From an uncultured Gemmatimonadaceae bacterium (GTDB lineage: Bacteria; Gemmatimonadota; Gemmatimonadetes; Gemmatimonadales; Gemmatimonadaceae): DNA of 64,000 bases. The translations under genes were made by a program, and so were the position numbers. Numbering within the stretch: position 1 is the stretch's first letter; each line of letters starts with the position of its first letter. The notes below the pieces were generated by a model. The model ran no database searches, was not told the DNA's origin, and saw only the letters and a program-made list of their open reading frames with translations. The stretch is from contig CAWHHI010000016.1 of the NCBI GenBank assembly GCA_963829055.1, forward strand, positions 896,001 through 960,000. The letters run 5' to 3'. Below, one piece after another: positions 1 through 64,000 of this stretch.

Positions 1-127
1 GAGCGAAGCCGGGTGCCCGCCAAAGGCGGGCGCATGAGGAATCCTCGGCTTACGTAGTAGAGGGCTCTCTACCAAGACGCCAAGGATTCCTCGACTGCGC
101 GCCTGCGGCGCTCCGCTCGGAATGACA
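1..127. repeat. REP-like palindromic element (left end cut by window edge), family ending CGCTCGGAATGAC
   Basis: Nested stems (GAGGAATCC...GGATTCCTC; GTAGAG...CTCTAC) and end CTCCGCTCGGAATGAC, which recurs at 58274-58289 and as CGCTCGGGATGAC at 2654-2666. Confidence 0.7.
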
Positions 128-199
128 GGGTGACGAAAGCGGCGACCGCTCCGTTCGCGCCCGCCGCCATCCGCCTTCCTCCGTCCGCCTGCCGAGGTC

Positions 200-1000
200 C
201 TACCGCACGACCTGCAGCGGCTGTCCGTTGCGATAGATCTCAACCGCATCCGCACGACCGTCGCGATCCTCGTCGCTCCACACCTGCAGCACCGTTCCGT
301 TCGCGTCATACCAGGTCGCCCGCTCCGGCACGCCATCACCATTGGCGTCCACCGTCTCGGATCGAAGGTCCGAGCGCCCGAGCCAGTTCTGTACGTCCAC
401 CGTGCGTACGCCAACGCGAATGAGCACCGCGCCCGTCATGGCCGGCATCTGCTGCGGGTACTGTGTGCGGTCGACCGGGCCCGTGTTGCCGCCGTTGTTG
501 CCACCGTTATTGCCACCGTTGATTACCGCCGTTGTTGCCCGAGTTGTCGCGTGCCGCCCGGATGCACACCCGATCGGATGTCCGGGTGGTAGTCGCACCA
601 GCCATCGCGGTTCTTGTCGATGCACGACGGATCGTAGGGGTGTCCGTGCGAATCCCGGCTGTAGCCGCCATTGCTGGCGTCGCGGTTCCGGCCGTTGCGT
701 CGGCCGTGGCGATCGTACCGGCTGTTCGCATTGGAGACGACCGGTTACGATCCGTGTTGTCTCCCCAGATGATCTGCGAGTTGCGCGGCTGATTGCGCAC
801 CGCGGTCTCGCAGTCGGTCGGCGCAGGCTGGTGGCCCGGCGGAACGCCGTCGATCCAGAATGCGACACATACCCGCGGGCGGACGCTGTCCGTGCGGCAC
901 GCCCTGATTTCCGCGGCCGCGGCCCTGCGCTTCAGCCGTCGTGGCCAGTACCCAGCACCGCCGCGGTAAGTCCTGTAAGAATCACGCTCGAAGCTTTCAT
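200..1000 (-). CDS. Secreted hypothetical protein with [11 protein letters not shown] motif, NNGG repeats and Asp-rich C-terminus (frameshifted)
   Basis: ATG at 1000 after GGAGGA; signal-like [32 protein letters not shown] in ORF 507-1118; GGNNGGNNGG and [15 protein letters not shown] in ORF 200-868. Confidence 0.6.
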
Positions 1001-1282
1001 CGTTGGATCCTCCCTGGAAGTGCCGCTCGAGTGGCAAGCAGACACCATCCGTAAAGCACGTGCGGTGCCAACTGCGACTGCGAATGGCACGTCGCACGGC
1101 TGGTCTCCAACTGGCCACAGACGAACGACTTACACGGCGCAGCCCGCATCCAACTCAACCGTTAGGCGTCCCCCGATCCACACGATCGCCGTCTCGCTCG
1201 CGAGACAACGCCGGCTCGGCTACAATTCACAGCCATCGCGTCGTCGCGACCGACACTTCTTTCTTCCCTCCGTCCCACCGCC

Positions 1283-2541
1283 ATGGGCACTGCCAACGCC
1301 ACGTCGTACAAGGATCTCGCCGCCTCCCACGTCCGGTGAGTCGATCACGATGCGCGACGGTCGGCTCGACGTGCCGAACGAGCCCATCGTCCCATTCATC
1401 GAGGGCGACGGCACGGGTCCGGACATCTGGCGTGCCTCACAGCACGTCTTCGACTCGGCGGTGAAGAAGGCGTATGGCGCCAAGCGGCGAATCGCGTGGT
1501 TCGAAGTGCTGGCAGGCGAGAAGTCGAAGGCGAAGCTCGACACGTATCTCCCCGACGACACGCTGATGGCCATCGACCGTCACCTCGTGGCGATCAAGGG
1601 CCCGTTAGGCACGCCGGTGGGCGGCGGCTTCCGATCGCTCAACGTGACGGTCAGGCAGAAGCTCGATCTCTACGCGTGCGTTCGTCCCGTCCGCTACTTC
1701 GCCGGCGTCCCCTCGCCGGTGAAGCGGCCGGAGGACGTGGACATGGTGATCTTCCGCGAGAACACGGAGGACATCTACGCCGGCATCGAGTACAAGGCGG
1801 AGTCGGACGCAGGCGCGGAAGCTCATTCGCTTCCTGCAGGACGAGATGGGCGTGAAGGCCATACGCTTCCCTGAGACGAGCGGTATCGGCATCAAGCCCA
1901 TCAGCGCCGAAGGCACGAAGCGGCTCGTGCGATCCGCCATCGAGCACGCGATCCTGCGCAAGTCGAAGAGCGTGACGCTCGTGCACAAGGGCAACATCAT
2001 GAAGTACACGGAGGGCGGCTTCCGCGACTGGGGCTACGAGCTCGCGAAGCAGGAGTACGGCGCCGTGGACATCGACGGTGGACCGTGGCAGCGGCTGCCT
2101 AACGGGATGGTGATCAAGGATGCGATCGCCGACGCGTTCCTGCAGCAGATCCTGACGCGCCCGACGGAGTACGACGTCATCGCCACACCGAACCTGAACG
2201 GCGACTACATCTCGGACGCGCTGGCGGCGCAGGTGGGCGGCATCGGGATCGCGCCGGGCGCGAACATCAACTACCAGACTGGCCACGCGGTATTCGAAGC
2301 CACGCACGGGACGGCGCCGAAGTACGCGAACCAGGACAAGGTGAATCCCGGGTCCGTCATCCTCTCCGGTGAGATGATGTTCCGCTACATGGGCTGGAAC
2401 GAAGCCGCGGATCTCATCATCACGAGTCTCGAGAAGGCGATCGCCCAGAAACGCGTGACGTACGACTTCGAGCGCCTCATGGAGGGCGCGACGCTGACGT
2501 CCACGAGCGGCTTCGCGAACGCGATGGTCGAGAACATGTAG
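1283..2541 (+). CDS. icd: NADP-dependent isocitrate dehydrogenase (frameshifted near 1290 and 1815)
   Basis: [18 protein letters not shown], [49 protein letters not shown] motifs across ORFs 342-1874 and 1846-2541. Confidence 0.97.
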
Positions 2542-2547
2542 GGACTG

Positions 2548-2668
2548 TTGTCATCCCGAGCGCAGCTAGCGACGAGGCCTTCCGGTGATGTCATCGTAGC
2601 CAGTCCGGCCACGAGTCCTTCAGCGACGCCTCATGTGCGCCTCGCGGGCCCCGCGCTCGGGATGACAA
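2548..2668. repeat. REP-like inverted-repeat element between convergent genes
   Basis: 16-bp terminal inverted repeat TTGTCATCCCGAGCGC ... GCGCTCGGGATGACAA. Confidence 0.8.
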
Positions 2669-2674
2669 AGGGGC

Positions 2675-4231
2675 CTAGTTCACCGTCGCACCGTACGAGT
2701 ACGTCTCCGCCGACCCCTCCGTTCCCACGATCGCCGGCACGAGCGTGATCTTCGACCACTTCGTGCCGAAGTTGGCGATCGAGATCGAACCAGCACTCGA
2801 CCCGTCGAGCGAAATCGGATAGACGGTCGGCATCCCGCCGGTCCTCGGCGTCGCGATGACGAGTGCACGCCACGCGAAGCCATCGGCACCGTCGAACGTG
2901 AGGGTGAGCGTTCCGGTACCGGCCGGCAAGAACTCTACGAAGTTCGCTCCGCCGTACGCCCACGGCGCGCCATTGCCGACCTTCTTCGTGCCCGGGGCGA
3001 TCGACACGCTGACCGGGTAAGCGTTGTGCGTCGCCGCGATGACGTTCGTCGGTAGCGGAATGACCGTCGGTGCGTCCGACGTGAAGTCGTTGATGCCAAG
3101 CGTGTACTCGGCGGCGGCAAAGTTCTTCAGCGGCTCCCACGTGCCTCCGAAGGCGGTCGAGTCGAATCGCGTCACGCATCGTGTTGGTCTTCGCCGCCAG
3201 CCAGATCTGACGCTGGATGTCCGCGCCGTACGTCTCGCTGAGCCAGTTCTGGAAGTACGCCGCGCCGTACAGGAAGCGGCTGAACAGCGGAAGGTCGGGC
3301 GTCGCGAGGAACCTGTTGATGTACCAGTGCCAGTCGTTCACGCCGTCGTACACGGCGTCTTCCGCCCACGTCGCGTGCGACTCCATCAGCCAGCCTGACT
3401 GCAGCACGTTCATGTTGAACTGGATGGCGTGCATGAACTCGTGCGCCTGCGTGACCTTGAGCGCGCCGCTGCGGACGGTCTCCGCGCCCGTGACATCCTC
3501 GTCGTTAGGCGGGAACCCGTCGTAGAAGTCGTTCTCGACCACGATGTAGGCGCTCGCCGTGCCGAGCGGGACGGGGCTCGTCGCCTGTACGGTTACGTTT
3601 TCCGGGTAGGTCGCACCGTAGTACGTCGTCAGGTCCTTGTAGTACACGTGGAACTTCTGCGCCGGCGTCCCGACCGGTGGTGGGTATCGGAGCTCGACGA
3701 TCTCCCGCTGCCACACCGCCTCGAGGCTCCTGGCAGCGACGTCAATGAAATCGGGGATCCGGTTCTTGTTCGCGTCGAGCGTCGGAACCGAGTGGTTCCC
3801 GATCGTCGTGTAATGCAGGACGAAGTGCGGCGTCTCGAACGTTTGAGACAGGTTGCCCAGCCCCTTGGCGCGCAGGTCGAGGATCTGCTGCTGGGTCGAC
3901 TTGGAGAGCGAGCTCCAGTCGCGGGCCATCTGCACGAGCGAGTACGTCGCGTCCTTTCCGATGACCGACGAGCGGTACTTGGCGGGCAGCTGATCGGATC
4001 GCTGAGGGCCGCCTCGCGGTAGACGTTGGCGTTCTGCTTGTCCAGCGCCCCGCCGGAATAGTCGTCCTCGACGAGTTCGAGTGACGTCTTGCCGTTGCCG
4101 CCCTGCATGGCGACTGGGGACACGCTCACGGTCCGCGGCGCAGCAGGCGTCGTCGGCTCGTTAGGCAGATCCGTACAGGACGCGGCAACGACCACCAGCA
4201 ATGCGACACCACCGACGAATCGAGAACGCAT
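2675..4231 (-). CDS. Lipoprotein with zincin-type putative metalloprotease domain (MXAN_6640-like), frameshifted
   Basis: MRSRFVGGVALLVVVAASC lipobox; FETPHFVLHY, AHEFMHAIQ (HExxH), WLMESHATWAED; C-terminal part in ORF 2675-3175. Confidence 0.75.
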
Positions 4232-4531
4232 GCACCCTCCACAATGAACGGCGACGCGGGCGCCCGAGCGGCTCCCGCCGCGCGTTACTGAACGGGCGGT
4301 CACACGGCGTGTCAAGGTTCCGGAGCGTCCGGGCCCGTCACAGGACGGGTGGGCCCGCTCTTGCAATGAAGGCCGGGTTGCGGTGCCACTTCGGCGGCTA
4401 TTGGCAGACTCGTGGCTGCGAAGCAGCCACGGCGGTAATACATTGCGTTCCTAGTATCCGAGCGTTGTGGGCGGCCCTCTGATTGCGGCCGTTGTGTTTA
4501 GCGCTCACCAACCAGGTGAATTGGAGGTCGA

Positions 4532-5276
4532 GTGGCGCTTCGCGATGAGCTGGAACGCTCCGGGACGTGGCTGTTTCGTTGGCGGGGCTACCTGCCACTT
4601 CTCCTGTTCGTGCCCGTGTTGGCAGGGCTGTCGGAATCGTCGACAGCGCCGCTCGGCTCCGGGATGGACACGCTGTGGGAAGCGTTCTGCTGCGTGGTGG
4701 GCCTTCTCGGCCTCGCGATTCGTGTCGCGACCGTTGGTCGTGCACCTGGCGGCACGTCCGGCCGGCGCACGCTCGGCGGCCCAAAAGCATCGCAGCTGAG
4801 CACGACCGGGATGTATTCGGTCGTGCGACACCCGCTATACCTCGGGAACTACTTCCAGTGGCTCGGCGTCGCGATGCTCCCGCGGAACCCGTGGGTGGCC
4901 ATCACGGTGAGCCTCGTGTTCTGGATCTATTACGAACGGATCATGTTCGCGGAGGAGGAATATCTCCGACGCACGTTCGGCGCGGAGTTCGAACAGTGGG
5001 CATCGCGCACGCCCGCGTTCATTCCGGATTTCGCCCACTGGATTCCCGCTGCGCTGCCGTTCTGCTGGCGGACGGCCGTGCGCCGCGAAAACTCCGGGAT
5101 GTTCGCGTTCGTCGCCGCCATCACGTTCGTCGGCCTCGTGCAGGACGTCGTGATCGCGCGACGCTTCGCTACCCGACCCGTTCTGGTCCGCGACGTTCGC
5201 GACGGGTGCTCTGACGTACGTCACTCTGCTGCTCGTAGGCCGCCGGACGAGTCTCCTGCGGGTTCCAGGCCGGTGA
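4532..5276 (+). CDS. Isoprenylcysteine carboxyl methyltransferase family membrane protein (lipid A phosphate methyltransferase-like)
   Basis: LSTTGMYSVVRHPLYLGN, YERIMFAEEEYL, TPAFIP; last TM helix continues after a frameshift near 5180 to TGA 5274-5276. Confidence 0.85.
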
Positions 5277-5310
5277 CTCGTTAGGACGTTCGCGGTCGTG
5301 TGAGACGGCG

Positions 5311-5691
5311 TTAGGTGCGCACGGCGGCGATCGCCTGAATCTCGATCTGGTAGCCGTAGTGAAGGTCCTTCACCGGTACTACGGCCCGCGCGGGACGGTG
5401 GGCGCCCATGATACGTGCGTACGTGGTGTTGACGCCGCCCCACAGCTCAATGTCCGACACGTAGATGGTCATCTGCAGCACCTGATCGAGCCCGCTGCCC
5501 GCGGCGACGAGAATCGCCTCGACGTTGCGCAACGTTCGCTCCGTTTGCTGTTCGATCGAGCCCACCGTTCGGTCGCTGCTCTTCGGATCGATCGGAAGCT
5601 GTCCCGCGACGTAGACGACGCCGTTATGCACGATCGCCTGCGAGTAGTGGCCGGCTGCGGTGGGCGCGTCGCGCGTTTCGATCGCTTGCAT
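5311..5691 (-). CDS. ridA: RidA/YjgF/UK114 family enamine/imine deaminase
   Basis: APTAAGHYSQA, VAGQLPIDP, HRPARAVV, IEIQAIA. Confidence 0.93.
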   Translation of the reverse strand: MQAIETRDAPTAAGHYSQAIVHNGVVYVAGQLPIDPKSSDRTVGSIEQQTERTLRNVEAILVAAGSGLDQVLQMTIYVSDIELWGGVNTTYARIMGAHRPARAVVPVKDLHYGYQIEIQAIAAVRT

Positions 5692-5700
5692 TGTCGTATC

Positions 5701-7056
5701 CTATGAAGTGATGGACGTGTCTCGAGGCGCGCCCGCGATCGTGCCGCGGCACTCGCCGAACCCAATGCGCGCGAAGCCATCTCGCTCGCAGAACCCGCGG
5801 AAGACGACTTCGTCGCCGTCTTCGAGAAACCGGCGCTGCTCACCGGTCGGAAGCATGACGGGCTCCGTGCCTCGCCACGCCAGTTCCAGCAGACAACCGC
5901 GAGAGTCCTTCGTCGGCACCGGACACCGTCCCACTGGCGATGAGATCGCCCGGCGGTCAGGTTACATCCGTTGCTCGCGTGGTGCGTGACGAGCTGCGCG
6001 AGCGTCCAGTACATCTCCGTGAACCGGACGCGACTGAGGCGCACTGCGCTCACGCTCTCACGCCGCATTCGCTCCGAGCGAATCCAGACCTCGAGCTGAA
6101 TGTCGATGCCGCCCCCGGCGTCGTTCGACGTGTGACGCCAGATACGGCAGCGGCGCAGGATCACCAGCAGCTCGCGCGAAGGCCGGTGCGCGAAACGGCG
6201 CCAATGCGTCGATCGTCACGACCCACGGCGATACGGTGGTCGCGAAGTTCTTCGCCAGGAACGGTCCGAGCGGCTGATACTCCCAGCTCTGAAGGTCGCG
6301 CGCCGACCAGTCGTTCACGAGGCAGAGCCCGAACATGCGCTCTTCCGCCTCCTCGAGCGGGATGGTGTGGCCGAGTTGGTTTCCGCTTCCGATGAACGCG
6401 CCGACTTCGAGCTCGTAGTCGAACCGCCGACTCGGTCCGAACGTCGGCTCGGCATCCGCGTCGCCTTTCGATTGCCCGCGCGGCCGCACTATCCGCGAAC
6501 CGCTCGCACGATGGACGACGCACGGCCGTGGTAGCCGATCGGGACGTACTTGTAGTTAGGCAGCAGCGGATTGTCGGGTCGGAACATGCTGCCGACGTTC
6601 GTGGCGTGGTGAATCGACGCGTAGAAGTCGGTGTAGTCGCCGATGGCCGCCGGGACGAGCATCTCGACATTGGCCGCGTTCACGAGGAAGTCGGCCGCCG
6701 CATCGCGCGCGCGCGCCGCCCTGATCCGTGTCCGCCCGCAGCAGATCGACGAGCCCGCCACGGAGGGCGCGTCGCGCGGCAGCACCAGCCGCCATCAACG
6801 GAGTTGAGCGTTCCGCCGGCACACAACCGGGCAGCGTCGCGTGCTGCACCCGTCACGAGACCGAGCCGTACCAACGCGTCGACGACGAGCACCTGGTCGC
6901 CGATGGCGACGCCGACTCGCGGCGTCTCGCTACCGCCACCGCGGAACACGCCTAACGGGAGATTCTGAATCGGGAAGTCTGTCGCCGCGATCGTTCGCTG
7001 AGTCCACCCAGGAGCGCAGGTCGGCGCGATGTGTTTCGTCGACCACGTCAGAGCAT
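5701..7056 (-). CDS. fahA: Fumarylacetoacetase (multiply frameshifted)
   Basis: [79 protein letters not shown]. Confidence 0.93.
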
Positions 7057-8000
7057 TCCGAGTGCGGTGAGGTCGTCGAGCGGCTCACGGAACGAGCAGG
7101 ACCCGAAGGACACCATTGCGAGCTGTCGCGCCTCGGCAAGCTGCTCGTTCGTGAACCGATGCTGGCGCCACGACACGCCGTCGTCGTGACAGTCGCACGG
7201 CGTCTGGCGATCGCTCCTCGATGAGTTCGCGCGCCGTCGCGGGATCGCCACCGCGTTGAAGAAGAACCGACGCCAGAAACAGGTTCAGGAAACCGTACAT
7301 CGTTCCGCGAGCGCTGTCGGTCGCGTACGTGAGCGCGTAATCACCACGCAGTGGGTGGTGAAGTCCGGCAGTCGCCTTGAATGCCACTCGCTTCGCTCGA
7401 CGCACGCGACGAGAAATCGCACGAGATCGTCGCTCGACGGAAACGCATCCGGAGTCGTTCCGCCTGTTCGTACCTTGGCGATGCACGGCTGCGCCGCAAC
7501 GGCGCGGACGAGCGGTCGAGGGATCGCCGGCGATGGGAATCTCCACGAAGCATTGCATCGAGCCGCCGGACAGCCTGCGCCGCTGCCGCAACGGCGTCAG
7601 GCGTGGACGCCCGGACTTCGATCGAATCAACGCGACCCAGCCACGCCTCGCCGGATTCCTCCTGCGCCGCATTGAACGCGTGCACGAGCGCCATGTCCTG
7701 GCGCGACACTGGCGCCCAGGAGCGCGCTCAGGCGCCAGGGACGCACCGCGATGCCTAACGAGCGCGCGCTGCGGCGGCGTCCGCGGCCGCCGCGTCGGCC
7801 AACTCGGCGAGCCGCGCCGCCGGAACCACGAAGCGACCGAGGGCCCAGCTGTCCGCCGAGTCGAGGTACGCGGCGTACTCCGCGACGGCGCCGGGCATGT
7901 CGAGTTGCGCCGGCGGAAACAGCCCCGCGTAGTCGATGGCGTCCGCGAGAAGCACCCGCACCGCGGGCCCGTCTCGCACGACGCGGTGCGCCGTCGTCAC
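7048..8000 (-). CDS. Conserved hypothetical protein upstream of fahA (frameshifted)
   Basis: [11 protein letters not shown]-terminus, [29 protein letters not shown]. Confidence 0.75.
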
Positions 8001-8007
8001 GTGTGGA

Positions 8008-8571
8008 TCACTTCTTGGCGCGCGGCGTCTTTTTCGGCGCCAGGATCGTCCCGCGACACGTCGGCGCGCCGCACTTGCAGACGTAGAGCTTCTCCCACTC
8101 TTCGTCCTCGGTGCCGTCGCGCTCGTACGCGTAGTCGTACGTCAGCTCGTCGCCTTCGGCGATGTCGCGGATAGCCTCGATGTAGATGCGCTGCTTGTCA
8201 TCGATCGCTTCGCAGTTCGGCGCGCAACTGTGGTTGATGAAACGCGCGTCGTTGCCGCCGACGGCGGCATCGATCACCATCGACCGGCCGACGCTGAACA
8301 GGAAGGTGTGATGACGCCCCATGCCGGAATCGTCATAACGCTTGTCGGCTTCCTTATGGGAGATGCGTTCTCCGACGTACTCGATGATGCGCGTGCCTTT
8401 CTTGATCGGGCGAGTGGCGAAGGCGCCACGTCCCTGGATCTTCGAGCGGCGCAGCTCGAAATACTTGTTGGGCTTCGGCGCGGCGGATTTGGCGGCCGCA
8501 GGCTTCGCCTTGGACTTGGCGGCCGACGTGGTCCGCTTTCGCTTCGTGGTTGCAGGAGTGCTGGAGGCCAT
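8008..8571 (-). CDS. SET-domain protein-lysine methyltransferase with post-SET Cys motif
   Basis: SKIQGRGAFA, ARFINHSCAPNC, ELTYDY, CKCGAPTCRG; Lys/Ala-rich N-terminal tail. Confidence 0.92.
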   Translation of the reverse strand: MASSTPATTKRKRTTSAAKSKAKPAAAKSAAPKPNKYFELRRSKIQGRGAFATRPIKKGTRIIEYVGERISHKEADKRYDDSGMGRHHTFLFSVGRSMVIDAAVGGNDARFINHSCAPNCEAIDDKQRIYIEAIRDIAEGDELTYDYAYERDGTEDEEWEKLYVCKCGAPTCRGTILAPKKTPRAKK

Positions 8572-9057
8572 TTCGCTATGAAGGTGAAGTCTCGACGACG
8601 CGCGCAAAATGCCCAACCCCGTGCGCCGATGCTAGCGGTCGCGTGTGGATGTGTAGCGATTGCCGCCCGCAGCGCGATCGCTCAGCGATCGCGTGTCGCG
8701 CGACCGCGATCCTGATCGGGCTCCTGCGGCGCTGCTCTCGTGGCGCCACTGCGGTCGCGGCGCGTTGTTTCCGAATCGGCATGTTCGTCGGTGCCGCGTG
8801 GAATGTCGCGACCGTCAGCCGGCTCCGCGGGTTCATCGCGTTTGGTGTCTCGCTCGCTCACGGGTACTGCTCCTCGAGGTAGGAGCTTCTCCGGCGGGCA
8901 GACGGTATGCCACGGTCATGCATAGCCAACTGGCGCGGGCTGCGACATCTTCCTGACCAACTCGCCAGGCCCGGGATTAGCGCGACGCGCTTCGGAACAT
9001 TCGCTGCACTTCCGGTCTCTAACGATTCGTAGGACACAAACCATTCCGGAGGAGTCG

Positions 9058-9408
9058 ATGTTCACACGGCGCCATTTCATCGTCGTGACACTCGGTCTCA
9101 CGCTCGCCGCGTGCGGCGGGTCGAAAAAGGGGTCAGCGCCGGTGCCGCAGCCCCGGACGAGCATCCGCATCGAGAATCAAGGGTTCTCCGACATGACGAT
9201 ATACGCGATTCGAAGCGGCCAGCGCGTGCGCCTCGGCAACGCACCGGGGAACTCCACCACGACTTTCACGATCCCGTCGAATCTCATTTTCGGCGCGACG
9301 CCGTTGCGCTTCCTCGCCGATCCCATCGGCAGCAACCGCACGCCAGTGAGCGACGAGATCACGGTACAGCCGGGCGATCAGGTGCGCCTGGTGCTCCCAC
9401 CACGGTAA
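9058..9408 (+). CDS. Small lipoprotein
   Basis: GGAGGAG RBS; LGLTLAAC lipobox; intact 116-aa ORF. Confidence 0.8.
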   Translation: MFTRRHFIVVTLGLTLAACGGSKKGSAPVPQPRTSIRIENQGFSDMTIYAIRSGQRVRLGNAPGNSTTTFTIPSNLIFGATPLRFLADPIGSNRTPVSDEITVQPGDQVRLVLPPR

Positions 9409-9436
9409 TCGCGGGCGATCACGTACAATCGAAACG

Positions 9437-9484
9437 CGATGCACGAGGGGCCCGGTGATTTTTCACCGGGCCCCTCGTGCATCG
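9437..9484. terminator. Bidirectional hairpin between convergent genes
   Basis: CGATGCACGAGGGGCCCGGTGA-TTTT-TCACCGGGCCCCTCGTGCATCG perfect stem. Confidence 0.85.
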
Positions 9485-10185
9485 GCCGCAGGACCGTCCG
9501 TGTTCGTATCAGCGCGGGAACGTCGGGCGCCGCGGATACCGGCCGCCGTTCGGGACGCCACGCCGATCGGAACGCGCGAATCGGGGATCACCACTGTCCC
9601 GCCTCGCCCACGTCCCTCGGTACGCGGGTCGCAGTGATCGATACCGCCCCCGCCGCCGCGGATGACCGCGACACCGATGATCGTCCCGATCGCCTCGCCA
9701 ATGCCGCCCAGACCACCGCCACGCGAGCCACCGCCGACGCCGCCACTACCTACGTCAGTGGACGCCGGCGCGCTGCCGACCGGGGTCGGACGCGGGGTCA
9801 CGGCCACGTTGGTTGGCGTGTCGATCGTCGGAGCTGGAGCCTCGGTAGACGGCGTCGGCTCGGCGACGTCGACCTTGTTCTCAGGCGCCGGATCCGGAGC
9901 CTTGGCGACTTCCTGCTGCGTCGCAGCCGTGTGGTGCACGACCGGACGACGCACGTTGCGACGGCGAACCGGTGCGCTCGTTGCCGGCGATTCTATCGCC
10001 GACACGAATCGCGCCGGCTGATATTCGCGTGACGTCGATGCGAGCTCGACACTGGATGCCGTTGCCGCCGCCAGATCGCGCTGGAGATCAGCGCTGAGCG
10101 CCGTCTGCTCGTTGGAGTTCCCACGCCCGCATGCAACGGCCAATGCGGCGACGGGTAGCACCGAGAGTTTCACGAAGTTTCTCAC
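9463..10185 (-). CDS. Pro/Thr/Gly-rich lipoprotein (true stop probably ~9508 after a frameshift)
   Basis: GAGGAGG RBS, GTG start, LAVAC lipobox, ADLQRDL segment, VIRGGGGGIDHCDP. Confidence 0.7.
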   Translation of the reverse strand: MRNFVKLSVLPVAALAVACGRGNSNEQTALSADLQRDLAAATASSVELASTSREYQPARFVSAIESPATSAPVRRRNVRRPVVHHTAATQQEVAKAPDPAPENKVDVAEPTPSTEAPAPTIDTPTNVAVTPRPTPVGSAPASTDVGSGGVGGGSRGGGLGGIGEAIGTIIGVAVIRGGGGGIDHCDPRTEGRGRGGTVVIPDSRVPIGVASRTAAGIRGARRSRADTNTDGPAADARGAR

Positions 10186-10469
10186 GTAACCTCCTCGCAT
10201 CGTTCCGACCACTGACCCGCGGTCATCCCAACGACACTGCTGTACAAAAAGGTATAGTGTGAATGCACACCATGCACCATCAATTGATCAACTCATCGCG
10301 CCTCTAACGCGCGGCGGCGTCCACTCACGCGGACAAGCCGGTGTCCGAATTCCCGGACGCGCCACCCGCTGGAACCGCGTTGGAACGCGTTGGCTCGATG
10401 GGCGTACACTTGCTGGTTGCCGCGTTGATTCGACCTCATCCTGCCGCTCCCCTCGCCTCTTCGCCTCCC

Positions 10470-11036
10470 ATGCGCCGGCCACATCGCCGTCTGGCCCTCC
10501 TCGCCGTCACCGCCGCGGTCTCCGCGTTCGCGACGTTTGCCTGCCAACCAACGTCGGCCGCCACGCTCACGCCGGCGCAGCGCAAAGCCATCGGCGACTC
10601 ACTCACGGCGATGATCCGTTCCGCCTACGACCTCAAGTCGAAGGATGTCGTCGGGCGGTTCATGAGTCTATACCCCGATAGCGGCCGCGTGATCTCCGCC
10701 AGCGGCGGTCGCGTCACGACGACGCACGCCGCAGTGGAATCGGGGATCAAGGCGTTCTGGGAAAATGTCGGGCGGAACATGCAGGATCCGACGTGGATCT
10801 GGGGCACCCCCGAAGTCGATGTGCTGTCTCCGGACGCGGCTGCCGTGACCATGACCTACCGGATACCCCACCGCACTCCCGCCGGAGACCCGCACACCGT
10901 GGCCGGAGCGTGGACGGCGGTGTTCGCCCGGCGTGCCGGGAAATGGGTCATCGTGCAGGAACACCTCTCGGAGATGCCGGCGGAGTTGCTCGCCGCCGAC
11001 ACCAGTGACGCGCCGCCGGCGCACGCGCACCACTAG
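10470..11036 (+). CDS. NTF2-like/SnoaL (DUF4440-type) lipoprotein
   Basis: ATFAC lipobox; VDVLSPDAAAVT, GAWTAVFARRAGKWVIVQEHLS. Confidence 0.8.
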   Translation: MRRPHRRLALLAVTAAVSAFATFACQPTSAATLTPAQRKAIGDSLTAMIRSAYDLKSKDVVGRFMSLYPDSGRVISASGGRVTTTHAAVESGIKAFWENVGRNMQDPTWIWGTPEVDVLSPDAAAVTMTYRIPHRTPAGDPHTVAGAWTAVFARRAGKWVIVQEHLSEMPAELLAADTSDAPPAHAHH

Positions 11037-11044
11037 TGAGCAGA

Positions 11045-11092
11045 TGTTGAGAGCAGGCGATCTGGCTACAGAGCCGCCGCCTGCTCTCGACA
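11045..11092. terminator. Hairpin between convergent genes
   Basis: TGTTGAGAGCAGGCG ... CGCCTGCTCTCGACA. Confidence 0.65.
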
Positions 11093-11129
11093 GCCTAACG
11101 CGCAGTCCACTCGCGGGCGCAGTCCGGAC

Positions 11130-11691
11130 CTAACGCGACTGCATCGCAGGGCAGCTCGCGTCCTCGACATTCGGCGCTCCATAACGCGATCTGATCAGAC
11201 GCGGTGGACCCGCATCACCGAGGATCACCACGAAGACCTGATCGTACTCGCTGTCGCAGAGATCGCGCGGCTGCGGCGCGCCCAGCGCGCCGACGATCGC
11301 CGGAATCGTGTTGCTGTGACCGACGACGAGCACTGTGCCGCCAGCGTGCTTCATCACCTGGTCGGCTACCGCCTTCGCGTGCTGCGCCGCTGGACCAGCC
11401 GCCACGACGTCCGGCGTGATGTGCAATGCGATGGCGGTCGGTTCCGCGGTCTTCCGCGTGCGCTCGAACTGCGTCGTGATGATTGCGCTCACGCCTGCAT
11501 CCCGCGCGACGCCGACGAGCGCTTTCGCGCGCTCCGACCCGCCTTCCGTAAGCGGCGGGTCCTGGGCGGGCTGCGAGCCCTTCTCGGCATGACGCACGAG
11601 AATCACGACCGTCGGAGGCGCTACCAGCGACGTCGGCCGCGGAAGCAGGTCCGGCGAGGAAGGCGGCGAGCGTGAGAGCGAGTACGCGCAT
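11130..11691 (-). CDS. Secreted histidine phosphatase (SixA/PGM family), frameshift near 11630
   Basis: ILVRHAEK, LVVGHSNT; signal peptide MRVLALTLAAFL in the adjacent frame. Confidence 0.85.
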
Positions 11692-11758
11692 TGGAGAAAG
11701 AGGTGTGAGGGCGCGGAAATCCGTGGTGGCGATCAGCGGTTGGTCCTTCGTTGGCGCT

Positions 11759-12121
11759 CTACCCCGCCGAGCGGGGCTTGGTCGCGGTCCAGATCAGGGG
11801 ATCATCGGTCTCGATTTCGAGCGTGAGCGCGGACGCGCCACGGGCTACCTCTGAGTCGCGCCGGATGTGAAGGTCGCGAACCGCTACCGAACTGCCTGAC
11901 GAGTCTTGAAGCTCCAGCCGCAACGCGTCGCGCGCCTTTCGGTACCGGGCCAGTGCATCCGGATCACCAGCCGCCTGGTCGAACAACATGAAGACCGGCT
12001 CCGCGAGCTCGTAGCCCAATCCTGGACGGAATGCGCCATGGGCGATGCTCCGCGTGGCGTCGCGTGTTTCGAGCTCGGAACGCCCGACGATGACGCCCGA
12101 CATCCGAAGGATGAAGCTCAT
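11759..12121 (-). CDS. Hypothetical protein
   Basis: MSFILRMSG...GAFRPGLGYELAEPVF; globular composition. Confidence 0.6.
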   Translation of the reverse strand: MSFILRMSGVIVGRSELETRDATRSIAHGAFRPGLGYELAEPVFMLFDQAAGDPDALARYRKARDALRLELQDSSGSSVAVRDLHIRRDSEVARGASALTLEIETDDPLIWTATKPRSAG

Positions 12122-12275
12122 GACGGAATTGGCCCCCCGCGGCTGGCGCGAAGATCGACAGCCGATTGTAGTGCGCGGCCACCTTGGCGGAAAGTGCGTC
12201 GGCGTCACCGGTGCCCTGGCCGCGGCGTTCACCGCCGCCGCTTGCCAGTTCGCCCTCGGGTTGCCAGCTAAGCAC

Positions 12276-15027
12276 TCACTGCGACGCCGACGTCCTCGGC
12301 TCCAGAATCTCACGAAAGGCCGGGAAGTCGCGTAGCGACTCGAAGTCGTGCTCGGCGTGGAGGGAGTGGGTACGAGCGTATCCCTCTCTCAACGCCTGAC
12401 GAATGAGTGCGACGGCGCCTTCCCGGTCTCCTTTCACCGCCGCGATTCGTGCGGCCCACAGCCGCGGGCTACCGAAGGTGTACGGCCGTGGATCCGCAAC
12501 GAGACGCGCAGCAATGCTGTCCGCCTCCGCCGTCCTGCCCAAGTCTCGCCGCCAGTACGCCGAGCGCCCCCGCGTCCTCGGTCGTGCTCGAGTCCTCGGC
12601 GAACAGCGCCGCGTAGAGCACCCGCGCGTCGGCCCAGCGCTCGAGTTCAGCGAGCACGCGCGCCATGCTGCGCCGGTGGGCTCGCCTCGCCTGCTCGTCC
12701 CGCGGCCGCGCTGCGTACCACCGCTCCGCGCGCTGAAACGCGTCGCGCGCGAGCGCGGCGTGGCCATGTGCGCGAAGCTCGCGGCCGCACTCCCACAGGA
12801 AGTCGCCGGGCGTGTAGTCCTCCCACGTCTCGGTTGTCGATGGGAACGACGCCCCGTCCATGGCGAGGTCGAACGCCTCCTTGCCGCGTCCGAGGGCCGC
12901 GGTCGCCTTCACTTCCTCGAGGCGGGTCCAGCCCACGTTAGGCTCGCTGGCCCGGAGCTGCTTCGCCCATTCGAGATCGTGTTGGTAGTCGCCGAGCTGA
13001 TGGTATGAACGGGCAATGAGGTTGAAGACGCGGGGAGCCCACGACTTTCCCCACCCTTCCTTCGTGTTGATGCGCTGGAGCACTTCGATCGCTTCACGCG
13101 GCCGGTTCGTGATCTCCGACGTTAGGCCGGCCGCGTAGAGGGCGTGGGCAGCACCCGGCGCGAGCTCCACCATTCGCCGTGCGCCACGGTAGGACATCTC
13201 CCAGTTGCCACGTACGAATCCGGCGTAGAAATAGTCGAGGTTCGCCTCGTCGTAGGACGCCAGGTTGGCGCGATTGCGATCGAGGATACGAAAGAGCGAA
13301 TCGGCGGTCGCGTAGCGACGAAGATTCGCGGTCGCCATCGCGTCCCAGAGCAACGCCTGCCAGTAGGTGGAGTCGAGCTGCGCGGCGCGGGTGAAATGCC
13401 GCACCGAGTTCTCGTAGTCGGGGCCGAACGTCTCCATTCCCAGCAGGAACTCGCCGTACGCCTCGTACGTCGGCGGCTGGCTCGTGCGCGCCGTCCAGTT
13501 GTTGAGACGCGGATCGAGCAGCACGGCGAGCGCGCCGGTGATACGCTGCCGGAGCGGTTCGAGCGCTGCGGTCGGGCGCGTGATCGGCGCGTTGACGACG
13601 TCCACCGTGTGCCGTACTTCTCCGGACGGCGCACCGGTAATGCGCATGAGAAACCGCAGTTGATCGCCTTCGATGAAGTAGCTGCCCGACACCACCGTCC
13701 CGGCACCGGTGCGTTCCGCGAGGGTGCGCAGGTAGTCGTCGCCGCGCGACGGACCGGCGTCGCGCGCAGTCTCGAGCATCGTCCTCGCGTCGACGACCTG
13801 CACCAGCCCCGTTCTCAGCAGTCCTTGCGTCACCCAATCGGCCACCATTGAACCGACGGCTTCGAGTGCGGGGTTGCCGGTGCGATTCTCCAGCGGCGCG
13901 ACCACGACACGGGACGGAACGACCACCGCGGCGCTCGCCACGCTGCGTCCGCGCGCGAACCAGACGCCGCCGGCGACGGACAGAAAGCCCACGGCGGCAA
14001 GCGTCGCGCTGATCGCGAATCGGCGGCGACGACGCGGCGCGGCAGCCGCCGCGGTTCGCAGCGGTGGCCCGACAGCAGGCGCCGGGGACTCGCCTAACGA
14101 CAGCGGTGCCACGACGGGCGCCAACGCCGACGACGGCGGAACCGCGATGCCCGAAGTACCGGGCGAGTACTCCGAGGCTGGTGCGCGCGGAGCGGCGGTT
14201 GCCCCAACGACCTGCGCTGCTTGCGCTACCTGCGGTGCTTGCGCTACGACATCCGCTGCCGCGACTGCAGGTGCCGTCGGGGCAGGCGCAGGTGGCGGCC
14301 CGACCGGCGCGTGCGCACCGGCACGCAGCTCATCCGCGAACCGCACGACTTGCGCGTCCGCCGGAAGGTCGAGCTGCTCCTGAACGAGCGCCTGATGAAT
14401 CGCGGCGTGGCGAATGGCGCCATTCCGATCGCCCGCGGCGGCGAGCGCCTTCATGAGCCGGATCGCGACACGCGCGTTGATCGGGTCTTTCGCCGCCAGG
14501 CGACGCCACCAGATGACGGCCGTCGCGTGATCGCCACGCGTCTCCGCGGCGAGCGCACACTTCTCGAATGCGGTATCGCCGTCATGCTCGAGCGAGCGCC
14601 GCTCTTCCTCTACCCAGCGCTCGAACTCGCCCGCGCCGGGGAGATGGAAGCCGTCGAGAAACGGTCCACCGTAGAGAGTCGCGGCACGCTCATACGCGCG
14701 CGACTCGAGCGCCTCCTGGAACTCGGCGACATCGCTCGTGAGGACGTCTGCACCAAGCCGGAGGTCGCGCACTCCCACAATCGCATCGTCGGACCCGAGG
14801 TCTCGCCGCAGCATGTACACCGCTTGCGACAGCAGGCGGCGAGCACGCTCCTCGTCGGAATCCGGCCAGAGGTAGCCAATGACCTTTTCACGCGTGATCC
14901 CCCGGTCACCCGACCTCGCCAGCAGCGCAAGGATCGCCAGGCGACGAGGTTGAGACGCGGCGCCGGCCAGTGGCTGCCCGTCGTCGCGCAGCACTGACAG
15001 CTGACCGAGACACTTGATGCGAAGCAA
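12276..15027 (-). CDS. BTAD/SARP-type transcriptional regulator with TM, TolB-N-like and TPR regions (frameshift near 12480)
   Basis: LRIKCLGQLS, LAILALLA, LWPDSDEERAR, YGGPFLDGF, RLMKALAAAGDR; VVVAPLENRTG; helical repeats. Confidence 0.85.
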
Positions 15028-15039
15028 TCGGGATCCTCG

Positions 15040-15429
15040 TTAGGTGCGCGTGCGCACCACGTTGCGCACATACCACGCGGCAAGCAGCAGGAACGCGAAG
15101 ATCAGCACGGCACCCTGAATCGCCGCGCGCCACATGCCGGGAGCGAGTGCGTCAGCCGGCGCCGCGGCCGGGAGGGCAATGCAGAGTGCGCTGCCCACGA
15201 CGCCACAAACGATGAGCAGCAGAGGTCCCTTCTTCTCGATGCGCCAGACCGAGAGCGTCGCCGCTCCGGCGGCAACGGCAAACACCAGGGCCGCGGTCGC
15301 GACGAGCCACCACCGGTACCGCTCATCGCGCTCGGTGAGCATGCGAACGGCGAGCAGAAAGCCAGCCATCGTGTACACCGTCAGCAACGCCGCGAGTAGC
15401 TGCATTCCGAACGGCCGGCGGTGTTTCAC
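15040..15429 (-). CDS. Small 4-TM membrane protein
   Basis: Four hydrophobic segments. Confidence 0.65.
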   Translation of the reverse strand: MKHRRPFGMQLLAALLTVYTMAGFLLAVRMLTERDERYRWWLVATAALVFAVAAGAATLSVWRIEKKGPLLLIVCGVVGSALCIALPAAAPADALAPGMWRAAIQGAVLIFAFLLLAAWYVRNVVRTRT

Positions 15430-15665
15430 GTGATGACCGATCCAGAGTACGCTGGGATGAGGCGATCTCGGGTCCGAGGACCGTCGAGGCAATTTGGCGC
15501 GCGGCGTCCGCCCCACAACCGCCCCAAGGTCTGACACGTTGACAACATAGCCGCGGTTTCGCCCCTCGTGGAACCGGAGGTCACGGCGGCCTTGTGAACG
15601 AGCGGCGGCGAGGGCGACGATAGGCGCGCGGAAAAGCGACTCCTGAGCGACCCTTTCCAACTCCC

Positions 15666-16596
15666 ATGAGCCAATCCCATCACGTGACGTTCGCGCGCTT
15701 GTCGCGCGCTGCCCTTCTCACCTGCGCGCTCTGCGGCGTGCTTCCCTCACTGGCGAGCGCGCAGCGTCCGCTCAAGGTCTACATCTCGGTCGACATGGAG
15801 GGCATCGCGGGCGTGGTCACGGGCGATCAGCTCGGCCCGACTGGATTCGAGTACGGTCGCGCGCGCGAGTTCATGACGGCGGAGGCGTTGGCCGCGATCG
15901 CCGGCGCGCGCGATGCGGGCGCGACCGAGATCGTCGTCAGCGATTCGCACGGCAACGGCGAGAGTCTCCTCATCGATCAGTTCCCGGATGACGTGCGCAT
16001 CGTGCGATCGTGGCCGCGTCCGCTCATGATGATGGAGGGAATCGACTCGACGTTCGCGGCAGCGATCTTCGTCGGCTACCACGCGTCGACGACGAGCCCC
16101 GCGGGCGTTCGCGCACACACGATCTCGAGCGCGAACTACGCATCGGTCTCGCTCAACGGCGTCGCGATGCCCGAGGCGGGCATCAACGCCGCCATCGCCG
16201 GACGCTTCGGCGTCCCAGTCGTGTTCATCTCGGGCGACGACGTAGCGGTAGACGAGACGCGCCGCCTCCTGGGCGACGTCGAAGGCGCGGTCGTCAAGCG
16301 CGCGATCAGCTTTCACGCGGCGTCGACGATGACGCCGAAGGCGGCGCAGCAGCTGATCCGGGCGCACGTGAAGACGGCGCTGCGATCGTCGCAGCGCGTT
16401 CAAGCCGTACGTGGTGCGCGCGCCGGTGACGCTCGACCTGGTCTTCAAGAACTATCGTCCGGCGGAGATGCTGTCGTACCTGTCGATCGTGCAGCGGACG
16501 ACGTCGCACGGCATCCGGTTGATCGGGAAGGACATGATCGAGGTATCGAAGTTCCTCGAGTTCATCGGCACGTACGAGCCGGGGCTGGCGCCGTGA
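15666..16596 (+). CDS. dppA: D-aminopeptidase DppA (peptidase M55) with signal peptide, frameshift near 16400
   Basis: VYISVDMEG, VSDSHG, FVGYHA, HTIS, FISGDD. Confidence 0.9.
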
Positions 16597-16770
16597 TGGC
16601 CGGCGGCCAGCCACCTGACTACGCCAGCGTTCGCGTGCGACCGCTGGCCGGCTCGACCTGTCAGAGTGTTGTTAGGCTGCCGGCTCCAGGCTGACCGCTG
16701 CGCACAGATTTCGCCCCTGCGCCGCGCAACCGCAGGGCGTACTCGTTCACGCCAGCATTGAGAACACGAC

Positions 16771-17507
16771 ATGGACTGGCTGACCGACCCGAACGCGTGG
16801 ATCGGACTGCTCACGCTCACGGTGCTCGAGATCGTCCTCGGCATCGACAACATCATCTTCATCTCGATCCTCGCCGGGAAGCTGCCCGAGGATCAGCGCG
16901 CCGAAGGCTCGGCGTCTCGGACTTGCTCGGCGCGTTCTTCTCGCGGACTGCTCCTGCTGCTGAGCATCGCGTGGGTCGTTCGACTGACGGCGCCGCTGTT
17001 CACCGTCGCTCGGCGTCGACATCTCGGGACGCGGACTCATCCTGATCCTCGGCGGCCTGTTCCTCATCGGAAAGGCGACGCACGAGATTCACGAGCAAGT
17101 TCGAGGGCGACGAACAGACGGGGACGGCGAAAGCGCGCGCAGCGCGATCACTGACCGCCGTCGTCGCGCAGATCATGGTGATCGACATCGTCTTCTCGCT
17201 CGATTCGGTCATCACCGCGGTCGGCATGGTCGATCAGGTGTCGATCATGATCGCGGCCAACGTCATCGCGCTCGGCATCATGCTGGTCGCGTCGGGACCG
17301 ATCAGCGCGTTCGTCGATCGTCACCCGACGGTGAAGATGCTCGCGCTGAGCTTCCTCGTGCTGATCGGCACGAACCTGGTGGCGGAGGGCATCGGCCAGC
17401 ACATCCCGAAGGGCTACACGTACTTCGCGATGGCGTTCTCGGTGCTGGTCGAGATGCTGAACATCAGAGTCCGGAAGGCGGAAGGAGGCCAGAGGAAGGA
17501 GGCCTGA
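16771..17507 (+). CDS. TerC family membrane protein (frameshifted)
   Basis: LEIVLGIDNIIFISI, DIVFSLDSVITAVGM, HPTVKMLALSFL, IPKGYTYFAM. Confidence 0.92.
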
Positions 17508-17522
17508 CGGAGGCCTCGTTCC

Positions 17523-18825
17523 TCAGGCCTCTTTCCTAACGCCTGAGGCCTCCGGCCTCGCGATCACCGTCGTGGATGCCATGTGGCCCGTCACGTTCGC
17601 CAGCGTGTTGAACATGTCGGGAATGGTGTCGACCGCGATGAGAAGGCCGACGCCCTCCGGCGGCAGGCCGAGTGACACGAGCACCGGCGCGATCATGAAG
17701 AGGCTCGCGCTCGGAATGCCCGGCACGCTGAAGCTGATGAGCACCGCCGTGATCAGCACCCACACCAGCGCCGTGAATCCCACCGTCCACCCCGTAGAGC
17801 TGACCGAGGAACACCGCGCTGATCACCCAGCGCGGCGGGACGTTCATCCGGAGGACCGACACCGCGAGCGGCAGCGCGAAGCTCGTCGCCACCGGCGGCA
17901 GCAGCCAGACGGTCACGCGTCTCGCGCAGCATCGCCGGCAACGCCGCGAGCGACGATCGCGAGCTCATCGCCACCGCCTGCGCCGGTAACGCGGCGACCG
18001 CGAAGGAGCGCAGCGACACTCGGCCGAACAGCGAGCACCGGCATGTACAGCATCAGCCGTCACGAGCAGCAGCGTGGCCGACAAGCACGACGATGTAGAA
18101 CAGCAGCGCGCCCGCCGCCTGAATGCCCGTGCGCGCCGCAACCGACAGGGACAGCGCGAACACGCCGACCGGAGCAGCCGCGAGCACCCATCCGACGATC
18201 ACCAGCATGGCGTCGCTCACGCCACTGAAGAAGCCGACGATCGACGTCGCGCAGCGGCGGCGCGAGACGTGCGATGGCGAGCGCCAGCACCAGCGTGAAG
18301 ACGACGAGCGGCAGCATTGCGCCGTCCGCCGCCGCGCGAATGGGATTCGCGGGAACGTCTCGACGATGCGCTGCGCGAGCGACGGAAGCTGCTGCACCGC
18401 CGTCGACGGTCGACGACGCCGCCGTTGTGGCCGACGCCCGGAGGCGTTCCGCGACGTCAGGAGTGAGTGGAAGACGCGCCAGCAGCGGCGGCGCGATCGC
18501 GAGCGCGATCAGTCCGCCAAGCGACGAGCAGAACGGCGAACGTCACGAGCGCGCGCGCGCCGAGCCGACCGAGCGACCGCGAACCGAAGTCCGGTGACGA
18601 CGCCGGTGATGAGCACCGCAACGACCAGCGGCACGACGGTCATGCGAATGGCGTTGACCCACAGCGTGCCTAACGGCTCGATGATCGCGACGAGCCGCAG
18701 CACGCCCGGACTACGAGGTCGCGGCGGCGATGCTGCCGAGCACGAAGCCCGGCGACGAGCGCGGCGAGAACGTAGGTTGCGGATCTCACGAGGCGGATGA
18801 GGGGACGACCGGTGTTGACGCTCAC
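17523..18825 (-). CDS. Dicarboxylate/amino acid:cation symporter (DAACS), multiply frameshifted
   Basis: GTLWVNAIRMTVVPLV, SSRSSLAALP, GLLIAVDTIPDMFNTLANVTG. Confidence 0.85.
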
Positions 18826-18835
18826 GGCCGCGAGG

Positions 18836-19331
18836 TCAGAGATCGGCGACGCGATGCAGCGCGTCACCGTGAGTCGGTACACCGTCCAATCGTTCATCGG
18901 AATCGCGCGCCGATGCTCTGATAGAACCGGATGGCGGACTCGTTCCAGTCGAGCACCCACCATTCCAGGCGGCCGCATTTGCGCTCGACCGCGAGACGCG
19001 CAAGGTGCGACAGTAGACGCCGCCCGACACCGCGGCTGCGATATGCAGGGAGGACGAACAGGTCCTCGAGGTAGAGCCCGCGGCGTCCGAGGAACGTCGA
19101 GTAGTTGTGGAAGAAGAGCGCGAATCCCGCGACCTCGGCGCCGACGTACGCGAGCACGACCTCTGCGCGCCGGCCAGTCGCCGAACAGGGACTCGCGAAT
19201 GTCGTCCTCCGTCGCCTCGACCTCGTGCTCGAGCCGCTCGTACTCCGCGAGTCCCCTGATGAGCGAGAGGATCGTACTGGCGTGTCGCGTTCCGTCGCAG
19301 TCACGATGCGGATGTCGGCGGCAGGCGTCAT
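18836..19331 (-). CDS. GNAT N-acetyltransferase (spermidine/diamine acetyltransferase-like)
   Basis: YSTFLGRRGLYLEDLFV, RSRGVGRRL, WVLDWNESAIRFY. Confidence 0.9.
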
Positions 19332-20454
19332 CGCTCGAGGAAGATGGTCGCAACGCCGTCGGAGAGCGCGTCGATGGGAGCCGCGCCGCGATTGACGAGC
19401 ACGACCACCGTGAGGCCAACGTCAGGATATCGCTGGATCGCGGTGCGGAACCCTATGCTGTCACCCTCGTGACGTTGTCGTCGCTGGCCGCGAAAGCTGT
19501 CGAGGAACCACCCGAATCCGTACGACGTGCGCTCGCCTGACGCGAGGGTGGACGGCGTGGTTGCCGCCTGCGAAGCTCGCGGCGCTCAACACCGCGTTAT
19601 GCGCGAGGGCCGCACTCCAGTGTGCGAGCTCCTCGGCTGACGCGTAGATGCCGCCGTCGCCGAGGACTGCGCTGGTTCGGTTCTGATCGGTTCGCGTCCA
19701 CGCGCCCGACTGGCCCGAGTGACCGTAGGCGCGGTTGGCCACCGTGTCCACGCCCTCCTCGTGCGCGACGGCGGTCGGCATGCCCGCGCGATCAAACACT
19801 CGGTGTCGGAGGTATTGGGCGAACGACTCACCGGACACGCGCTCGACGATGAGCGCCAGGAGCGCGTAGCCGGAGTTGCTGTAGCGCCACGACGTACCCG
19901 GCGGGAAATACAACTTCTTCGCCCGATGGAGCAACGTCAGGACGTCACGATCCTTCGAGCTGAGGGCCGTCGTCGCTGCCGAGCAACACTTCGTAGTCGG
20001 GGATGCCGGACGTGTGCGCGAGGAGATGCCTAACGCGCACATCGCGGGCATAGACGGGCACGTCGTCGAGCACGTCCCCGACCCTGTCATCGAGGCGGAG
20101 CTTCCCTGCCTCCACCAGCGTGAGGATCGCCGCAGCCGTGAACTGCTTCGTCACCGACGCCAGTCGAAACGAAGTCGACGGCGTCACGCCGATGCCGTGC
20201 TCGACATCCGCGAGGCCGTACCCGCGCGCGAACACGATGGAATCCCCACGCGCCACGACGACCGCGGCGCCAGGCGCGCCCGGTTCAGCGAAGGCCGTGA
20301 ACAGCGCGTCCACGCGCGCCTGCTGGGCAGTGTCTACCGCCTCGCGCGACGACTGCGCCAGCACAGACTCGTGCGCTATGGACATCGCAGCGACAAACAG
20401 CGCGACCGACGTCGTGACGCGCCAGCCGCGATCATGCCGGCGCGCTGCGTTCAC
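19328..20454 (-). CDS. Serine hydrolase, beta-lactamase class C family (frameshifted)
   Basis: FRLASVTKQF (SxxK), LLAHTSG, YSNSGY. Confidence 0.9.
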
Positions 20455-20936
20455 GAAGCTGCTCTTCGGTCAGCCCGTAGAGCGGCGGCGTTCGCACATC
20501 GAGCATGCCGAGCATGAGGTAGAGCTGCCCGCGATGATGGATCTCGTGCTCGACCATCGCGCGCAGCCACTTCCACGTCGTGATGCTGGTGCCGGCCGGC
20601 GTCGTGCAGCGGCCGGCGAGCGCCTCGGGCGTGAGCGAGCGGTAGATGTCGAGCGCCTCGGCGTGCGTGCGATCGAGGTAGGCGAGCACGGCGTCGTAGC
20701 CGTCGGCGAGTCGCGACCGTGACCGGGATACGTGCTCGTGTTCCCGCGCGCCGTCTCGGCGAACATGTAGCGCTCGGTCGCGCCGAGGTGCCGCACGAGG
20801 TCGCCGAGCGTGAACGCGCCATCGCGATGCGTCCACTCGATCCGATCGGGCGGGATGCGTCTCGACGACGCGGCGCGTGCGACCGCGCACGCTGTCCACG
20901 TAGCTCGAGGAAGTCGTCAATGCGGGAAATGATCAC
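20432..20936 (-). CDS. DinB family protein
   Basis: RHLGATERYMF, WKWLRAMVEHEIHHRGQL. Confidence 0.85.
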
Positions 20937-20959
20937 GGGAGATCGATCCGTTGAAGCGT

Positions 20960-21482
20960 TCAGGCGACCAGCGACGATCTTCGCGGTCGTCACGAGCTGG
21001 CCCGTGTGCCGGTGCGTATGCTCGGCCGCAGTGAAACAGCAGGCCGAGCACGTTGGATGGCAGAGCGCGGCGCGCCCGACCGACCGCGCGAGCATGAGGT
21101 CCGAATCGGGGTCGACGCGCAGCGACCTCGACGGCGGAGTCGATGGCGGTCTGCGCGACGCGACCAGCGTGGCAGCGGTGTCGGGCGGTTCGTCCCGGCT
21201 CAGCCTTCGGCACGCAGGAGCCAGCGATCTGCTCGCGATCGAGCTGCGCGCCGCGCGCGTACGTGAGCAGTCGGTCGAGGCTTCCGACAATGTGGCGCAG
21301 GTGAAAGCCGGCCGACGCCGCGCCGCCGGGCCGGCCCAGAGCTGCTCCGTCGTTAGGCGGGATGCCGCGGCTTCGATCTCCTCGCGGCACTGCAGCAGGC
21401 AGTGCGCCGCAGGCATGAGCAGCGGCGACACGCCCGGCAGCGGTCCGCGGAGCCAGACTTCGGGAAGCTGTTCGGAGCTCAT
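20960..21482 (-). CDS. DinB family protein
   Basis: PEVWLRGP, FHLRHIVGSLDRL, AEHTHRHTGQ. Confidence 0.85.
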
Positions 21483-21533
21483 GGTCGGAACCGAGCCGGG
21501 GCGCCGTCGACGGCGCGCCCGGCCACTCGTCGT

Positions 21534-24500
21534 CTACTTCTGCGGCTTCTTCGACAGCGATCGGTAGTACTCGTCGACCATCTGCCGGAAGCCCGGCCGG
21601 CACGTCGCCCGACACCCCCGAGCACTGGGCCGACCCTTGTCGTTGCCTTCGACCTGGCGTCGGAGCGCAAACTCGAACGCCTTGAGCCCTTCGATCAGCG
21701 AATGCTGCAGCCGCTCGACCGACGCGGGATCATCGTAGTTCTTCCCGTTCTCGAGCTGACGCATCTGGTCGATCATCCGATTGAGATCCGACGGATCGAC
21801 GCCCATCTGCTGCAGCTCGCGCTTGAGCTGCTCCGCCGACTGGCGCTGATTCCGGAACTCACGCGAGAACTGGCGGATGTCGTCGGCGCTGAGGCGCGCC
21901 CGTTAGGCGTGCCCGCCCTGCTGCGTTGCCGCCGAGTCGACCACCGGGACCCTGCTGGTTGCTCTGCGAGCCACCACCACCCATCTGGCCGCCCTGTCCG
22001 CTGCTGCCACCCTGCTGACCGCCCTGTCCTTGCTGGCCCTGGCCCTGTTGACCCTGGCCTTGGCCCTGTTGTCCTTGCTGTCCCTGTCCTTGTTGCCCCT
22101 GCTGGCCCTGTTGCCCCTGGCCCTGCTGGCCGTTCTGGCCCTGCTGCTGACCACGTTGACCCTGCTGGCCACTCTGCCTTGCTGGCCACTCTGCTGTCCG
22201 CTCTGCCCCTGCTGGCCGTTCTGCTGTCCGTTCTGGGCGCTCTGTTGCCCTGCTGCCCGTTCTGTCCCTGCTGATTGCCCGGAGCGCCTCGCGAGCCCTG
22301 CGCGCCCGCGCGCGACGAATCCTCCTGATCGCCACCCTCGACCGAGTCGGCGCTGTCGCATCCGTTCGCTGAGCGACTCCTGGCCGCGCACGAGGTCGCG
22401 AGCTCGGTCGAGCGACTTGCTCGCCGCCTTGACCATCCGCCTCGCCGCGCGACGCGCGCCGCGGCCTCGTTCACCTTCTGACGCATCTCCTCGACGCCGT
22501 CGGTGATCGCCGACTCGAACTGCTTGGCGTACTCCGGCGACGTCGTCCCTGCACCAGCGCCTGCGTTAGGCGCTGGCGATGCCTGCACCCGATCGGCGAG
22601 CCGGTTCTCGCGCATCGACTCGACCGCCTCCTGCATCTTCCGCGACGCCTGTCCGCGTGGTCCTTCTGCGAGTCGCGCCGCATGCGATCGAGCTGGCGAC
22701 TCGAGCTGCCTAACGTCGTTCTCGATCCCTTCTGACGTCCTCGGCCAACCGATTCACCTTCCGCCGCGTCCGGCCTGCCGCTCGCGGCGCCCTTCCCGAG
22801 CTTGTCGACGTCATCCGGCAATCTGACGCTGATCGTTCGCGATCTTCTCGGCTTTCTGCACGGCGTCATCGAGGTCGCGCGCCGTGCGACCGTTGCGGTT
22901 CTCGTCGAGCAGTCGCCGCGCTTCCTGCAGTCGATCGAGCGCCGACGCGCCCTGCGAGACGCCGCCATCGTTCGCGCCGGTGGCCGAGCGACGCATGGCG
23001 TTCGCCGCATCCTGCAGGCGTCGCGCACTCTCCTCGATCTTGTCGTTGTTCGCGATCTGCGGATTCTCGCGCGTCGAGCCGCTCGAGCTGACGCGCCATC
23101 TGCTCGGCCTCGTCGGCGAGTTGGCGCTGACTCCCACCGCCACCGCCGCTCTGCTGGCCCGGCTGACCGCGCATGCCGTTCTTGAGACGCTCGTTCTCCT
23201 GCTGCAGTCGGCTCGAGAGCTGCTTCAGCTTCTCCGCCGTCTCGTCGACCTGGTTGTCGGCCTGCTGCTGCTGGCGTGCCGCGATCGACCGTCTCGTACT
23301 GATTGCGAAGCTTGTTCGCGTCGAGCTCGAACAGGTCGGCGAGATCCTCGGCGTTCGACTGCTTGTTGCCCGCCGCCACCGCCGCCGCTGTTGGCCGCGC
23401 GTAATCTGGTATTCCTTGAACGCCGCCTCGGCACGCTGCAGGTGCTGGAGCGCGCGCTGCTCGGGCGGAAGCGCGTCGACGGAATTGCGCGCGAGGAGCT
23501 TCTCCTCGGCGACCTGCATCTCCTTCGCGGCCTGCGGCAGCTCCTCGGCGATGATGCTGAACGCCGTGTCGATCGCCGTGATGTTGCGCTCCATCATGCG
23601 GCGCGACGAGCGTCTCGACCGCTTCGCGCACGCGCCCCTGCGAGAGGTTGAGCGTCGCGAAGTTCTCGCGCAGCCGGTTCGCGGGCGTCGTCTTGCGATC
23701 GCGGTCGACGTTGAACGTGCCGGCGACGACCTGACGCTGTCGCTCGGTCAGCTCGCCCGGATCGTCGGCCGCCACCACCGCCGCCGCCGCCGGCCTGCTC
23801 CGACTGCTTGTAGGTCTGGTCGAACGGCCTAACGCTCATGAAGTAGATGTCGGTCTTCGCTTCCTGACCGTTGCCGCCATTGTCGCGAGCGCGCGCGTAG
23901 TAGGACACGAGGTCGCCGGGCTTGAGGCCGAGCTCCTCGAGGAAGAACGTGTGTCCGGCGACGACTTCGCGGAGTCGCTTGCCTCCCGCCTGCAGCGACG
24001 ACCGTCTTCTCTGGCCCGCCGTTCACCGAGTACATGAGATCGATCGTTCGAGACGCCGTAGTCGTCGGTGGCCTGCACCTGCGTGAAGACCTCGTCCACC
24101 GCAGTGACCTTCGTGTCGCGCCCCGGCTTCTCGAACGTGATCGTCGGCGGCCGGTCGTCGAGCACGTCGATCGTGTAGTCGAGCGAGCCGGGAACGAACT
24201 CTCCGCGCTCGCGTCTGCAGCTCGAGCTTGTAGAAGCCGTTCGCGATCACCTGAATCGGCGCCGTGAGCGTGCCGTCGCCGTTCAGCGTGAGCGGCGTCG
24301 GCTCCTTGCCTTCGATGAGCAGCCGACCGCCCTTCACCGGCATGGTGCGTCGTCGCGTGCACGATGACCGTCGTTCCACGCGGCGCCGCGATGTCGCCGC
24401 CGTCCGGCAACGGTCTCCGACGGCATCCCGGTGTACCCGGGATAGCGATACTCGAGATCGATCTTCTTGACGTACGGCAGATTGGCGACGTCGATGCGGA

Positions 24501-25350
24501 AGAGCGCGAGACCTGACGCCGTTCGACTCGACGTAGTACTCGGTTCGCTCGGCGATGTCGAACAGCCGAATCGAGAAGTGAGCGGAGTCGCCGCCGGCCG
24601 TCATGGGGAGTCGCTCCCACTGCGGCCGCCGCGCCGCGGCGCACCGCGAGCTGCACGCCCTCGGCCGTGAAGCCGCGCAGCGTCGCGGCTCACTTCCTGA
24701 TCGCCGCCCTTGGCGACGGTCACGTTACCCGGCAGGACGGCGATCGCGTACGGCTGCGCCGCTTCCGCGCTGCGCCACGGCGCCAGCAGCAGACGCGCGC
24801 CATCGCGCAGGAACGTCGGGCCCGACTCCGACCGCGAGAAGCCCAATCAGCGCCGCACCGCGCCGCGAACATCGCCGCGCGCAGAATTTGTGGCTGATCG
24901 ACGCGCGCTCCATCGGAGACCGCATGGCTCCGCTCGATCGCGCTCTCGACGAGGCGCCGCGCGAGCAGCGGCGAGCGATCGGGCGTGTCCTGCGGTGAGC
25001 TTGCCGTGTTCGACCGCGCTCAGCACGGCGGCGTCGAGCGACGGCTCGTGCTCCTCGAGGTAGAGCGCGACGTGCTCGTCGCTCGCGCGTCGCAGCAGCG
25101 GCCGCACGAGGTACTGGACGAGGAGCACCGCGAGCATGACATAGGCCGCGATCCGCACGCCGGTGATCGCGCCGGGCGCGAAGCGCGCGGTCTGCATGAC
25201 GTAGGCGCCGACGAGTACCGCGACGACGAGCGCGCCGAGGACGATCGCGGCACCGCGGAGCGCGAGCTTGAGGCGCCAGCGTGCACGCACGCGGCGGATG
25301 ACACCGAGCAGCGTTTCGTGGGCCGAGGTGATCTCGATCGTGCTGGCCAT
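21534..25350 (-). CDS. Large membrane-anchored coiled-coil protein (DUF4175-like) with Gly/Gln low-complexity tract; multiply frameshifted
   Basis: N-terminal TMs, Ig-like segments, DDYGV, YYARARD, RALQHLQRAE, DLADLFELD, GQ repeats at ~21960-22280, C-terminal VDEYYRSL. Confidence 0.75.
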
Positions 25351-25364
25351 CGTCGCTCTCCTGC

Positions 25365-27459
25365 CTAACGTGGAACCGCGATGCGCCGCGACAGCTGGTT
25401 CGAGAGCAAGGTCTCCCCCACCAGCAACAGCAGCACCGCAGCCAACAAGATACCACCAGAATCCCTGACGCCGTTCGAGCTCGACGGGCGTGGAGGCCTC
25501 GACGCCGACGACGCGGAGTCCGCCCCCGCGCGGGCGACCATCGCTCCCGTGAGCAGCTGCGGCTCGACCGCCGTCAGGTCCGACTCGGCGAGGTCGACGT
25601 TCACCGCAACCACTCGCGGCTCTCCGCGCGACCCCGCGCGCTGCAACTCGTAGAAGCCCTGCTCCGCCAAGCTCGACCGACCGTTTTGCTGTCCCCTCGA
25701 GACGTGTGCGCTCACCCGACGGTGCGACGACGACGTAGTCCGCCTTGTTCGCGGCGTCGCCCGACCCGGTGCTATCGCGAAAAATGGCCGGGAGGTTCGC
25801 GACCTGTCCAACCACGCTCCACGGCCGCTCGTCCGCATAGGCCGCGGCGTACTTCGCCATCTGATGTGCTACCGGGAGGAATACCGGCTGGAGCGGCAGG
25901 TCGTTCCAGATGCCGTCGAACGACGACGTCCAGACGAGCACGCGTCCGCGGCCGACCTTCCGCTCGAGCAACGCGATGTGTCCGTCGTCGAAGCGCGCGA
26001 GCTGTTCGTCGCCGGGCGCGGGGGTGACGCTGCGATAGCGGAAGAAGCGCGGCGTCGAGAAGTCACCGCTCCGCGGCGCGCTGAACAGCTCGAAGATCGG
26101 ATGACTCCGGTCGATGTAGCCGAGCGTGCCGCCACGATCGCCGCTGCGATCGATCGGCGCGTCCGCGGTGGCGGGCAGCAGCTGCTCGGCATACGCGGGC
26201 CGGTCACGCGGCGCGGCGCGGTCACCCATGGCGACGAGCAGTCCGCCACCGTTCTGCACGTACTCGACGAGTCGACGACCGAGCTCGCCACCAGGGAGAT
26301 CGGAATCGTTGAAGAGGATCAGCGATCGGCCGACGAAATCGGCCGCGGTCACGGAGCCGAGCCGCTTCGTCGTCACGCGGAAGTTCGGCTGCGATCCCGA
26401 TGCCGAGCGCACGCTCGACGTACAGACTGCGCGGCGCGCCGCCTTCGCGGTCGATCGATCACGAGAACCGACAGCGCCTGTCCGCGGGAGATCGCGAAGA
26501 AGAACGAGTTGTCTCGCGGCAACGCATCGTCGCGCGCTGCGCACGACACCACGCGTCGTGCCCGCCGGCAGTGGAGCGGCCGTGAACTCGACTGTCGCCG
26601 CGGCGTTCGCGGCGAGATTCACCTGCTTCGTCTCGAGCACGCGACCATTGAGCTCGAGCGTCACCGAGTGCCCGGTCTTCGCCTCGGCCGATCGGTTGAC
26701 GAGCCGGGCCGTGATCGCGACGCGCTCGCGATCCTCGGCGTAGTCGCGACGGAAGTCGACGCCCGTAACGGCAATGTTCGACGTCTTCGGTGTCCGCGAG
26801 ATCGACCTTGTTGATCGTTGTTCCGGACGGCACCGACGGCGAATCCCGCCCATCCCAGCCGACGCGCTGGAAGTCGGAGATGAGCAGGACCTCGCGCCGC
26901 GGCAGCTTGGAGTCGGCGAGGACGCGCTGCGCGAGCTTGAACGCCGGCTCGTAGCGGGTCGCGCCGGCGCTCGGCCTAACGCCGATCGAGCGACGTCGTC
27001 AGCACGGCCTTGTCGGCGGTCGGCTCGGTGGCGGCGGTCGCGGTCCGTCGAACAACACGAGGACGCGCGATCGTTCGCGCCAAGCCCGCCGATCGCCCGC
27101 TTGGCGGCATCGACGGCGCGCGTCCAGCGATCGCCGTAGCCATGCTGTACGAGCGATCGAGCAGGATCACGAGCTCACGCGCCCCGAGCGACCGCTGACG
27201 GGCGTCGCGGCGGCAGGCTCGGTTGAGGAACGGCCGAGCGAATGCGAGCGCGAGCAGGATCAGCGCGAGGCAGCGGAGCGCGAACAGCAGCCAGTGCCGG
27301 ATACGTTGGCGGCGCACCGCCTGATACGGGATGCGACTCAGGAACATCAGCGACGGGAAGACGACGACGTCCTTCCGCTCCTTGTGCGTGAGGTGCACGA
27401 GGATCGGAACGGCGAGGGCGACGAGCCCGGCGAAGAAACAGTGGCGCGAGGAAAGACAT
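25365..27459 (-). CDS. BatA-domain/vWA membrane protein
   Basis: MSFLAPLF, FPSLMFL, LRCLALILLALAFARP, LLDRSYSM, WNDLPLQPVF, C-terminal TM. Confidence 0.85.
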
Positions 27460-28369
27460 TACCGCACCCGCGTCAGGAACTGACGCCGCGAAAGGAACGC
27501 GAACAACGCGTGGTCGAGCGGCATCGACGTGTCGAACAGCTGGTAGTCGACGCCCTGATCGCCGCAGAGCTGCTCGATCTCGGCGATGTGCGCGCGGATC
27601 ATCGTGCGGTACTGGTCGCGCAGATATTCCGGAATCACCGGGAATGCGCTCACCGGTCTCGATGTCCTCGAAGCTCGTGGCACCGTCGTACGGGAACTCG
27701 AGCTCCGCCGTGTCGAGGACGTGCATCGCCATGATGTCGTTGCCGCGGCCGCGCAGCTGCGCGAACGCGTCGAGGATCTTGCGCGGATCCTCGTAGAAAT
27801 CGGAGATGACGAGCAGCATGCTGCGCCGCTTGAACTGCTCGGCGAGCTTGCGGAACACGCGCTCGATGTTCCCCGCGCGCTGCGGCGTCGCACGCGCGAG
27901 CGCGTGCAGCACGTTAGGCAGGTGCTTCGCCGACGGCGGCACGATCTCGACGACGTCCTCGTCCAACGTGATGAGCCCGACGCGGTCGCGCTGCTGGTTC
28001 GAGAAGTAGGCGAGGCACGCGGCGAGCGTGCGCGCGTAGTCGAGCTTCGTCACGGTGCCGCTGCCGAAGCTCATGGACTTCGAGACGTCGAGCAGCACGT
28101 TGAAGTTCGTGTTGGTGTCGGCCTCGTATTCCTTGATGTAGTAGCGGTCGACGCGCCCGTAGAGCCGCCAGTCGATGCGCCGAATGTCGTCGCCGGGCAT
28201 GTACTGCCGGTGCTCCGCGAAGTCGATCGATGTGCCGAGATGCGGCGACCGATGGAGACCGCCGAGAAACCCCTCGACGACGCGTGCGCGCGACGAGCTC
28301 GAGGTTCCCGATCCGCGCGAGGACGGCCGGATCGAGGAACTGGATCCCGGGGAGGGGTTGTTGGCTCAC
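27459..28369 (-). CDS. DUF58 family protein
   Basis: YMPGDDIRRIDW, LLDVSKSM, DRVGL, ISDFY. Confidence 0.92.
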
Positions 28370-28392
28370 TCAGCCTCCCCGCCGAACTGCAG

Positions 28393-28497
28393 GCTGGTGG
28401 CTGGGTGCTCGTGCTGGTCGGCTGGGTGACGCTTGTTGCCGGCTGGGCGCCGCACTCAGCGTCACCCAGCAACAAGCACGAGCACCCAGCAACCAGC
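28393..28497. repeat. Long imperfect inverted repeat between moxR and DUF58
   Basis: GCTGGTGGCTGGGTGCTCGTGCTGGTCGGCTGGGTGACGCT pairs with AGCGTCACCCAGCAACAAGCACGAGCACCCAGCAACCAGC. Confidence 0.8.
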
Positions 28498-28509
28498 GCT
28501 TGTCGCCGT

Positions 28510-29553
28510 TCACAAGTCCACTCTTTGGCGTGGGCACGACCTTGATGAGCTGACGCGATGATCTGGTCTGTCGTCACTCGCTCCGACTGCGCGTGGAAGT
28601 TGAGCAGGATGCGGTGGCGCAGCACCGGGCTGCGCCAGCGCGCGGATGTCGTCGAAGCCGACGTGGTAGCGTCCGTGCATGAGCGCCCGCGCCTTGCCGC
28701 CGAGGATCATCCACTGCGCCGCGCGCACGCTGGCGCCGTAGTTCACCCACTTCTTGATGAAGTCCGGCGCGTCGTCGCGACGTCGGACGCGAATACCGCG
28801 CGACGTTCACCGCATAACGAGTCACCGCTTCCGACACCGGCACTCGGCGCACGAGGCGCTGGAACTCGACGATGTCCTGGCCGTTGACGGCGTGCGAGAA
28901 CTGCGGATTCTGGATCGACGTCGTCGAACGCACGACGTCGATCTCCTGATCTTCCGTCAGGTACTCGATGATGATCTGGAACATGAATCGGTCGAGCTGC
29001 GCTTCGGGCAGCGGATACGTGCCCTCGAGCTCGATCGGGTTCTGCGTGGCGAAGACGAAGAACGGCTCCGTGAGCTCGTACGTCTTGCCCTGCACCGTCA
29101 CGCGATGCTCCTGCATCGCCTCGAGCATCGCCGACTGCGTCTTCGGCGGCGTGCGGTTGATCTCGTCGGCGAGCACGATGTTCGCGAACACCGGGCCCGG
29201 CGTGAAGACCATCCGCCGCTGCCCGGTCGCCGGCATCGTCCTGGATGATGTCGGTGCCGGTGATGTCCGACGGCATCAGGTCGGGCGTGAACTGGATGCG
29301 CGAGTACTTGAGATCGAGCACGCGCGCGATCGTGTGCACGAGCAGCGTCTTGGCGAGGCCGGGCACGCCGATGATCAGGCAGTTGCCGCCGGCGAACAAC
29401 GAGATGAGCATCTGCTCGATGACGTCGTCCTGGCCGATGATGAGCTTGCGCAGCTCCGCAGATGATCTGCTGGTGACCGCTGCGCAGGCGTCGGCGAGGG
29501 CAATGTCATCGGCGCTCGTAAGCGCGACTTGTTGTTCGACGGTTGAACTGCAT
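28510..29553 (-). CDS. moxR: MoxR family AAA+ ATPase (frameshifted)
   Basis: [60 protein letters not shown]. Confidence 0.96.
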
Positions 29554-29631
29554 CGGGAATCGGGAATCGGGAATCGGGAATCGAACAATGTCGCTGGTCG
29601 TTCGACGGCTGATGGCTGATGGCTGATGGCT
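29553..29631. repeat. Two heptamer tandem arrays (TCGGGAA x4; GGCTGAT x3)
   Basis: Directly visible. Confidence 0.85.
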
Positions 29632-30372
29632 AGTGCGTCAGTCCGTACGTGACATAGTTGACGGCGAACTTGTACGCGTCGTTCGTCAGGTTCACCGGAT
29701 ACAGATCATCGTTCGACCACTCCATGTAGTCGCCGATGTCGTTGTTGTAGTTGATGATCACCATCAACCGCTTCGTCCGGGTCGTTGTCCTCGAAGATGC
29801 CGTGGAACTCCGCCTGGATCGACGGGCGGTTCGGGTACGTCATCGCGAGCGACTCGAGATGGAAGAACGAATCGAACACCGGATGCGACACGTCCATCGG
29901 AACGATCTGAGCGCCGGGGAGCACCCGCAGCATCTGCTCCTCGAAGTTGAGCCACTCGCCGCCCCATGAAGTCGTCCACAATGAGGAAGCCACCTTGAGC
30001 AGATACTCACGCAGTCCCTTTGCTTCCGCATCGTTCATCACCCAGTAGCCGGGCTCCGACAGGTACGCGATCGGGAACTTGTACAGCTCCGGGTCATCCA
30101 GGTTGTGGATGTTGCTGCCATCCACGCGCGGGTTGATGCTCGTGATCTCCTTCAACGACCTTCATGAAGTGCCGCTCCATCGCCGGGTAATCGTACGACC
30201 ATCCGGCACTTCGGACTTCCTGATACCGCAGTCGCACGAACGTGAATCGCCCGTCGTACGGCACGTTAGGCTCCACGAACACGCGTCTCCGCCCGCCGAA
30301 CCCCTGCGCGAGGAGCGGAGCGGCCGCGACGATGGCCGCGAGAGCGATGAGGCGACGTCGACGCACGAGCAC
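29630..30372 (-). CDS. DUF4159 domain protein, copy 1 (frameshifted)
   Basis: [37 protein letters not shown], ends LTH-stop. Confidence 0.85.
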
Positions 30373-30410
30373 GTTAGGTACGGGAATCGAGACCTCGATC
30401 GTTGGAGCGT

Positions 30411-30463
30411 GATGGCTGATAGCTGGATGGCTGATGGCTACGATGGCTGATGGCTGATGGCTG
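30411..30463. repeat. Degenerate GATGGCT heptamer array
   Basis: Directly visible; same unit as at 29607-29631. Confidence 0.8.
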
Positions 30464-30523
30464 CGTGGCTGAATCCGGCATGATGGCCAGATCGCCTGCT
30501 CTCAGCATGCTACGTCCGCTCCA

Positions 30524-31294
30524 CTAGTGCGTCAACGCGTACATGACGTAGTTCACGCCGAGCTGGTACGCCTCGTTCGTCAGGTCGATCGGGAGAAATC
30601 CCTGATCCGACCACTGCCACGCGTCGCCCATGTCGTTGTTGTAGTTCGCGATCACCATGAGACGCTTGGTCGGATCGTTGTTCTCGAAGATGCCGAGGTA
30701 CTGGACCGGCGGTCCGTAGATCCCGGGTTGCTGCAGATCCTCCTCATCGATGCGGAAGAACGAATCCCACACCGGGTGGTCCGGCGTCGACCGGCACCCA
30801 CTGCGCCTCGGGCAGCACGCGCTTCATCTGCTCCTGCAGGTTGTACCAGTGCTGAACACGCGGAAGTCGTCGATGATCATGAAGCCGCCCTTGAGGAGAT
30901 AGTCGTGAACGTTCTTCACGTCTTCGTCCGTCGGCTGCCAGTACCCGGGCTCCGAGAAGTACAGCGATCGGAGACCGCATGATCTCCGGATTCCCGAAGT
31001 CGAGCACGTTGCTCGAGTCCTGCCGCGGCTTCAGATACGACATCTCGGACAGGATCTTCATCGAGATGCCGCTCGGCCGTCGGATAGTCGTGCATCCAGC
31101 CCGGGCCCTTCGTTCGTCATGCCGCCGTAGCCGGGATAGCGGAGCCGCGTGAACGTTAGGCGCCCGTCGTACGACGGGTTGCCTTCGACCGGGAGGTCGC
31201 CGCCAAGAAAGCGTCGCTGCGCAGACAGCGTCACCGACGCGACGCCAATGAGCGCCAGACCCACGTACCGTCCGTACCGCCGCTGGAATTTCAT
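30524..31294 (-). CDS. DUF4159 domain protein, copy 2 (frameshifted)
   Basis: YDGRLTFTRLRY, GIFENNDPTKRLMVIANYNNDMGD, GVNYVMYALTH. Confidence 0.85.
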
Positions 31295-33984
31295 GTCAGT
31301 CGCCTCCGCCTCCCGATCGGTTCGCCCTCTGCAGCCGGAGCAGAAGCTCCTGCGCCTTCTCGAAGTTCGGTGCATCCTCGAGCGCCCGCAGCACCTCGCG
31401 CCGCGCCGCCTGTGCTTCGCCCGCCTGGTAGTACGCGAGCGCGAGCTGATACAACGCCTCGGCGCGATCCACCGGGATTCAGCGCGACGACCGCCAACCG
31501 CTCACGCACCGTTCTCGGCTTGTCACCCGAGCCGACCGTAGAGGTTCGCGAGCCTAACGTGCAGCGCGCGCATCGTACGGCGAGATGAACATCGCGCGAT
31601 CGAGCGCCGCGGCGGCGCCCGCGCGTGTCGCCGAGTTGCTCGAGGACGGTCGCGAGCTCGACGTTCGCCGCGTAGTTGATCCTCGTTGCGAATCGTCAGC
31701 GCCGTCAGCTCCGCGGCTTCCGCGCGCGCGTTGCCCTTGGCCTTGTACGCCTGCGCCAGGAACCAGTACGGACTCTGCGCGCTCGCGTCCTCCGGGAACA
31801 GCGCCTTCGCCTGTCTCGAGCGCGGTGATCGCCTCGTCGTAGTTCTTCGTCTCGAACGCGCCGATGCCCGCGCGACAGTGCCCGCATGTATTCGCCGTCG
31901 ACGGCGGGTGCGCGCACCGCCGCATCGCCGCGCACGTCCTTCGGCTCGACCGCGGCGAGCCCCTTCGCGAACCGCTCCTTCAGGTACGCGTCGAACTTCG
32001 CGTCGAACGCCTCGGGGCTCATCTTGAGCATGCGCTCGAACACCTGCTCCGTCGTCGCGCCACGTCTTGTACGCGTTGAGCATGTCCACGATGGCGCGCG
32101 GCCCGAAGTCGCGCTCGATCAGCTCGCCGACGAGCGACGCCTGGTAGTACGAGAAGATGAGCTGCTGCGGGTACGCCGGCCGCATGAAGCCGTCGTTCAT
32201 GCGACTCACCTTCACCAGCCGCCCGGCCTTGTAGGCGGCGAGGAACTCCGGCGTCACGTCCGCGCCCCAGCCCTTCCGAGCGCGCCGCTCCTCGAGCACC
32301 GACAGGCCTTCGGACAGCCACCGCGGCACGCGGTGGTCGCTCGCGCCTAACGTGAACGTGTGCGCCAGCTCGTGCCAGAACGTCGAGCCCCAGTTGAAGT
32401 CGCCCGACGTCTCGCGCCGCCGGCGAGTCCATGGCGAGCGTGGTGCCGAAGCTCACGCCCAGCGCGCCGAGGCCCGCGAGACCGACGGTGCGCACCGAGA
32501 AGTCCGCGTGGCTGCGATACACCTCGAGCCGGATCGGCGTCGGCGGCTTGTACTGGTAGCGCGCCGCCAGCGAGTCGTACGCCGCCTCCGCGAGCGCGCG
32601 CAGGTACGTCGACAGGAGCTCCGACTCCTTCCCGTCGACCACGAAGCGGAACCGAGGCGACGTCGTCTCGCGATAATCCTTGAACGTGTCGAGCAGGTCG
32701 AGCGTGTTCTTGATCCAGACGTCGTACGGATCGCCGGCGAACGCGCGGTCGAGATTCTTCCGCCCTTCATCCATCGCGCCGACGCGAAGCTGGTTCATGC
32801 CCAGCACGCCGTACGCGCGCCACGCCGTCGAGTCGGCGGCGACGCCTTCGCGCGCGAAGTCGACCGCCTCGCGCGTACAGCCGGTTCCGCGCCGCCGCCT
32901 CGGCGAGGTCCGTGAAGAAGTCCGCCGCCTTCGGATTGTGCGCGAGCGCGCGACGCTTGAGCGCGTCGAAGCCGGCGCGATCACCCTGCAGGTAGCGCGA
33001 CGGCCGCGAGCACGCTCATGCCCTCGACGAGCGTCGAGTCCGTGGCGAGCGCCTTCTCCGCCTCCGCCGCCGCTGCGACGTAATCCTCGCCGTCGAAGAT
33101 AGATGGAGCCGAGGAACGCGTGCAGCCGGCGCCGCGTTAGGGTTGACCTCGAGGCTCTTCCGCACGATGTCCGCCGCCGCACCGCTCCCGTCGAAGTACG
33201 TGACGCGCGCCGACGCAAGCAGCGCGCGCGGATGCCGCGGATTCTTCGCGAGCAGCGCCGCCACGCTCTTTTTCGCGTCGCCGCTGTTGTACTTGTCGAG
33301 GAACAGCTCGATCTCGCGGAGCTGCGCTTCCTGATTCGTCGAGTCGCGCGCGATCGCCTCGTCGTACGCCTTGAGCGCGTCCTTGAACAGCTGCGGGTTC
33401 GTGACGCCGAGATACCGGCACGCCGTCCCGACGGCCATGAGCTCGTCGGACGTCAGCGACCGCCTTGCGCGTGTTGTAGATGTCGATGAACCCATCGAGA
33501 TCCTCAGGGCTTCGGCGTGCTCGCCGCGATCGAAGCGGAGAACGTCGAGGTTCAGCCGAGCGGTGAGGCTGTCCGATGCATGACCCGCCATCGCGGCGCG
33601 GAACGCCGGCTTCGGCCTCCGCGGTCTTGCCGCGAAGACGCAGCACCTCGCCTAACGCGTTCTGCAGCTCCACGCCGGACGGGCCAGCGACGAACCGCTT
33701 GCCCGGCGTCCTCGGCGTCGGCGTACTTGCCGATCTCCGACAGCGTGCGCAGCAGGCCCGCGCCGACTCGCGACGGCCGTCGGCCCGTCCTTCGCGGCCA
33801 ACGTCCGGTAGATGGCGATCGCCTCGTCGTACTTGCCGCTGCGCTCGAGCTCACCAGCGCGCTTGAGCTCCGCCGGATCATCCTGCGCGCCCTGCGACGC
33901 CCACACGGGGCGGTCGTTCGCGCACGACACGCTCGCGACCGTCGCGAGCAGCAGCACGAATCGCATCATCGGCGCGTGAATCAT
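31291..33984 (-). CDS. TPR-repeat protein with peptidase MA-like domain, possible lipoprotein (frameshifted)
   Basis: VASVSC; TPR-like helices; HADFSVRTVGL; HELAH encoded at ~32359-32373; PRWLSEGLSV. Confidence 0.8.
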
Positions 33985-35016
33985 GGCCGACCTCCCGTCA
34001 CATCACGGATCGCCTTGTTCTTCTCGGCGAGCTGCACCAGGAGATCCTCGAGCGCCTTGCTCGTAGGCGGTCGAGTCCATGGCCGTCTTGCGGCGGCGCA
34101 GCGAATCGATGCTCGTTTCGATCGCAGTCCTTCTCGCGCTCGAGTGCAGCCACGCGCGGATCGCTCGATGCCCCGCGCGCGGCCGCGGTCGACACTCCCG
34201 CTGCGTCCGCCGAGAAACACGCGCCGAGCCAGCGCGCCATCCGCGGACTTCGCGTCGGGCGCGCGCCGTTCCTTTGTGATCGCCGTTGTCGTCGAGCTGC
34301 GCGTGCTCCGTGAGCATGTGGTTCTCGCTCTCGTAGGCGCGCGCGACTTCGCGCCGCGCGTACTCGAACGCCTCGAGCACCGAGACGCGGCCGTCCTTGT
34401 CCGCATCGGCCACGTCGCTCGCGTACGCCTGCACGAAGTAGGTCGCGAAGCGCGTCTGGTTGCTTCTCCATGTCCGACTTGGTCGCCGTCGCGATGACGC
34501 GATTCGGACCGGACAGCGTGGCAATGAAGCCGCCGCTCGCGCTCGCGGCGTTCACGATCGCGATGATCGGCCCGCCAACGGGATCGAGCATGCGCGCGAA
34601 GTCGGCCGCGGTGATGTCCGGCCCCGGCACGTTGAACTTCGACGTCGCCTGGTCGTCACCGCTACCGTGACCGATCAGCATCACGAACAGCACGTCGCCG
34701 GTTTTGGAGCGTGCGCCGAGCGCGGTGAGCTCGCGTTCGACGTTCTCCTTCGTCGACGCCGCCTTGATCCGCGCCGCGTCACGCGCCGGATTCTCCGCGA
34801 GGTACACGATGTCCGAGTCGGGCACGCCGAACCGCGTCTTGAGCGCGTCGATCATCGTCGTCGCCTGCTTGAAGAACACGTCGGCGTACTGCGGCTCGCC
34901 GGCGACGCCGCTCACGATCAGCACGCGCGCACGACCGGTCCTCTGCGCGCGCGCGACGCTGGCGCGCGCGCCGCGGCAGACACCAGGAGCGCGAGACACG
35001 CACGCACGATCCTCAC
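33981..35016 (-). CDS. Secreted C13/caspase-like fold protein (frameshifted)
   Basis: LIVSGVAGEP, VMLIGHGS, FNVPGPDI, ASASGGF, DADKDGRVSVLEAF, TEHAQLDD. Confidence 0.7.
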
Positions 35017-37308
35017 GCGAGCCCTCGCAGCTTTCGATAGCCCCACTCGCTCGTGATGAGCGCGATGAGCAGCAAGAACACGATCGGCATGTCCCACAGA
35101 TCCTTCCGGTCCACGACCGTGTTCCCCACATCGGTGAACACGATGTCCTTCGCGAGGTCGGCAACCTTGTCGCTCGTGTAGAACCGGCCGCCGGTTTCGT
35201 CCGCGATGCGCCTGAGGAGCGGCGCGCGCATCTCGGCACCGAAGTACTCGGTCGAGAGATCGCCCGACGCAATGTACGACCGGTCGCTCACGATCGAGTC
35301 GGTTCCCATTCGCGTCCGCACGTCGACGCTGTACAGCCCGCGCTCCGTCGGCGTGAATGACGTCTTGTACTCGCCGTCGCGCGTCACCGACCACTCGAGC
35401 GGCATCTCGGTGACGGTTCCGGACGGCGACGTCACACGCGCGACGGCCTCGGCGTTGTTCACCTTGAGGAACGTGCGGTCGGAGATCTCGGCGTTGAGCT
35501 CGACCGGATCGCCCGGCGACACCTGATCTCCCGGCGGCGGCGACCATGACACGCGACGGCACATCGTTCACGAGCCACCGAGCAACTGGCGCCAGAACGA
35601 CTCGAACGTCATGTCCTCGAGCGACATTGACGGGTCCATCTGCCACAGCCACGAGTCCTGGATCGGAAACACGATCGCCTTCCCGCGACCATAACGCTGG
35701 AACGCGAGCACGGTCTCACGATCGCCGCCCTTGGCCGGTGTCCCCGTCAGAAGCACCGTCGCACCGGGCTTCGCGCGCCCAATGCGATTCACGCTCGACA
35801 CCGGCGGCATCGTCTTCCACCGCTTGGCCGACAGGCTCTCGGCTTCGGCGATCTGCGTGGCCGCATGTAATCGCGCCCGGCACGGTCACATCGACCTTGA
35901 GCTCGCTGAAGTACGGCGTCTTGCTCTCGACGGTCCGCCGACGAGGTCGACCGGAAGCACTTCCGCCACCGGCGTTCCCGCAAAGCCGCCCTCGCCGAGC
36001 GCGCGGCGGCCGCCTAACGCCAGCAACCCGCCGCCGCGCTCGCTCACGAAATCCGCCAGCATGCGAAGCTGGTCGCCCGTGAAGTAGCTCGCCTCCATGC
36101 TGCCGAGGATGACGCCCTTGTACGCGAACAGCTCGTCGCGCGTCTTCGGAAATCCGGACACGAGATCGAGGCTGTCGTCGACACTGAAGCGCCGGAACTG
36201 ATCCTTCGCCAGCCGCTGCAGCGTGACGATCTGCAGGTTCTTGTCATCGCGCACGGCGCGACGCAGGAACGGCATTTCGGGCCGCGGCTCACCTTCGATG
36301 TACAGAATCTTCTCGCGACGATCGCTCACGTTCACGATCGCCTGCTGCGTGTTGTTCTGCGCGAACCATCTCGCCGGGCTGCGGCGGCGATCCGGAACGT
36401 GAGCACGCGCGCGCCGGCTTCGGTCGTTGGCACGCGAACTCGAATCGGAATCGCTTCACCGTCGCCGGACAGCGTGACCGACTGCGTGCTGACGATGCGC
36501 CCGCCGTCCTCGACGATCAGCTGCACCTTGTCGCCCCGTGTAGCCGCGCTGCGCGACCATTACGTCGACCACGAGCGACGCGCCCACCAACACACTCCGC
36601 GGCGCTTCGATGCGACTGACTTCGATGTCCTTCGTGAATCGCTCGCGACCGACGCCGACGGTGAACACCGGCACGTGCCGCGCGCCGAGCGACATCACCG
36701 CATCGGTGAGCGAGCCACGCGAGTTGTCCGCGCCGTCGGAGACGAGCACGAGGCCCGAGAGCGGTACGCCCGTGAGCTCCTGACGCGCCGATTCGAGCGC
36801 GGGGCCGAGCTGCGTGCGCACGCCGTCGTACGAGAGATCGCCAAGCTGCGCGACACGCTCGCCGTTGCCGGAGAAGCGAAAGAGCCGAACGACGAACTTC
36901 TGCGCGAGCGCCGCGTACAGCGAACTGTCGCGGCCGCCAAGCAGGTGGCGCACCGCGTCGGCGCGCGTGGCGCCGTTCAGGTCGGCGATGCGCATGCTGC
37001 GCGAGTCGTCCACCAGCACACCGACCACGTTGCGTTGCGGCACCGCCTCGGATACGACGAGGACCGGATGCAGCAGCGGCGATCGATGGCGAGCGCCAAC
37101 GCAGCGAGGCGCAACCCGATGCAGCACCGCACGGTCGCGCGGACCGCCGCGCATGCGCAACCGCGCGTATGCGATGAGCGCCGGAACGCCGATCGCCAGA
37201 GCGATCGCGATGACGATGTACGTGCGCCGGGCCAGCCGCGAACGCGAGCCGGCCCTTCTCGAACACCACGGGCCGGTACTTGAACAAGAACTCGAACAGA
37301 GCTTCCAA
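35013..37308 (-). CDS. Membrane protein with vWA and glutamine-amidotransferase-like domains (frameshifted)
   Basis: FEFLFKY, LVDDSRSM, LVSDGADN, ILYIEGEPR, FVSERGGGLL, QRYGRGK, IADETGGRFY, LWDMP, EWGYRK. Confidence 0.8.
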
Positions 37309-38165
37309 CGCCACTCCGACGAAGACGCGCTGTGTCGACTCTATCGAGGGCCGACCGAATGCCCGACCCTCGACCGTTCCTGCAGTTACGCGAGTGCACG
37401 AGACGCCGCTGGCAAACACCGGCGCACGTCGCTAACGCTCGGGTTCTCTAGTGGATAATCTCGGCCCGCGCGGCAGGTCGGCGACCGCTCGAGGGCCTCC
37501 TTGCAATCCTCTGACAATGCACACCGCATTGCTAGAGGCGAAGCGATGGGAAGGCAATGCATTGACGGAAGATGGCGCACGTTACACGCATCGGCACCAC
37601 CGGTTCCGCGGACGGGGCCACACCGCGAAATTCCCGGGGCCGGTAACGACGGAACGGGACGGGTCGTCGGCGAGCCATCACACCACGTCGCGGCACAGTG
37701 GCTCAGTCGCCGCGAATGGCCGCGCGCAGCCGCTCGCAGTCGTGCAGGAGCAGCTGCGGTCACCTCTTCGTCGCCGCCGTACGTCTCACGCTTCCGGTCG
37801 CTGAAGAGGATGTCGGTCCAGGCCGCGATGCTCGACGACCTTTTCGCGGACGACGTCTCGCGCCCCGGGCGCTCGCGCAGTTGATCGACCAGGATACGGA
37901 TGTCGTCCTGCGCCCGTCGTCATCTCGCCGCGACGTGGACGCAAGCCCTCGATCTGTCGTACGATCGCCAGTGCTTCTTCGCGCGTCATCCCCCCTCGCA
38001 GGTCAGCGAGCTGGTCATGCTTGTCGTCGCGCGGACGCCGATGCGACGCGCCGTCACAGCGAGCGCGACAAAACAACGACGCCCGGGTTTCGCGCAATGT
38101 GGAGAACCTGAGCTGCCTCGCCGGCTCGTTATCTTCACGGCGTCTTCGCCCTCCCGATCACCGCC

Positions 38166-39144
38166 ATGTCCGATCATCAATCGCGTGCCTGACGCCGTCG
38201 CACCGTTGCACGGGCCCGCACGTCCGACTCGCCGCGCCCGACCACGATCGTCGAGGCTCCCCGTCTCGCCGCGCACCTCGGCGTCGACGTCTTCATCGCG
38301 ACCGAGACATTCCAGCGCACGGGAAGCTTCAAGTTCCGCGCTGCATTCAATGTGGTTGCCGAACGTGCCCCACCCGCACGTGATCGCGGCGTCGTCGGGC
38401 AACTTTGGTCAGGCCATGGCGTACGCGTGCAAACTGTTCGGCAAGCGCTGCACCGTCGTCATGCCCGCGAACTCCGCACGCGTGAAGGTGGATGCGGTGC
38501 TCAGTTACGGCGGACGCGTTGACCTCGTTGACACGACGAAAGTGAAACGCGCGGCGCGAGTCGCTCAGCTCGCCGCGGAGCATCCGGATGCGTACATCGC
38601 CAGCGCCTACGATGATCCGTTCGTCATCGCCGGCAACTCGTCGCTCGGCGACGAGTTGGCGGCGCTCGCGCTGCCGCCGGATGTGGTCGTGGCACCGGTT
38701 GGCGGCGGAGGCCTGACGTCCGGGCTGGTGCAGGCCGCGCAGCGCTCGAAGCATCCCATGCGCGTCATCGGCGCCGAGCCGCTCATGGCGAACGACGCGG
38801 CACGGTCGCTCCGCGAGGGCCATATCGTCGTGAACGAGAACGAGCCGCAGACCATCGCGGACGGGACGCGCACGCTGAGCGTCGGGCGCTACAACTGGGA
38901 GATTCTGAAGGACGGCATCGAGACCATCGTGGAGGTCCCGGAGGACGCGATCCGCGACGGCGTGCGTCTCCTGTTCTCGCTCGCGAATCTCAAGGCGGAG
39001 CCGACGGGCGCACTCGGCGTCGGCGCGCTGCTGACGTCGCCCGAGACGTTCCGCGGGCGACGCGTGTGCTGCGTGGTGACGGGTGGCAACGTCGACCCGG
39101 CTGTCTACGGCGCGATCGTCGCTCCCGCGAACAGCCAGGCCTAG
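38166..39144 (+). CDS. PLP-dependent threonine/serine dehydratase (N-terminus frameshifted)
   Basis: ETFQRTGSFKFR, ASSGNFGQ, VAPVGGGGL, TIADG, EPTGA, TGGNVD. Confidence 0.9.
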
Positions 39145-39167
39145 CACCGTACAGCGGTTACACGCAG

Positions 39168-39689
39168 TTACGCCGCCAGCGGCGACACGAGCGGCATGGC
39201 GCGATAGAGCAGCGCCAGCATCTCCAGGTCGCCGTGCGTGCGCGCACGGTCGGATGCGGACACGCCATCACGGTCCCGCGCCTCGACCGATGCGCCGCCG
39301 GCGATGAGCGTCACGCATGCCGCCTTGTGGCGGAACATGCTCGCGTACATGAGCGCGGTCATTCCATCCACGGTGGTGGCGTTCGCGCGCGCATTCCGCT
39401 CCAGCAACAGTCGAACGGTGTCGGCGTGTCCACCGATCGCCGCGCCCATGAGTGGTGTGCGGCCAGTGAGGTCCGTCGCGTTGACGTCGGCGCCCCAGTC
39501 GATCAGCAGGTCCACGACTTCTTCGTGCCCGTTCGCCGCGGCAACGATCAACGGCGTGTTCCCACGGCGGTCCCGCGCCTCGAGCGGCGCGCCCGCAATG
39601 AGCAGCGCGTCGACCGCGCCGGCATCACCGCGATACGCCGACTCGAACAGTGCCTTGCCTCTATTCATCAGATCGGTCATGTCGCTCAT
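39168..39689 (-). CDS. Ankyrin-repeat protein
   Basis: GNTPLIVAA, GRTPLMGAA, GMTALMYAS. Confidence 0.92.
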   Translation of the reverse strand: MSDMTDLMNRGKALFESAYRGDAGAVDALLIAGAPLEARDRRGNTPLIVAAANGHEEVVDLLIDWGADVNATDLTGRTPLMGAAIGGHADTVRLLLERNARANATTVDGMTALMYASMFRHKAACVTLIAGGASVEARDRDGVSASDRARTHGDLEMLALLYRAMPLVSPLAA

Positions 39690-39709
39690 AGCAATCAATG
39701 TCCTCGCCG

Positions 39710-40016
39710 CTACCGGCGATTGGCGGACGCTGCGGTCAATCGCATGCGCCGCTCGAGAGTCGTGACGTACGCGCGCATCACTTCGGCGCGCAGTCGGTAG
39801 TGCACGTACTGGCCGTCTCTGCGCATCTCGATGACGCCGACTTCGACGAGCACTCGAAGGTGGTGCGACATCGTCGGCTGCGAGACGGGAAACTCATCGC
39901 ACAGGTGCTGACACGCGGCGTCGCCGCGCGCGGCGATCCGTTCGAGAATTGCCAGGCGCCGCGCGTCGGCGAGCGCCTTCGCGATGCGGAGAAAGTTTTC
40001 GGCTCGTGAGCACCAT
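39710..40016 (-). CDS. ArsR/SmtB family transcriptional regulator (start frameshifted; missed by ORF track)
   Basis: Manual translation: IAKALADARRLAILERI...VSQPTMSHHLRVLVEVGVIEMRRDGQYVHY. Confidence 0.85.
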
Positions 40017-40090
40017 ATAGACGATCATCAATCTAATCGATGATTGTCTATATGGGAGGACGTGGACGGCACCGCGCCGACCAATTTTTG

Positions 40091-40176
40091 TTCCCGGTTC
40101 GCCGGTTCGCCGTTCGCCGTTCGCTCCCGGTTCGCCGTTTCCGTTCCCGGTTCCCGTTCCCGATTCCCGGTTCCCG
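40091..40176. repeat. Degenerate TTCCCGG/TTCGCCG 6-8-mer tandem array
   Basis: Directly visible downstream of pnkp. Confidence 0.8.
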
Positions 40177-40194
40177 CTTTCTCTGCCGTGATCT

Positions 40195-42790
40195 CTACAA
40201 ACGTGGATCCACCGGCTCGCTCTCGAGTGCGAGCACACCGAAGACGCACTCGTGCACGCGACGAAGCGGCTCGCCCCGTACGAATCGCTCGAGACCTTCC
40301 ACGCCAAGCGCGAACTCTCTGAGCGCCAGCGAGCGCTTGGAGGACAGTCCGCGCTGACGCAACCGCGCGAGATTCTCCGGGAGCGTGTACTCAGGACCGT
40401 AGATGACGCGGAGATACTCCCGGCCTCGGCACTTCACGGCCGGCTGTACGAGGCCACGCGGCCCGCGCGCGATGAACGACGCTGGCTTCACGACCATCCC
40501 TTCACCGCCACGTGATGTCATGTCCTCCCACCAGGCGGTCGCGGTCGCCTCGTCATCGGCACTGGCGAGATCGACCGTCCGATGCGCCGTAGTGAACAAC
40601 ACACCGGAGTCGTCCGCGGAGCACACGCCGCCGGCAGTCTCGAGATGCCACGCATGGTCCTTCGTCGTGTGCACGGCACCGGCGGTCGCGAGCACGTGGA
40701 AAGGCGCGAGCCTGAGGTCCGAGACGGACGCGACGGGCCAGCAATAGCGTCGCCACGCCTCCGTGTACCGCGTCACGAGCGCGTCACGCTCGCTGAAACG
40801 TTCGAGCAGCGCATCGAGACCAGAAGTACGATCACCCGCGGCGCGCAACGTCGCCACCGTCTCCGACAGCGCGCCCTTCGCTGCGGCCGAGACGGCGGCA
40901 TACTGCTGTCGGATCAGCTCCTGCGCCTTCGCGGACCACGGCATCAACTCACAGTCGAGCAACACCCAATCGGTCTCGAGGCGTGCCCAAAGGTCGGAGC
41001 CCTGCAACGCGCGCTGGAGAATGTCCAACAGCCCCCGCTCGAGCGCGACGTCATCGAAGAAACGACGGCCCGTGCGCGTGTAGATGAAGCCCGGCCCCTC
41101 ATCGACGATGCCAAAGCGACGGCGGGCGGCGTCCTCATCTCGGCACACAATGACCACCGCGCGGGAGCCCATGTGCTTCTCCTCGCACACGACGTTAGGC
41201 ACGCCGTAGCGCCGATAGTACGCGAACGCCTCGGTCGGGTACTCGAGGTACCCCTCGCGCGTCGACGTCTCCGAGGGAGAGATCGTGGGCGGCAGATACA
41301 CGAGCCACTTCGGATTCGCCGCGAACCGACTCATGACCTCGAGTGCCGCGGTCGCGTTCTCTTCGCGAATCGTGACGTTGTGATGCAACGCCGTCGCGAT
41401 GATGCGCTTCCCGGTGACATCCGCCAGATCGAGCACCTCGTCTTCGCGCTGCTGCGTGGACAGGCCGGCGGCGGCCGACGTGGCAGCAACCAACGGACGC
41501 GCAGGCTCGGCATAGACGTGCGCAGCCGGGACGGACACCAGTTCCTTCTCCGGCCATCGCAGTGCCGTCAGCTTGCCACCGAATACGCAGCCGGTATCGA
41601 TGTTGATCGTGCGGTTCAACCACTCGGGCTCGGGGACCGGCGTGTGACCGTATACCACGTGCGCAGGACCACGATATTCCGCAGCCCAGTTGTAGCGGAT
41701 CGGGCAGCCCGAATTCGTCCGTCTCGCCTGTGGTTTCGCCGTACAGGGCGAAGTCGCGCACTTTCCCCGACCCGCGGCCCTGCATCTCCTCCTTCATCCC
41801 GGCGTGCGCCACCACGAGCTTCCCGCCGTCCAGCACGTAGTGACTCACGAGTCCGTCGAGGAAGGCGGCGACCTGCTCGCGAAACTCCGGCGTCTCCCGT
41901 CCGAGCTGCTCGAGCGTCTCGGCCAGACCGTGCTTCACCTGTACGTCGCGCCCGCGCAGCGCCTTGACGAGCTTGAGATCGTGATTGCCCGGGCACGGCG
42001 AGCGCCGTGCCCGCGTTCGCCATCGTCATCGCGATGCGCAACGTATCGCTCACGCGAGGACCGCGGTCCACGAGGTCACCGACGAAAACGACCTTGCGCC
42101 CGTCAGCATGCGCGAACACGCCTAACGCGTCGCGCGCGTAGCCGAGCGCCTGCAGCAACGCCTCGAGCTCATCAGCGCAGCCGTGCACGTCGCCGATGAT
42201 ATCGAACGGACCGCGGTCGCCCTTCCGGTTGTTCCAGAGCGGCTGTCGTTCGATGGTCACCCGGGCGACGTCCTCAGGCGTGCGAAGGACGTGAAGATGA
42301 CGGAACCCTTCGCGCTGCAGGTTGCGCAGCGACTTGTGAAGTTGCCCGCGCTGCTGCCGTATCACGTGCCCGCCAAAGGTGCGATCCGCGCGCGCGCGGT
42401 TGCGCTCCTCGCAGACGCGCTCGGGCATGTCGAGCACGATCGCGACCGGCAGCATGTGATAGCGGCGCGCGAGCTCCACGAGCGGCTTGCGAGACTCGGG
42501 TTGCACGTTGGTCGCATCGACGACGGTCAGCAGGCCCGCCTCGAGCCGCTTGGCGGCGATGGTGTGCAGGACTTCGAACGCCGCCTTCGTCGCGCCCTGA
42601 TCGTTCTCGTCGTTCGAGACGAGTCCGCGGCAGAAGTCGGACGAAAGTGTCTCGAACGGACCGAAGTGCGTGCGCGCGAACGTCGACTTTCCACACCCGG
42701 ATGGACCGATCAGCACCACCAGCGACAGCTCGGGAATGGTGAGCGTGCGTGGTGGCGCGGGGCGAGATTGTCTAGCGTGTGCTCAGACAT
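40195..42790 (-). CDS. pnkp: Bacterial polynucleotide kinase-phosphatase (kinase, metallophosphoesterase, ligase domains), frameshifted
   Basis: GPSGCGKS P-loop; [46 protein letters not shown]. Confidence 0.96.
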
Positions 42791-44216
42791 CGGCCACCGC
42801 GTTGCCAGTGCGTTCCGCGCGCTCGAAGACGGCCATCTGCGTCGGGGCACCGACATCCGGGTCCACGGGGCCGACGGCCGCGAAGCGAACGCCGTACGCG
42901 AACCGGTCCGCAACCGCGCTTCCCCACCGCTCGAACTCGGCGCGCGTCCACTCGAACCGATGGTCGCGATGCCTGAAGCGTCCGGCCGGTAATGAGGGCC
43001 ACCGCACGTTGTATTCGGCGTTAGGCGTCGTCACGACGAGCATTCGCGGACGCGCGAACTCGAACGCCACCCGCTCGAACGCGGCGAGCCGCGGACGGTC
43101 GAGATGCTCGATCACCTCGACCACGGCGGCCGCCTCGAAGTCGGCCAGCCGTGCGTCGCGATACATGAGCGACCCGTGGAGGAGCGTGATCCGTTCGCGC
43201 TGTTTCGGCGGCATCCGGTCGAGCTTCAACCGATCCGCCGCCGTCTCGAGCGAGCGGTATGAGACGTCCATGCCGACAATGCGCGTGAACTGGCGCTCGT
43301 CGAGCAGCCGTCGGAGCAGCCGGCCCTCGCCGCACCCGAGATCGACCACTGAGACGGCCCCGCTTTCGCGAATGGCGTCGGTGACCACCTGGAGCCGTTG
43401 CTCATGGAGGCTCAGCGGGCGCTCCAGCGCGCGCTCTTCGGCGTCGCGTTCGACGGGCGCGCCGGTGTCCTCGTCCGGATCGTCCTCGATCACCAGCCGC
43501 GCGATGGCATCTCGCACGAGTGAGTGACGATGCTTGAGGTAGCGGCGCGCGATGAGGTCACGCTCGGGGTGCGACGCCAGCCACCCTTCGCCATGCCGCA
43601 GCAGCTTCTCGACTTCGTCGTCACCCACCCAGTAATGCTTCTCGTCGTCCAGGACCGGGATCAGGACGTACAGATGGGTGAGCAGTTCCGCGACTCGCTT
43701 CGTGCCGTGTAGCGTGACGCTGAAATAGCGACTGAGACCCGCTTCCGGCGTGAACGCGTCCAACGGCGCCTGCGCCGCGATCACCGTGTAGCCGAGCGGC
43801 TCGAACAGCCGTCGCAGCAGGTCTTCGCCTCCCCGGCAGGGCACCGCCGCAATGTGGGCTTCGAGCGGTATGGCCGACGCGGCAAGCTCCGCGCGCTCCT
43901 TGCTCCGCCCCGCCATGGCGCTCGCGAACACCTCCGAGATGGCGACGCTGAGGAAGGATGAAGCCACATACGGCCGGTCGTTGACGTACTGGGTCAACAA
44001 GCCGTCGCCCCCAGTCGCGCCGCGTCCACGAACGAGTCCAACGGGATCGATGTCGAGGATCAGCGCCGCCGTGCAGCGGGCGTCCGACGCGTCCGAATAC
44101 ACGACGTGTGCCCGGCCGAAGGAGAGGTCGAAGCTCTGCGCACGCGACGGATGCTTGTGGAGCAGGTACCCCAGGTCGGTCGCGGGGCGATGGGTAGTCG
44201 TGATGGTGAGCAGCAT
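42783..44216 (-). CDS. hen1: 3'-terminal RNA ribose 2'-O-methyltransferase Hen1
   Basis: ATDLGYLLHKHP, YVNDRPY, VLDDEKHYW, DLGCGEG, EVIEH, TTPN, HRFEW; intact ORF. Confidence 0.97.
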   Translation of the reverse strand: MLLTITTTHRPATDLGYLLHKHPSRAQSFDLSFGRAHVVYSDASDARCTAALILDIDPVGLVRGRGATGGDGLLTQYVNDRPYVASSFLSVAISEVFASAMAGRSKERAELAASAIPLEAHIAAVPCRGGEDLLRRLFEPLGYTVIAAQAPLDAFTPEAGLSRYFSVTLHGTKRVAELLTHLYVLIPVLDDEKHYWVGDDEVEKLLRHGEGWLASHPERDLIARRYLKHRHSLVRDAIARLVIEDDPDEDTGAPVERDAEERALERPLSLHEQRLQVVTDAIRESGAVSVVDLGCGEGRLLRRLLDERQFTRIVGMDVSYRSLETAADRLKLDRMPPKQRERITLLHGSLMYRDARLADFEAAAVVEVIEHLDRPRLAAFERVAFEFARPRMLVVTTPNAEYNVRWPSLPAGRFRHRDHRFEWTRAEFERWGSAVADRFAYGVRFAAVGPVDPDVGAPTQMAVFERAERTGNAVADV

Positions 44217-44237
44217 GCGAGGGCCTGGACGGAATAC

Positions 44238-44343
44238 AAAATCGCGTCGCCGACGGTCACCCGAGCATTCTGCGCTCGGTAGCGATCGGACACGCGCCTA
44301 ACGCGCTGTGCCGGACGACTCGTGACGATCGGGACGCGACTCC
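44238..44343 (-). ncRNA. Candidate structured leader or small RNA upstream of hen1
   Basis: 5' arm GTCGCGTCCCGATCGTCAC pairs with 3' arm GTGACCGTCGGCGACGCGAT followed by T-run; two internal hairpins. Confidence 0.4.
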
Positions 44344-44353
44344 CTGGGCTGGG

Positions 44354-44383
44354 AGTGTACGCGGCGTTTCGCCGCCCTGTCAA
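44354..44383 (-). promoter_or_regulatory. Putative sigma70 promoter for hen1-pnkp
   Basis: TTGACA-18 nt-TACACT on the minus strand. Confidence 0.55.
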
Positions 44384-44468
44384 GGCGGGCCCTGGCGCCC
44401 GTCGGCTTCGTTAGGCGACCCCCGGCGCGACCTTGCGGTGCGCCCCGGGCGCGTTAGATACCCGATAC

Positions 44469-44858
44469 ATGCCGTACAGGTACGAGATCGACGTCGATCG
44501 CCGGGTGGTGATCGCGACACTCTGGGGCAACGCTTCGATCGTGGATGTCAGGGCGATCATGGCGGAGCTATACGCAGACCCGAAGCACTCGTTCTCCATG
44601 CACCGCGTGTACGACTGCCGCGATCTCACCCGCCTTCCGACGGTGGGCGAGATCCGTGGGGTGGCCGAGATGTTCCGGCAACGGGTCGATCCGGGCATCA
44701 AGGCCAGGCGGGCAGTGGTCGTCAACCCTGGAGCCCAGTACGGACTGGGACGCATGTTCCAGGCGCTCCTGGACCTCGTCGGCGTCGAGCTGAACGTATT
44801 CTCCGACCTCGAAGAAGCGATCACCTGGGCCGCCGAGCCCGGGCCGCGCGCCGTCTAG
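44469..44858 (+). CDS. Small STAS/SpoIIAA-like protein
   Basis: YRYEIDVDRRVVIAT, RRAVVV, YGLGRMF, VFSDLEEAITW. Confidence 0.7.
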   Translation: MPYRYEIDVDRRVVIATLWGNASIVDVRAIMAELYADPKHSFSMHRVYDCRDLTRLPTVGEIRGVAEMFRQRVDPGIKARRAVVVNPGAQYGLGRMFQALLDLVGVELNVFSDLEEAITWAAEPGPRAV

Positions 44859-45156
44859 CGAGAGCAGAGGCGCCGCGTTAGGCATCGTGCCACCCCGTGC
44901 CCGCGGTGGTGAGTGCTGGTGGATGCCCTGTCACCGCTGGGTTCGCACGCGATCGGGGCCATAGCGGCCTTGGGCTTGCATGGGATTCAAAATAAGTGAG
45001 CCCAGGCAGTTCCTCCGGGAGCGAGCCCGGGGACGGTCCGGACCAGCCACGGTCCGACGGGCTTACCACGCCCGCGCTGATTTCGACATAGGCCCGGCAA
45101 GCGCTGACCCCTCTGCCGACGGTTGGTGACTCCCATGAGCGGCAGAGTTTGCGACT

Positions 45157-45903
45157 ATGGAATCGACGCAGCACGCGCAGCACGCCACCGAACCGAATCG
45201 GCTGCTCCGGGCTATGCCTCCCGACGAGTACGCGGCCCTCATCGAATACATGGAGCCAGTCGAGTTGCCCTCGCGGTACGTGCTCTGGCAAGCCGAAGCC
45301 ACCATCAGGTCGCTCTATTTTCCGCGCAGCTGTGTCGTCTCGTTCCTGCTGCCGCTCAAGGACGAGCAACCCGTCGAAGCGGCGACGGTGGGACGGGAAG
45401 GCATGGCCGGCACTCCCGTGCTGCTGGGCGTACGCGTCACCAACGTCCAGGCGATCGCGCAGGTCCCGGGCGCCGCACTACGCGTTGACGCCGAGCGTTT
45501 CATGGCGCAGGTGCGATCAGCGGATGGAAAACTCTTTCCGCTCATGCTCCGCTACGCGCAGGCGCTCCAGGAACAAACCACGCAATCGGTAGCGTGCAAC
45601 CGTCGTCATGGCATCGACGAGCGCTGCGCGCGATGGCTGCTCATGACACAGGATCGTGTGGGCACCGATCGGTTCCCCCTCACGCAGGAGTTTCTGGCGT
45701 TCATGCTCGGCGTGCGACGCGCCACAGTCACCGTCGCGGCGGGCATGCTCCAACAGGCCGGGCTCATCCGTTATCACCGCGGTCAGATCATGGTGCTGGA
45801 CCGCGAAGGGCTGGAGGCGGCGAGCTGCGAATGCTACGGGGCGGTCCGGCGAACATACGATCAGTTGCTGGGCGACGGAGGTTCCGGGGCCTCATCAACA
45901 TGA
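45157..45903 (+). CDS. Crp/Fnr family transcriptional regulator
   Basis: NRLLRAMP, VGREGMAG, ERCARWLL, LTQEFLAFMLGVRRATVT. Confidence 0.93.
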   Translation: MESTQHAQHATEPNRLLRAMPPDEYAALIEYMEPVELPSRYVLWQAEATIRSLYFPRSCVVSFLLPLKDEQPVEAATVGREGMAGTPVLLGVRVTNVQAIAQVPGAALRVDAERFMAQVRSADGKLFPLMLRYAQALQEQTTQSVACNRRHGIDERCARWLLMTQDRVGTDRFPLTQEFLAFMLGVRRATVTVAAGMLQQAGLIRYHRGQIMVLDREGLEAASCECYGAVRRTYDQLLGDGGSGASST

Positions 45904-46083
45904 ATCGAACGAGACGTCCCGCCGCGTACGCTGGCGTACATTCGAGTGCACGCGAGCGTACGAACAAACCGCCGTAAGCCGTTGTGGCGCAAACACTTGT
46001 ATGGCGTCAGCGCTCCTGCTAAAATGAGTCTATCCACGTCGCGGAATGGCGCGACGAGTCCAGTCAGCTGGAGAGGGTGACGC

Positions 46084-46446
46084 ATGCATATGGATTTCCG
46101 GTATGTGGGGGTCTCGGGTAACGCATCACGAGCCGGGAGTGTGGCCGGCGTGGCGTCGAAAGTGGCCGACCTGCTGTCGGACGGCCGGATGCAGGCCCAA
46201 GTGCGAAAGGGCGCCGTACCAGAAGCCCCATGGCGGGAGGCCCTCCGGGCTATGTGCGATGAAGCGCACGCGACGGGCGTGCCGCCGGAGCAGCTGCTCC
46301 GCGAGGTCAAGGAGGCAGTCGCTATTCTGTGCGACACGTGCGCTGTCCCCTACGGGCCGGCACGCATGGAGTTCACGAGCCGCGTCGTGACACTCTGTAT
46401 CGAGGAGTATTACGCGTTTGCCGGTGATATCAGCGCCGGGACATAA
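46084..46446 (+). CDS. Small helical hypothetical protein
   Basis: GVPPEQLLREVK...VVTLCIEEYY; GGAGAGG upstream. Confidence 0.6.
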   Translation: MHMDFRYVGVSGNASRAGSVAGVASKVADLLSDGRMQAQVRKGAVPEAPWREALRAMCDEAHATGVPPEQLLREVKEAVAILCDTCAVPYGPARMEFTSRVVTLCIEEYYAFAGDISAGT

Positions 46447-46766
46447 CGCTTCCTCAGACTCCACCCGATCGAGCAGATGACAATGGCCACGGCCAGGAGA
46501 CCGGCCGGCCGAGGACGCAACGCACCGGACAGTACTCCGAGTGCAACGGCGGTTGGAGTAGCAGCGGCGGAACGCCAAGCCGCGCCCCAGCATTCGATCG
46601 GAACGCCAGAGACTGGCGGGCGCGCAGGTATGCGTCACTGCCCCGCCGAACCATAGGTGGTTGCGCGTAGCCGGCCGGCCCGGTAAATGCTTGGGATGGT
46701 AAGCATAGCCGTGCCGTCGGTGGGACCCGGACGCGCCAAGGCAGGTGGCGCTTCGCGGGCAGCGCG

Positions 46767-47177
46767 GTGTGTCCCGTCGTACTCTCAGGCGGTCCCGTGG
46801 CGATTCTACACGTCGAAGACAACGATTCGGTTCGACGCGCAGTCCACCGCGCGCTCACGGTGTTCGGGCTCGCGGTCGTGTCCGTCGAGGGGGTGGGCGC
46901 CGCGAAGGCGGCACTCGCGGAGCGTACCGACATCACCGGCGCGTTGCTCGACATCCAACTCGGTGATGGGAGTGGAATCGACCTCTACCAGTGGATTTCT
47001 ACCCACCGCCCCGACCTCGCCGAGCGCGTCGCGTTCGTGACCGGCAACGCGGACGCGGAGAGCTCGGCACCGCTGGCGGCGATTGGCTGCCCGGTATTCC
47101 CGAAGCCGTGCGCGATCCTCGACCTCACGCGCGTCGCCGCCGAGTGGGAGGACGCGGCGGACGCCAGTCCTCGGTGA
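46767..47177 (+). CDS. Stand-alone response regulator receiver
   Basis: ILHVEDN, LLDIQLGDGSG, FVTG, PKP. Confidence 0.85.
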   Translation: MCPVVLSGGPVAILHVEDNDSVRRAVHRALTVFGLAVVSVEGVGAAKAALAERTDITGALLDIQLGDGSGIDLYQWISTHRPDLAERVAFVTGNADAESSAPLAAIGCPVFPKPCAILDLTRVAAEWEDAADASPR

Positions 47178-47368
47178 ACGCGCGCTGAGTTCTCCCCCGC
47201 CAGGCCCATCGAGCACGCGCAGGCGAAGCGACTCCGGAACCGCGCGTGCGGCACGTCCGCTGCACGGCTCACTCGAATACCTCGCGATCCGTCCGCCTAA
47301 CGATCTGGATTCACAGCTCGAGGGCTCCGGCGGCGGGCGGCCCGCCCCGCCCCGTCAGTAGGGCCGCG

Positions 47369-47602
47369 TTAGGCGCTCTCCGCCACGGCGGCCATGCCGA
47401 GTGAGGTGAGGTCGACCAGAAAGACGTGGGGCCGGTCCGAGTCGGTCTCGTAATTCGGCAGCTCGTGCAGCAGCGCGAGGCCCTCGCTCACGGCGAGCGC
47501 GGAGAAGTGCGCGTCAACGTCGTCTCGGCGGTCGATTTGATTCTCGGGCCGCCGCTCCGGGAGGCCGCGGAGCCACGCTATCAGTCCGGTGTCGTACGCC
47601 AT
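47369..47602 (-). CDS. Small hypothetical protein
   Basis: 77-aa ORF; TAA lies inside GCCTAAC. Confidence 0.45.
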   Translation of the reverse strand: MAYDTGLIAWLRGLPERRPENQIDRRDDVDAHFSALAVSEGLALLHELPNYETDSDRPHVFLVDLTSLGMAAVAESA

Positions 47603-48019
47603 CCGTCGTCACTCCGCTCGAAGACGTTCCCCTCCTCCGCCGGTCAGCACCATCGTCCGCGCTGCCCGGCTCCCGCAAGAGTTGCCCTGGGCGCCTCCCG
47701 TCGGTCCCGCAGCGATCCCGTACCGCGCGCGACGTATGCGGTCGGCATGCCGCCGTGCCTGATCTCGCGCTCACTGGTTGCGGTCGGCGACTGCACTCGT
47801 GCCGCGTACAATAATTCACCGCGTCCGGGGAGCGCGAGCGTGAAACGGCGAGGAACACTTACTCCCGTGTCCCGCGATCCACGTGCCTCGCACGCAGCGG
47901 TCGAGCGGGTCGGGTCGCGTCGGCCGCGGCTGGCGGGACCGACGGCCCCGGCGCATTTTGCGGCGGCGCCCAGCCGCGGCGCAGAACCCGAGTACGGGAC
48001 TAAGGGTGGATACGAAGCA

Positions 48020-48407
48020 ATGGCCCGCGTGGCCCACGTGGCCACGACGTGTCTGGCATGGGGCGGTCCGGGGCGCGCTCGTCGCGGCGGTGATCGGCGT
48101 CGCGGGCCTCGGCCTCTACCTCTGGGCGCCCGACGACTTCGGCGACACGCCGCGGATACTCGCGGCCGTGGCCGCCGGCGTGTTCGCGTTCCACGTGATG
48201 ATCATGCTCCTCGCGCCGCTCGGGCGGTCACGCGCCGGGCGGCTCGCCGCCGGTGCGGCGGCGGGCGCGGTGCTCGGAGTCGTCAGCGGGCGGATCCTGG
48301 CGGCCTCCCCGCAGGCGTGGGAGCGCGGCCCGTACTGGGTGCTCGGTTGCGTGGCGGTCGGGATGGTGCTGGGGCGGCGGGAGCTTAACCGGCTGTACGA
48401 CGACTAG
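48020..48407 (+). CDS. Small 4-TM membrane protein (start frameshifted)
   Basis: Hydrophobic segments in ORF 47883-48407. Confidence 0.6.
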
Positions 48408-48526
48408 GAATGCTGCGTGACGGGCGGCCACGCCGTACCGCGCTCGCACTTCGCGCGCGCCGATCACGCGGACCTCGAGCCGCTCAAGCGGGCGATTCTG
48501 GGGCGGCGGGAGGAGCTGACCCGGCC

Positions 48527-48736
48527 CTAGTACGGCCGGAAGTGCTGCCAGGCCAAGTACGCGAACGCCCCCAGGATCGGCACCCACAGGCCCCACGCGA
48601 GTTTGCCGCGCACGAACACGGCGGTCGCCGCCGCGCCGAACACGAGCCCGGCCGCCAGCCACGCCTTGGGGGCTGTGAGCGCGTTGAGGAGGAATCCGAA
48701 CACGTCGCCTAACGCGCCGAATATGGCGTCGCTCAT
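48527..48736 (-). CDS. Small 2-TM membrane protein
   Basis: GAGAGG RBS; hydrophobic 69 aa. Confidence 0.55.
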   Translation of the reverse strand: MSDAIFGALGDVFGFLLNALTAPKAWLAAGLVFGAAATAVFVRGKLAWGLWVPILGAFAYLAWQHFRPY

Positions 48737-48814
48737 CGGGACCTCTCGTTCGGGATGCTGGAGTACGCGACCCCGAACGGTGCATGCTCTGCCGCGCGAC
48801 CGCTACCAGGCGGG

Positions 48815-49809
48815 CAGCGCAGCGCCGGCAGCAGGGACATCTTGCGAATCGCGTCCATCAGCGACAGCGACTTTTCCTCTCGGACATAACGAGCAAGTAC
48901 TCGCGAGTACGTCCCGGCCTGACGAGGGTGGCTCGACAGGCCGTCGCTGGCGATCATCGTGAGCGGCAATGTGGCTGCCATGGCGACGATCGAGTCCGGA
49001 TTCATGTGGATGAGGACGTACACCGCCTTGCCCGATGCGTGCAGCGCATCGAACCTCGTCTGCGTCAAACGCTCGCCTGTTTCGGGAAGCTCGATGGCAT
49101 CATAGCCAATCGACCGCCGCTCTCTCCAACCGGGATTGAACAGCGCCGACGCGATGCTCGTCATCCCCGCGCCATACGGATACGCCTCGGTGGTGATGTC
49201 GAGCCCTCGTGCGCGAGCCCCTTCGATCATCGTCAGGCAGTCGCGCACGAATCGGATGCGGCTGGAGTTAATGTGGACGATGTGAACCGGCGCGCCGGAG
49301 ACCGCGCTCGCTGCGATCATTTCGCCGACGGACTCAACACTGGACCCGGGCTCGAGCGCGCCGACGCTCCGGATGTGAACAAACACCGGCAATGCCATTT
49401 CGCGGCCTCCTGGAAGATCCGGATGATCTCGAGCCGCGTTGCGCCAGGCGTGTATTCCAGCCCCATCCCACGCCTAACGCGCCGGCGGTGAGGCCCCTGT
49501 CGAGGAACGCGAGCTGACGCGCAATCTGTTCGTCGCTGGCAACGTTGTTTGTCGCTGGCCCGATGGCGGATCGTCGATCGATCCCGCTTCTCCCATCACG
49601 CTTGTCGCAAGCGTGTCGCAAAGGCGAGCACGCGCGCCGCTTCCTGGCTCACAGTGGCGCCATAGTTGATCAGCGCTTTTCCCTCACGCACCGCCACAAA
49701 TTTTGCAAAGTCAGGCACGCCGCTCTCCATCTGAGCGCAGACGTCACACCGTCCAACGCCTTCAACCGATACGCGGCCGGACTCTGGTCGTGCTGATGAA
49801 GTCAATGAA
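48815..49809 (-). pseudogene. Amidohydrolase (D-aminoacylase-like) remnant lacking both termini
   Basis: Begins at FIDxHQH; DGVTSA, ITTEAYPY, IASDG, HPRQAGTYSRVL; similarity stops after KMSLLPA. Confidence 0.7.
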
Positions 49810-50760
49810 TCTCTCAGTGGCGGCATAGTCCGCGTTCGCGAGCGTGACGATGCCTGACCGCGTCGCGGGAATCACAATGTTCTGCGTCACGATGCCGGCG
49901 ATCCCACCACCATGCGAGAGGATCACCGCGTCGCCCGTCTTCTGAACACCGAGCCCGCAACCGTAGGTAGTCAGCCGCCCGTCGGTCAGCGCACGCGGCG
50001 TGGTGAGCTTGGAATACGAGGCAGGACTGAGCACCTTGCCATCGATGAGCGCGAGATCCCAGGCCAGCAAGTCGGTCGGCGTTGACCAGATCGCGCCTGC
50101 GGCACCGATCCATCCCTGCGCTTCGGGTGCAACGGTCGTGGGGTCTGCGAGCGCGTACGACGTGTAGCCGTTCGCGGTATTGGAATCGTTAGGGATTCGA
50201 TCGAAGGCCGTGCGCGTCATGCCGATCGGTGTGAAGATCCGCTCTTTCATGAACTCACCGACCGATTTTCCCAATGCCGCCTCGATCGCCTTGCCGAGGA
50301 TGAGGAAGTTCGTGTTGCTGTACGACCATCGCGATCCCGGCTCGAAGTCGAGGGGACGAGTCGCATAACGCGCGATGACGGTGTCGGTCGGTTCCGGCTT
50401 CGCCATCTCGCGCACCACGAAGTCGAGCGGGTAGTAGTCCCGATAGCCGGAGACGTGCTGCCCGAGATCCAGGAGCATGACGTCGTTCGCTCGCGTCGCC
50501 GACGGGAAATATTTCGCGACGCGATCGTTCATTGACAGCTTGCCCTCCTGCTCGAGCAGCAAGGCGGAACTGCACGTGAACTGCTTGGTGACGGAGCCGA
50601 TGCCGAACATGGTCGTTGGGGTCACCGGCAGCTTCGGTTCGAGCGATCGAAACCCGTAGCCTTTGGCGAGGACGACTTTCCCGTCCTGCATCACGCCCAC
50701 GGATAATCCGACGAGTCGTTTCTCCGCACGACGCGCTGGATGAGGGAATCGACCTCGTTG
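49810..50760 (-). pseudogene. Serine hydrolase (beta-lactamase family), no clear start, abuts amidohydrolase remnant
   Basis: IGSVTKQF, YSNTNF, HGGG; runs directly into the amidohydrolase FID motif. Confidence 0.65.
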
Positions 50761-50872
50761 ACGTCGATCGCCGGAACGGAACAGTTGGCACGCGAGGCGT
50801 GAGCACGACCTCGGATGAAAGGCCCGAAAACAGCAAAGCGCGCAGTCCGTCAGGACCGCACGCTTTACCAAA

Positions 50873-50946
50873 TAGCAGGGGCGGGACTCGAACCCGCGAC
50901 CCCGGCATTATGAGTGCCGTGCTCTAACCAGCTGAGCTACCCTGCC
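50873..50946 (-). tRNA. tRNA-Met(CAT), elongator-type, CCA not encoded
   Basis: GGCAGGGTAGCTCAGCTGGTTAGAGCACGGCACTCATAATGCCGGGGTCGCGGGTTCGAGTCCCGCCCCTGCTA. Confidence 0.93.
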
Positions 50947-51097
50947 GCGCTGGGACACGGATAATAACATCCTGCGGCGGCTGGCCATAGTCGCCGCCGA
51001 TCATAGCCTCCCGCGAGCGCGTCGGCAGGTTAGCGGATTCTTGACCGGAGCTCATGCCCCGCTCGTCATCTGCCGTACCCCGCTCTGGGAGCCTGTC

Positions 51098-51583
51098 ATG
51101 ACGACGCCCGCCCGGCCGACGCCAAGGCACAACAACGTCGCCGCGATCGTCTCAGAAATAGTCGAAGAGGCACGGAAGAACGCCGAAGAACCGGCGCCTT
51201 CCAGGTCTCGTGCGGTTCCCAGCTACATCGCTGCCGGGGTCGTGTTCGCCATGTGTGCATGGGCCTGGATCGCTCCCCCCGCGTGGCTCGTCCCCCAGCC
51301 AGTCGGTGCGCCGTCCCGTGACTATCGCGAGGCGAGCGCACGAGTCGCGCTCGCGCTCCACGCTCAGCGCATCGAGGCCTACCGAGCGTCGCACGGTCGG
51401 CTGCCGGGCACGAAGCAGGAAGTCGGCATCGCCAGCGAGCAGATCGCCTACGATCGAACCGACAGCCTGAGCTTCGAGCTCGTTTCCCGAGTGGACGGCC
51501 AGCCCGTGACGTACAAGTCGTCGCAACCGCGCGACCGCTACCTCGCCGAAGCGATGACCGCCCTGAGCCGAGCCCGCCGATGA
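51098..51583 (+). CDS. Single-TM hypothetical protein, pseudopilin-like C-terminus
   Basis: TM segment then RIEAYRASHGRLP; ATGA overlap with the pilin. Confidence 0.65.
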   Translation: MTTPARPTPRHNNVAAIVSEIVEEARKNAEEPAPSRSRAVPSYIAAGVVFAMCAWAWIAPPAWLVPQPVGAPSRDYREASARVALALHAQRIEAYRASHGRLPGTKQEVGIASEQIAYDRTDSLSFELVSRVDGQPVTYKSSQPRDRYLAEAMTALSRARR

Positions 51584-52051
51584 AGCGCCTAACGAAGATT
51601 CGTCGACGAACGCGTCGCGGGTTCTCGCTGATCGAGCTCATGACGGTCATGGCCGTGATTGGCCTGCTCGCAGCGCTCAGCGTGCCGCGGTACCGCGACA
51701 TGAAGCGCCGGGCGTACTCCGCGAATGTGCTGAGCGACTTCAACACGGTTCGCGTTGCCGCCTACAACTACTTTGCCGACAACTCGACATACCCGCCTGA
51801 CGGAAGCGCGGGTACCCCGCCGGCGTCCATGACCAATTACCTGCCGCAAGAACTTCACGTTCGCCAACGACAACTACACGCTCGACTACGATGTGTGGCC
51901 ATCGCCGTTGGACCCGACGCAGCTCGTCGTTGGCGTCACGGTCACGTCCAGCGATCAGGAGCTCGTCAACATGATCGCGCGAAACGTTCAGGCCGGCGGC
52001 ATCGGGATCAACGTCGGAAGTGGCTACACCTACATCTTCGCGGGGCTGTAG
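51580..52051 (+). CDS. Type IV pilin-like protein (frameshift near 51855)
   Basis: Class III signal RRG|FSLIELMTVMAVIGLL; C-terminus ...GYTYIFAGL-stop in the shifted frame. Confidence 0.9.
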
Positions 52052-52070
52052 CCGAGTATCCCTCGAAGAC

Positions 52071-52113
52071 GAAAACGAACGAGGCCGCCCTATAGGCGGC
52101 CTCGTTCGTTTTC
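52071..52113. terminator. Bidirectional intrinsic terminator
   Basis: GAAAACGAACGAGGCCGCC-CTATA-GGCGGCCTCGTTCGTTTTC. Confidence 0.9.
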
Positions 52114-52123
52114 AGGCTTCACA

Positions 52124-52197
<74 letters not shown>

Positions 52198-52208
52198 TCA
52201 GTGCCTTG

Positions 52209-52236
52209 AATCTAGACTCGTGAACATCGAAGTCAA
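52209..52236 (-). promoter_or_regulatory. Sigma70 promoter of tRNA-fMet
   Basis: TTGACT-16 nt-TAGATT. Confidence 0.6.
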
Positions 52237-52304
52237 GGTGGGGCGCCACGTTGCGATGGCGTGCTATTGCGCGTGATTGCTATTGCCTCGAGACTGATGA
52301 TGCA

Positions 52305-52598
52305 TTAGCGCGCGCGTGCAGAGTCGACGGTGGCGAATCGATACAGCAGTTCCTTGTCGCCGCGGACCATGCCGAATTCCTCACGCGCGATGCGCTCCTG
52401 AACGGTCGCGTCGGTCAGGATCGCCTTCTTTACACGCGCCAGCGAATCGACGTCGTGACGCAGCGAATCGATCTGCGCGCGAAGCCGAATGGAACGCGAC
52501 CGCTGCGCCAGGAGATCGTCGGTGCCCCACTCACCGCCCTGCACGGCGAACACGATCGCCGCGATGACGACGCACCAGAAGAGCACGCGCCGGATCAT
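52305..52598 (-). CDS. ftsB: Septum formation initiator (FtsB/DivIC family)
   Basis: TM, coiled coil, ERIAREEFGMVRGDKE; follows eno. Confidence 0.85.
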   Translation of the reverse strand: MIRRVLFWCVVIAAIVFAVQGGEWGTDDLLAQRSRSIRLRAQIDSLRHDVDSLARVKKAILTDATVQERIAREEFGMVRGDKELLYRFATVDSARAR

Positions 52599-52604
52599 CG
52601 ACCG

Positions 52605-53954
<1,350 letters not shown>

Positions 53955-54725
53955 TCAATCAGCGGCGGAGGCGCCCTCACGCGCCGGCGCGGTCGGCGCC
54001 ACACTCTCGATTGCATACAGGTCGCGCATCGCCACGGCCATACGATCCCGCACCAACCGCGACAGACGATTGCGATCCTCGTATGTCAAACCATCAGCCG
54101 GGATCGGCTCGAGAAAGTGAACGTTCACGACGTGCGGCCGGACGAAGAACGAATCGCGCGGCAGCACCTCGATCGTGCCGTGAACGATGGTCGGAACGAT
54201 GGGGACACCGGCGGCGACGGCGAGCACGAACGGCCCCTTCTTGAACTCGCGCAACCGGTAGTCGTAGCCGCGCGTGCCCTCGGGGAAGACGACGACGGAC
54301 GCACCGGCGCGGATGCGCTCAGCCGCCGCGCGGTACGACTCGAATGCAGACTTCCGGTTCTCGCGCTGGATCGGGATCATGCCCGCCGCGCGTGCGGCGC
54401 GCCCGAAAATTGGAACGCGAAACAACTCCGCCTTGCCAATGAATTTGTAGCGCGGCAAAACGGACGCGAGCGCGAGCACGTCGAACCAGCTCACGTGGTT
54501 GCTGACGAAGATGCGCGGGGCTCCGGACTGCATTCGCTCGGCGTTATGCAGCCGAACACGGATGCCCGCAGCCCACATGAGACACGACGCCCACCACCGT
54601 GGCGCGTTGTCGTAGATGCCCCCCTCGCGATCCTTCACGCCGAACAGCGCCGCGATGATGACCATGAAGCCGAAGAGCGGCGTCATGGTGATCGCCGTGA
54701 GAAAGACGAGGAGGGTGCGCATCAT
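53955..54725 (-). CDS. plsC: 1-acyl-sn-glycerol-3-phosphate acyltransferase
   Basis: NHVSWFD, FPEGTR. Confidence 0.93.
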   Translation of the reverse strand: MMRTLLVFLTAITMTPLFGFMVIIAALFGVKDREGGIYDNAPRWWASCLMWAAGIRVRLHNAERMQSGAPRIFVSNHVSWFDVLALASVLPRYKFIGKAELFRVPIFGRAARAAGMIPIQRENRKSAFESYRAAAERIRAGASVVVFPEGTRGYDYRLREFKKGPFVLAVAAGVPIVPTIVHGTIEVLPRDSFFVRPHVVNVHFLEPIPADGLTYEDRNRLSRLVRDRMAVAMRDLYAIESVAPTAPAREGASAAD

Positions 54726-55669
54726 ATTGAAAAGTGGTCGTGACCGGATGGCAGGTCAACGAACCGGCCCTTCGCTGCGATTCTCACCATCCCTTCTCCC
54801 GTACCTGGCGCCGAGGCCGTACCAACCCGTGTCAGCGGAACACCGAACTCGCGTGCGAATGCGTGCTCGTCGATCGCGACGGGCGTCGCGATGAGAAGCT
54901 CGTACTCCTCGCCGCTGTTCGTCGCATCCAATGGCGACGTGCCACGAACGATGGGCATGGCCTCGAGCTCGAGGCAAACATCGACGCGACTCGCCGCCGC
55001 CAAGTGGCGCACGTCGGCCGCGAGTCCGTCCGAGATGTCGATCGCCGCCGTTGCCCCGTGCGCGGCAAGCCACAGCGCCTCGCGAATGCGCGCGGATGGA
55101 CGCGCGAAGCGTTCGCGATGCTCGGGCAATGGGACGCGTCCATGCTCCCACGCGTCGAGCGCGCAGCGGGGTCCACCGAGCGTACCGGTCACGTAAAGCG
55201 TGTCGCCGGCTCGCGCAGCATCTCGACGGAGTGGGTGCGTGGCGAAGCCGAGCACGGTCACCGTGAGCGAAAGCTCGGTGCCGCTCGTGAGGTTGCCGCC
55301 GGTGATCGGCGCGCCAAACGATCGCGATGCGTCGCCGATGCCCTCGGCAATTCCGCCCAGCGCGTCGCGCCAGCGTTCAGGAACGCTCAGCGCGACGAGC
55401 ATCGCGATGGGCGTGGCGGCCATGGCCGCGAGGTCGCTCAGAGCGGCAGTGGCCGCGCGGTAACCTATTTCGGGCGGCTCGAGCCAGGCGCGACGAAAGT
55501 GGACGTTTTCCACTGTCGCGTCCGTGGACGCGACGAGCCGAGTACCGGCGGGGACATCGAGCACGGCAGCGTCGTCGCCGATGCCGCGGGCCGCTGTCCC
55601 CCAGCGACGAACGAGATCGCGAATGACGTCGAACTCGCGGCCGGGGCCGAGCGAAATGCTATCGCTCAC
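54722..55669 (-). CDS. thiL: Thiamine-monophosphate kinase
   Basis: GIGDDAA, SDLAAM, IDISDGL, GEEYEL. Confidence 0.95.
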   Translation of the reverse strand: MSDSISLGPGREFDVIRDLVRRWGTAARGIGDDAAVLDVPAGTRLVASTDATVENVHFRRAWLEPPEIGYRAATAALSDLAAMAATPIAMLVALSVPERWRDALGGIAEGIGDASRSFGAPITGGNLTSGTELSLTVTVLGFATHPLRRDAARAGDTLYVTGTLGGPRCALDAWEHGRVPLPEHRERFARPSARIREALWLAAHGATAAIDISDGLAADVRHLAAASRVDVCLELEAMPIVRGTSPLDATNSGEEYELLIATPVAIDEHAFAREFGVPLTRVGTASAPGTGEGMVRIAAKGRFVDLPSGHDHFSI

Positions 55670-57212
55670 TGACGTCGTCTCGGCGTGACCCGATCGGCGG
55701 AAGCACCGCGAGTACGGGCGGGCGCGGCGCCGGAAGTGGTTCGCTCCACACTCGAGCGAGCGCGCCAATGACATCCTCGATGGTCGTGCCGCGCGCGCCG
55801 ACGCCGTCGGCGATCTCCGCGGCGCGCCCATGAACCCACGCCGCGCACGCGGCCGCTTCGAGCGTGTCGTCTATCTGTGCAACGAGCGTCCCGGCGATTC
55901 CGGAAAGGACGTCGCCACTCCCGCCGGTCGCGAGCGCGGGCGTTCCCGTGGCCGAGACGAGGCTTCGTCCGTCGGGCGCGGTAAGCACGGTCGGCACACC
56001 CTTCAGCAAGACGACACAGCCCAACCTCTTCGCGAGGTCACGGCCGGCGTCGAATGGCGAACGGAGCACGTCGTCGACCGAGGTTCCGCTCAGGCGCGAG
56101 AATTCCACTACGTGCGGCGTGATGAGCGCCTTCCTGTCCACGAGGAGCGCGCCGAGTGCGGATGCGTCGCCCTCGTACGCCGTGAGCGCGTCGGCATCGA
56201 TGACCACGGGCCCACGCCATACGTGGAGTATCCGCTCGATGAGCGAGCGCGCCGCGTCGCCGCGACCCAGCCCAGGCCCGATGACCACCGCGTGCGCCCA
56301 GTCGCAAATGGTATCGCGAATCTCCTCGTCGGACTCGGGCCATGGTCGCGTCAGCGCCGCGGGGGCGACGGTTTGCGAGGGGGCGATGCTCGCCGGATCG
56401 ACGACGACGCGCACCATGCCTACGCCGCTTCGAAGCGCAGCTTGTGCCGCGAGAATGCACGCGCCGGCCATCCCGCGAGCGCCACCGACGATCGCGACCC
56501 GCCGACGCTTCCCCTTGTGCGCGTTGGCCGCGATGGCTGGCACGCGCGCCGCCACCCAGCGGTGATCGATCAGCGTTGGCGCACCATCGTCCGGCATAGC
56601 GTGGAGACCGAGACCGATGTCCACGACGACCAGCCGGCCGCACCGCTCACGCCTAACGAGCGCGCCACGCTTCATCGTGCCGAACGTGATCGTGAGATCC
56701 GCCGTCACCGAGACGTCGCCCTCGCCGGTGGACGCGTCGAGCCCACTCGGCACATCGAGCGCGACGACACGCGCGCCGTCGGCGCGCAGCTGAGAGACAC
56801 GCCGGATCGCGTCGGCCACCGCGCCGCGCGGAGCCCCGCTCGAACCGGTGCCGAGGATGCCGTCGACGACGATTTCTTCGCCGCCCGTCGGCGCGCGGTC
56901 ATCGATCAGCGCGCGCGCGAGCTCCCGCTCGGCACGCGCGTCGTCGGTCTTCGTGTCGCCGACTTCAACCATGCGGACACGAATCCCAGCCGCGGCCAAC
57001 GCGCCCGCAACGACCCAGGCATCGCCGCCGTTGTTTCCGGGCCCGGCGAAAATCGCCACGCCGCGCGTCAGGCGGTCGCCGAACTCTCGCGCGATCTCCG
57101 CCGCGGCGGCAGCGCCGGCGCGCTGCATGAGCGCGCGCGATGGAATGCCGCCGTCGATCGCAGCCCGATCGCGAGCAGACGCCTGTGCGGCGGTGACGAC
57201 ATGCACGGTCAT
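55659..57212 (-). CDS. nnr: Bifunctional NAD(P)H-hydrate epimerase/dehydratase
   Basis: GPGNNGGD, DVPSG, IGPGLG, DADAL, LATGGSGDVL. Confidence 0.95.
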   Translation of the reverse strand: MTVHVVTAAQASARDRAAIDGGIPSRALMQRAGAAAAAEIAREFGDRLTRGVAIFAGPGNNGGDAWVVAGALAAAGIRVRMVEVGDTKTDDARAERELARALIDDRAPTGGEEIVVDGILGTGSSGAPRGAVADAIRRVSQLRADGARVVALDVPSGLDASTGEGDVSVTADLTITFGTMKRGALVRRERCGRLVVVDIGLGLHAMPDDGAPTLIDHRWVAARVPAIAANAHKGKRRRVAIVGGARGMAGACILAAQAALRSGVGMVRVVVDPASIAPSQTVAPAALTRPWPESDEEIRDTICDWAHAVVIGPGLGRGDAARSLIERILHVWRGPVVIDADALTAYEGDASALGALLVDRKALITPHVVEFSRLSGTSVDDVLRSPFDAGRDLAKRLGCVVLLKGVPTVLTAPDGRSLVSATGTPALATGGSGDVLSGIAGTLVAQIDDTLEAAACAAWVHGRAAEIADGVGARGTTIEDVIGALARVWSEPLPAPRPPVLAVLPPIGSRRDDVSER

Positions 57213-57296
57213 GCGGGTGTCGTCAGGCGGAAGTACATCGGGGGCGGCAGATGGTGAAACGGCGGCCTGAGGCCGCCGCTGATCGCCGCGAGTCTT

Positions 57297-57503
57297 CTAT
57301 TTGTGTGACGGACCCACGGACCGACCGAAACTGATCTCGCCGTTGTCGATTCGCAAGTTGAAGCCGCAGTCGGGGTTGCTGCACACCCAGGCCTTGTAGG
57401 TGATTGGCGCGCCATCGCGGCCGTAGTCGCTGAGCGGCAGGAGCGTGCCCTCGCGACACTTTCGGCACATCGGGAGCTCTGTTGGATTCAACGGGTCCTC
57501 CAT
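57297..57503 (-). CDS. Small zinc-ribbon-like protein
   Basis: CRKC...CSNPDC. Confidence 0.75.
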   Translation of the reverse strand: MEDPLNPTELPMCRKCREGTLLPLSDYGRDGAPITYKAWVCSNPDCGFNLRIDNGEISFGRSVGPSHK

Positions 57504-57560
57504 CACTTCGCAGTGAGGATCCGGGCACGGCGTGTCGTGGTGACGCCGGGTGAGCGGACG

Positions 57561-57947
57561 CTAGGCCTGACCGGCGCGTCGCCAGGGATAGTCACGCTCG
57601 AACGCCTGATCGAAGCCGAACACATCCGCGAAATCGAGGCGCGAGTCGGTGGGTTGACTGATGAGAAGGCCGAGGTCCACGAGCGTGAACACGACGTCCC
57701 CGAGATCTGCGGTGGAGCGAACGCCCCAGTGATCGAGCACCAGGCGCGCCATGACGCCGTAGCGGTCGAGCGCGAGGTCCCGACAGGCCTCCGCCAGCTC
57801 TCGACCCGTGATGTGCCGCCGCTCCGGGAGACGCGACTGCGAGAACTCGAGCGCCGAGAGAATGAAGAGGTACGCGTGCTCATGGAACCGCGGCTCGCGC
57901 AGGCGAATCTGGTCCATGATACCGTCTCGAAACGCCAACTCCGGCAA
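57561..57947 (-). CDS. Minf_1886 family-like protein
   Basis: AYLFIL, RHITGREL, MARLVLDHWGV, DLGDVVFTLV. Confidence 0.75.
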   Translation of the reverse strand: MPELAFRDGIMDQIRLREPRFHEHAYLFILSALEFSQSRLPERRHITGRELAEACRDLALDRYGVMARLVLDHWGVRSTADLGDVVFTLVDLGLLISQPTDSRLDFADVFGFDQAFERDYPWRRAGQA

Positions 57948-58273
57948 TGCTTATCCTCTGACCAAAGGGTTCGTGTCACTCGGCGCCGCGACACCACGGT
58001 CCGCCCTTGGGAGCCGAGGGCAGGTCCCATGCCCTGCCCGGCTACCCATGGCTAAGATGTGTGCCCGTTCGGCGGGGCACAACTCCCGGAGTCCCGCTGC
58101 GATGACGAGTGACGGCGAGCGAGGGGCACGTTACGGGTGTGATGTCCGTGACGGTCGCGGTCCATCGTCGATTAGGCGAGCCTAACCGCCGGACGTGCCG
58201 TCCCCACACGCGTGTGCTGCCTAACGCGCTGCACGGGTCGATTGCCGAGGGCTCACAGCGCCTGACGCCGCGG

Positions 58274-58289
58274 CTCCGCTCGGAATGAC
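58274..58289. repeat. Half copy of REP family
   Basis: CTCCGCTCGGAATGAC identical to 111-126. Confidence 0.6.
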
Positions 58290-58295
58290 CTCGCG

Positions 58296-59585
58296 TCACG
58301 ACGCCGCGACGACAGGTGCCGGGTAGAGCGGGAATGCCGACGTCAGCTCCCGCACATCCGCGCGCACGCGCTCCGAGACGCTCGCGTCGTCCGGCGACTG
58401 CAGCGCCGTATCGATCAACTCCGCGATGCGCTCCATGTCCGCCTCCTTCATGCCGCGCGTCGTCACGGCTGCCGTGCCGATGCGCACGCCGCTCGTCACG
58501 AACGGCGACTGCGTCTCCTTCGGGACCGTGTTCTTGTTCACCGTGATGCCCGCGCGATCGAGCGCCTGCTCGGCCACCTTGCCCGTCAGTCCCTTGCTGC
58601 GAAGGTCGACCAGCATCAGGTGGTTGTCGGTTCCACCCGACACGATGTGAAATCCACGCGCCATGAGTGCCGCGGCCAGCGCTCGCGCATTCGCGATGAC
58701 CTGGGCCGCGTAGTCCTTGAACGACGGGTGGAGCGCTTCCTTCATCGCGACCGCTTTCGCCGCGATCACGTGCTCCAACGGTCCGCCCTGCAGGCCCGGG
58801 AACACCGCCTTGTCGATCGCCTTCGCGTGCTGCGCCTTGCACAGAATGAGTCCACCACGCGGTCCGCGCAGCGTCTTGTGCGTCGTCGTGGTGACGACGT
58901 CCGCGTGCGGAACAGGGGATGGATACACGCCGGCGGCCACGAGTCCGGCGAAGTGCGCCATGTCCACCATGAAGATCGCGCCGACCTCGCGGGCGACGTC
59001 GGCGAAGTACGCGAAGTCGATGACGCGCGAGTATGCACTGTATCCGGCGATGATCATCTTCGGCCGATGCTCGAGCGCCAGCGCGCGCACCGACTCGTAG
59101 TCGATCAGACCCTCCTCGTTCACCTTGTACGACACCGGGCGGTACAGGATGCCGGAGAAGTTCACCGGCGACCCATGCGTTAGGTGCCCGCCATTCGACA
59201 GGTCCATGCCGAGGAACGTCTCGCCCGGCTTGAGGAACGCGAGGAACGCGGCGGCGTTCGCCTGCGCACCCGAGTGTGGCTGCACGTTCGCGTGCTCGGC
59301 GCCGAACAGTTGCTTCGCGCGGTCGATCGCGATCTGCTCCACCTGGTCAACGAACTCGCAGCCACCGTAGTAGCGCTTGCCGGGCAGGCCTTCCGCATAC
59401 TTGTTCGTCAGCGGCGAGCCCATCGCTTCGAGCACGGCGGGCGAGACGAAGTTCTCGCTCGCGATGAGCTCGAGGCCATCGTTCTGGCGTTCGATCTCGC
59501 GGTCGATCAGACGAGAGATGTCCGGGTCGGCGTCACGAAGCGCCGAACCCGGCGGACAACGATCCCATTCCGACCAGGTGATCAT
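58296..59585 (-). CDS. glyA: Serine hydroxymethyltransferase
   Basis: [33 protein letters not shown]. Confidence 0.99.
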
Positions 59586-59644
59586 CCCGTTGTCTCCTGA
59601 ACCTCGGTGATTGGTGCGACCGGTGCGATCGGTGTCCTGTTTGC

Positions 59645-60760
59645 TCATGCTTCGCGCGGGAACGGCGGCCACGTGCGCACGAGCGATCCGACGGCCTTCA
59701 GGCGCCGCTCGGCGAGGCGATCGGCAGCGACGTACGTCGGAATGGACTGCTCGCGCGCCAATTCGAAGACACCGAGCAACGTGTCGTAGATCTCGTCGGC
59801 CTTTCGAAGCGAGCGCTCGCGCGTCCACCCGGCGAGCTCACTGTATACGTTGATCACGCCACCGGCGTTCGCGACGTAGTCCGGCGCGTAGAGGATACCC
59901 TTGGCCTCGAGCTCTTCGCCGTGCCGCTCTTCCAGGAGCTGGTTGTTCGCGCCGCCCGACACGATCTCGACGCGGAGCTTCGGCATCGTCTTGTCGTTGA
60001 TGATGCCGCCGAGCGCGCACGGCGCGAAGATGTCGGCCTTCGTGCCGAAGATCTCGTCGTGCTCCACGGCCTGCGCTCCGAACTCATCGACCACGCGCTT
60101 CACCCGCGACGCGTCGATGTCCGTGACGATCAGGCGTGCACGCGCGGCGTGGAGCTCCTTGCACAGATAGTAGCCGACGTGGCCGAGCCCCTGCACCGCG
60201 ATCGTCTTACCTTCGAGCGAGTCCGAGCCCCAGCGATGCTTCGCCGACGCCTGAATCGAGCGGAACACGCCGTGCGCTGTCACGGGCGACGGGTCGCCGG
60301 ACTTGTTGGCGAGACCGGTGACGTACTTGGTCTCCATGTGCACGAAGTCCATGTCCGCCGTGCTCGTGCCGACATCCTCGGCGGTGATGTAGCGGCCGCC
60401 TAACGAATCGACGAACCGGCCGTGGGCGCGGAACGTCATCTCGCGCTTCGTGCTCCGGTTGTCGCCGATGATGACGGACTTGCCGCCGCCCAGGTTCAGG
60501 CCGGCCACCGCGTTCTTGTACGTCATCCCGCGCGAGAGGCGAAGGGCGTCGATGATGGCCTCCTCATCGCTCGCATAGTGCCAGAACCGCGCGCCGCCGA
60601 GCGCCGGGCCGAGCGTCGTATCGTGAATGGCGATGACGCCCCGATAGCCGCTCGATTTGTCGTGACACATCACGACCTGCTCGTGGCCCATCTCGGCCAT
60701 GGTGTCGAACAGCGCGAGGGAGCCCGTGGGCGTGGCGTCTATGGTTGCGAGAGAAGACAT
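59645..60760 (-). CDS. Leu/Phe/Val dehydrogenase
   Basis: LGPALGG, GMTYK, GGGKSV, AEDVG, QGLGHVG, NAGGVIN. Confidence 0.95.
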
Positions 60761-60812
60761 GGCGGTGAGAATGGGAGAGGGTGAGCGGGCGCGTTCGTCA
60801 GAACAGCGATCA

Positions 60813-61977
60813 TCAGGACTGCGCGTAGAGCTCTCGCGCGATCACGATGCGCTGGATCTCGGACGTGCCTTCGTACAACTCGGTGACCTTCGCGTCGCGG
60901 AACAAACGTTCGACGGGATACTCCTTCACGTAGCCGTAGCCGCCGAAGATCTGCACTGCTTCGGTGGTGACGTACATCGCCGTCTCGCTCGCGAGCAGCT
61001 TGCTCATCGCGCTGAACTGCGTGATGGGCTCGTCGCGATCCTTCGCGGCGGCGGCCGAATACAGCAGCGCGCGTGACGCGGTAACGCGCGTCGCCATGTC
61101 GGCGAGCTTGAACTGGATCGCCTGGAACTCCTTGATCGGCCGATTGAACTGGCGCCGTTCAGCCGCGTAACGCGTCGCGTGCTCGAGCGCCGATCGCGCG
61201 ATGCCGACCGCCTGCGCGGCAATGCCAAGCCGGCCGTTGTCGAGCGACTGCATGGCGTAGATGAAGCCCGAATGCTGATCACCGAGCAGGTTCGCCGCGG
61301 GAACGCGCAGGTTCTCGAAGTGCAGCTGCACCGTCGGCGACGCGCGAAGCCCGAGCTTCGTCCTCCTTCTTGCCGACGTGAAAGCCCGGCAGGTCAGGGG
61401 TGATGATGAACGTGCCGATACCGCGCGCGCCGCGACGATCGTTAGGCGTGTCGGTGCGAGCCATCGCCAGAATCACGTCGGCGTGGCTGCCGCTCGTGAC
61501 CCATGCCTTCGTGCCGTTCAGCACCCAGCAGTCGCCGTCGCGCACTGCCTGCGTGCGCAGTGCCGCGGCGTCGGAGCCGGCCTCGGGCTCGGAGAGCGCG
61601 AAGGCGCCTAACCATTCGCCGCGCGCCATCGGCTTGAGGAACTGCTCCTTCTGCTCGTCGTTGCCGTAGCGCAGGATCATCTGCGTCGGCAGCGAGTTGT
61701 GCACGCTCATGAGCACCGCGACCGACGCATCGACGGCCGCGATCTCCTCGAGCGCGACGAGGTACGTCCGCGTATCGAGGCCGAGTCCGTCGTACTCCTC
61801 CGGAATGAGCATGCCGAGGAATCCGAGCGCGCCCAGCTTGCCCGCGATCGCCTCGTCGTACGCTTCAGCGCGATCCCACGCGTCGGAGTGCGGCGCGATC
61901 TCGGCCTTCGCGAAGTCGCGCGCCGTACGCTGGATCTCGCGCTGTTCTTCGGTCAGAGGAATGAGAGCCCAGGACAT
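60813..61977 (-). CDS. Acyl-CoA dehydrogenase (frameshift near 61360)
   Basis: ALSEPEAGSDA, GRLGIAAQ, QIFGGYGY, LYEGTSEIQ. Confidence 0.95.
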
Positions 61978-61980
61978 ACG

Positions 61981-62835
61981 TCAGGCCGTGCCGTACTTGT
62001 AGAAACCGCGGCCGGTCTTCCGGCCGAGCCATCCGGCCGCGACGTACTTCTTGAGCAGTGGGCACGGGCGGTACTTCGGGTCACCGAGGCCCTCGTGCAT
62101 CACCTCGAGAATCGCGACGCAGGTATCGAGTCCAATGAGGTCCGCGAGCGCGAGCGGGCCCATCGGGTGATTCATGCCGAGCTTCATGACCTGGTCGATC
62201 GCCTCGGGCGTCCCGACGTCCTCCATGAGCGCGAAGCACGCCTCGTTGATCATCGGCAGCAGGATGCGGTTGGCGACGAAGCCGGGGAAGTCGTTCACCT
62301 CCACGGGCGTCTTGCCGAGGCGCGTCGCGAGGTCCATCACGCGACGTGTGGTTTCGTCGGACGTCGCCAGACCGCGGATGACTTCGACGAGCTGCATGAC
62401 CGGAACGGGATTCATGAAGTGCATGCCGATCACCTGCTCGGGGCGCTTGGTCTGCGCCCCGATGCGGGTGATGGAGATCGAGCTCGTGTTGCTCGCGAGG
62501 ATCGCGCCAGCGGGGGCGATCCGGTCCAGATCGGCGAACAGACGGAACTTGAGGTCCGTGTTTTCCGTCGCCGCTTCGACCACGACAGTGGCATTGCCGA
62601 CGCCGCCCAGGTCGGTGCTCGTCGCGATGCGGCCTAACGCCGCCTGCCGATCGTCGGCCGAGAGGGCATTCTTCTTCACCTGCCGGTCCATGTTCTTCTC
62701 GATCGTCTCGCGGCCGCGACGGAGCGCGTCCTCCGAAACGTCGATCATGGTGACCGGGATGCCCGATTGCGCGAACACGTGCGCGATGCCGTTCCCCATC
62801 TGCCCCGCCCCGATGACCGCGACGCGGTCCGTCAT
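61981..62835 (-). CDS. hbd: 3-hydroxybutyryl-CoA dehydrogenase
   Basis: [33 protein letters not shown]. Confidence 0.95.
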
Positions 62836-62836
62836 G

Positions 62837-63700
62837 CTATGGCTCCTCGCGGCGCCTGCGCCGCACGTAGAGGTACAACGTTCCCGACACCAGACCTAGC
62901 GCCGCGGGGAGCCCACCCTCGGGACCCCAGACACCGCCGGTCGCCCAATCCGGACCGGCGTCCACGACGCGATAGTCCGGCGTGGTGAACGGAATGCCGC
63001 TCACAGCACTGTGCAACACGCCCGCCAACACCCAATTCCACGCCAGGTGCGCGGCGAACGCAGCCCACAGGCTCTGCGTCGCGACGAGCACCGCGCCCAG
63101 GAACACACCCGCCAGCACGACCACGGAGATCGACGAGAGCGTCGCGCCCGCATTCTGCAGATGAACGAGCCCGAACACCACGCTCGTCATGCCTAACGCC
63201 GCCGGCGTTCCCCACCACTCCTGCAACACGGTGAACGCGTAGCCGCGAAACAGCATCTCCTCCCAGAGCGCCGCCGGGGCCAGGAACAGCGCCATCGCCA
63301 CTCCGGCGACGATCCAGCTGCCCGCGGGTTCGGGCACAACGCGAAGCCATCCGGCCGCCAGTAGCGGAAGCGATGGAACTCCAATCGCGGCCGCTCCGAG
63401 CACTGTCGCGAGCGCGATTGGACGAAGTCGCGCCGAGCCCGCGCCAAGCTTCACCGCTTCCCACCCCCGTGGCTCGACCCACCGAAACGTCAGCAGGTGG
63501 CCCATCACGACAGACGCGAGGAGCGCCCACGGGAACAGCACGACCCGCACACCAGCGAGCGCCAGGACCCAGCTCACGAGCGGCACCACCGCGCCGTTGA
63601 TCACGATCAACGACAGTATGATCGAGGCGGCGAAGATCGCGAGTCGCCACGGAGGCCGAAGCGTGCCCTTGGAGTCCCAAAAAAAATCGCGCGCCGTCAA
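62837..63700 (-). CDS. CPBP (Abi/CAAX) family intramembrane protease
   Basis: [23 protein letters not shown]. Confidence 0.9.
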
Positions 63701-64000
63701 ACAGGCGCGCGAACGGTCGATTTCGGAACCAGCAGGGCGGCGACGAGAGCCTTGACCGCGTCGAGCGGGAGAAACGGGTGAATCGCGAGCGGCAACGCCT
63801 GAGCGAGACCACCGGAGATCACCGCGAGCTGAGCGAGGCCACCCAGCAGCAGAACGGTCGTCCCGGCGAGAGCAGCGACCCATCGCCCAAGCAACGTGCT
63901 CGTGCGTCGTGCGAGCGCGCCGGACACGAACGCCGCTACGGGATACGCGAACAGGTATCCACCCGTAGGGCCGAGAAAGCGGGCGATTCCGGGCGCGCCG
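63697..64000 (-). CDS. bioY: Biotin transporter BioY (3' part)
   Basis: GPTGGYLFAYP, HPFLPLDAVK. Confidence 0.85.
   Translation of the reverse strand, partial: GAPGIARFLGPTGGYLFAYPVAAFVSGALARRTSTLLGRWVAALAGTTVLLLGGLAQLAVISGGLAQALPLAIHPFLPLDAVKALVAALLVPKSTVRAPV

Follow-up and report, generated by a model that had tools for sequence, protein, structure and literature searches.

The window, by which we mean the whole 64-kb stretch of DNA that was analysed, carries among others genes for an enolase, a serine hydroxymethyltransferase, a BTAD regulator, Pnkp-ligase and Hen1 proteins and a pilin-like ORF. The heptamer CCTAACG recurs throughout, in called genes and in uncalled DNA (Table 1). It occurs exactly 54 times, 29 times on the forward and 25 times on the reverse strand, and exactly 45 of these copies extend to the octamer GCCTAACG. 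The initial annotation had reached the same counts by eye, with correct coordinates, and its estimate of ~68% GC is close to the measured G+C of 0.64-0.69 (4-kb steps). In 100 dinucleotide-preserving shuffles of the window the heptamer averaged 2.92 copies (maximum 9; 0/100 reached 54) and the octamer 1.05 (maximum 4). The earlier chance estimate of about 7 heptamers and 2-3 octamers was, if anything, generous, and the excess stands.

Table 1. Exact matches to the heptamer and octamer in the window. Uncalled, DNA left uncalled by the gene caller; kept, number of aligned genus genomes that have the word at the orthologous position.
Word	Position	Strand	Setting	Kept/aligned
GCCTAACG	1160..1167	-	uncalled	no orthologous alignment
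GCCTAACG	1603..1610	-	antisense, isocitrate/isopropylmalate-dehydrogenase-like ORF, xCG-TTA-GGC	3/4
GCCTAACG	2097..2104	+	sense, Iso_dh gene 1846-2541, CCT-AAC	3/4
GCCTAACG	3503..3510	-	sense, DUF6055 gene 2631-3935	
GCCTAACG	4159..4166	-	uncalled	
TCCTAACG (heptamer only)	5279..5285	-	end of called gene 4532-5284	
ACCTAACG (heptamer only)	5309..5315	-	end of called gene 5311-5691	
GCCTAACG	6950..6957	+	uncalled	3/5
GCCTAACG	7753..7760	+	overlaps end of called gene 7755-8000(-)	4/5
GCCTAACG	11093..11100	+	uncalled	
ACCTAACG (heptamer only)	11129..11135	+	end of called gene 11130-11606(-)	
GCCTAACG	12936..12943	-	sense (CCT-AAC), BTAD regulator gene 12469-15027	2/2
GCCTAACG	13120..13127	-	sense (CTA-ACG), BTAD regulator gene 12469-15027	0/2
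GCCTAACG	14092..14099	+	antisense (TTA), BTAD regulator gene 12469-15027	
ACCTAACG (heptamer only)	15038..15044	-	end of called gene 15040-15429	0/3
TCCTAACG (heptamer only)	17535..17541	+	in called gene 17523-17783(-)	0/3
GCCTAACG	18668..18675	+	uncalled	5/5
GCCTAACG	20028..20035	+	antisense (GTT-AGG), called gene 19945-20454(-)	1/3
GCCTAACG	21351..21358	-	uncalled; genome-specific	0/5
GCCTAACG	21901..21908	-	uncalled	4/5, fifth beside small insertion
GCCTAACG	22564..22571	-	uncalled	3/5
GCCTAACG	22708..22715	+	uncalled; genome-specific	0/5
GCCTAACG	23827..23834	+	uncalled	3/5
GCCTAACG	25363..25370	+	antisense (TTA), 668-aa gene 24847-26853(-)	5/5
GCCTAACG	26974..26981	+	uncalled; genome-specific	0/4
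GCCTAACG	27912..27919	-	sense, DUF58/VWA gene 27175-28200	2/4
GCCTAACG	30264..30271	-	uncalled	1/2
ACCTAACG (heptamer only)	30372..30378	-	uncalled	0/2
GCCTAACG	31154..31161	-	uncalled	3/4
GCCTAACG	31552..31559	+	antisense, called gene 31523-32329(-); genome-specific	0/4
GCCTAACG	32345..32352	+	uncalled	4/4
CCCTAACG (heptamer only)	33135..33141	-	in called gene 33016-33591	0/4
GCCTAACG	33650..33657	+	overlaps end of called gene 33652-33984(-)	4/4
GCCTAACG	36012..36019	+	antisense (TTA), called gene 35886-36335(-)	5/5
GCCTAACG	41193..41200	-	sense, Pnkp-ligase gene 40195-41658	2/4
GCCTAACG	42120..42127	+	antisense, called gene 41616-42719(-); genome-specific	0/4
GCCTAACG	43019..43026	-	sense, Hen1 gene 42783-44216	3/4
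GCCTAACG	44296..44303	+	uncalled	2/2
GCCTAACG	44409..44416	-	uncalled	
GCCTAACG	44876..44883	-	uncalled	
GCCTAACG	47295..47302	+	uncalled	
GCCTAACG	47367..47374	-	uncalled	
GCCTAACG	48707..48714	+	antisense, called gene 48527-48736(-)	
GCCTAACG	49472..49479	+	uncalled, within 90-95%-identical segment	2/2
CCCTAACG (heptamer only)	50187..50193	-	beta-lactamase-family gene 49762-50700	0/1
GCCTAACG	51587..51594	+	start of pilin-like ORF 51580-52095	3/3
GCCTAACG	52971..52978	+	antisense (TTA), enolase gene 52605-53885(-)	5/5
GCCTAACG	56651..56658	+	antisense, NAD(P)H-hydrate repair gene 55659-57212(-); genome-specific	0/5
GCCTAACG	58219..58226	+	uncalled	0/1
ACCTAACG (heptamer only)	59178..59184	-	sense (CTA-ACG), serine hydroxymethyltransferase gene	3/5
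GCCTAACG	60398..60405	+	antisense (CTC to TTA leucine), Glu/Leu/Phe/Val dehydrogenase gene; genome-specific	0/5
GCCTAACG	61440..61447	-	sense, acyl-CoA dehydrogenase gene; genome-specific	0/5
GCCTAACG	62632..62639	+	antisense (TTA), 3-hydroxyacyl-CoA dehydrogenase gene	3/3
GCCTAACG	63191..63198	+	antisense (TTA), called gene 62837-63700(-)	2/3

Abundance, placement and conservation of the word

The 7.78-Mb genome of this soil bacterium contains 5,004 copies of GCCTAACG (0.64 per kb). All 20 contigs carry the word, at 0.48-0.80 copies per kb, and the excess is therefore not limited to the contig on which it was noticed. The reversed word occurs 373 times in the whole genome, and the Markov expectation for GCCTAACG is 56 (order 2) or 14 (order 3) copies. 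The 3,564 confidently called genes hold 2,590 copies; shuffling synonymous codons within each gene gave 83-122 copies (mean 105.8, n=10), i.e., the observed excess is ~24-fold, and shuffling the codon order gave 39-64 (n=10). The enrichment thus survives the codon-aware null proposed as a check in the initial annotation. Variants with a single mismatch mostly occur as often as expected and show neither depletion nor a general enrichment; the C-to-T neighbours GTCTAACG, GCTTAACG and GCCTAATG have 24, 24 and 13 copies, as expected. GCCTAACG also occurs in six further species of the genus and in many public assemblies, so it is not an artefact of a single assembly. The initial annotation knew of no description of the motif, and a literature search likewise found none of GCCTAACG as an abundant genome word.

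Within the confident genes the word uses all four open frames (1,052, 714, 473 and 351 copies) and forces rare codons; 1,052 of the 2,151 TTA codons in these genes fall within it. At gene ends it also occupies the two stop frames and contains 197 of 790 TAA and 177 of 1,658 TAG stops. Sense and antisense copies number 1,187 and 1,403. The lack of strand bias claimed earlier holds genome-wide (2,457 forward, 2,547 reverse), and a comparison of the strand of each copy with the sign of local GC skew (1,420/1,392/1,127/1,065) revealed no replichore polarity across the genome. These results show that GCCTAACG acts at the level of DNA and not of protein.

The copies are spaced more evenly than by chance. 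Gaps below 100 bp number 71 vs ~317 expected in this genome, gaps of 400-1,600 bp occur at 1.2-1.3 times expectation, and long gaps are rarer than expected. Copies of either orientation are most frequent at stop codons and immediately downstream of them, and their placement tracks least cost; inverted pairs able to act as terminators are rare. The flanks of the copies in this genome hold no information, which indicates that GCCTAACG is not a mobile element. Three foreign-looking stretches of the assembly (50, 47 and 32 kb) contain zero copies; they carry second copies of FtsK, AroC, DAHP synthase and Rpe with ~50% identity.

The word is conserved once gained, and gains are ongoing and lineage-specific. 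Window sites were kept at the orthologous place in 15/24 cases in genus genome G001, 22/32 in each of G002 and G005, 11/29 in G004 and 6/20 in G003. The baseline is 15-24% of all 8-mers identical at the orthologous place; GCCTAACG is kept two to three times as often as the average 8-mer. Eight of the 29 window sites that can be aligned in at least three genomes are specific to this genome. At such sites the relatives differ by two or more letters, and the word arose within intact genes through substitutions rather than insertions; the other genus genomes have GCCGAGCG or something near it at the place of the 60398..60405 site.

Lineage distribution and the attC box

The survey of related genomes suggested in the initial annotation revealed that the word is present or absent by lineage. 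Every one of the seven genus genomes is rich in GCCTAACG, as is one further genus, and 25 of 41 relatives are poor in it. A 9-letter dialect, GCCTAACGA, is abundant in 25 of 41 Chthoniobacterales-type Verrucomicrobia; the Gemmatimonadaceae use the 8-mer. A tailed-phage contig contains 31 word copies in 17 kb. The Verrucomicrobial sample showed no short-range repulsion between sites; most close pairs (35 of 42) have the word in direct repetition, with distances that cluster at 10-11 and 19-22 bp, a pattern that looks more like cooperative protein binding.

The R''/R' boxes of integron attC sites have the consensus RYYYAAC/GTTRRRY, of which GCCTAAC/GTTAGGC, the pair present in attC sites of word-poor relatives from both phyla, is an exact instance. 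Where these relatives carry the word, it mostly forms the R'' end of genuine attC sites within cassette arrays, and the R'' box of the local integrons equals GCCTAACG letter for letter. The attC R'' context in the Verrucomicrobial relative G071 is GCCTAACGA in 10 of 15 sites, a match that is biased because the arrays were located by a 9-mer search; this is the same dialect as that of the dispersed word there. The initial annotation had missed both the cross-phylum dialect and the identity with the R'' box. The dispersed copies themselves are not attC sites, since GTTAGGC follows within 200 nt downstream of only 126 of 5,630 GCCTAAC, which is below random placement. They lie inside ordinary genes, without a partner box and without the folded 60-140-nt attC structure.

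Possible readers of the word

A real word that acts as DNA, is unpolarised, evenly spaced, conserved, still being gained and restricted to certain lineages follows a pattern that is most familiar from DNA-uptake tags, those of Neisseria and Haemophilus. The DUS of Neisseriaceae have 10-12 letters, occur in known dialects and are read by the minor pilin ComP. Like DUS, GCCTAACG is short and non-palindromic, occurs about once per kb on either strand, in genes as well as between them, and is lineage-specific with a dialect in genomes that have competence genes. Unlike DUS, it has 8 letters, terminator-capable inverted pairs are rare, its core is shared by two phyla, and no member of the ComP_DUS family was found in 8/8 word-rich genomes searched. 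The USS of Haemophilus was reported to be spaced more evenly than random, and mismatched copies are common; its receptor is, to our knowledge, unknown. GCCTAACG resembles the Pasteurellaceae USS in that it is unpolarised, evenly spaced and present in all frames where the peptide tolerates it. It differs in that AT-rich flanking segments are absent in this genome and one-off variants are mostly not enriched.

By this analogy we tentatively favor the idea that GCCTAACG may be an uptake-sequence-like self word of the lineage. A sequence-specific protein would read the word as double-stranded DNA, and we infer that this reader belongs to the DNA-uptake apparatus. Point substitutions, past and present, would drive the word into the chromosome wherever the encoded protein tolerates it, and the competence machinery would prefer word-bearing fragments for binding or import, as in the DUS/USS model. 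Word-bearing alleles would then displace word-less alleles by homologous recombination, so that copies would pile up on both strands, about one per fragment-sized interval, and be retained after gain.

Even spacing, conservation, ongoing gain and a dialect by lineage count for an uptake word, as do the word-free foreign-looking stretches and the presence of uptake machinery: this genome has ComEC, DprA, an HHH_3 ComEA-like ORF, a PilQ-like secretin and five pilin-like genes. ComEC and the secretin were each found in 40/41 relatives, including word-poor ones, and do not discriminate between word-rich and word-poor genomes; ComEC and secretins also occur in 5/5 word-rich Verrucomicrobia. This near-universality counts against an uptake word, together with the missing ComP_DUS, a type IV pilus locus in which no gene separates word-rich from word-poor genomes, the mostly unenriched one-off variants, and the direct-repeat pairs without repulsion in Verrucomicrobia. 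A core that is shared by two unrelated phyla and equals the attC R'' box is unexpected for an arbitrary uptake tag, and uptake bias alone does not predict the copies in a virus. The literature search found natural transformation not documented for these bacterial groups.

It is less probable, but worth weighing, that GCCTAACG is the site of an abundant nucleoid-associated or architectural protein, possibly a tyrosine-recombinase-related reader of R boxes, and that chromosome organisation is selected. The even spacing and positional conservation, the identity with a box that integron integrases read, the phage contig and the predominantly direct Verrucomicrobial pairs near one and two helical turns are consistent with such a protein. 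However, no candidate protein was found in the analysis, IntI does not track the word, and close pairs in this genome are depleted, not favored. Furthermore, we know of no nucleoid protein with a site that is enriched 25- to 300-fold and places rare codons in thousands of genes.

A HIP1-like or very-short-patch-like process, in which the word would be marked by a methyltransferase and near-matches would be turned into it by a mismatch nuclease, is unlikely. HIP1 of cyanobacteria (GCGATCGC) is an octamer present about once per kb at conserved positions, with unknown function. GCCTAACG is likewise an octamer found about once per kb, overrides codon use and is positionally conserved between relatives; the size of the excess fits as well, as do the copies in a phage replicating in such hosts, and a patchy spread among genera would suit a mobile modification gene. 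Unlike HIP1 it is not a palindrome, and the survey, which covered Vsr and MmeI-type methylases, found no association with either. Vsr occurs in 4/41 relatives, all word-poor, and in 0/8 word-rich genomes (completeness 77-92%); true MmeI-type methylases are limited to three genomes that are not word-rich, G016, G035 and G038. Moreover, the C-to-T neighbours are not depleted and do not feed a pool of 5,000 copies, a repair step confined to one position could not turn sequences that differ by two or more letters, like those at the genome-specific sites, into the octamer, and short-range repulsion is unexpected of a local repair bias. Of the lineage system proposed in the initial annotation, a conserved, DNA-level signal in all frames stands and the methylation/repair branch is weakened; of the correlations suggested there, none was found with ComP or, among methyltransferases, with the MmeI type.

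Similarly improbable is that the dispersed copies are landing sites, decoys or remnants of attC R boxes for an integrase. The attC R'' boxes of the word-poor relatives and of G071 argue for it, and integrases can place cassettes at genomic attG sites, as described in a preprint (10.1101/2022.09.11.507474). According to the same preprint, attG requires GWT only, which would make a full R box superfluous. In addition, the partner box is scarce and copies were gained by substitution. IntI exceeds the cut-off in the word-poor genomes G007, G008, G009, G011 and G016 but not in the word-rich genomes G002 and G004, and it lies in pieces in G014, so its presence does not correlate with word richness across relatives; no word-bearing cassette array lies beside this genome's one IntI gene.

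A polar recombination or translocation signal of the Chi or KOPS kind, a constraint from codons or peptides, a mobile repeat scattered through the genome or an error of assembly can hardly account for GCCTAACG: the word is short, as are the Chi and KOPS octamers, and contig C16 has a weak local imbalance (99+/146- in the first 500 kb, then 209+/185-), but these readings are already contradicted by the uninformative flanks, the word's presence in seven genus species and in a second phylum's short-read assemblies, its use of all frames and both strands, its survival of two codon-aware nulls and its lack of genome-wide polarity. Chi and KOPS/AIMS are over-represented octamers that are read by DNA-processing enzymes and co-oriented with replication; as the initial annotation had argued, GCCTAACG is unlike them in polarity, and its excess is far larger.

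Abundance, placement and turnover of the word

The initial annotation had counted 54 copies of CCTAACG in the window, 29 forward and 25 reverse, of which 45 extend to GCCTAACG; these counts and their coordinates proved exact. In 100 dinucleotide-preserving shuffles of the window, which has a G+C content of 0.64-0.69 along its length, the heptamer occurred 2.92 times on average (largest value 9) and the octamer 1.05 times (largest value 4). None of the 100 shuffles approached the observed counts. The whole assembly of the studied Gemmatimonadaceae genome, G000 (7,784,024 bases, 20 contigs), in which the window spans positions 896001-960000 of contig C16, contains 5,004 copies of GCCTAACG in 7.78 Mb (2,457 on the forward and 2,547 on the reverse strand), at a density of 0.48-0.80 per kb on every contig. 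Despite containing TAA, the octamer is the 14th commonest of all 8-mers in the genome. The reversed word, used as a control, has 373 copies, and Markov models built after masking the word predict 56 (order 2) or 14 (order 3). A logo of the 6,391 CCTAACG sites in G000 shows that G precedes the core in 78%; the flanks have a three-base periodicity and otherwise no information (at most 0.17 bit per position). The word is thus a bare 8-mer and not part of a longer repeat. Among the 20 sequencing runs listed, none contained more than 0.13 of the sampled words; in the contigs of four runs relatives cover the stretch, and the 40 differences listed out of 1,072 speak neither for nor against the sites.

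The initial annotation had held that the signal would be in doubt if the excess vanished under a codon-aware null. It survives. Genes of G000 were called by a simple codon-model script (6,478 genes, 75% of the genome), and the frame statistics were restricted to the 3,564 best genes, which contain 2,590 copies. Ten synonymous-codon shuffles within each gene left 83-122 copies; this shuffle preserves the protein and the codon pool of the gene, including the rare codons contributed by the word itself. Ten codon-order shuffles left 39-64. The word occupies all four open frames: xCG-TTA-GGC (1,052 copies in the best genes), xxG-CCT-AAC-G (714), xGC-CTA-ACG (473) and xxC-GTT-AGG-C (351). The two stop-containing frames serve as stops, with 197 of 790 TAA codons occurring as GCC-TAA-CG and 177 of 1,658 TAG codons as CGT-TAG-GC. 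Of the 2,151 TTA codons in these genes, 1,052 belong to the word, which thus dictates half of the TTA codons and a quarter of the TAA stops of G000. Copies lie wholly within called genes in 3,262 of 5,004 cases. A metagene plot peaks at the stop codon, with 149 sense and 122 antisense copies per 25-bp bin vs about 20-35 elsewhere, and the density is raised for ~75 bp downstream of the stop, equally in both orientations. The use of all frames, the stop usage and the metagene peak together indicate that the force acts on DNA and not on protein or RNA. The word is placed where its cost is least.

The orientation of the word depends neither on transcription (1,187 sense, 1,403 antisense) nor on the sign of the local GC skew (1,420/1,392/1,127/1,065), and we found no replichore or transcription polarity in G000. 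The earlier view that the word is not strand-polarised therefore stands, for an assembly of 20 contigs in which origin and terminus are not placed. A polar signal of the Chi/KOPS type, which would be co-oriented with replication, is ruled out by this unskewed orientation as far as such an assembly allows. The gaps between copies are not Poisson-distributed: 71 are shorter than 100 bp vs ~317 expected. The ratio to expectation is 0.16 at 0-25 bp, 0.16-0.56 below 200 bp, 1.0 near 300-400 bp, 1.2-1.3 at 400-1,600 bp and <1 beyond 3.2 kb. Inverted pairs <60 bp apart number 13 among the 4,984 gaps.

We compared all 24 one-letter variants of GCCTAACG in G000 with the order-2 model. Eight are in excess. 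The rest, the three C-to-T decay products among them (24, 24 and 13 copies), are as frequent as expected. This pattern suggests that the protein recognising the word, its putative reader, specifies about RC(C/A)TAACR. Imperfect copies of the word do not linger.

One-letter variants of GCCTAACG enriched in G000
Variant	Copies	Excess over order-2 model
A at position 1	827	31-fold
C at position 1	428	17-fold
T at position 1	132	5-fold
A at position 8	435	27-fold
T at position 8	79	6-fold
C at position 8	112	4-fold
A at position 3 (GCATAACG)	583	12-fold
G at position 5	1,763	about 2-fold

Alignments of the window with five further species of the genus have 77-81% identity (a sixth, G006, was used in a first trial only). 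Twenty-nine window sites could be aligned in three or more genomes; 21 of them are shared and 8 occur in G000 alone, and at these 8 the other species agree among themselves. At a site in a Glu/Leu/Phe/Val dehydrogenase gene, the other species have GCCGAGCG and a CTC leucine codon has become TTA in G000. The word is maintained and still being gained, with intermediate steps invisible at ~20% divergence. Its density is 0.63 per kb in alignable and 1.13 per kb in unalignable window DNA; it is therefore not restricted to conserved DNA, and these densities do not discriminate between mechanisms. Short tracts of high identity, sought in the window as signs of recombination, amount to one ~1-kb segment, which is not informative.

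Retention of orthologous words of the window in five species of the genus
Genome	Orthologous words kept	All 8-mers identical
G001	15/24	24%
G002	22/32	22%
G005	22/32	21%
G003	6/20	15%
G004	11/29	16%

Distribution in two phyla, viruses and probably foreign DNA

The possibility that the word is limited to one contig, raised by the initial annotation, did not hold: all 20 contigs of G000 and the other genomes of the genus carry it. Our Gemmatimonadales survey comprised G000 and 40 kin (one unpublished, G013). All seven genomes of the genus have 2,501-5,112 copies, and G014, from another genus, has 6,360 in 5.1 Mb; these eight form the word-rich set. Eight genomes have 173-605 copies (G010, G018, G019, G020, G021, G036, G038 and G040), and 25 of the 41 have 3-65, below their own reversed-word controls. 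When all k-mers of 65-80 kb samples were ranked without bias, the same word came first in G014 and also, though sparse, in G010. The samples of G008, G018 and G021 revealed no other hyper-abundant word, and no different dialect was seen in any of these five genomes. The top word of the G021 sample is a (GGGAAGC)n microsatellite.

Each species was represented by a single genome in a scan for three copies on the same strand at fixed distances, which gave 107 stretches; 80 of these were retrieved and 53 examined. Copies on both strands were seen at 8 loci of Gemmatimonadota and 17 of Chthoniobacterales/Verrucomicrobiae assemblies and nowhere else; the remaining 28 have single-stranded copies. Integrons outside the two phyla were considered for these and rejected, as the nine single-stranded loci that were opened are CRISPR-like arrays, tandem repeats or a repeat protein. 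Arrays with a period of ~72 bp (loci L133, L136, L179, L189, L192 and others) have a common repeat, ...GCTCAACGCCTAACGGCATCAA..., that contains the octamer. Their hosts belong to distant phyla (cyanobacteria, Leptospira, Haliangium, Gemmataceae), and by layout they look like CRISPR arrays.

Five Verrucomicrobial genomes contain 2,320-5,186 strand-balanced copies in 2.9-4.3 Mb. The word there is one letter longer, with an added A (GCCTAACGA) and weak flanks. In a survey of 41 genomes around the Verrucomicrobial genome G041 (one unpublished, G049), 25 have 976-4,336 copies of the 9-mer and the other 16 at most 19; in the rich genomes the ending with A exceeds the other three endings together ~4- to 19-fold. 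The short-range repulsion between copies is absent from a 256-kb sample of G041, unlike G000. Close pairs (<60 bp) in this sample are direct repeats in 35 of 42 cases, with spacings clustered at 10-11 and 19-22 bp. The sample (loci L231-L244) also contains GTTAGGC repeated in runs, as a 7-bp unit.

Frequency of A at position 9, after the octamer
Source	A at position 9	Sites
G041 (Verrucomicrobia)	94%	484
Thirteen other Verrucomicrobial assemblies	85%	168
G014 (Gemmatimonadaceae)	30%	119
Public Gemmatimonad loci	13%	83
G000	28%	6,391

In a scan of viral contigs for two copies, 81 of the matches listed were examined; 5 of these use both strands at an overall density of 0.5 copies per kb or more. 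One of the contigs, IMGVR_UViG_3300049057_000028 (L332/L333), is a 17-kb tailed-phage contig with 31 copies (22 + and 9 -) and genes for the major head protein, scaffold, portal and both terminase subunits.

G000 was assembled as a metagenome bin with 86% completeness and 4% contamination. Three word-free stretches on contigs C6 and C11 contain housekeeping genes, and the G+C content of two of them differs (0.70 and 0.73). The beginning of contig C19 is also word-free. All four are probably foreign, chimeric or contaminant DNA in the bin. Since they are most simply foreign or chimeric, DNA in this bin that comes from elsewhere lacks the word, which is a sharp marker for binning and contamination.

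Integron sites, candidate readers and the readings of the word

In the word-poor relatives G027 and G025, the few copies of the word form single-strand clusters with 400-700-bp spacing. These copies are attC sites, in which GCCTAACG is followed by a ~95 nt imperfect inverted repeat and GTTAGGC, with one site per cassette. The consensus of the integron attC boxes is RYYYAAC / GTTRRRY. PMC12614218 gives a primer carrying GTTAGGC, and the preprint 10.1101/2022.09.11.507474 states that genomic attG insertion sites require only GWT. In the word-poor Verrucomicrobial genome G071 the R'' context is GCCTAACGA in 10 of 15 attC sites and GCCTAACGT in 4 of 15, which matches the local dialect, a match that is biased by the 9-mer search with which these arrays were located. 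The cassette arrays (L001-L003 from G027 and G025, L381-L384 from G071) have attC sites of ~100-115 nt and cassettes of 400-700 bp.

The dispersed copies of G000 are different. They lack the paired R''/R' inverted repeat 50-150 nt apart that defines attC, and GCCTAAC has a GTTAGGC partner within 200 nt downstream in only 126 of 5,630 cases. The copies are therefore solitary, and we rejected their identification as attC sites. Neither attC structure at the nine words beside the G000 integrase gene intI nor a word-bearing cassette array beside it was found. The integron integrase (TIGR02249) is over the cut-off in 24 of the 41 Gemmatimonadales genomes, among them the word-poor G007, G008, G009, G011 and G016. 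Of the word-rich genomes, G002 and G004 have no match above this cut-off, and the match in G014 is fragmented.

The initial annotation had also proposed correlating the word among relatives with ComP/pilin, methyltransferase or NAP genes. The competence genes are present, but no tested family tracks the word. G000 has uptake machinery consisting of ComEC, DprA, a type IV pilus with a PilQ-like secretin, a small HHH_3 ORF and five pilin-like genes, one of them in the window. ComEC was found in 40 of the 41 Gemmatimonadales genomes, as was a PilQ-like secretin, none over the curated cut-off; ComEC and secretins also occur in all five word-rich Verrucomicrobia. This machinery is permissive only, being near-universal across rich and poor genomes. 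In a comparison of the type IV pilus locus of the rich G000, G001 and G014 with that of four others (G008, G009, G016 and G021), no gene distinguishes rich from poor genomes. ComP_DUS (PF16732) had no match in the 8 word-rich genomes, and none in 14 control genomes that do not include Neisseria, so that the sensitivity of the search is undemonstrated; its sole match over the cut-off is in the word-poor G016. A blastx comparison of ~370 kb of Verrucomicrobial DNA with G000 for a gene shared across the phyla returned conserved enzymes and the probably chimeric end of C19 only.

To our knowledge, hyper-abundant self words occur in very few bacterial groups, namely Neisseriaceae, Pasteurellaceae and, as HIP1, cyanobacteria. 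Where they are understood, such words reveal how cells tell the DNA of their own kind from foreign DNA. The same kind of signal is now seen in two abundant, poorly cultured soil phyla. Literature searches on the octamer and on uptake sequences of Gemmatimonads or Verrucomicrobia found no description of the word in print; among the matches listed, the octamer occurred in primers or unrelated contexts.

We tentatively rank first the reading that the word belongs to a DNA-uptake-sequence mechanism, because its excess, its presence on both strands and in all frames, its least-cost placement, even spacing, maintenance with turnover, lineage restriction and dialect combine as in DNA uptake sequences. 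Like the Neisseriaceae DUS, it is an abundant non-palindromic word (its reverse complement is CGTTAGGC) with about one copy per kb on both strands, and the ComEC, DprA and secretin-bearing pilus of G000 are a further, permissive likeness. The ComP-type minor pilin of the Neisseriaceae was not found in the eight word-rich genomes, however, and the terminator-forming inverted pairs frequent in DUS are rare here. With the Pasteurellaceae USS the word shares a spacing more even than random in G000, though not in the G041 sample; it differs in that the AT-rich flanking segments in helical phase are absent from the G000 word. Should the word mark DNA for uptake, these phyla would have their first evidence of sequence-selective transformation, and the word would offer a handle on gene flow in soil.

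We do not place the uptake reading higher because the competence genes do not discriminate rich from poor genomes and ComP was not found, because decayed copies are scarce and a phage contig carries the word, because the Verrucomicrobial direct repeats are in helical phase, and because the core is common to two phyla and equal to the attC box. The main rival, which we consider unlikely, holds that the word is the site of an abundant DNA-binding protein, perhaps a recombinase-related one.

In a bolder and improbable reading, the attC R'' box is what the reader is adapted to, and cassette-bearing DNA is preferentially bound or taken up ("cassette fishing"). The chromosomes of two unrelated soil lineages, the Gemmatimonadaceae and a Chthoniobacterales-type clade, would then have been filled with the word as a side effect of this preference. 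Such a mechanism would link natural transformation, or another route of DNA capture, to the integron cassette pool, and would explain why the same core is found in two phyla, each dialect fitting the local attC sites. If the word is truly tied to the attC box, the capture of cassettes and the evolution of sequence across the whole genome would be connected.

Two other explanations also appear improbable. A drive by repair or methylation could have put the word into the genome, but the C-to-T variants are at expectation, Vsr is found in 4 of the 41 Gemmatimonadales genomes, all word-poor, and in 0 of 8 word-rich ones, and a true MmeI-type methylase is present only in G016, G035 and G038, none of them word-rich. 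A direct role of the word in integrons has the attC sites of the poor relatives in its favour; it is weakened since the presence of IntI does not track the word, for which reason we also rejected the integrase as the cause of the dispersed copies, and since these copies are without attC structure. The non-palindromic word differs from HIP1-type palindromes, and from REP/MITE repeats in having no conservation beyond the core and most copies inside genes.

Other features of the window and the genome

Coordinates of features in the window and in other sequences
Feature	Sequence	Position	Strand	Remarks
Second dispersed element	window	114-126, 2550-2562, 2654-2666, 17708-17720, 58277-58289		
Split isocitrate/isopropylmalate dehydrogenase	window	342-2541		ORFs 342-1874 and 1846-2541
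RNA-repair pair	window	40195-44216	-	Pnkp ligase-domain gene (E 2.7e-180) adjoining Hen1 (E 7e-115)
Segment similar to other contigs	window	48818-50781		90-95% identical to G001 and G002 DNA on other contigs, flanks about 75%; ORFs without Pfam match and a beta-lactamase-family gene
Pilin-like ORF	window	51580-52095		tail turns arginine-rich
Split acyl-CoA dehydrogenase	window	60813-61977		61279-61977 and 60813-61331
Word-free stretch	G000, C6	5,440-55,037		duplicate genes for FtsK, AroC, DAHP synthase and Rpe (47-56% identity to the main G000 copies)
Word-free stretch	G000, C6	591,808-623,330		
Word-free stretch	G000, C11	1-46,789		
Word-free end	G000, C19	1-11556		first 11.5 kb; proteins 66-76% identical to Verrucomicrobial genes
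(GGGAAGC)n runs	G021:C2:100001-120000 (L019)	e.g. 2842-2960	+	three runs listed on - strand

The split or out-of-frame genes of the window suggest assembly indel errors or real frameshifts. The segment that resembles DNA on other contigs of two congeneric species may have been recently exchanged or be mobile. The second dispersed element of G000 has the consensus ...GATTCCTCGACTCGC..CGCTCGGAATGACA; its 8-mer CGGAATGA occurs in 1,065 copies with conserved flanks, and the element therefore looks like an intergenic repeat of the REP or MITE type.
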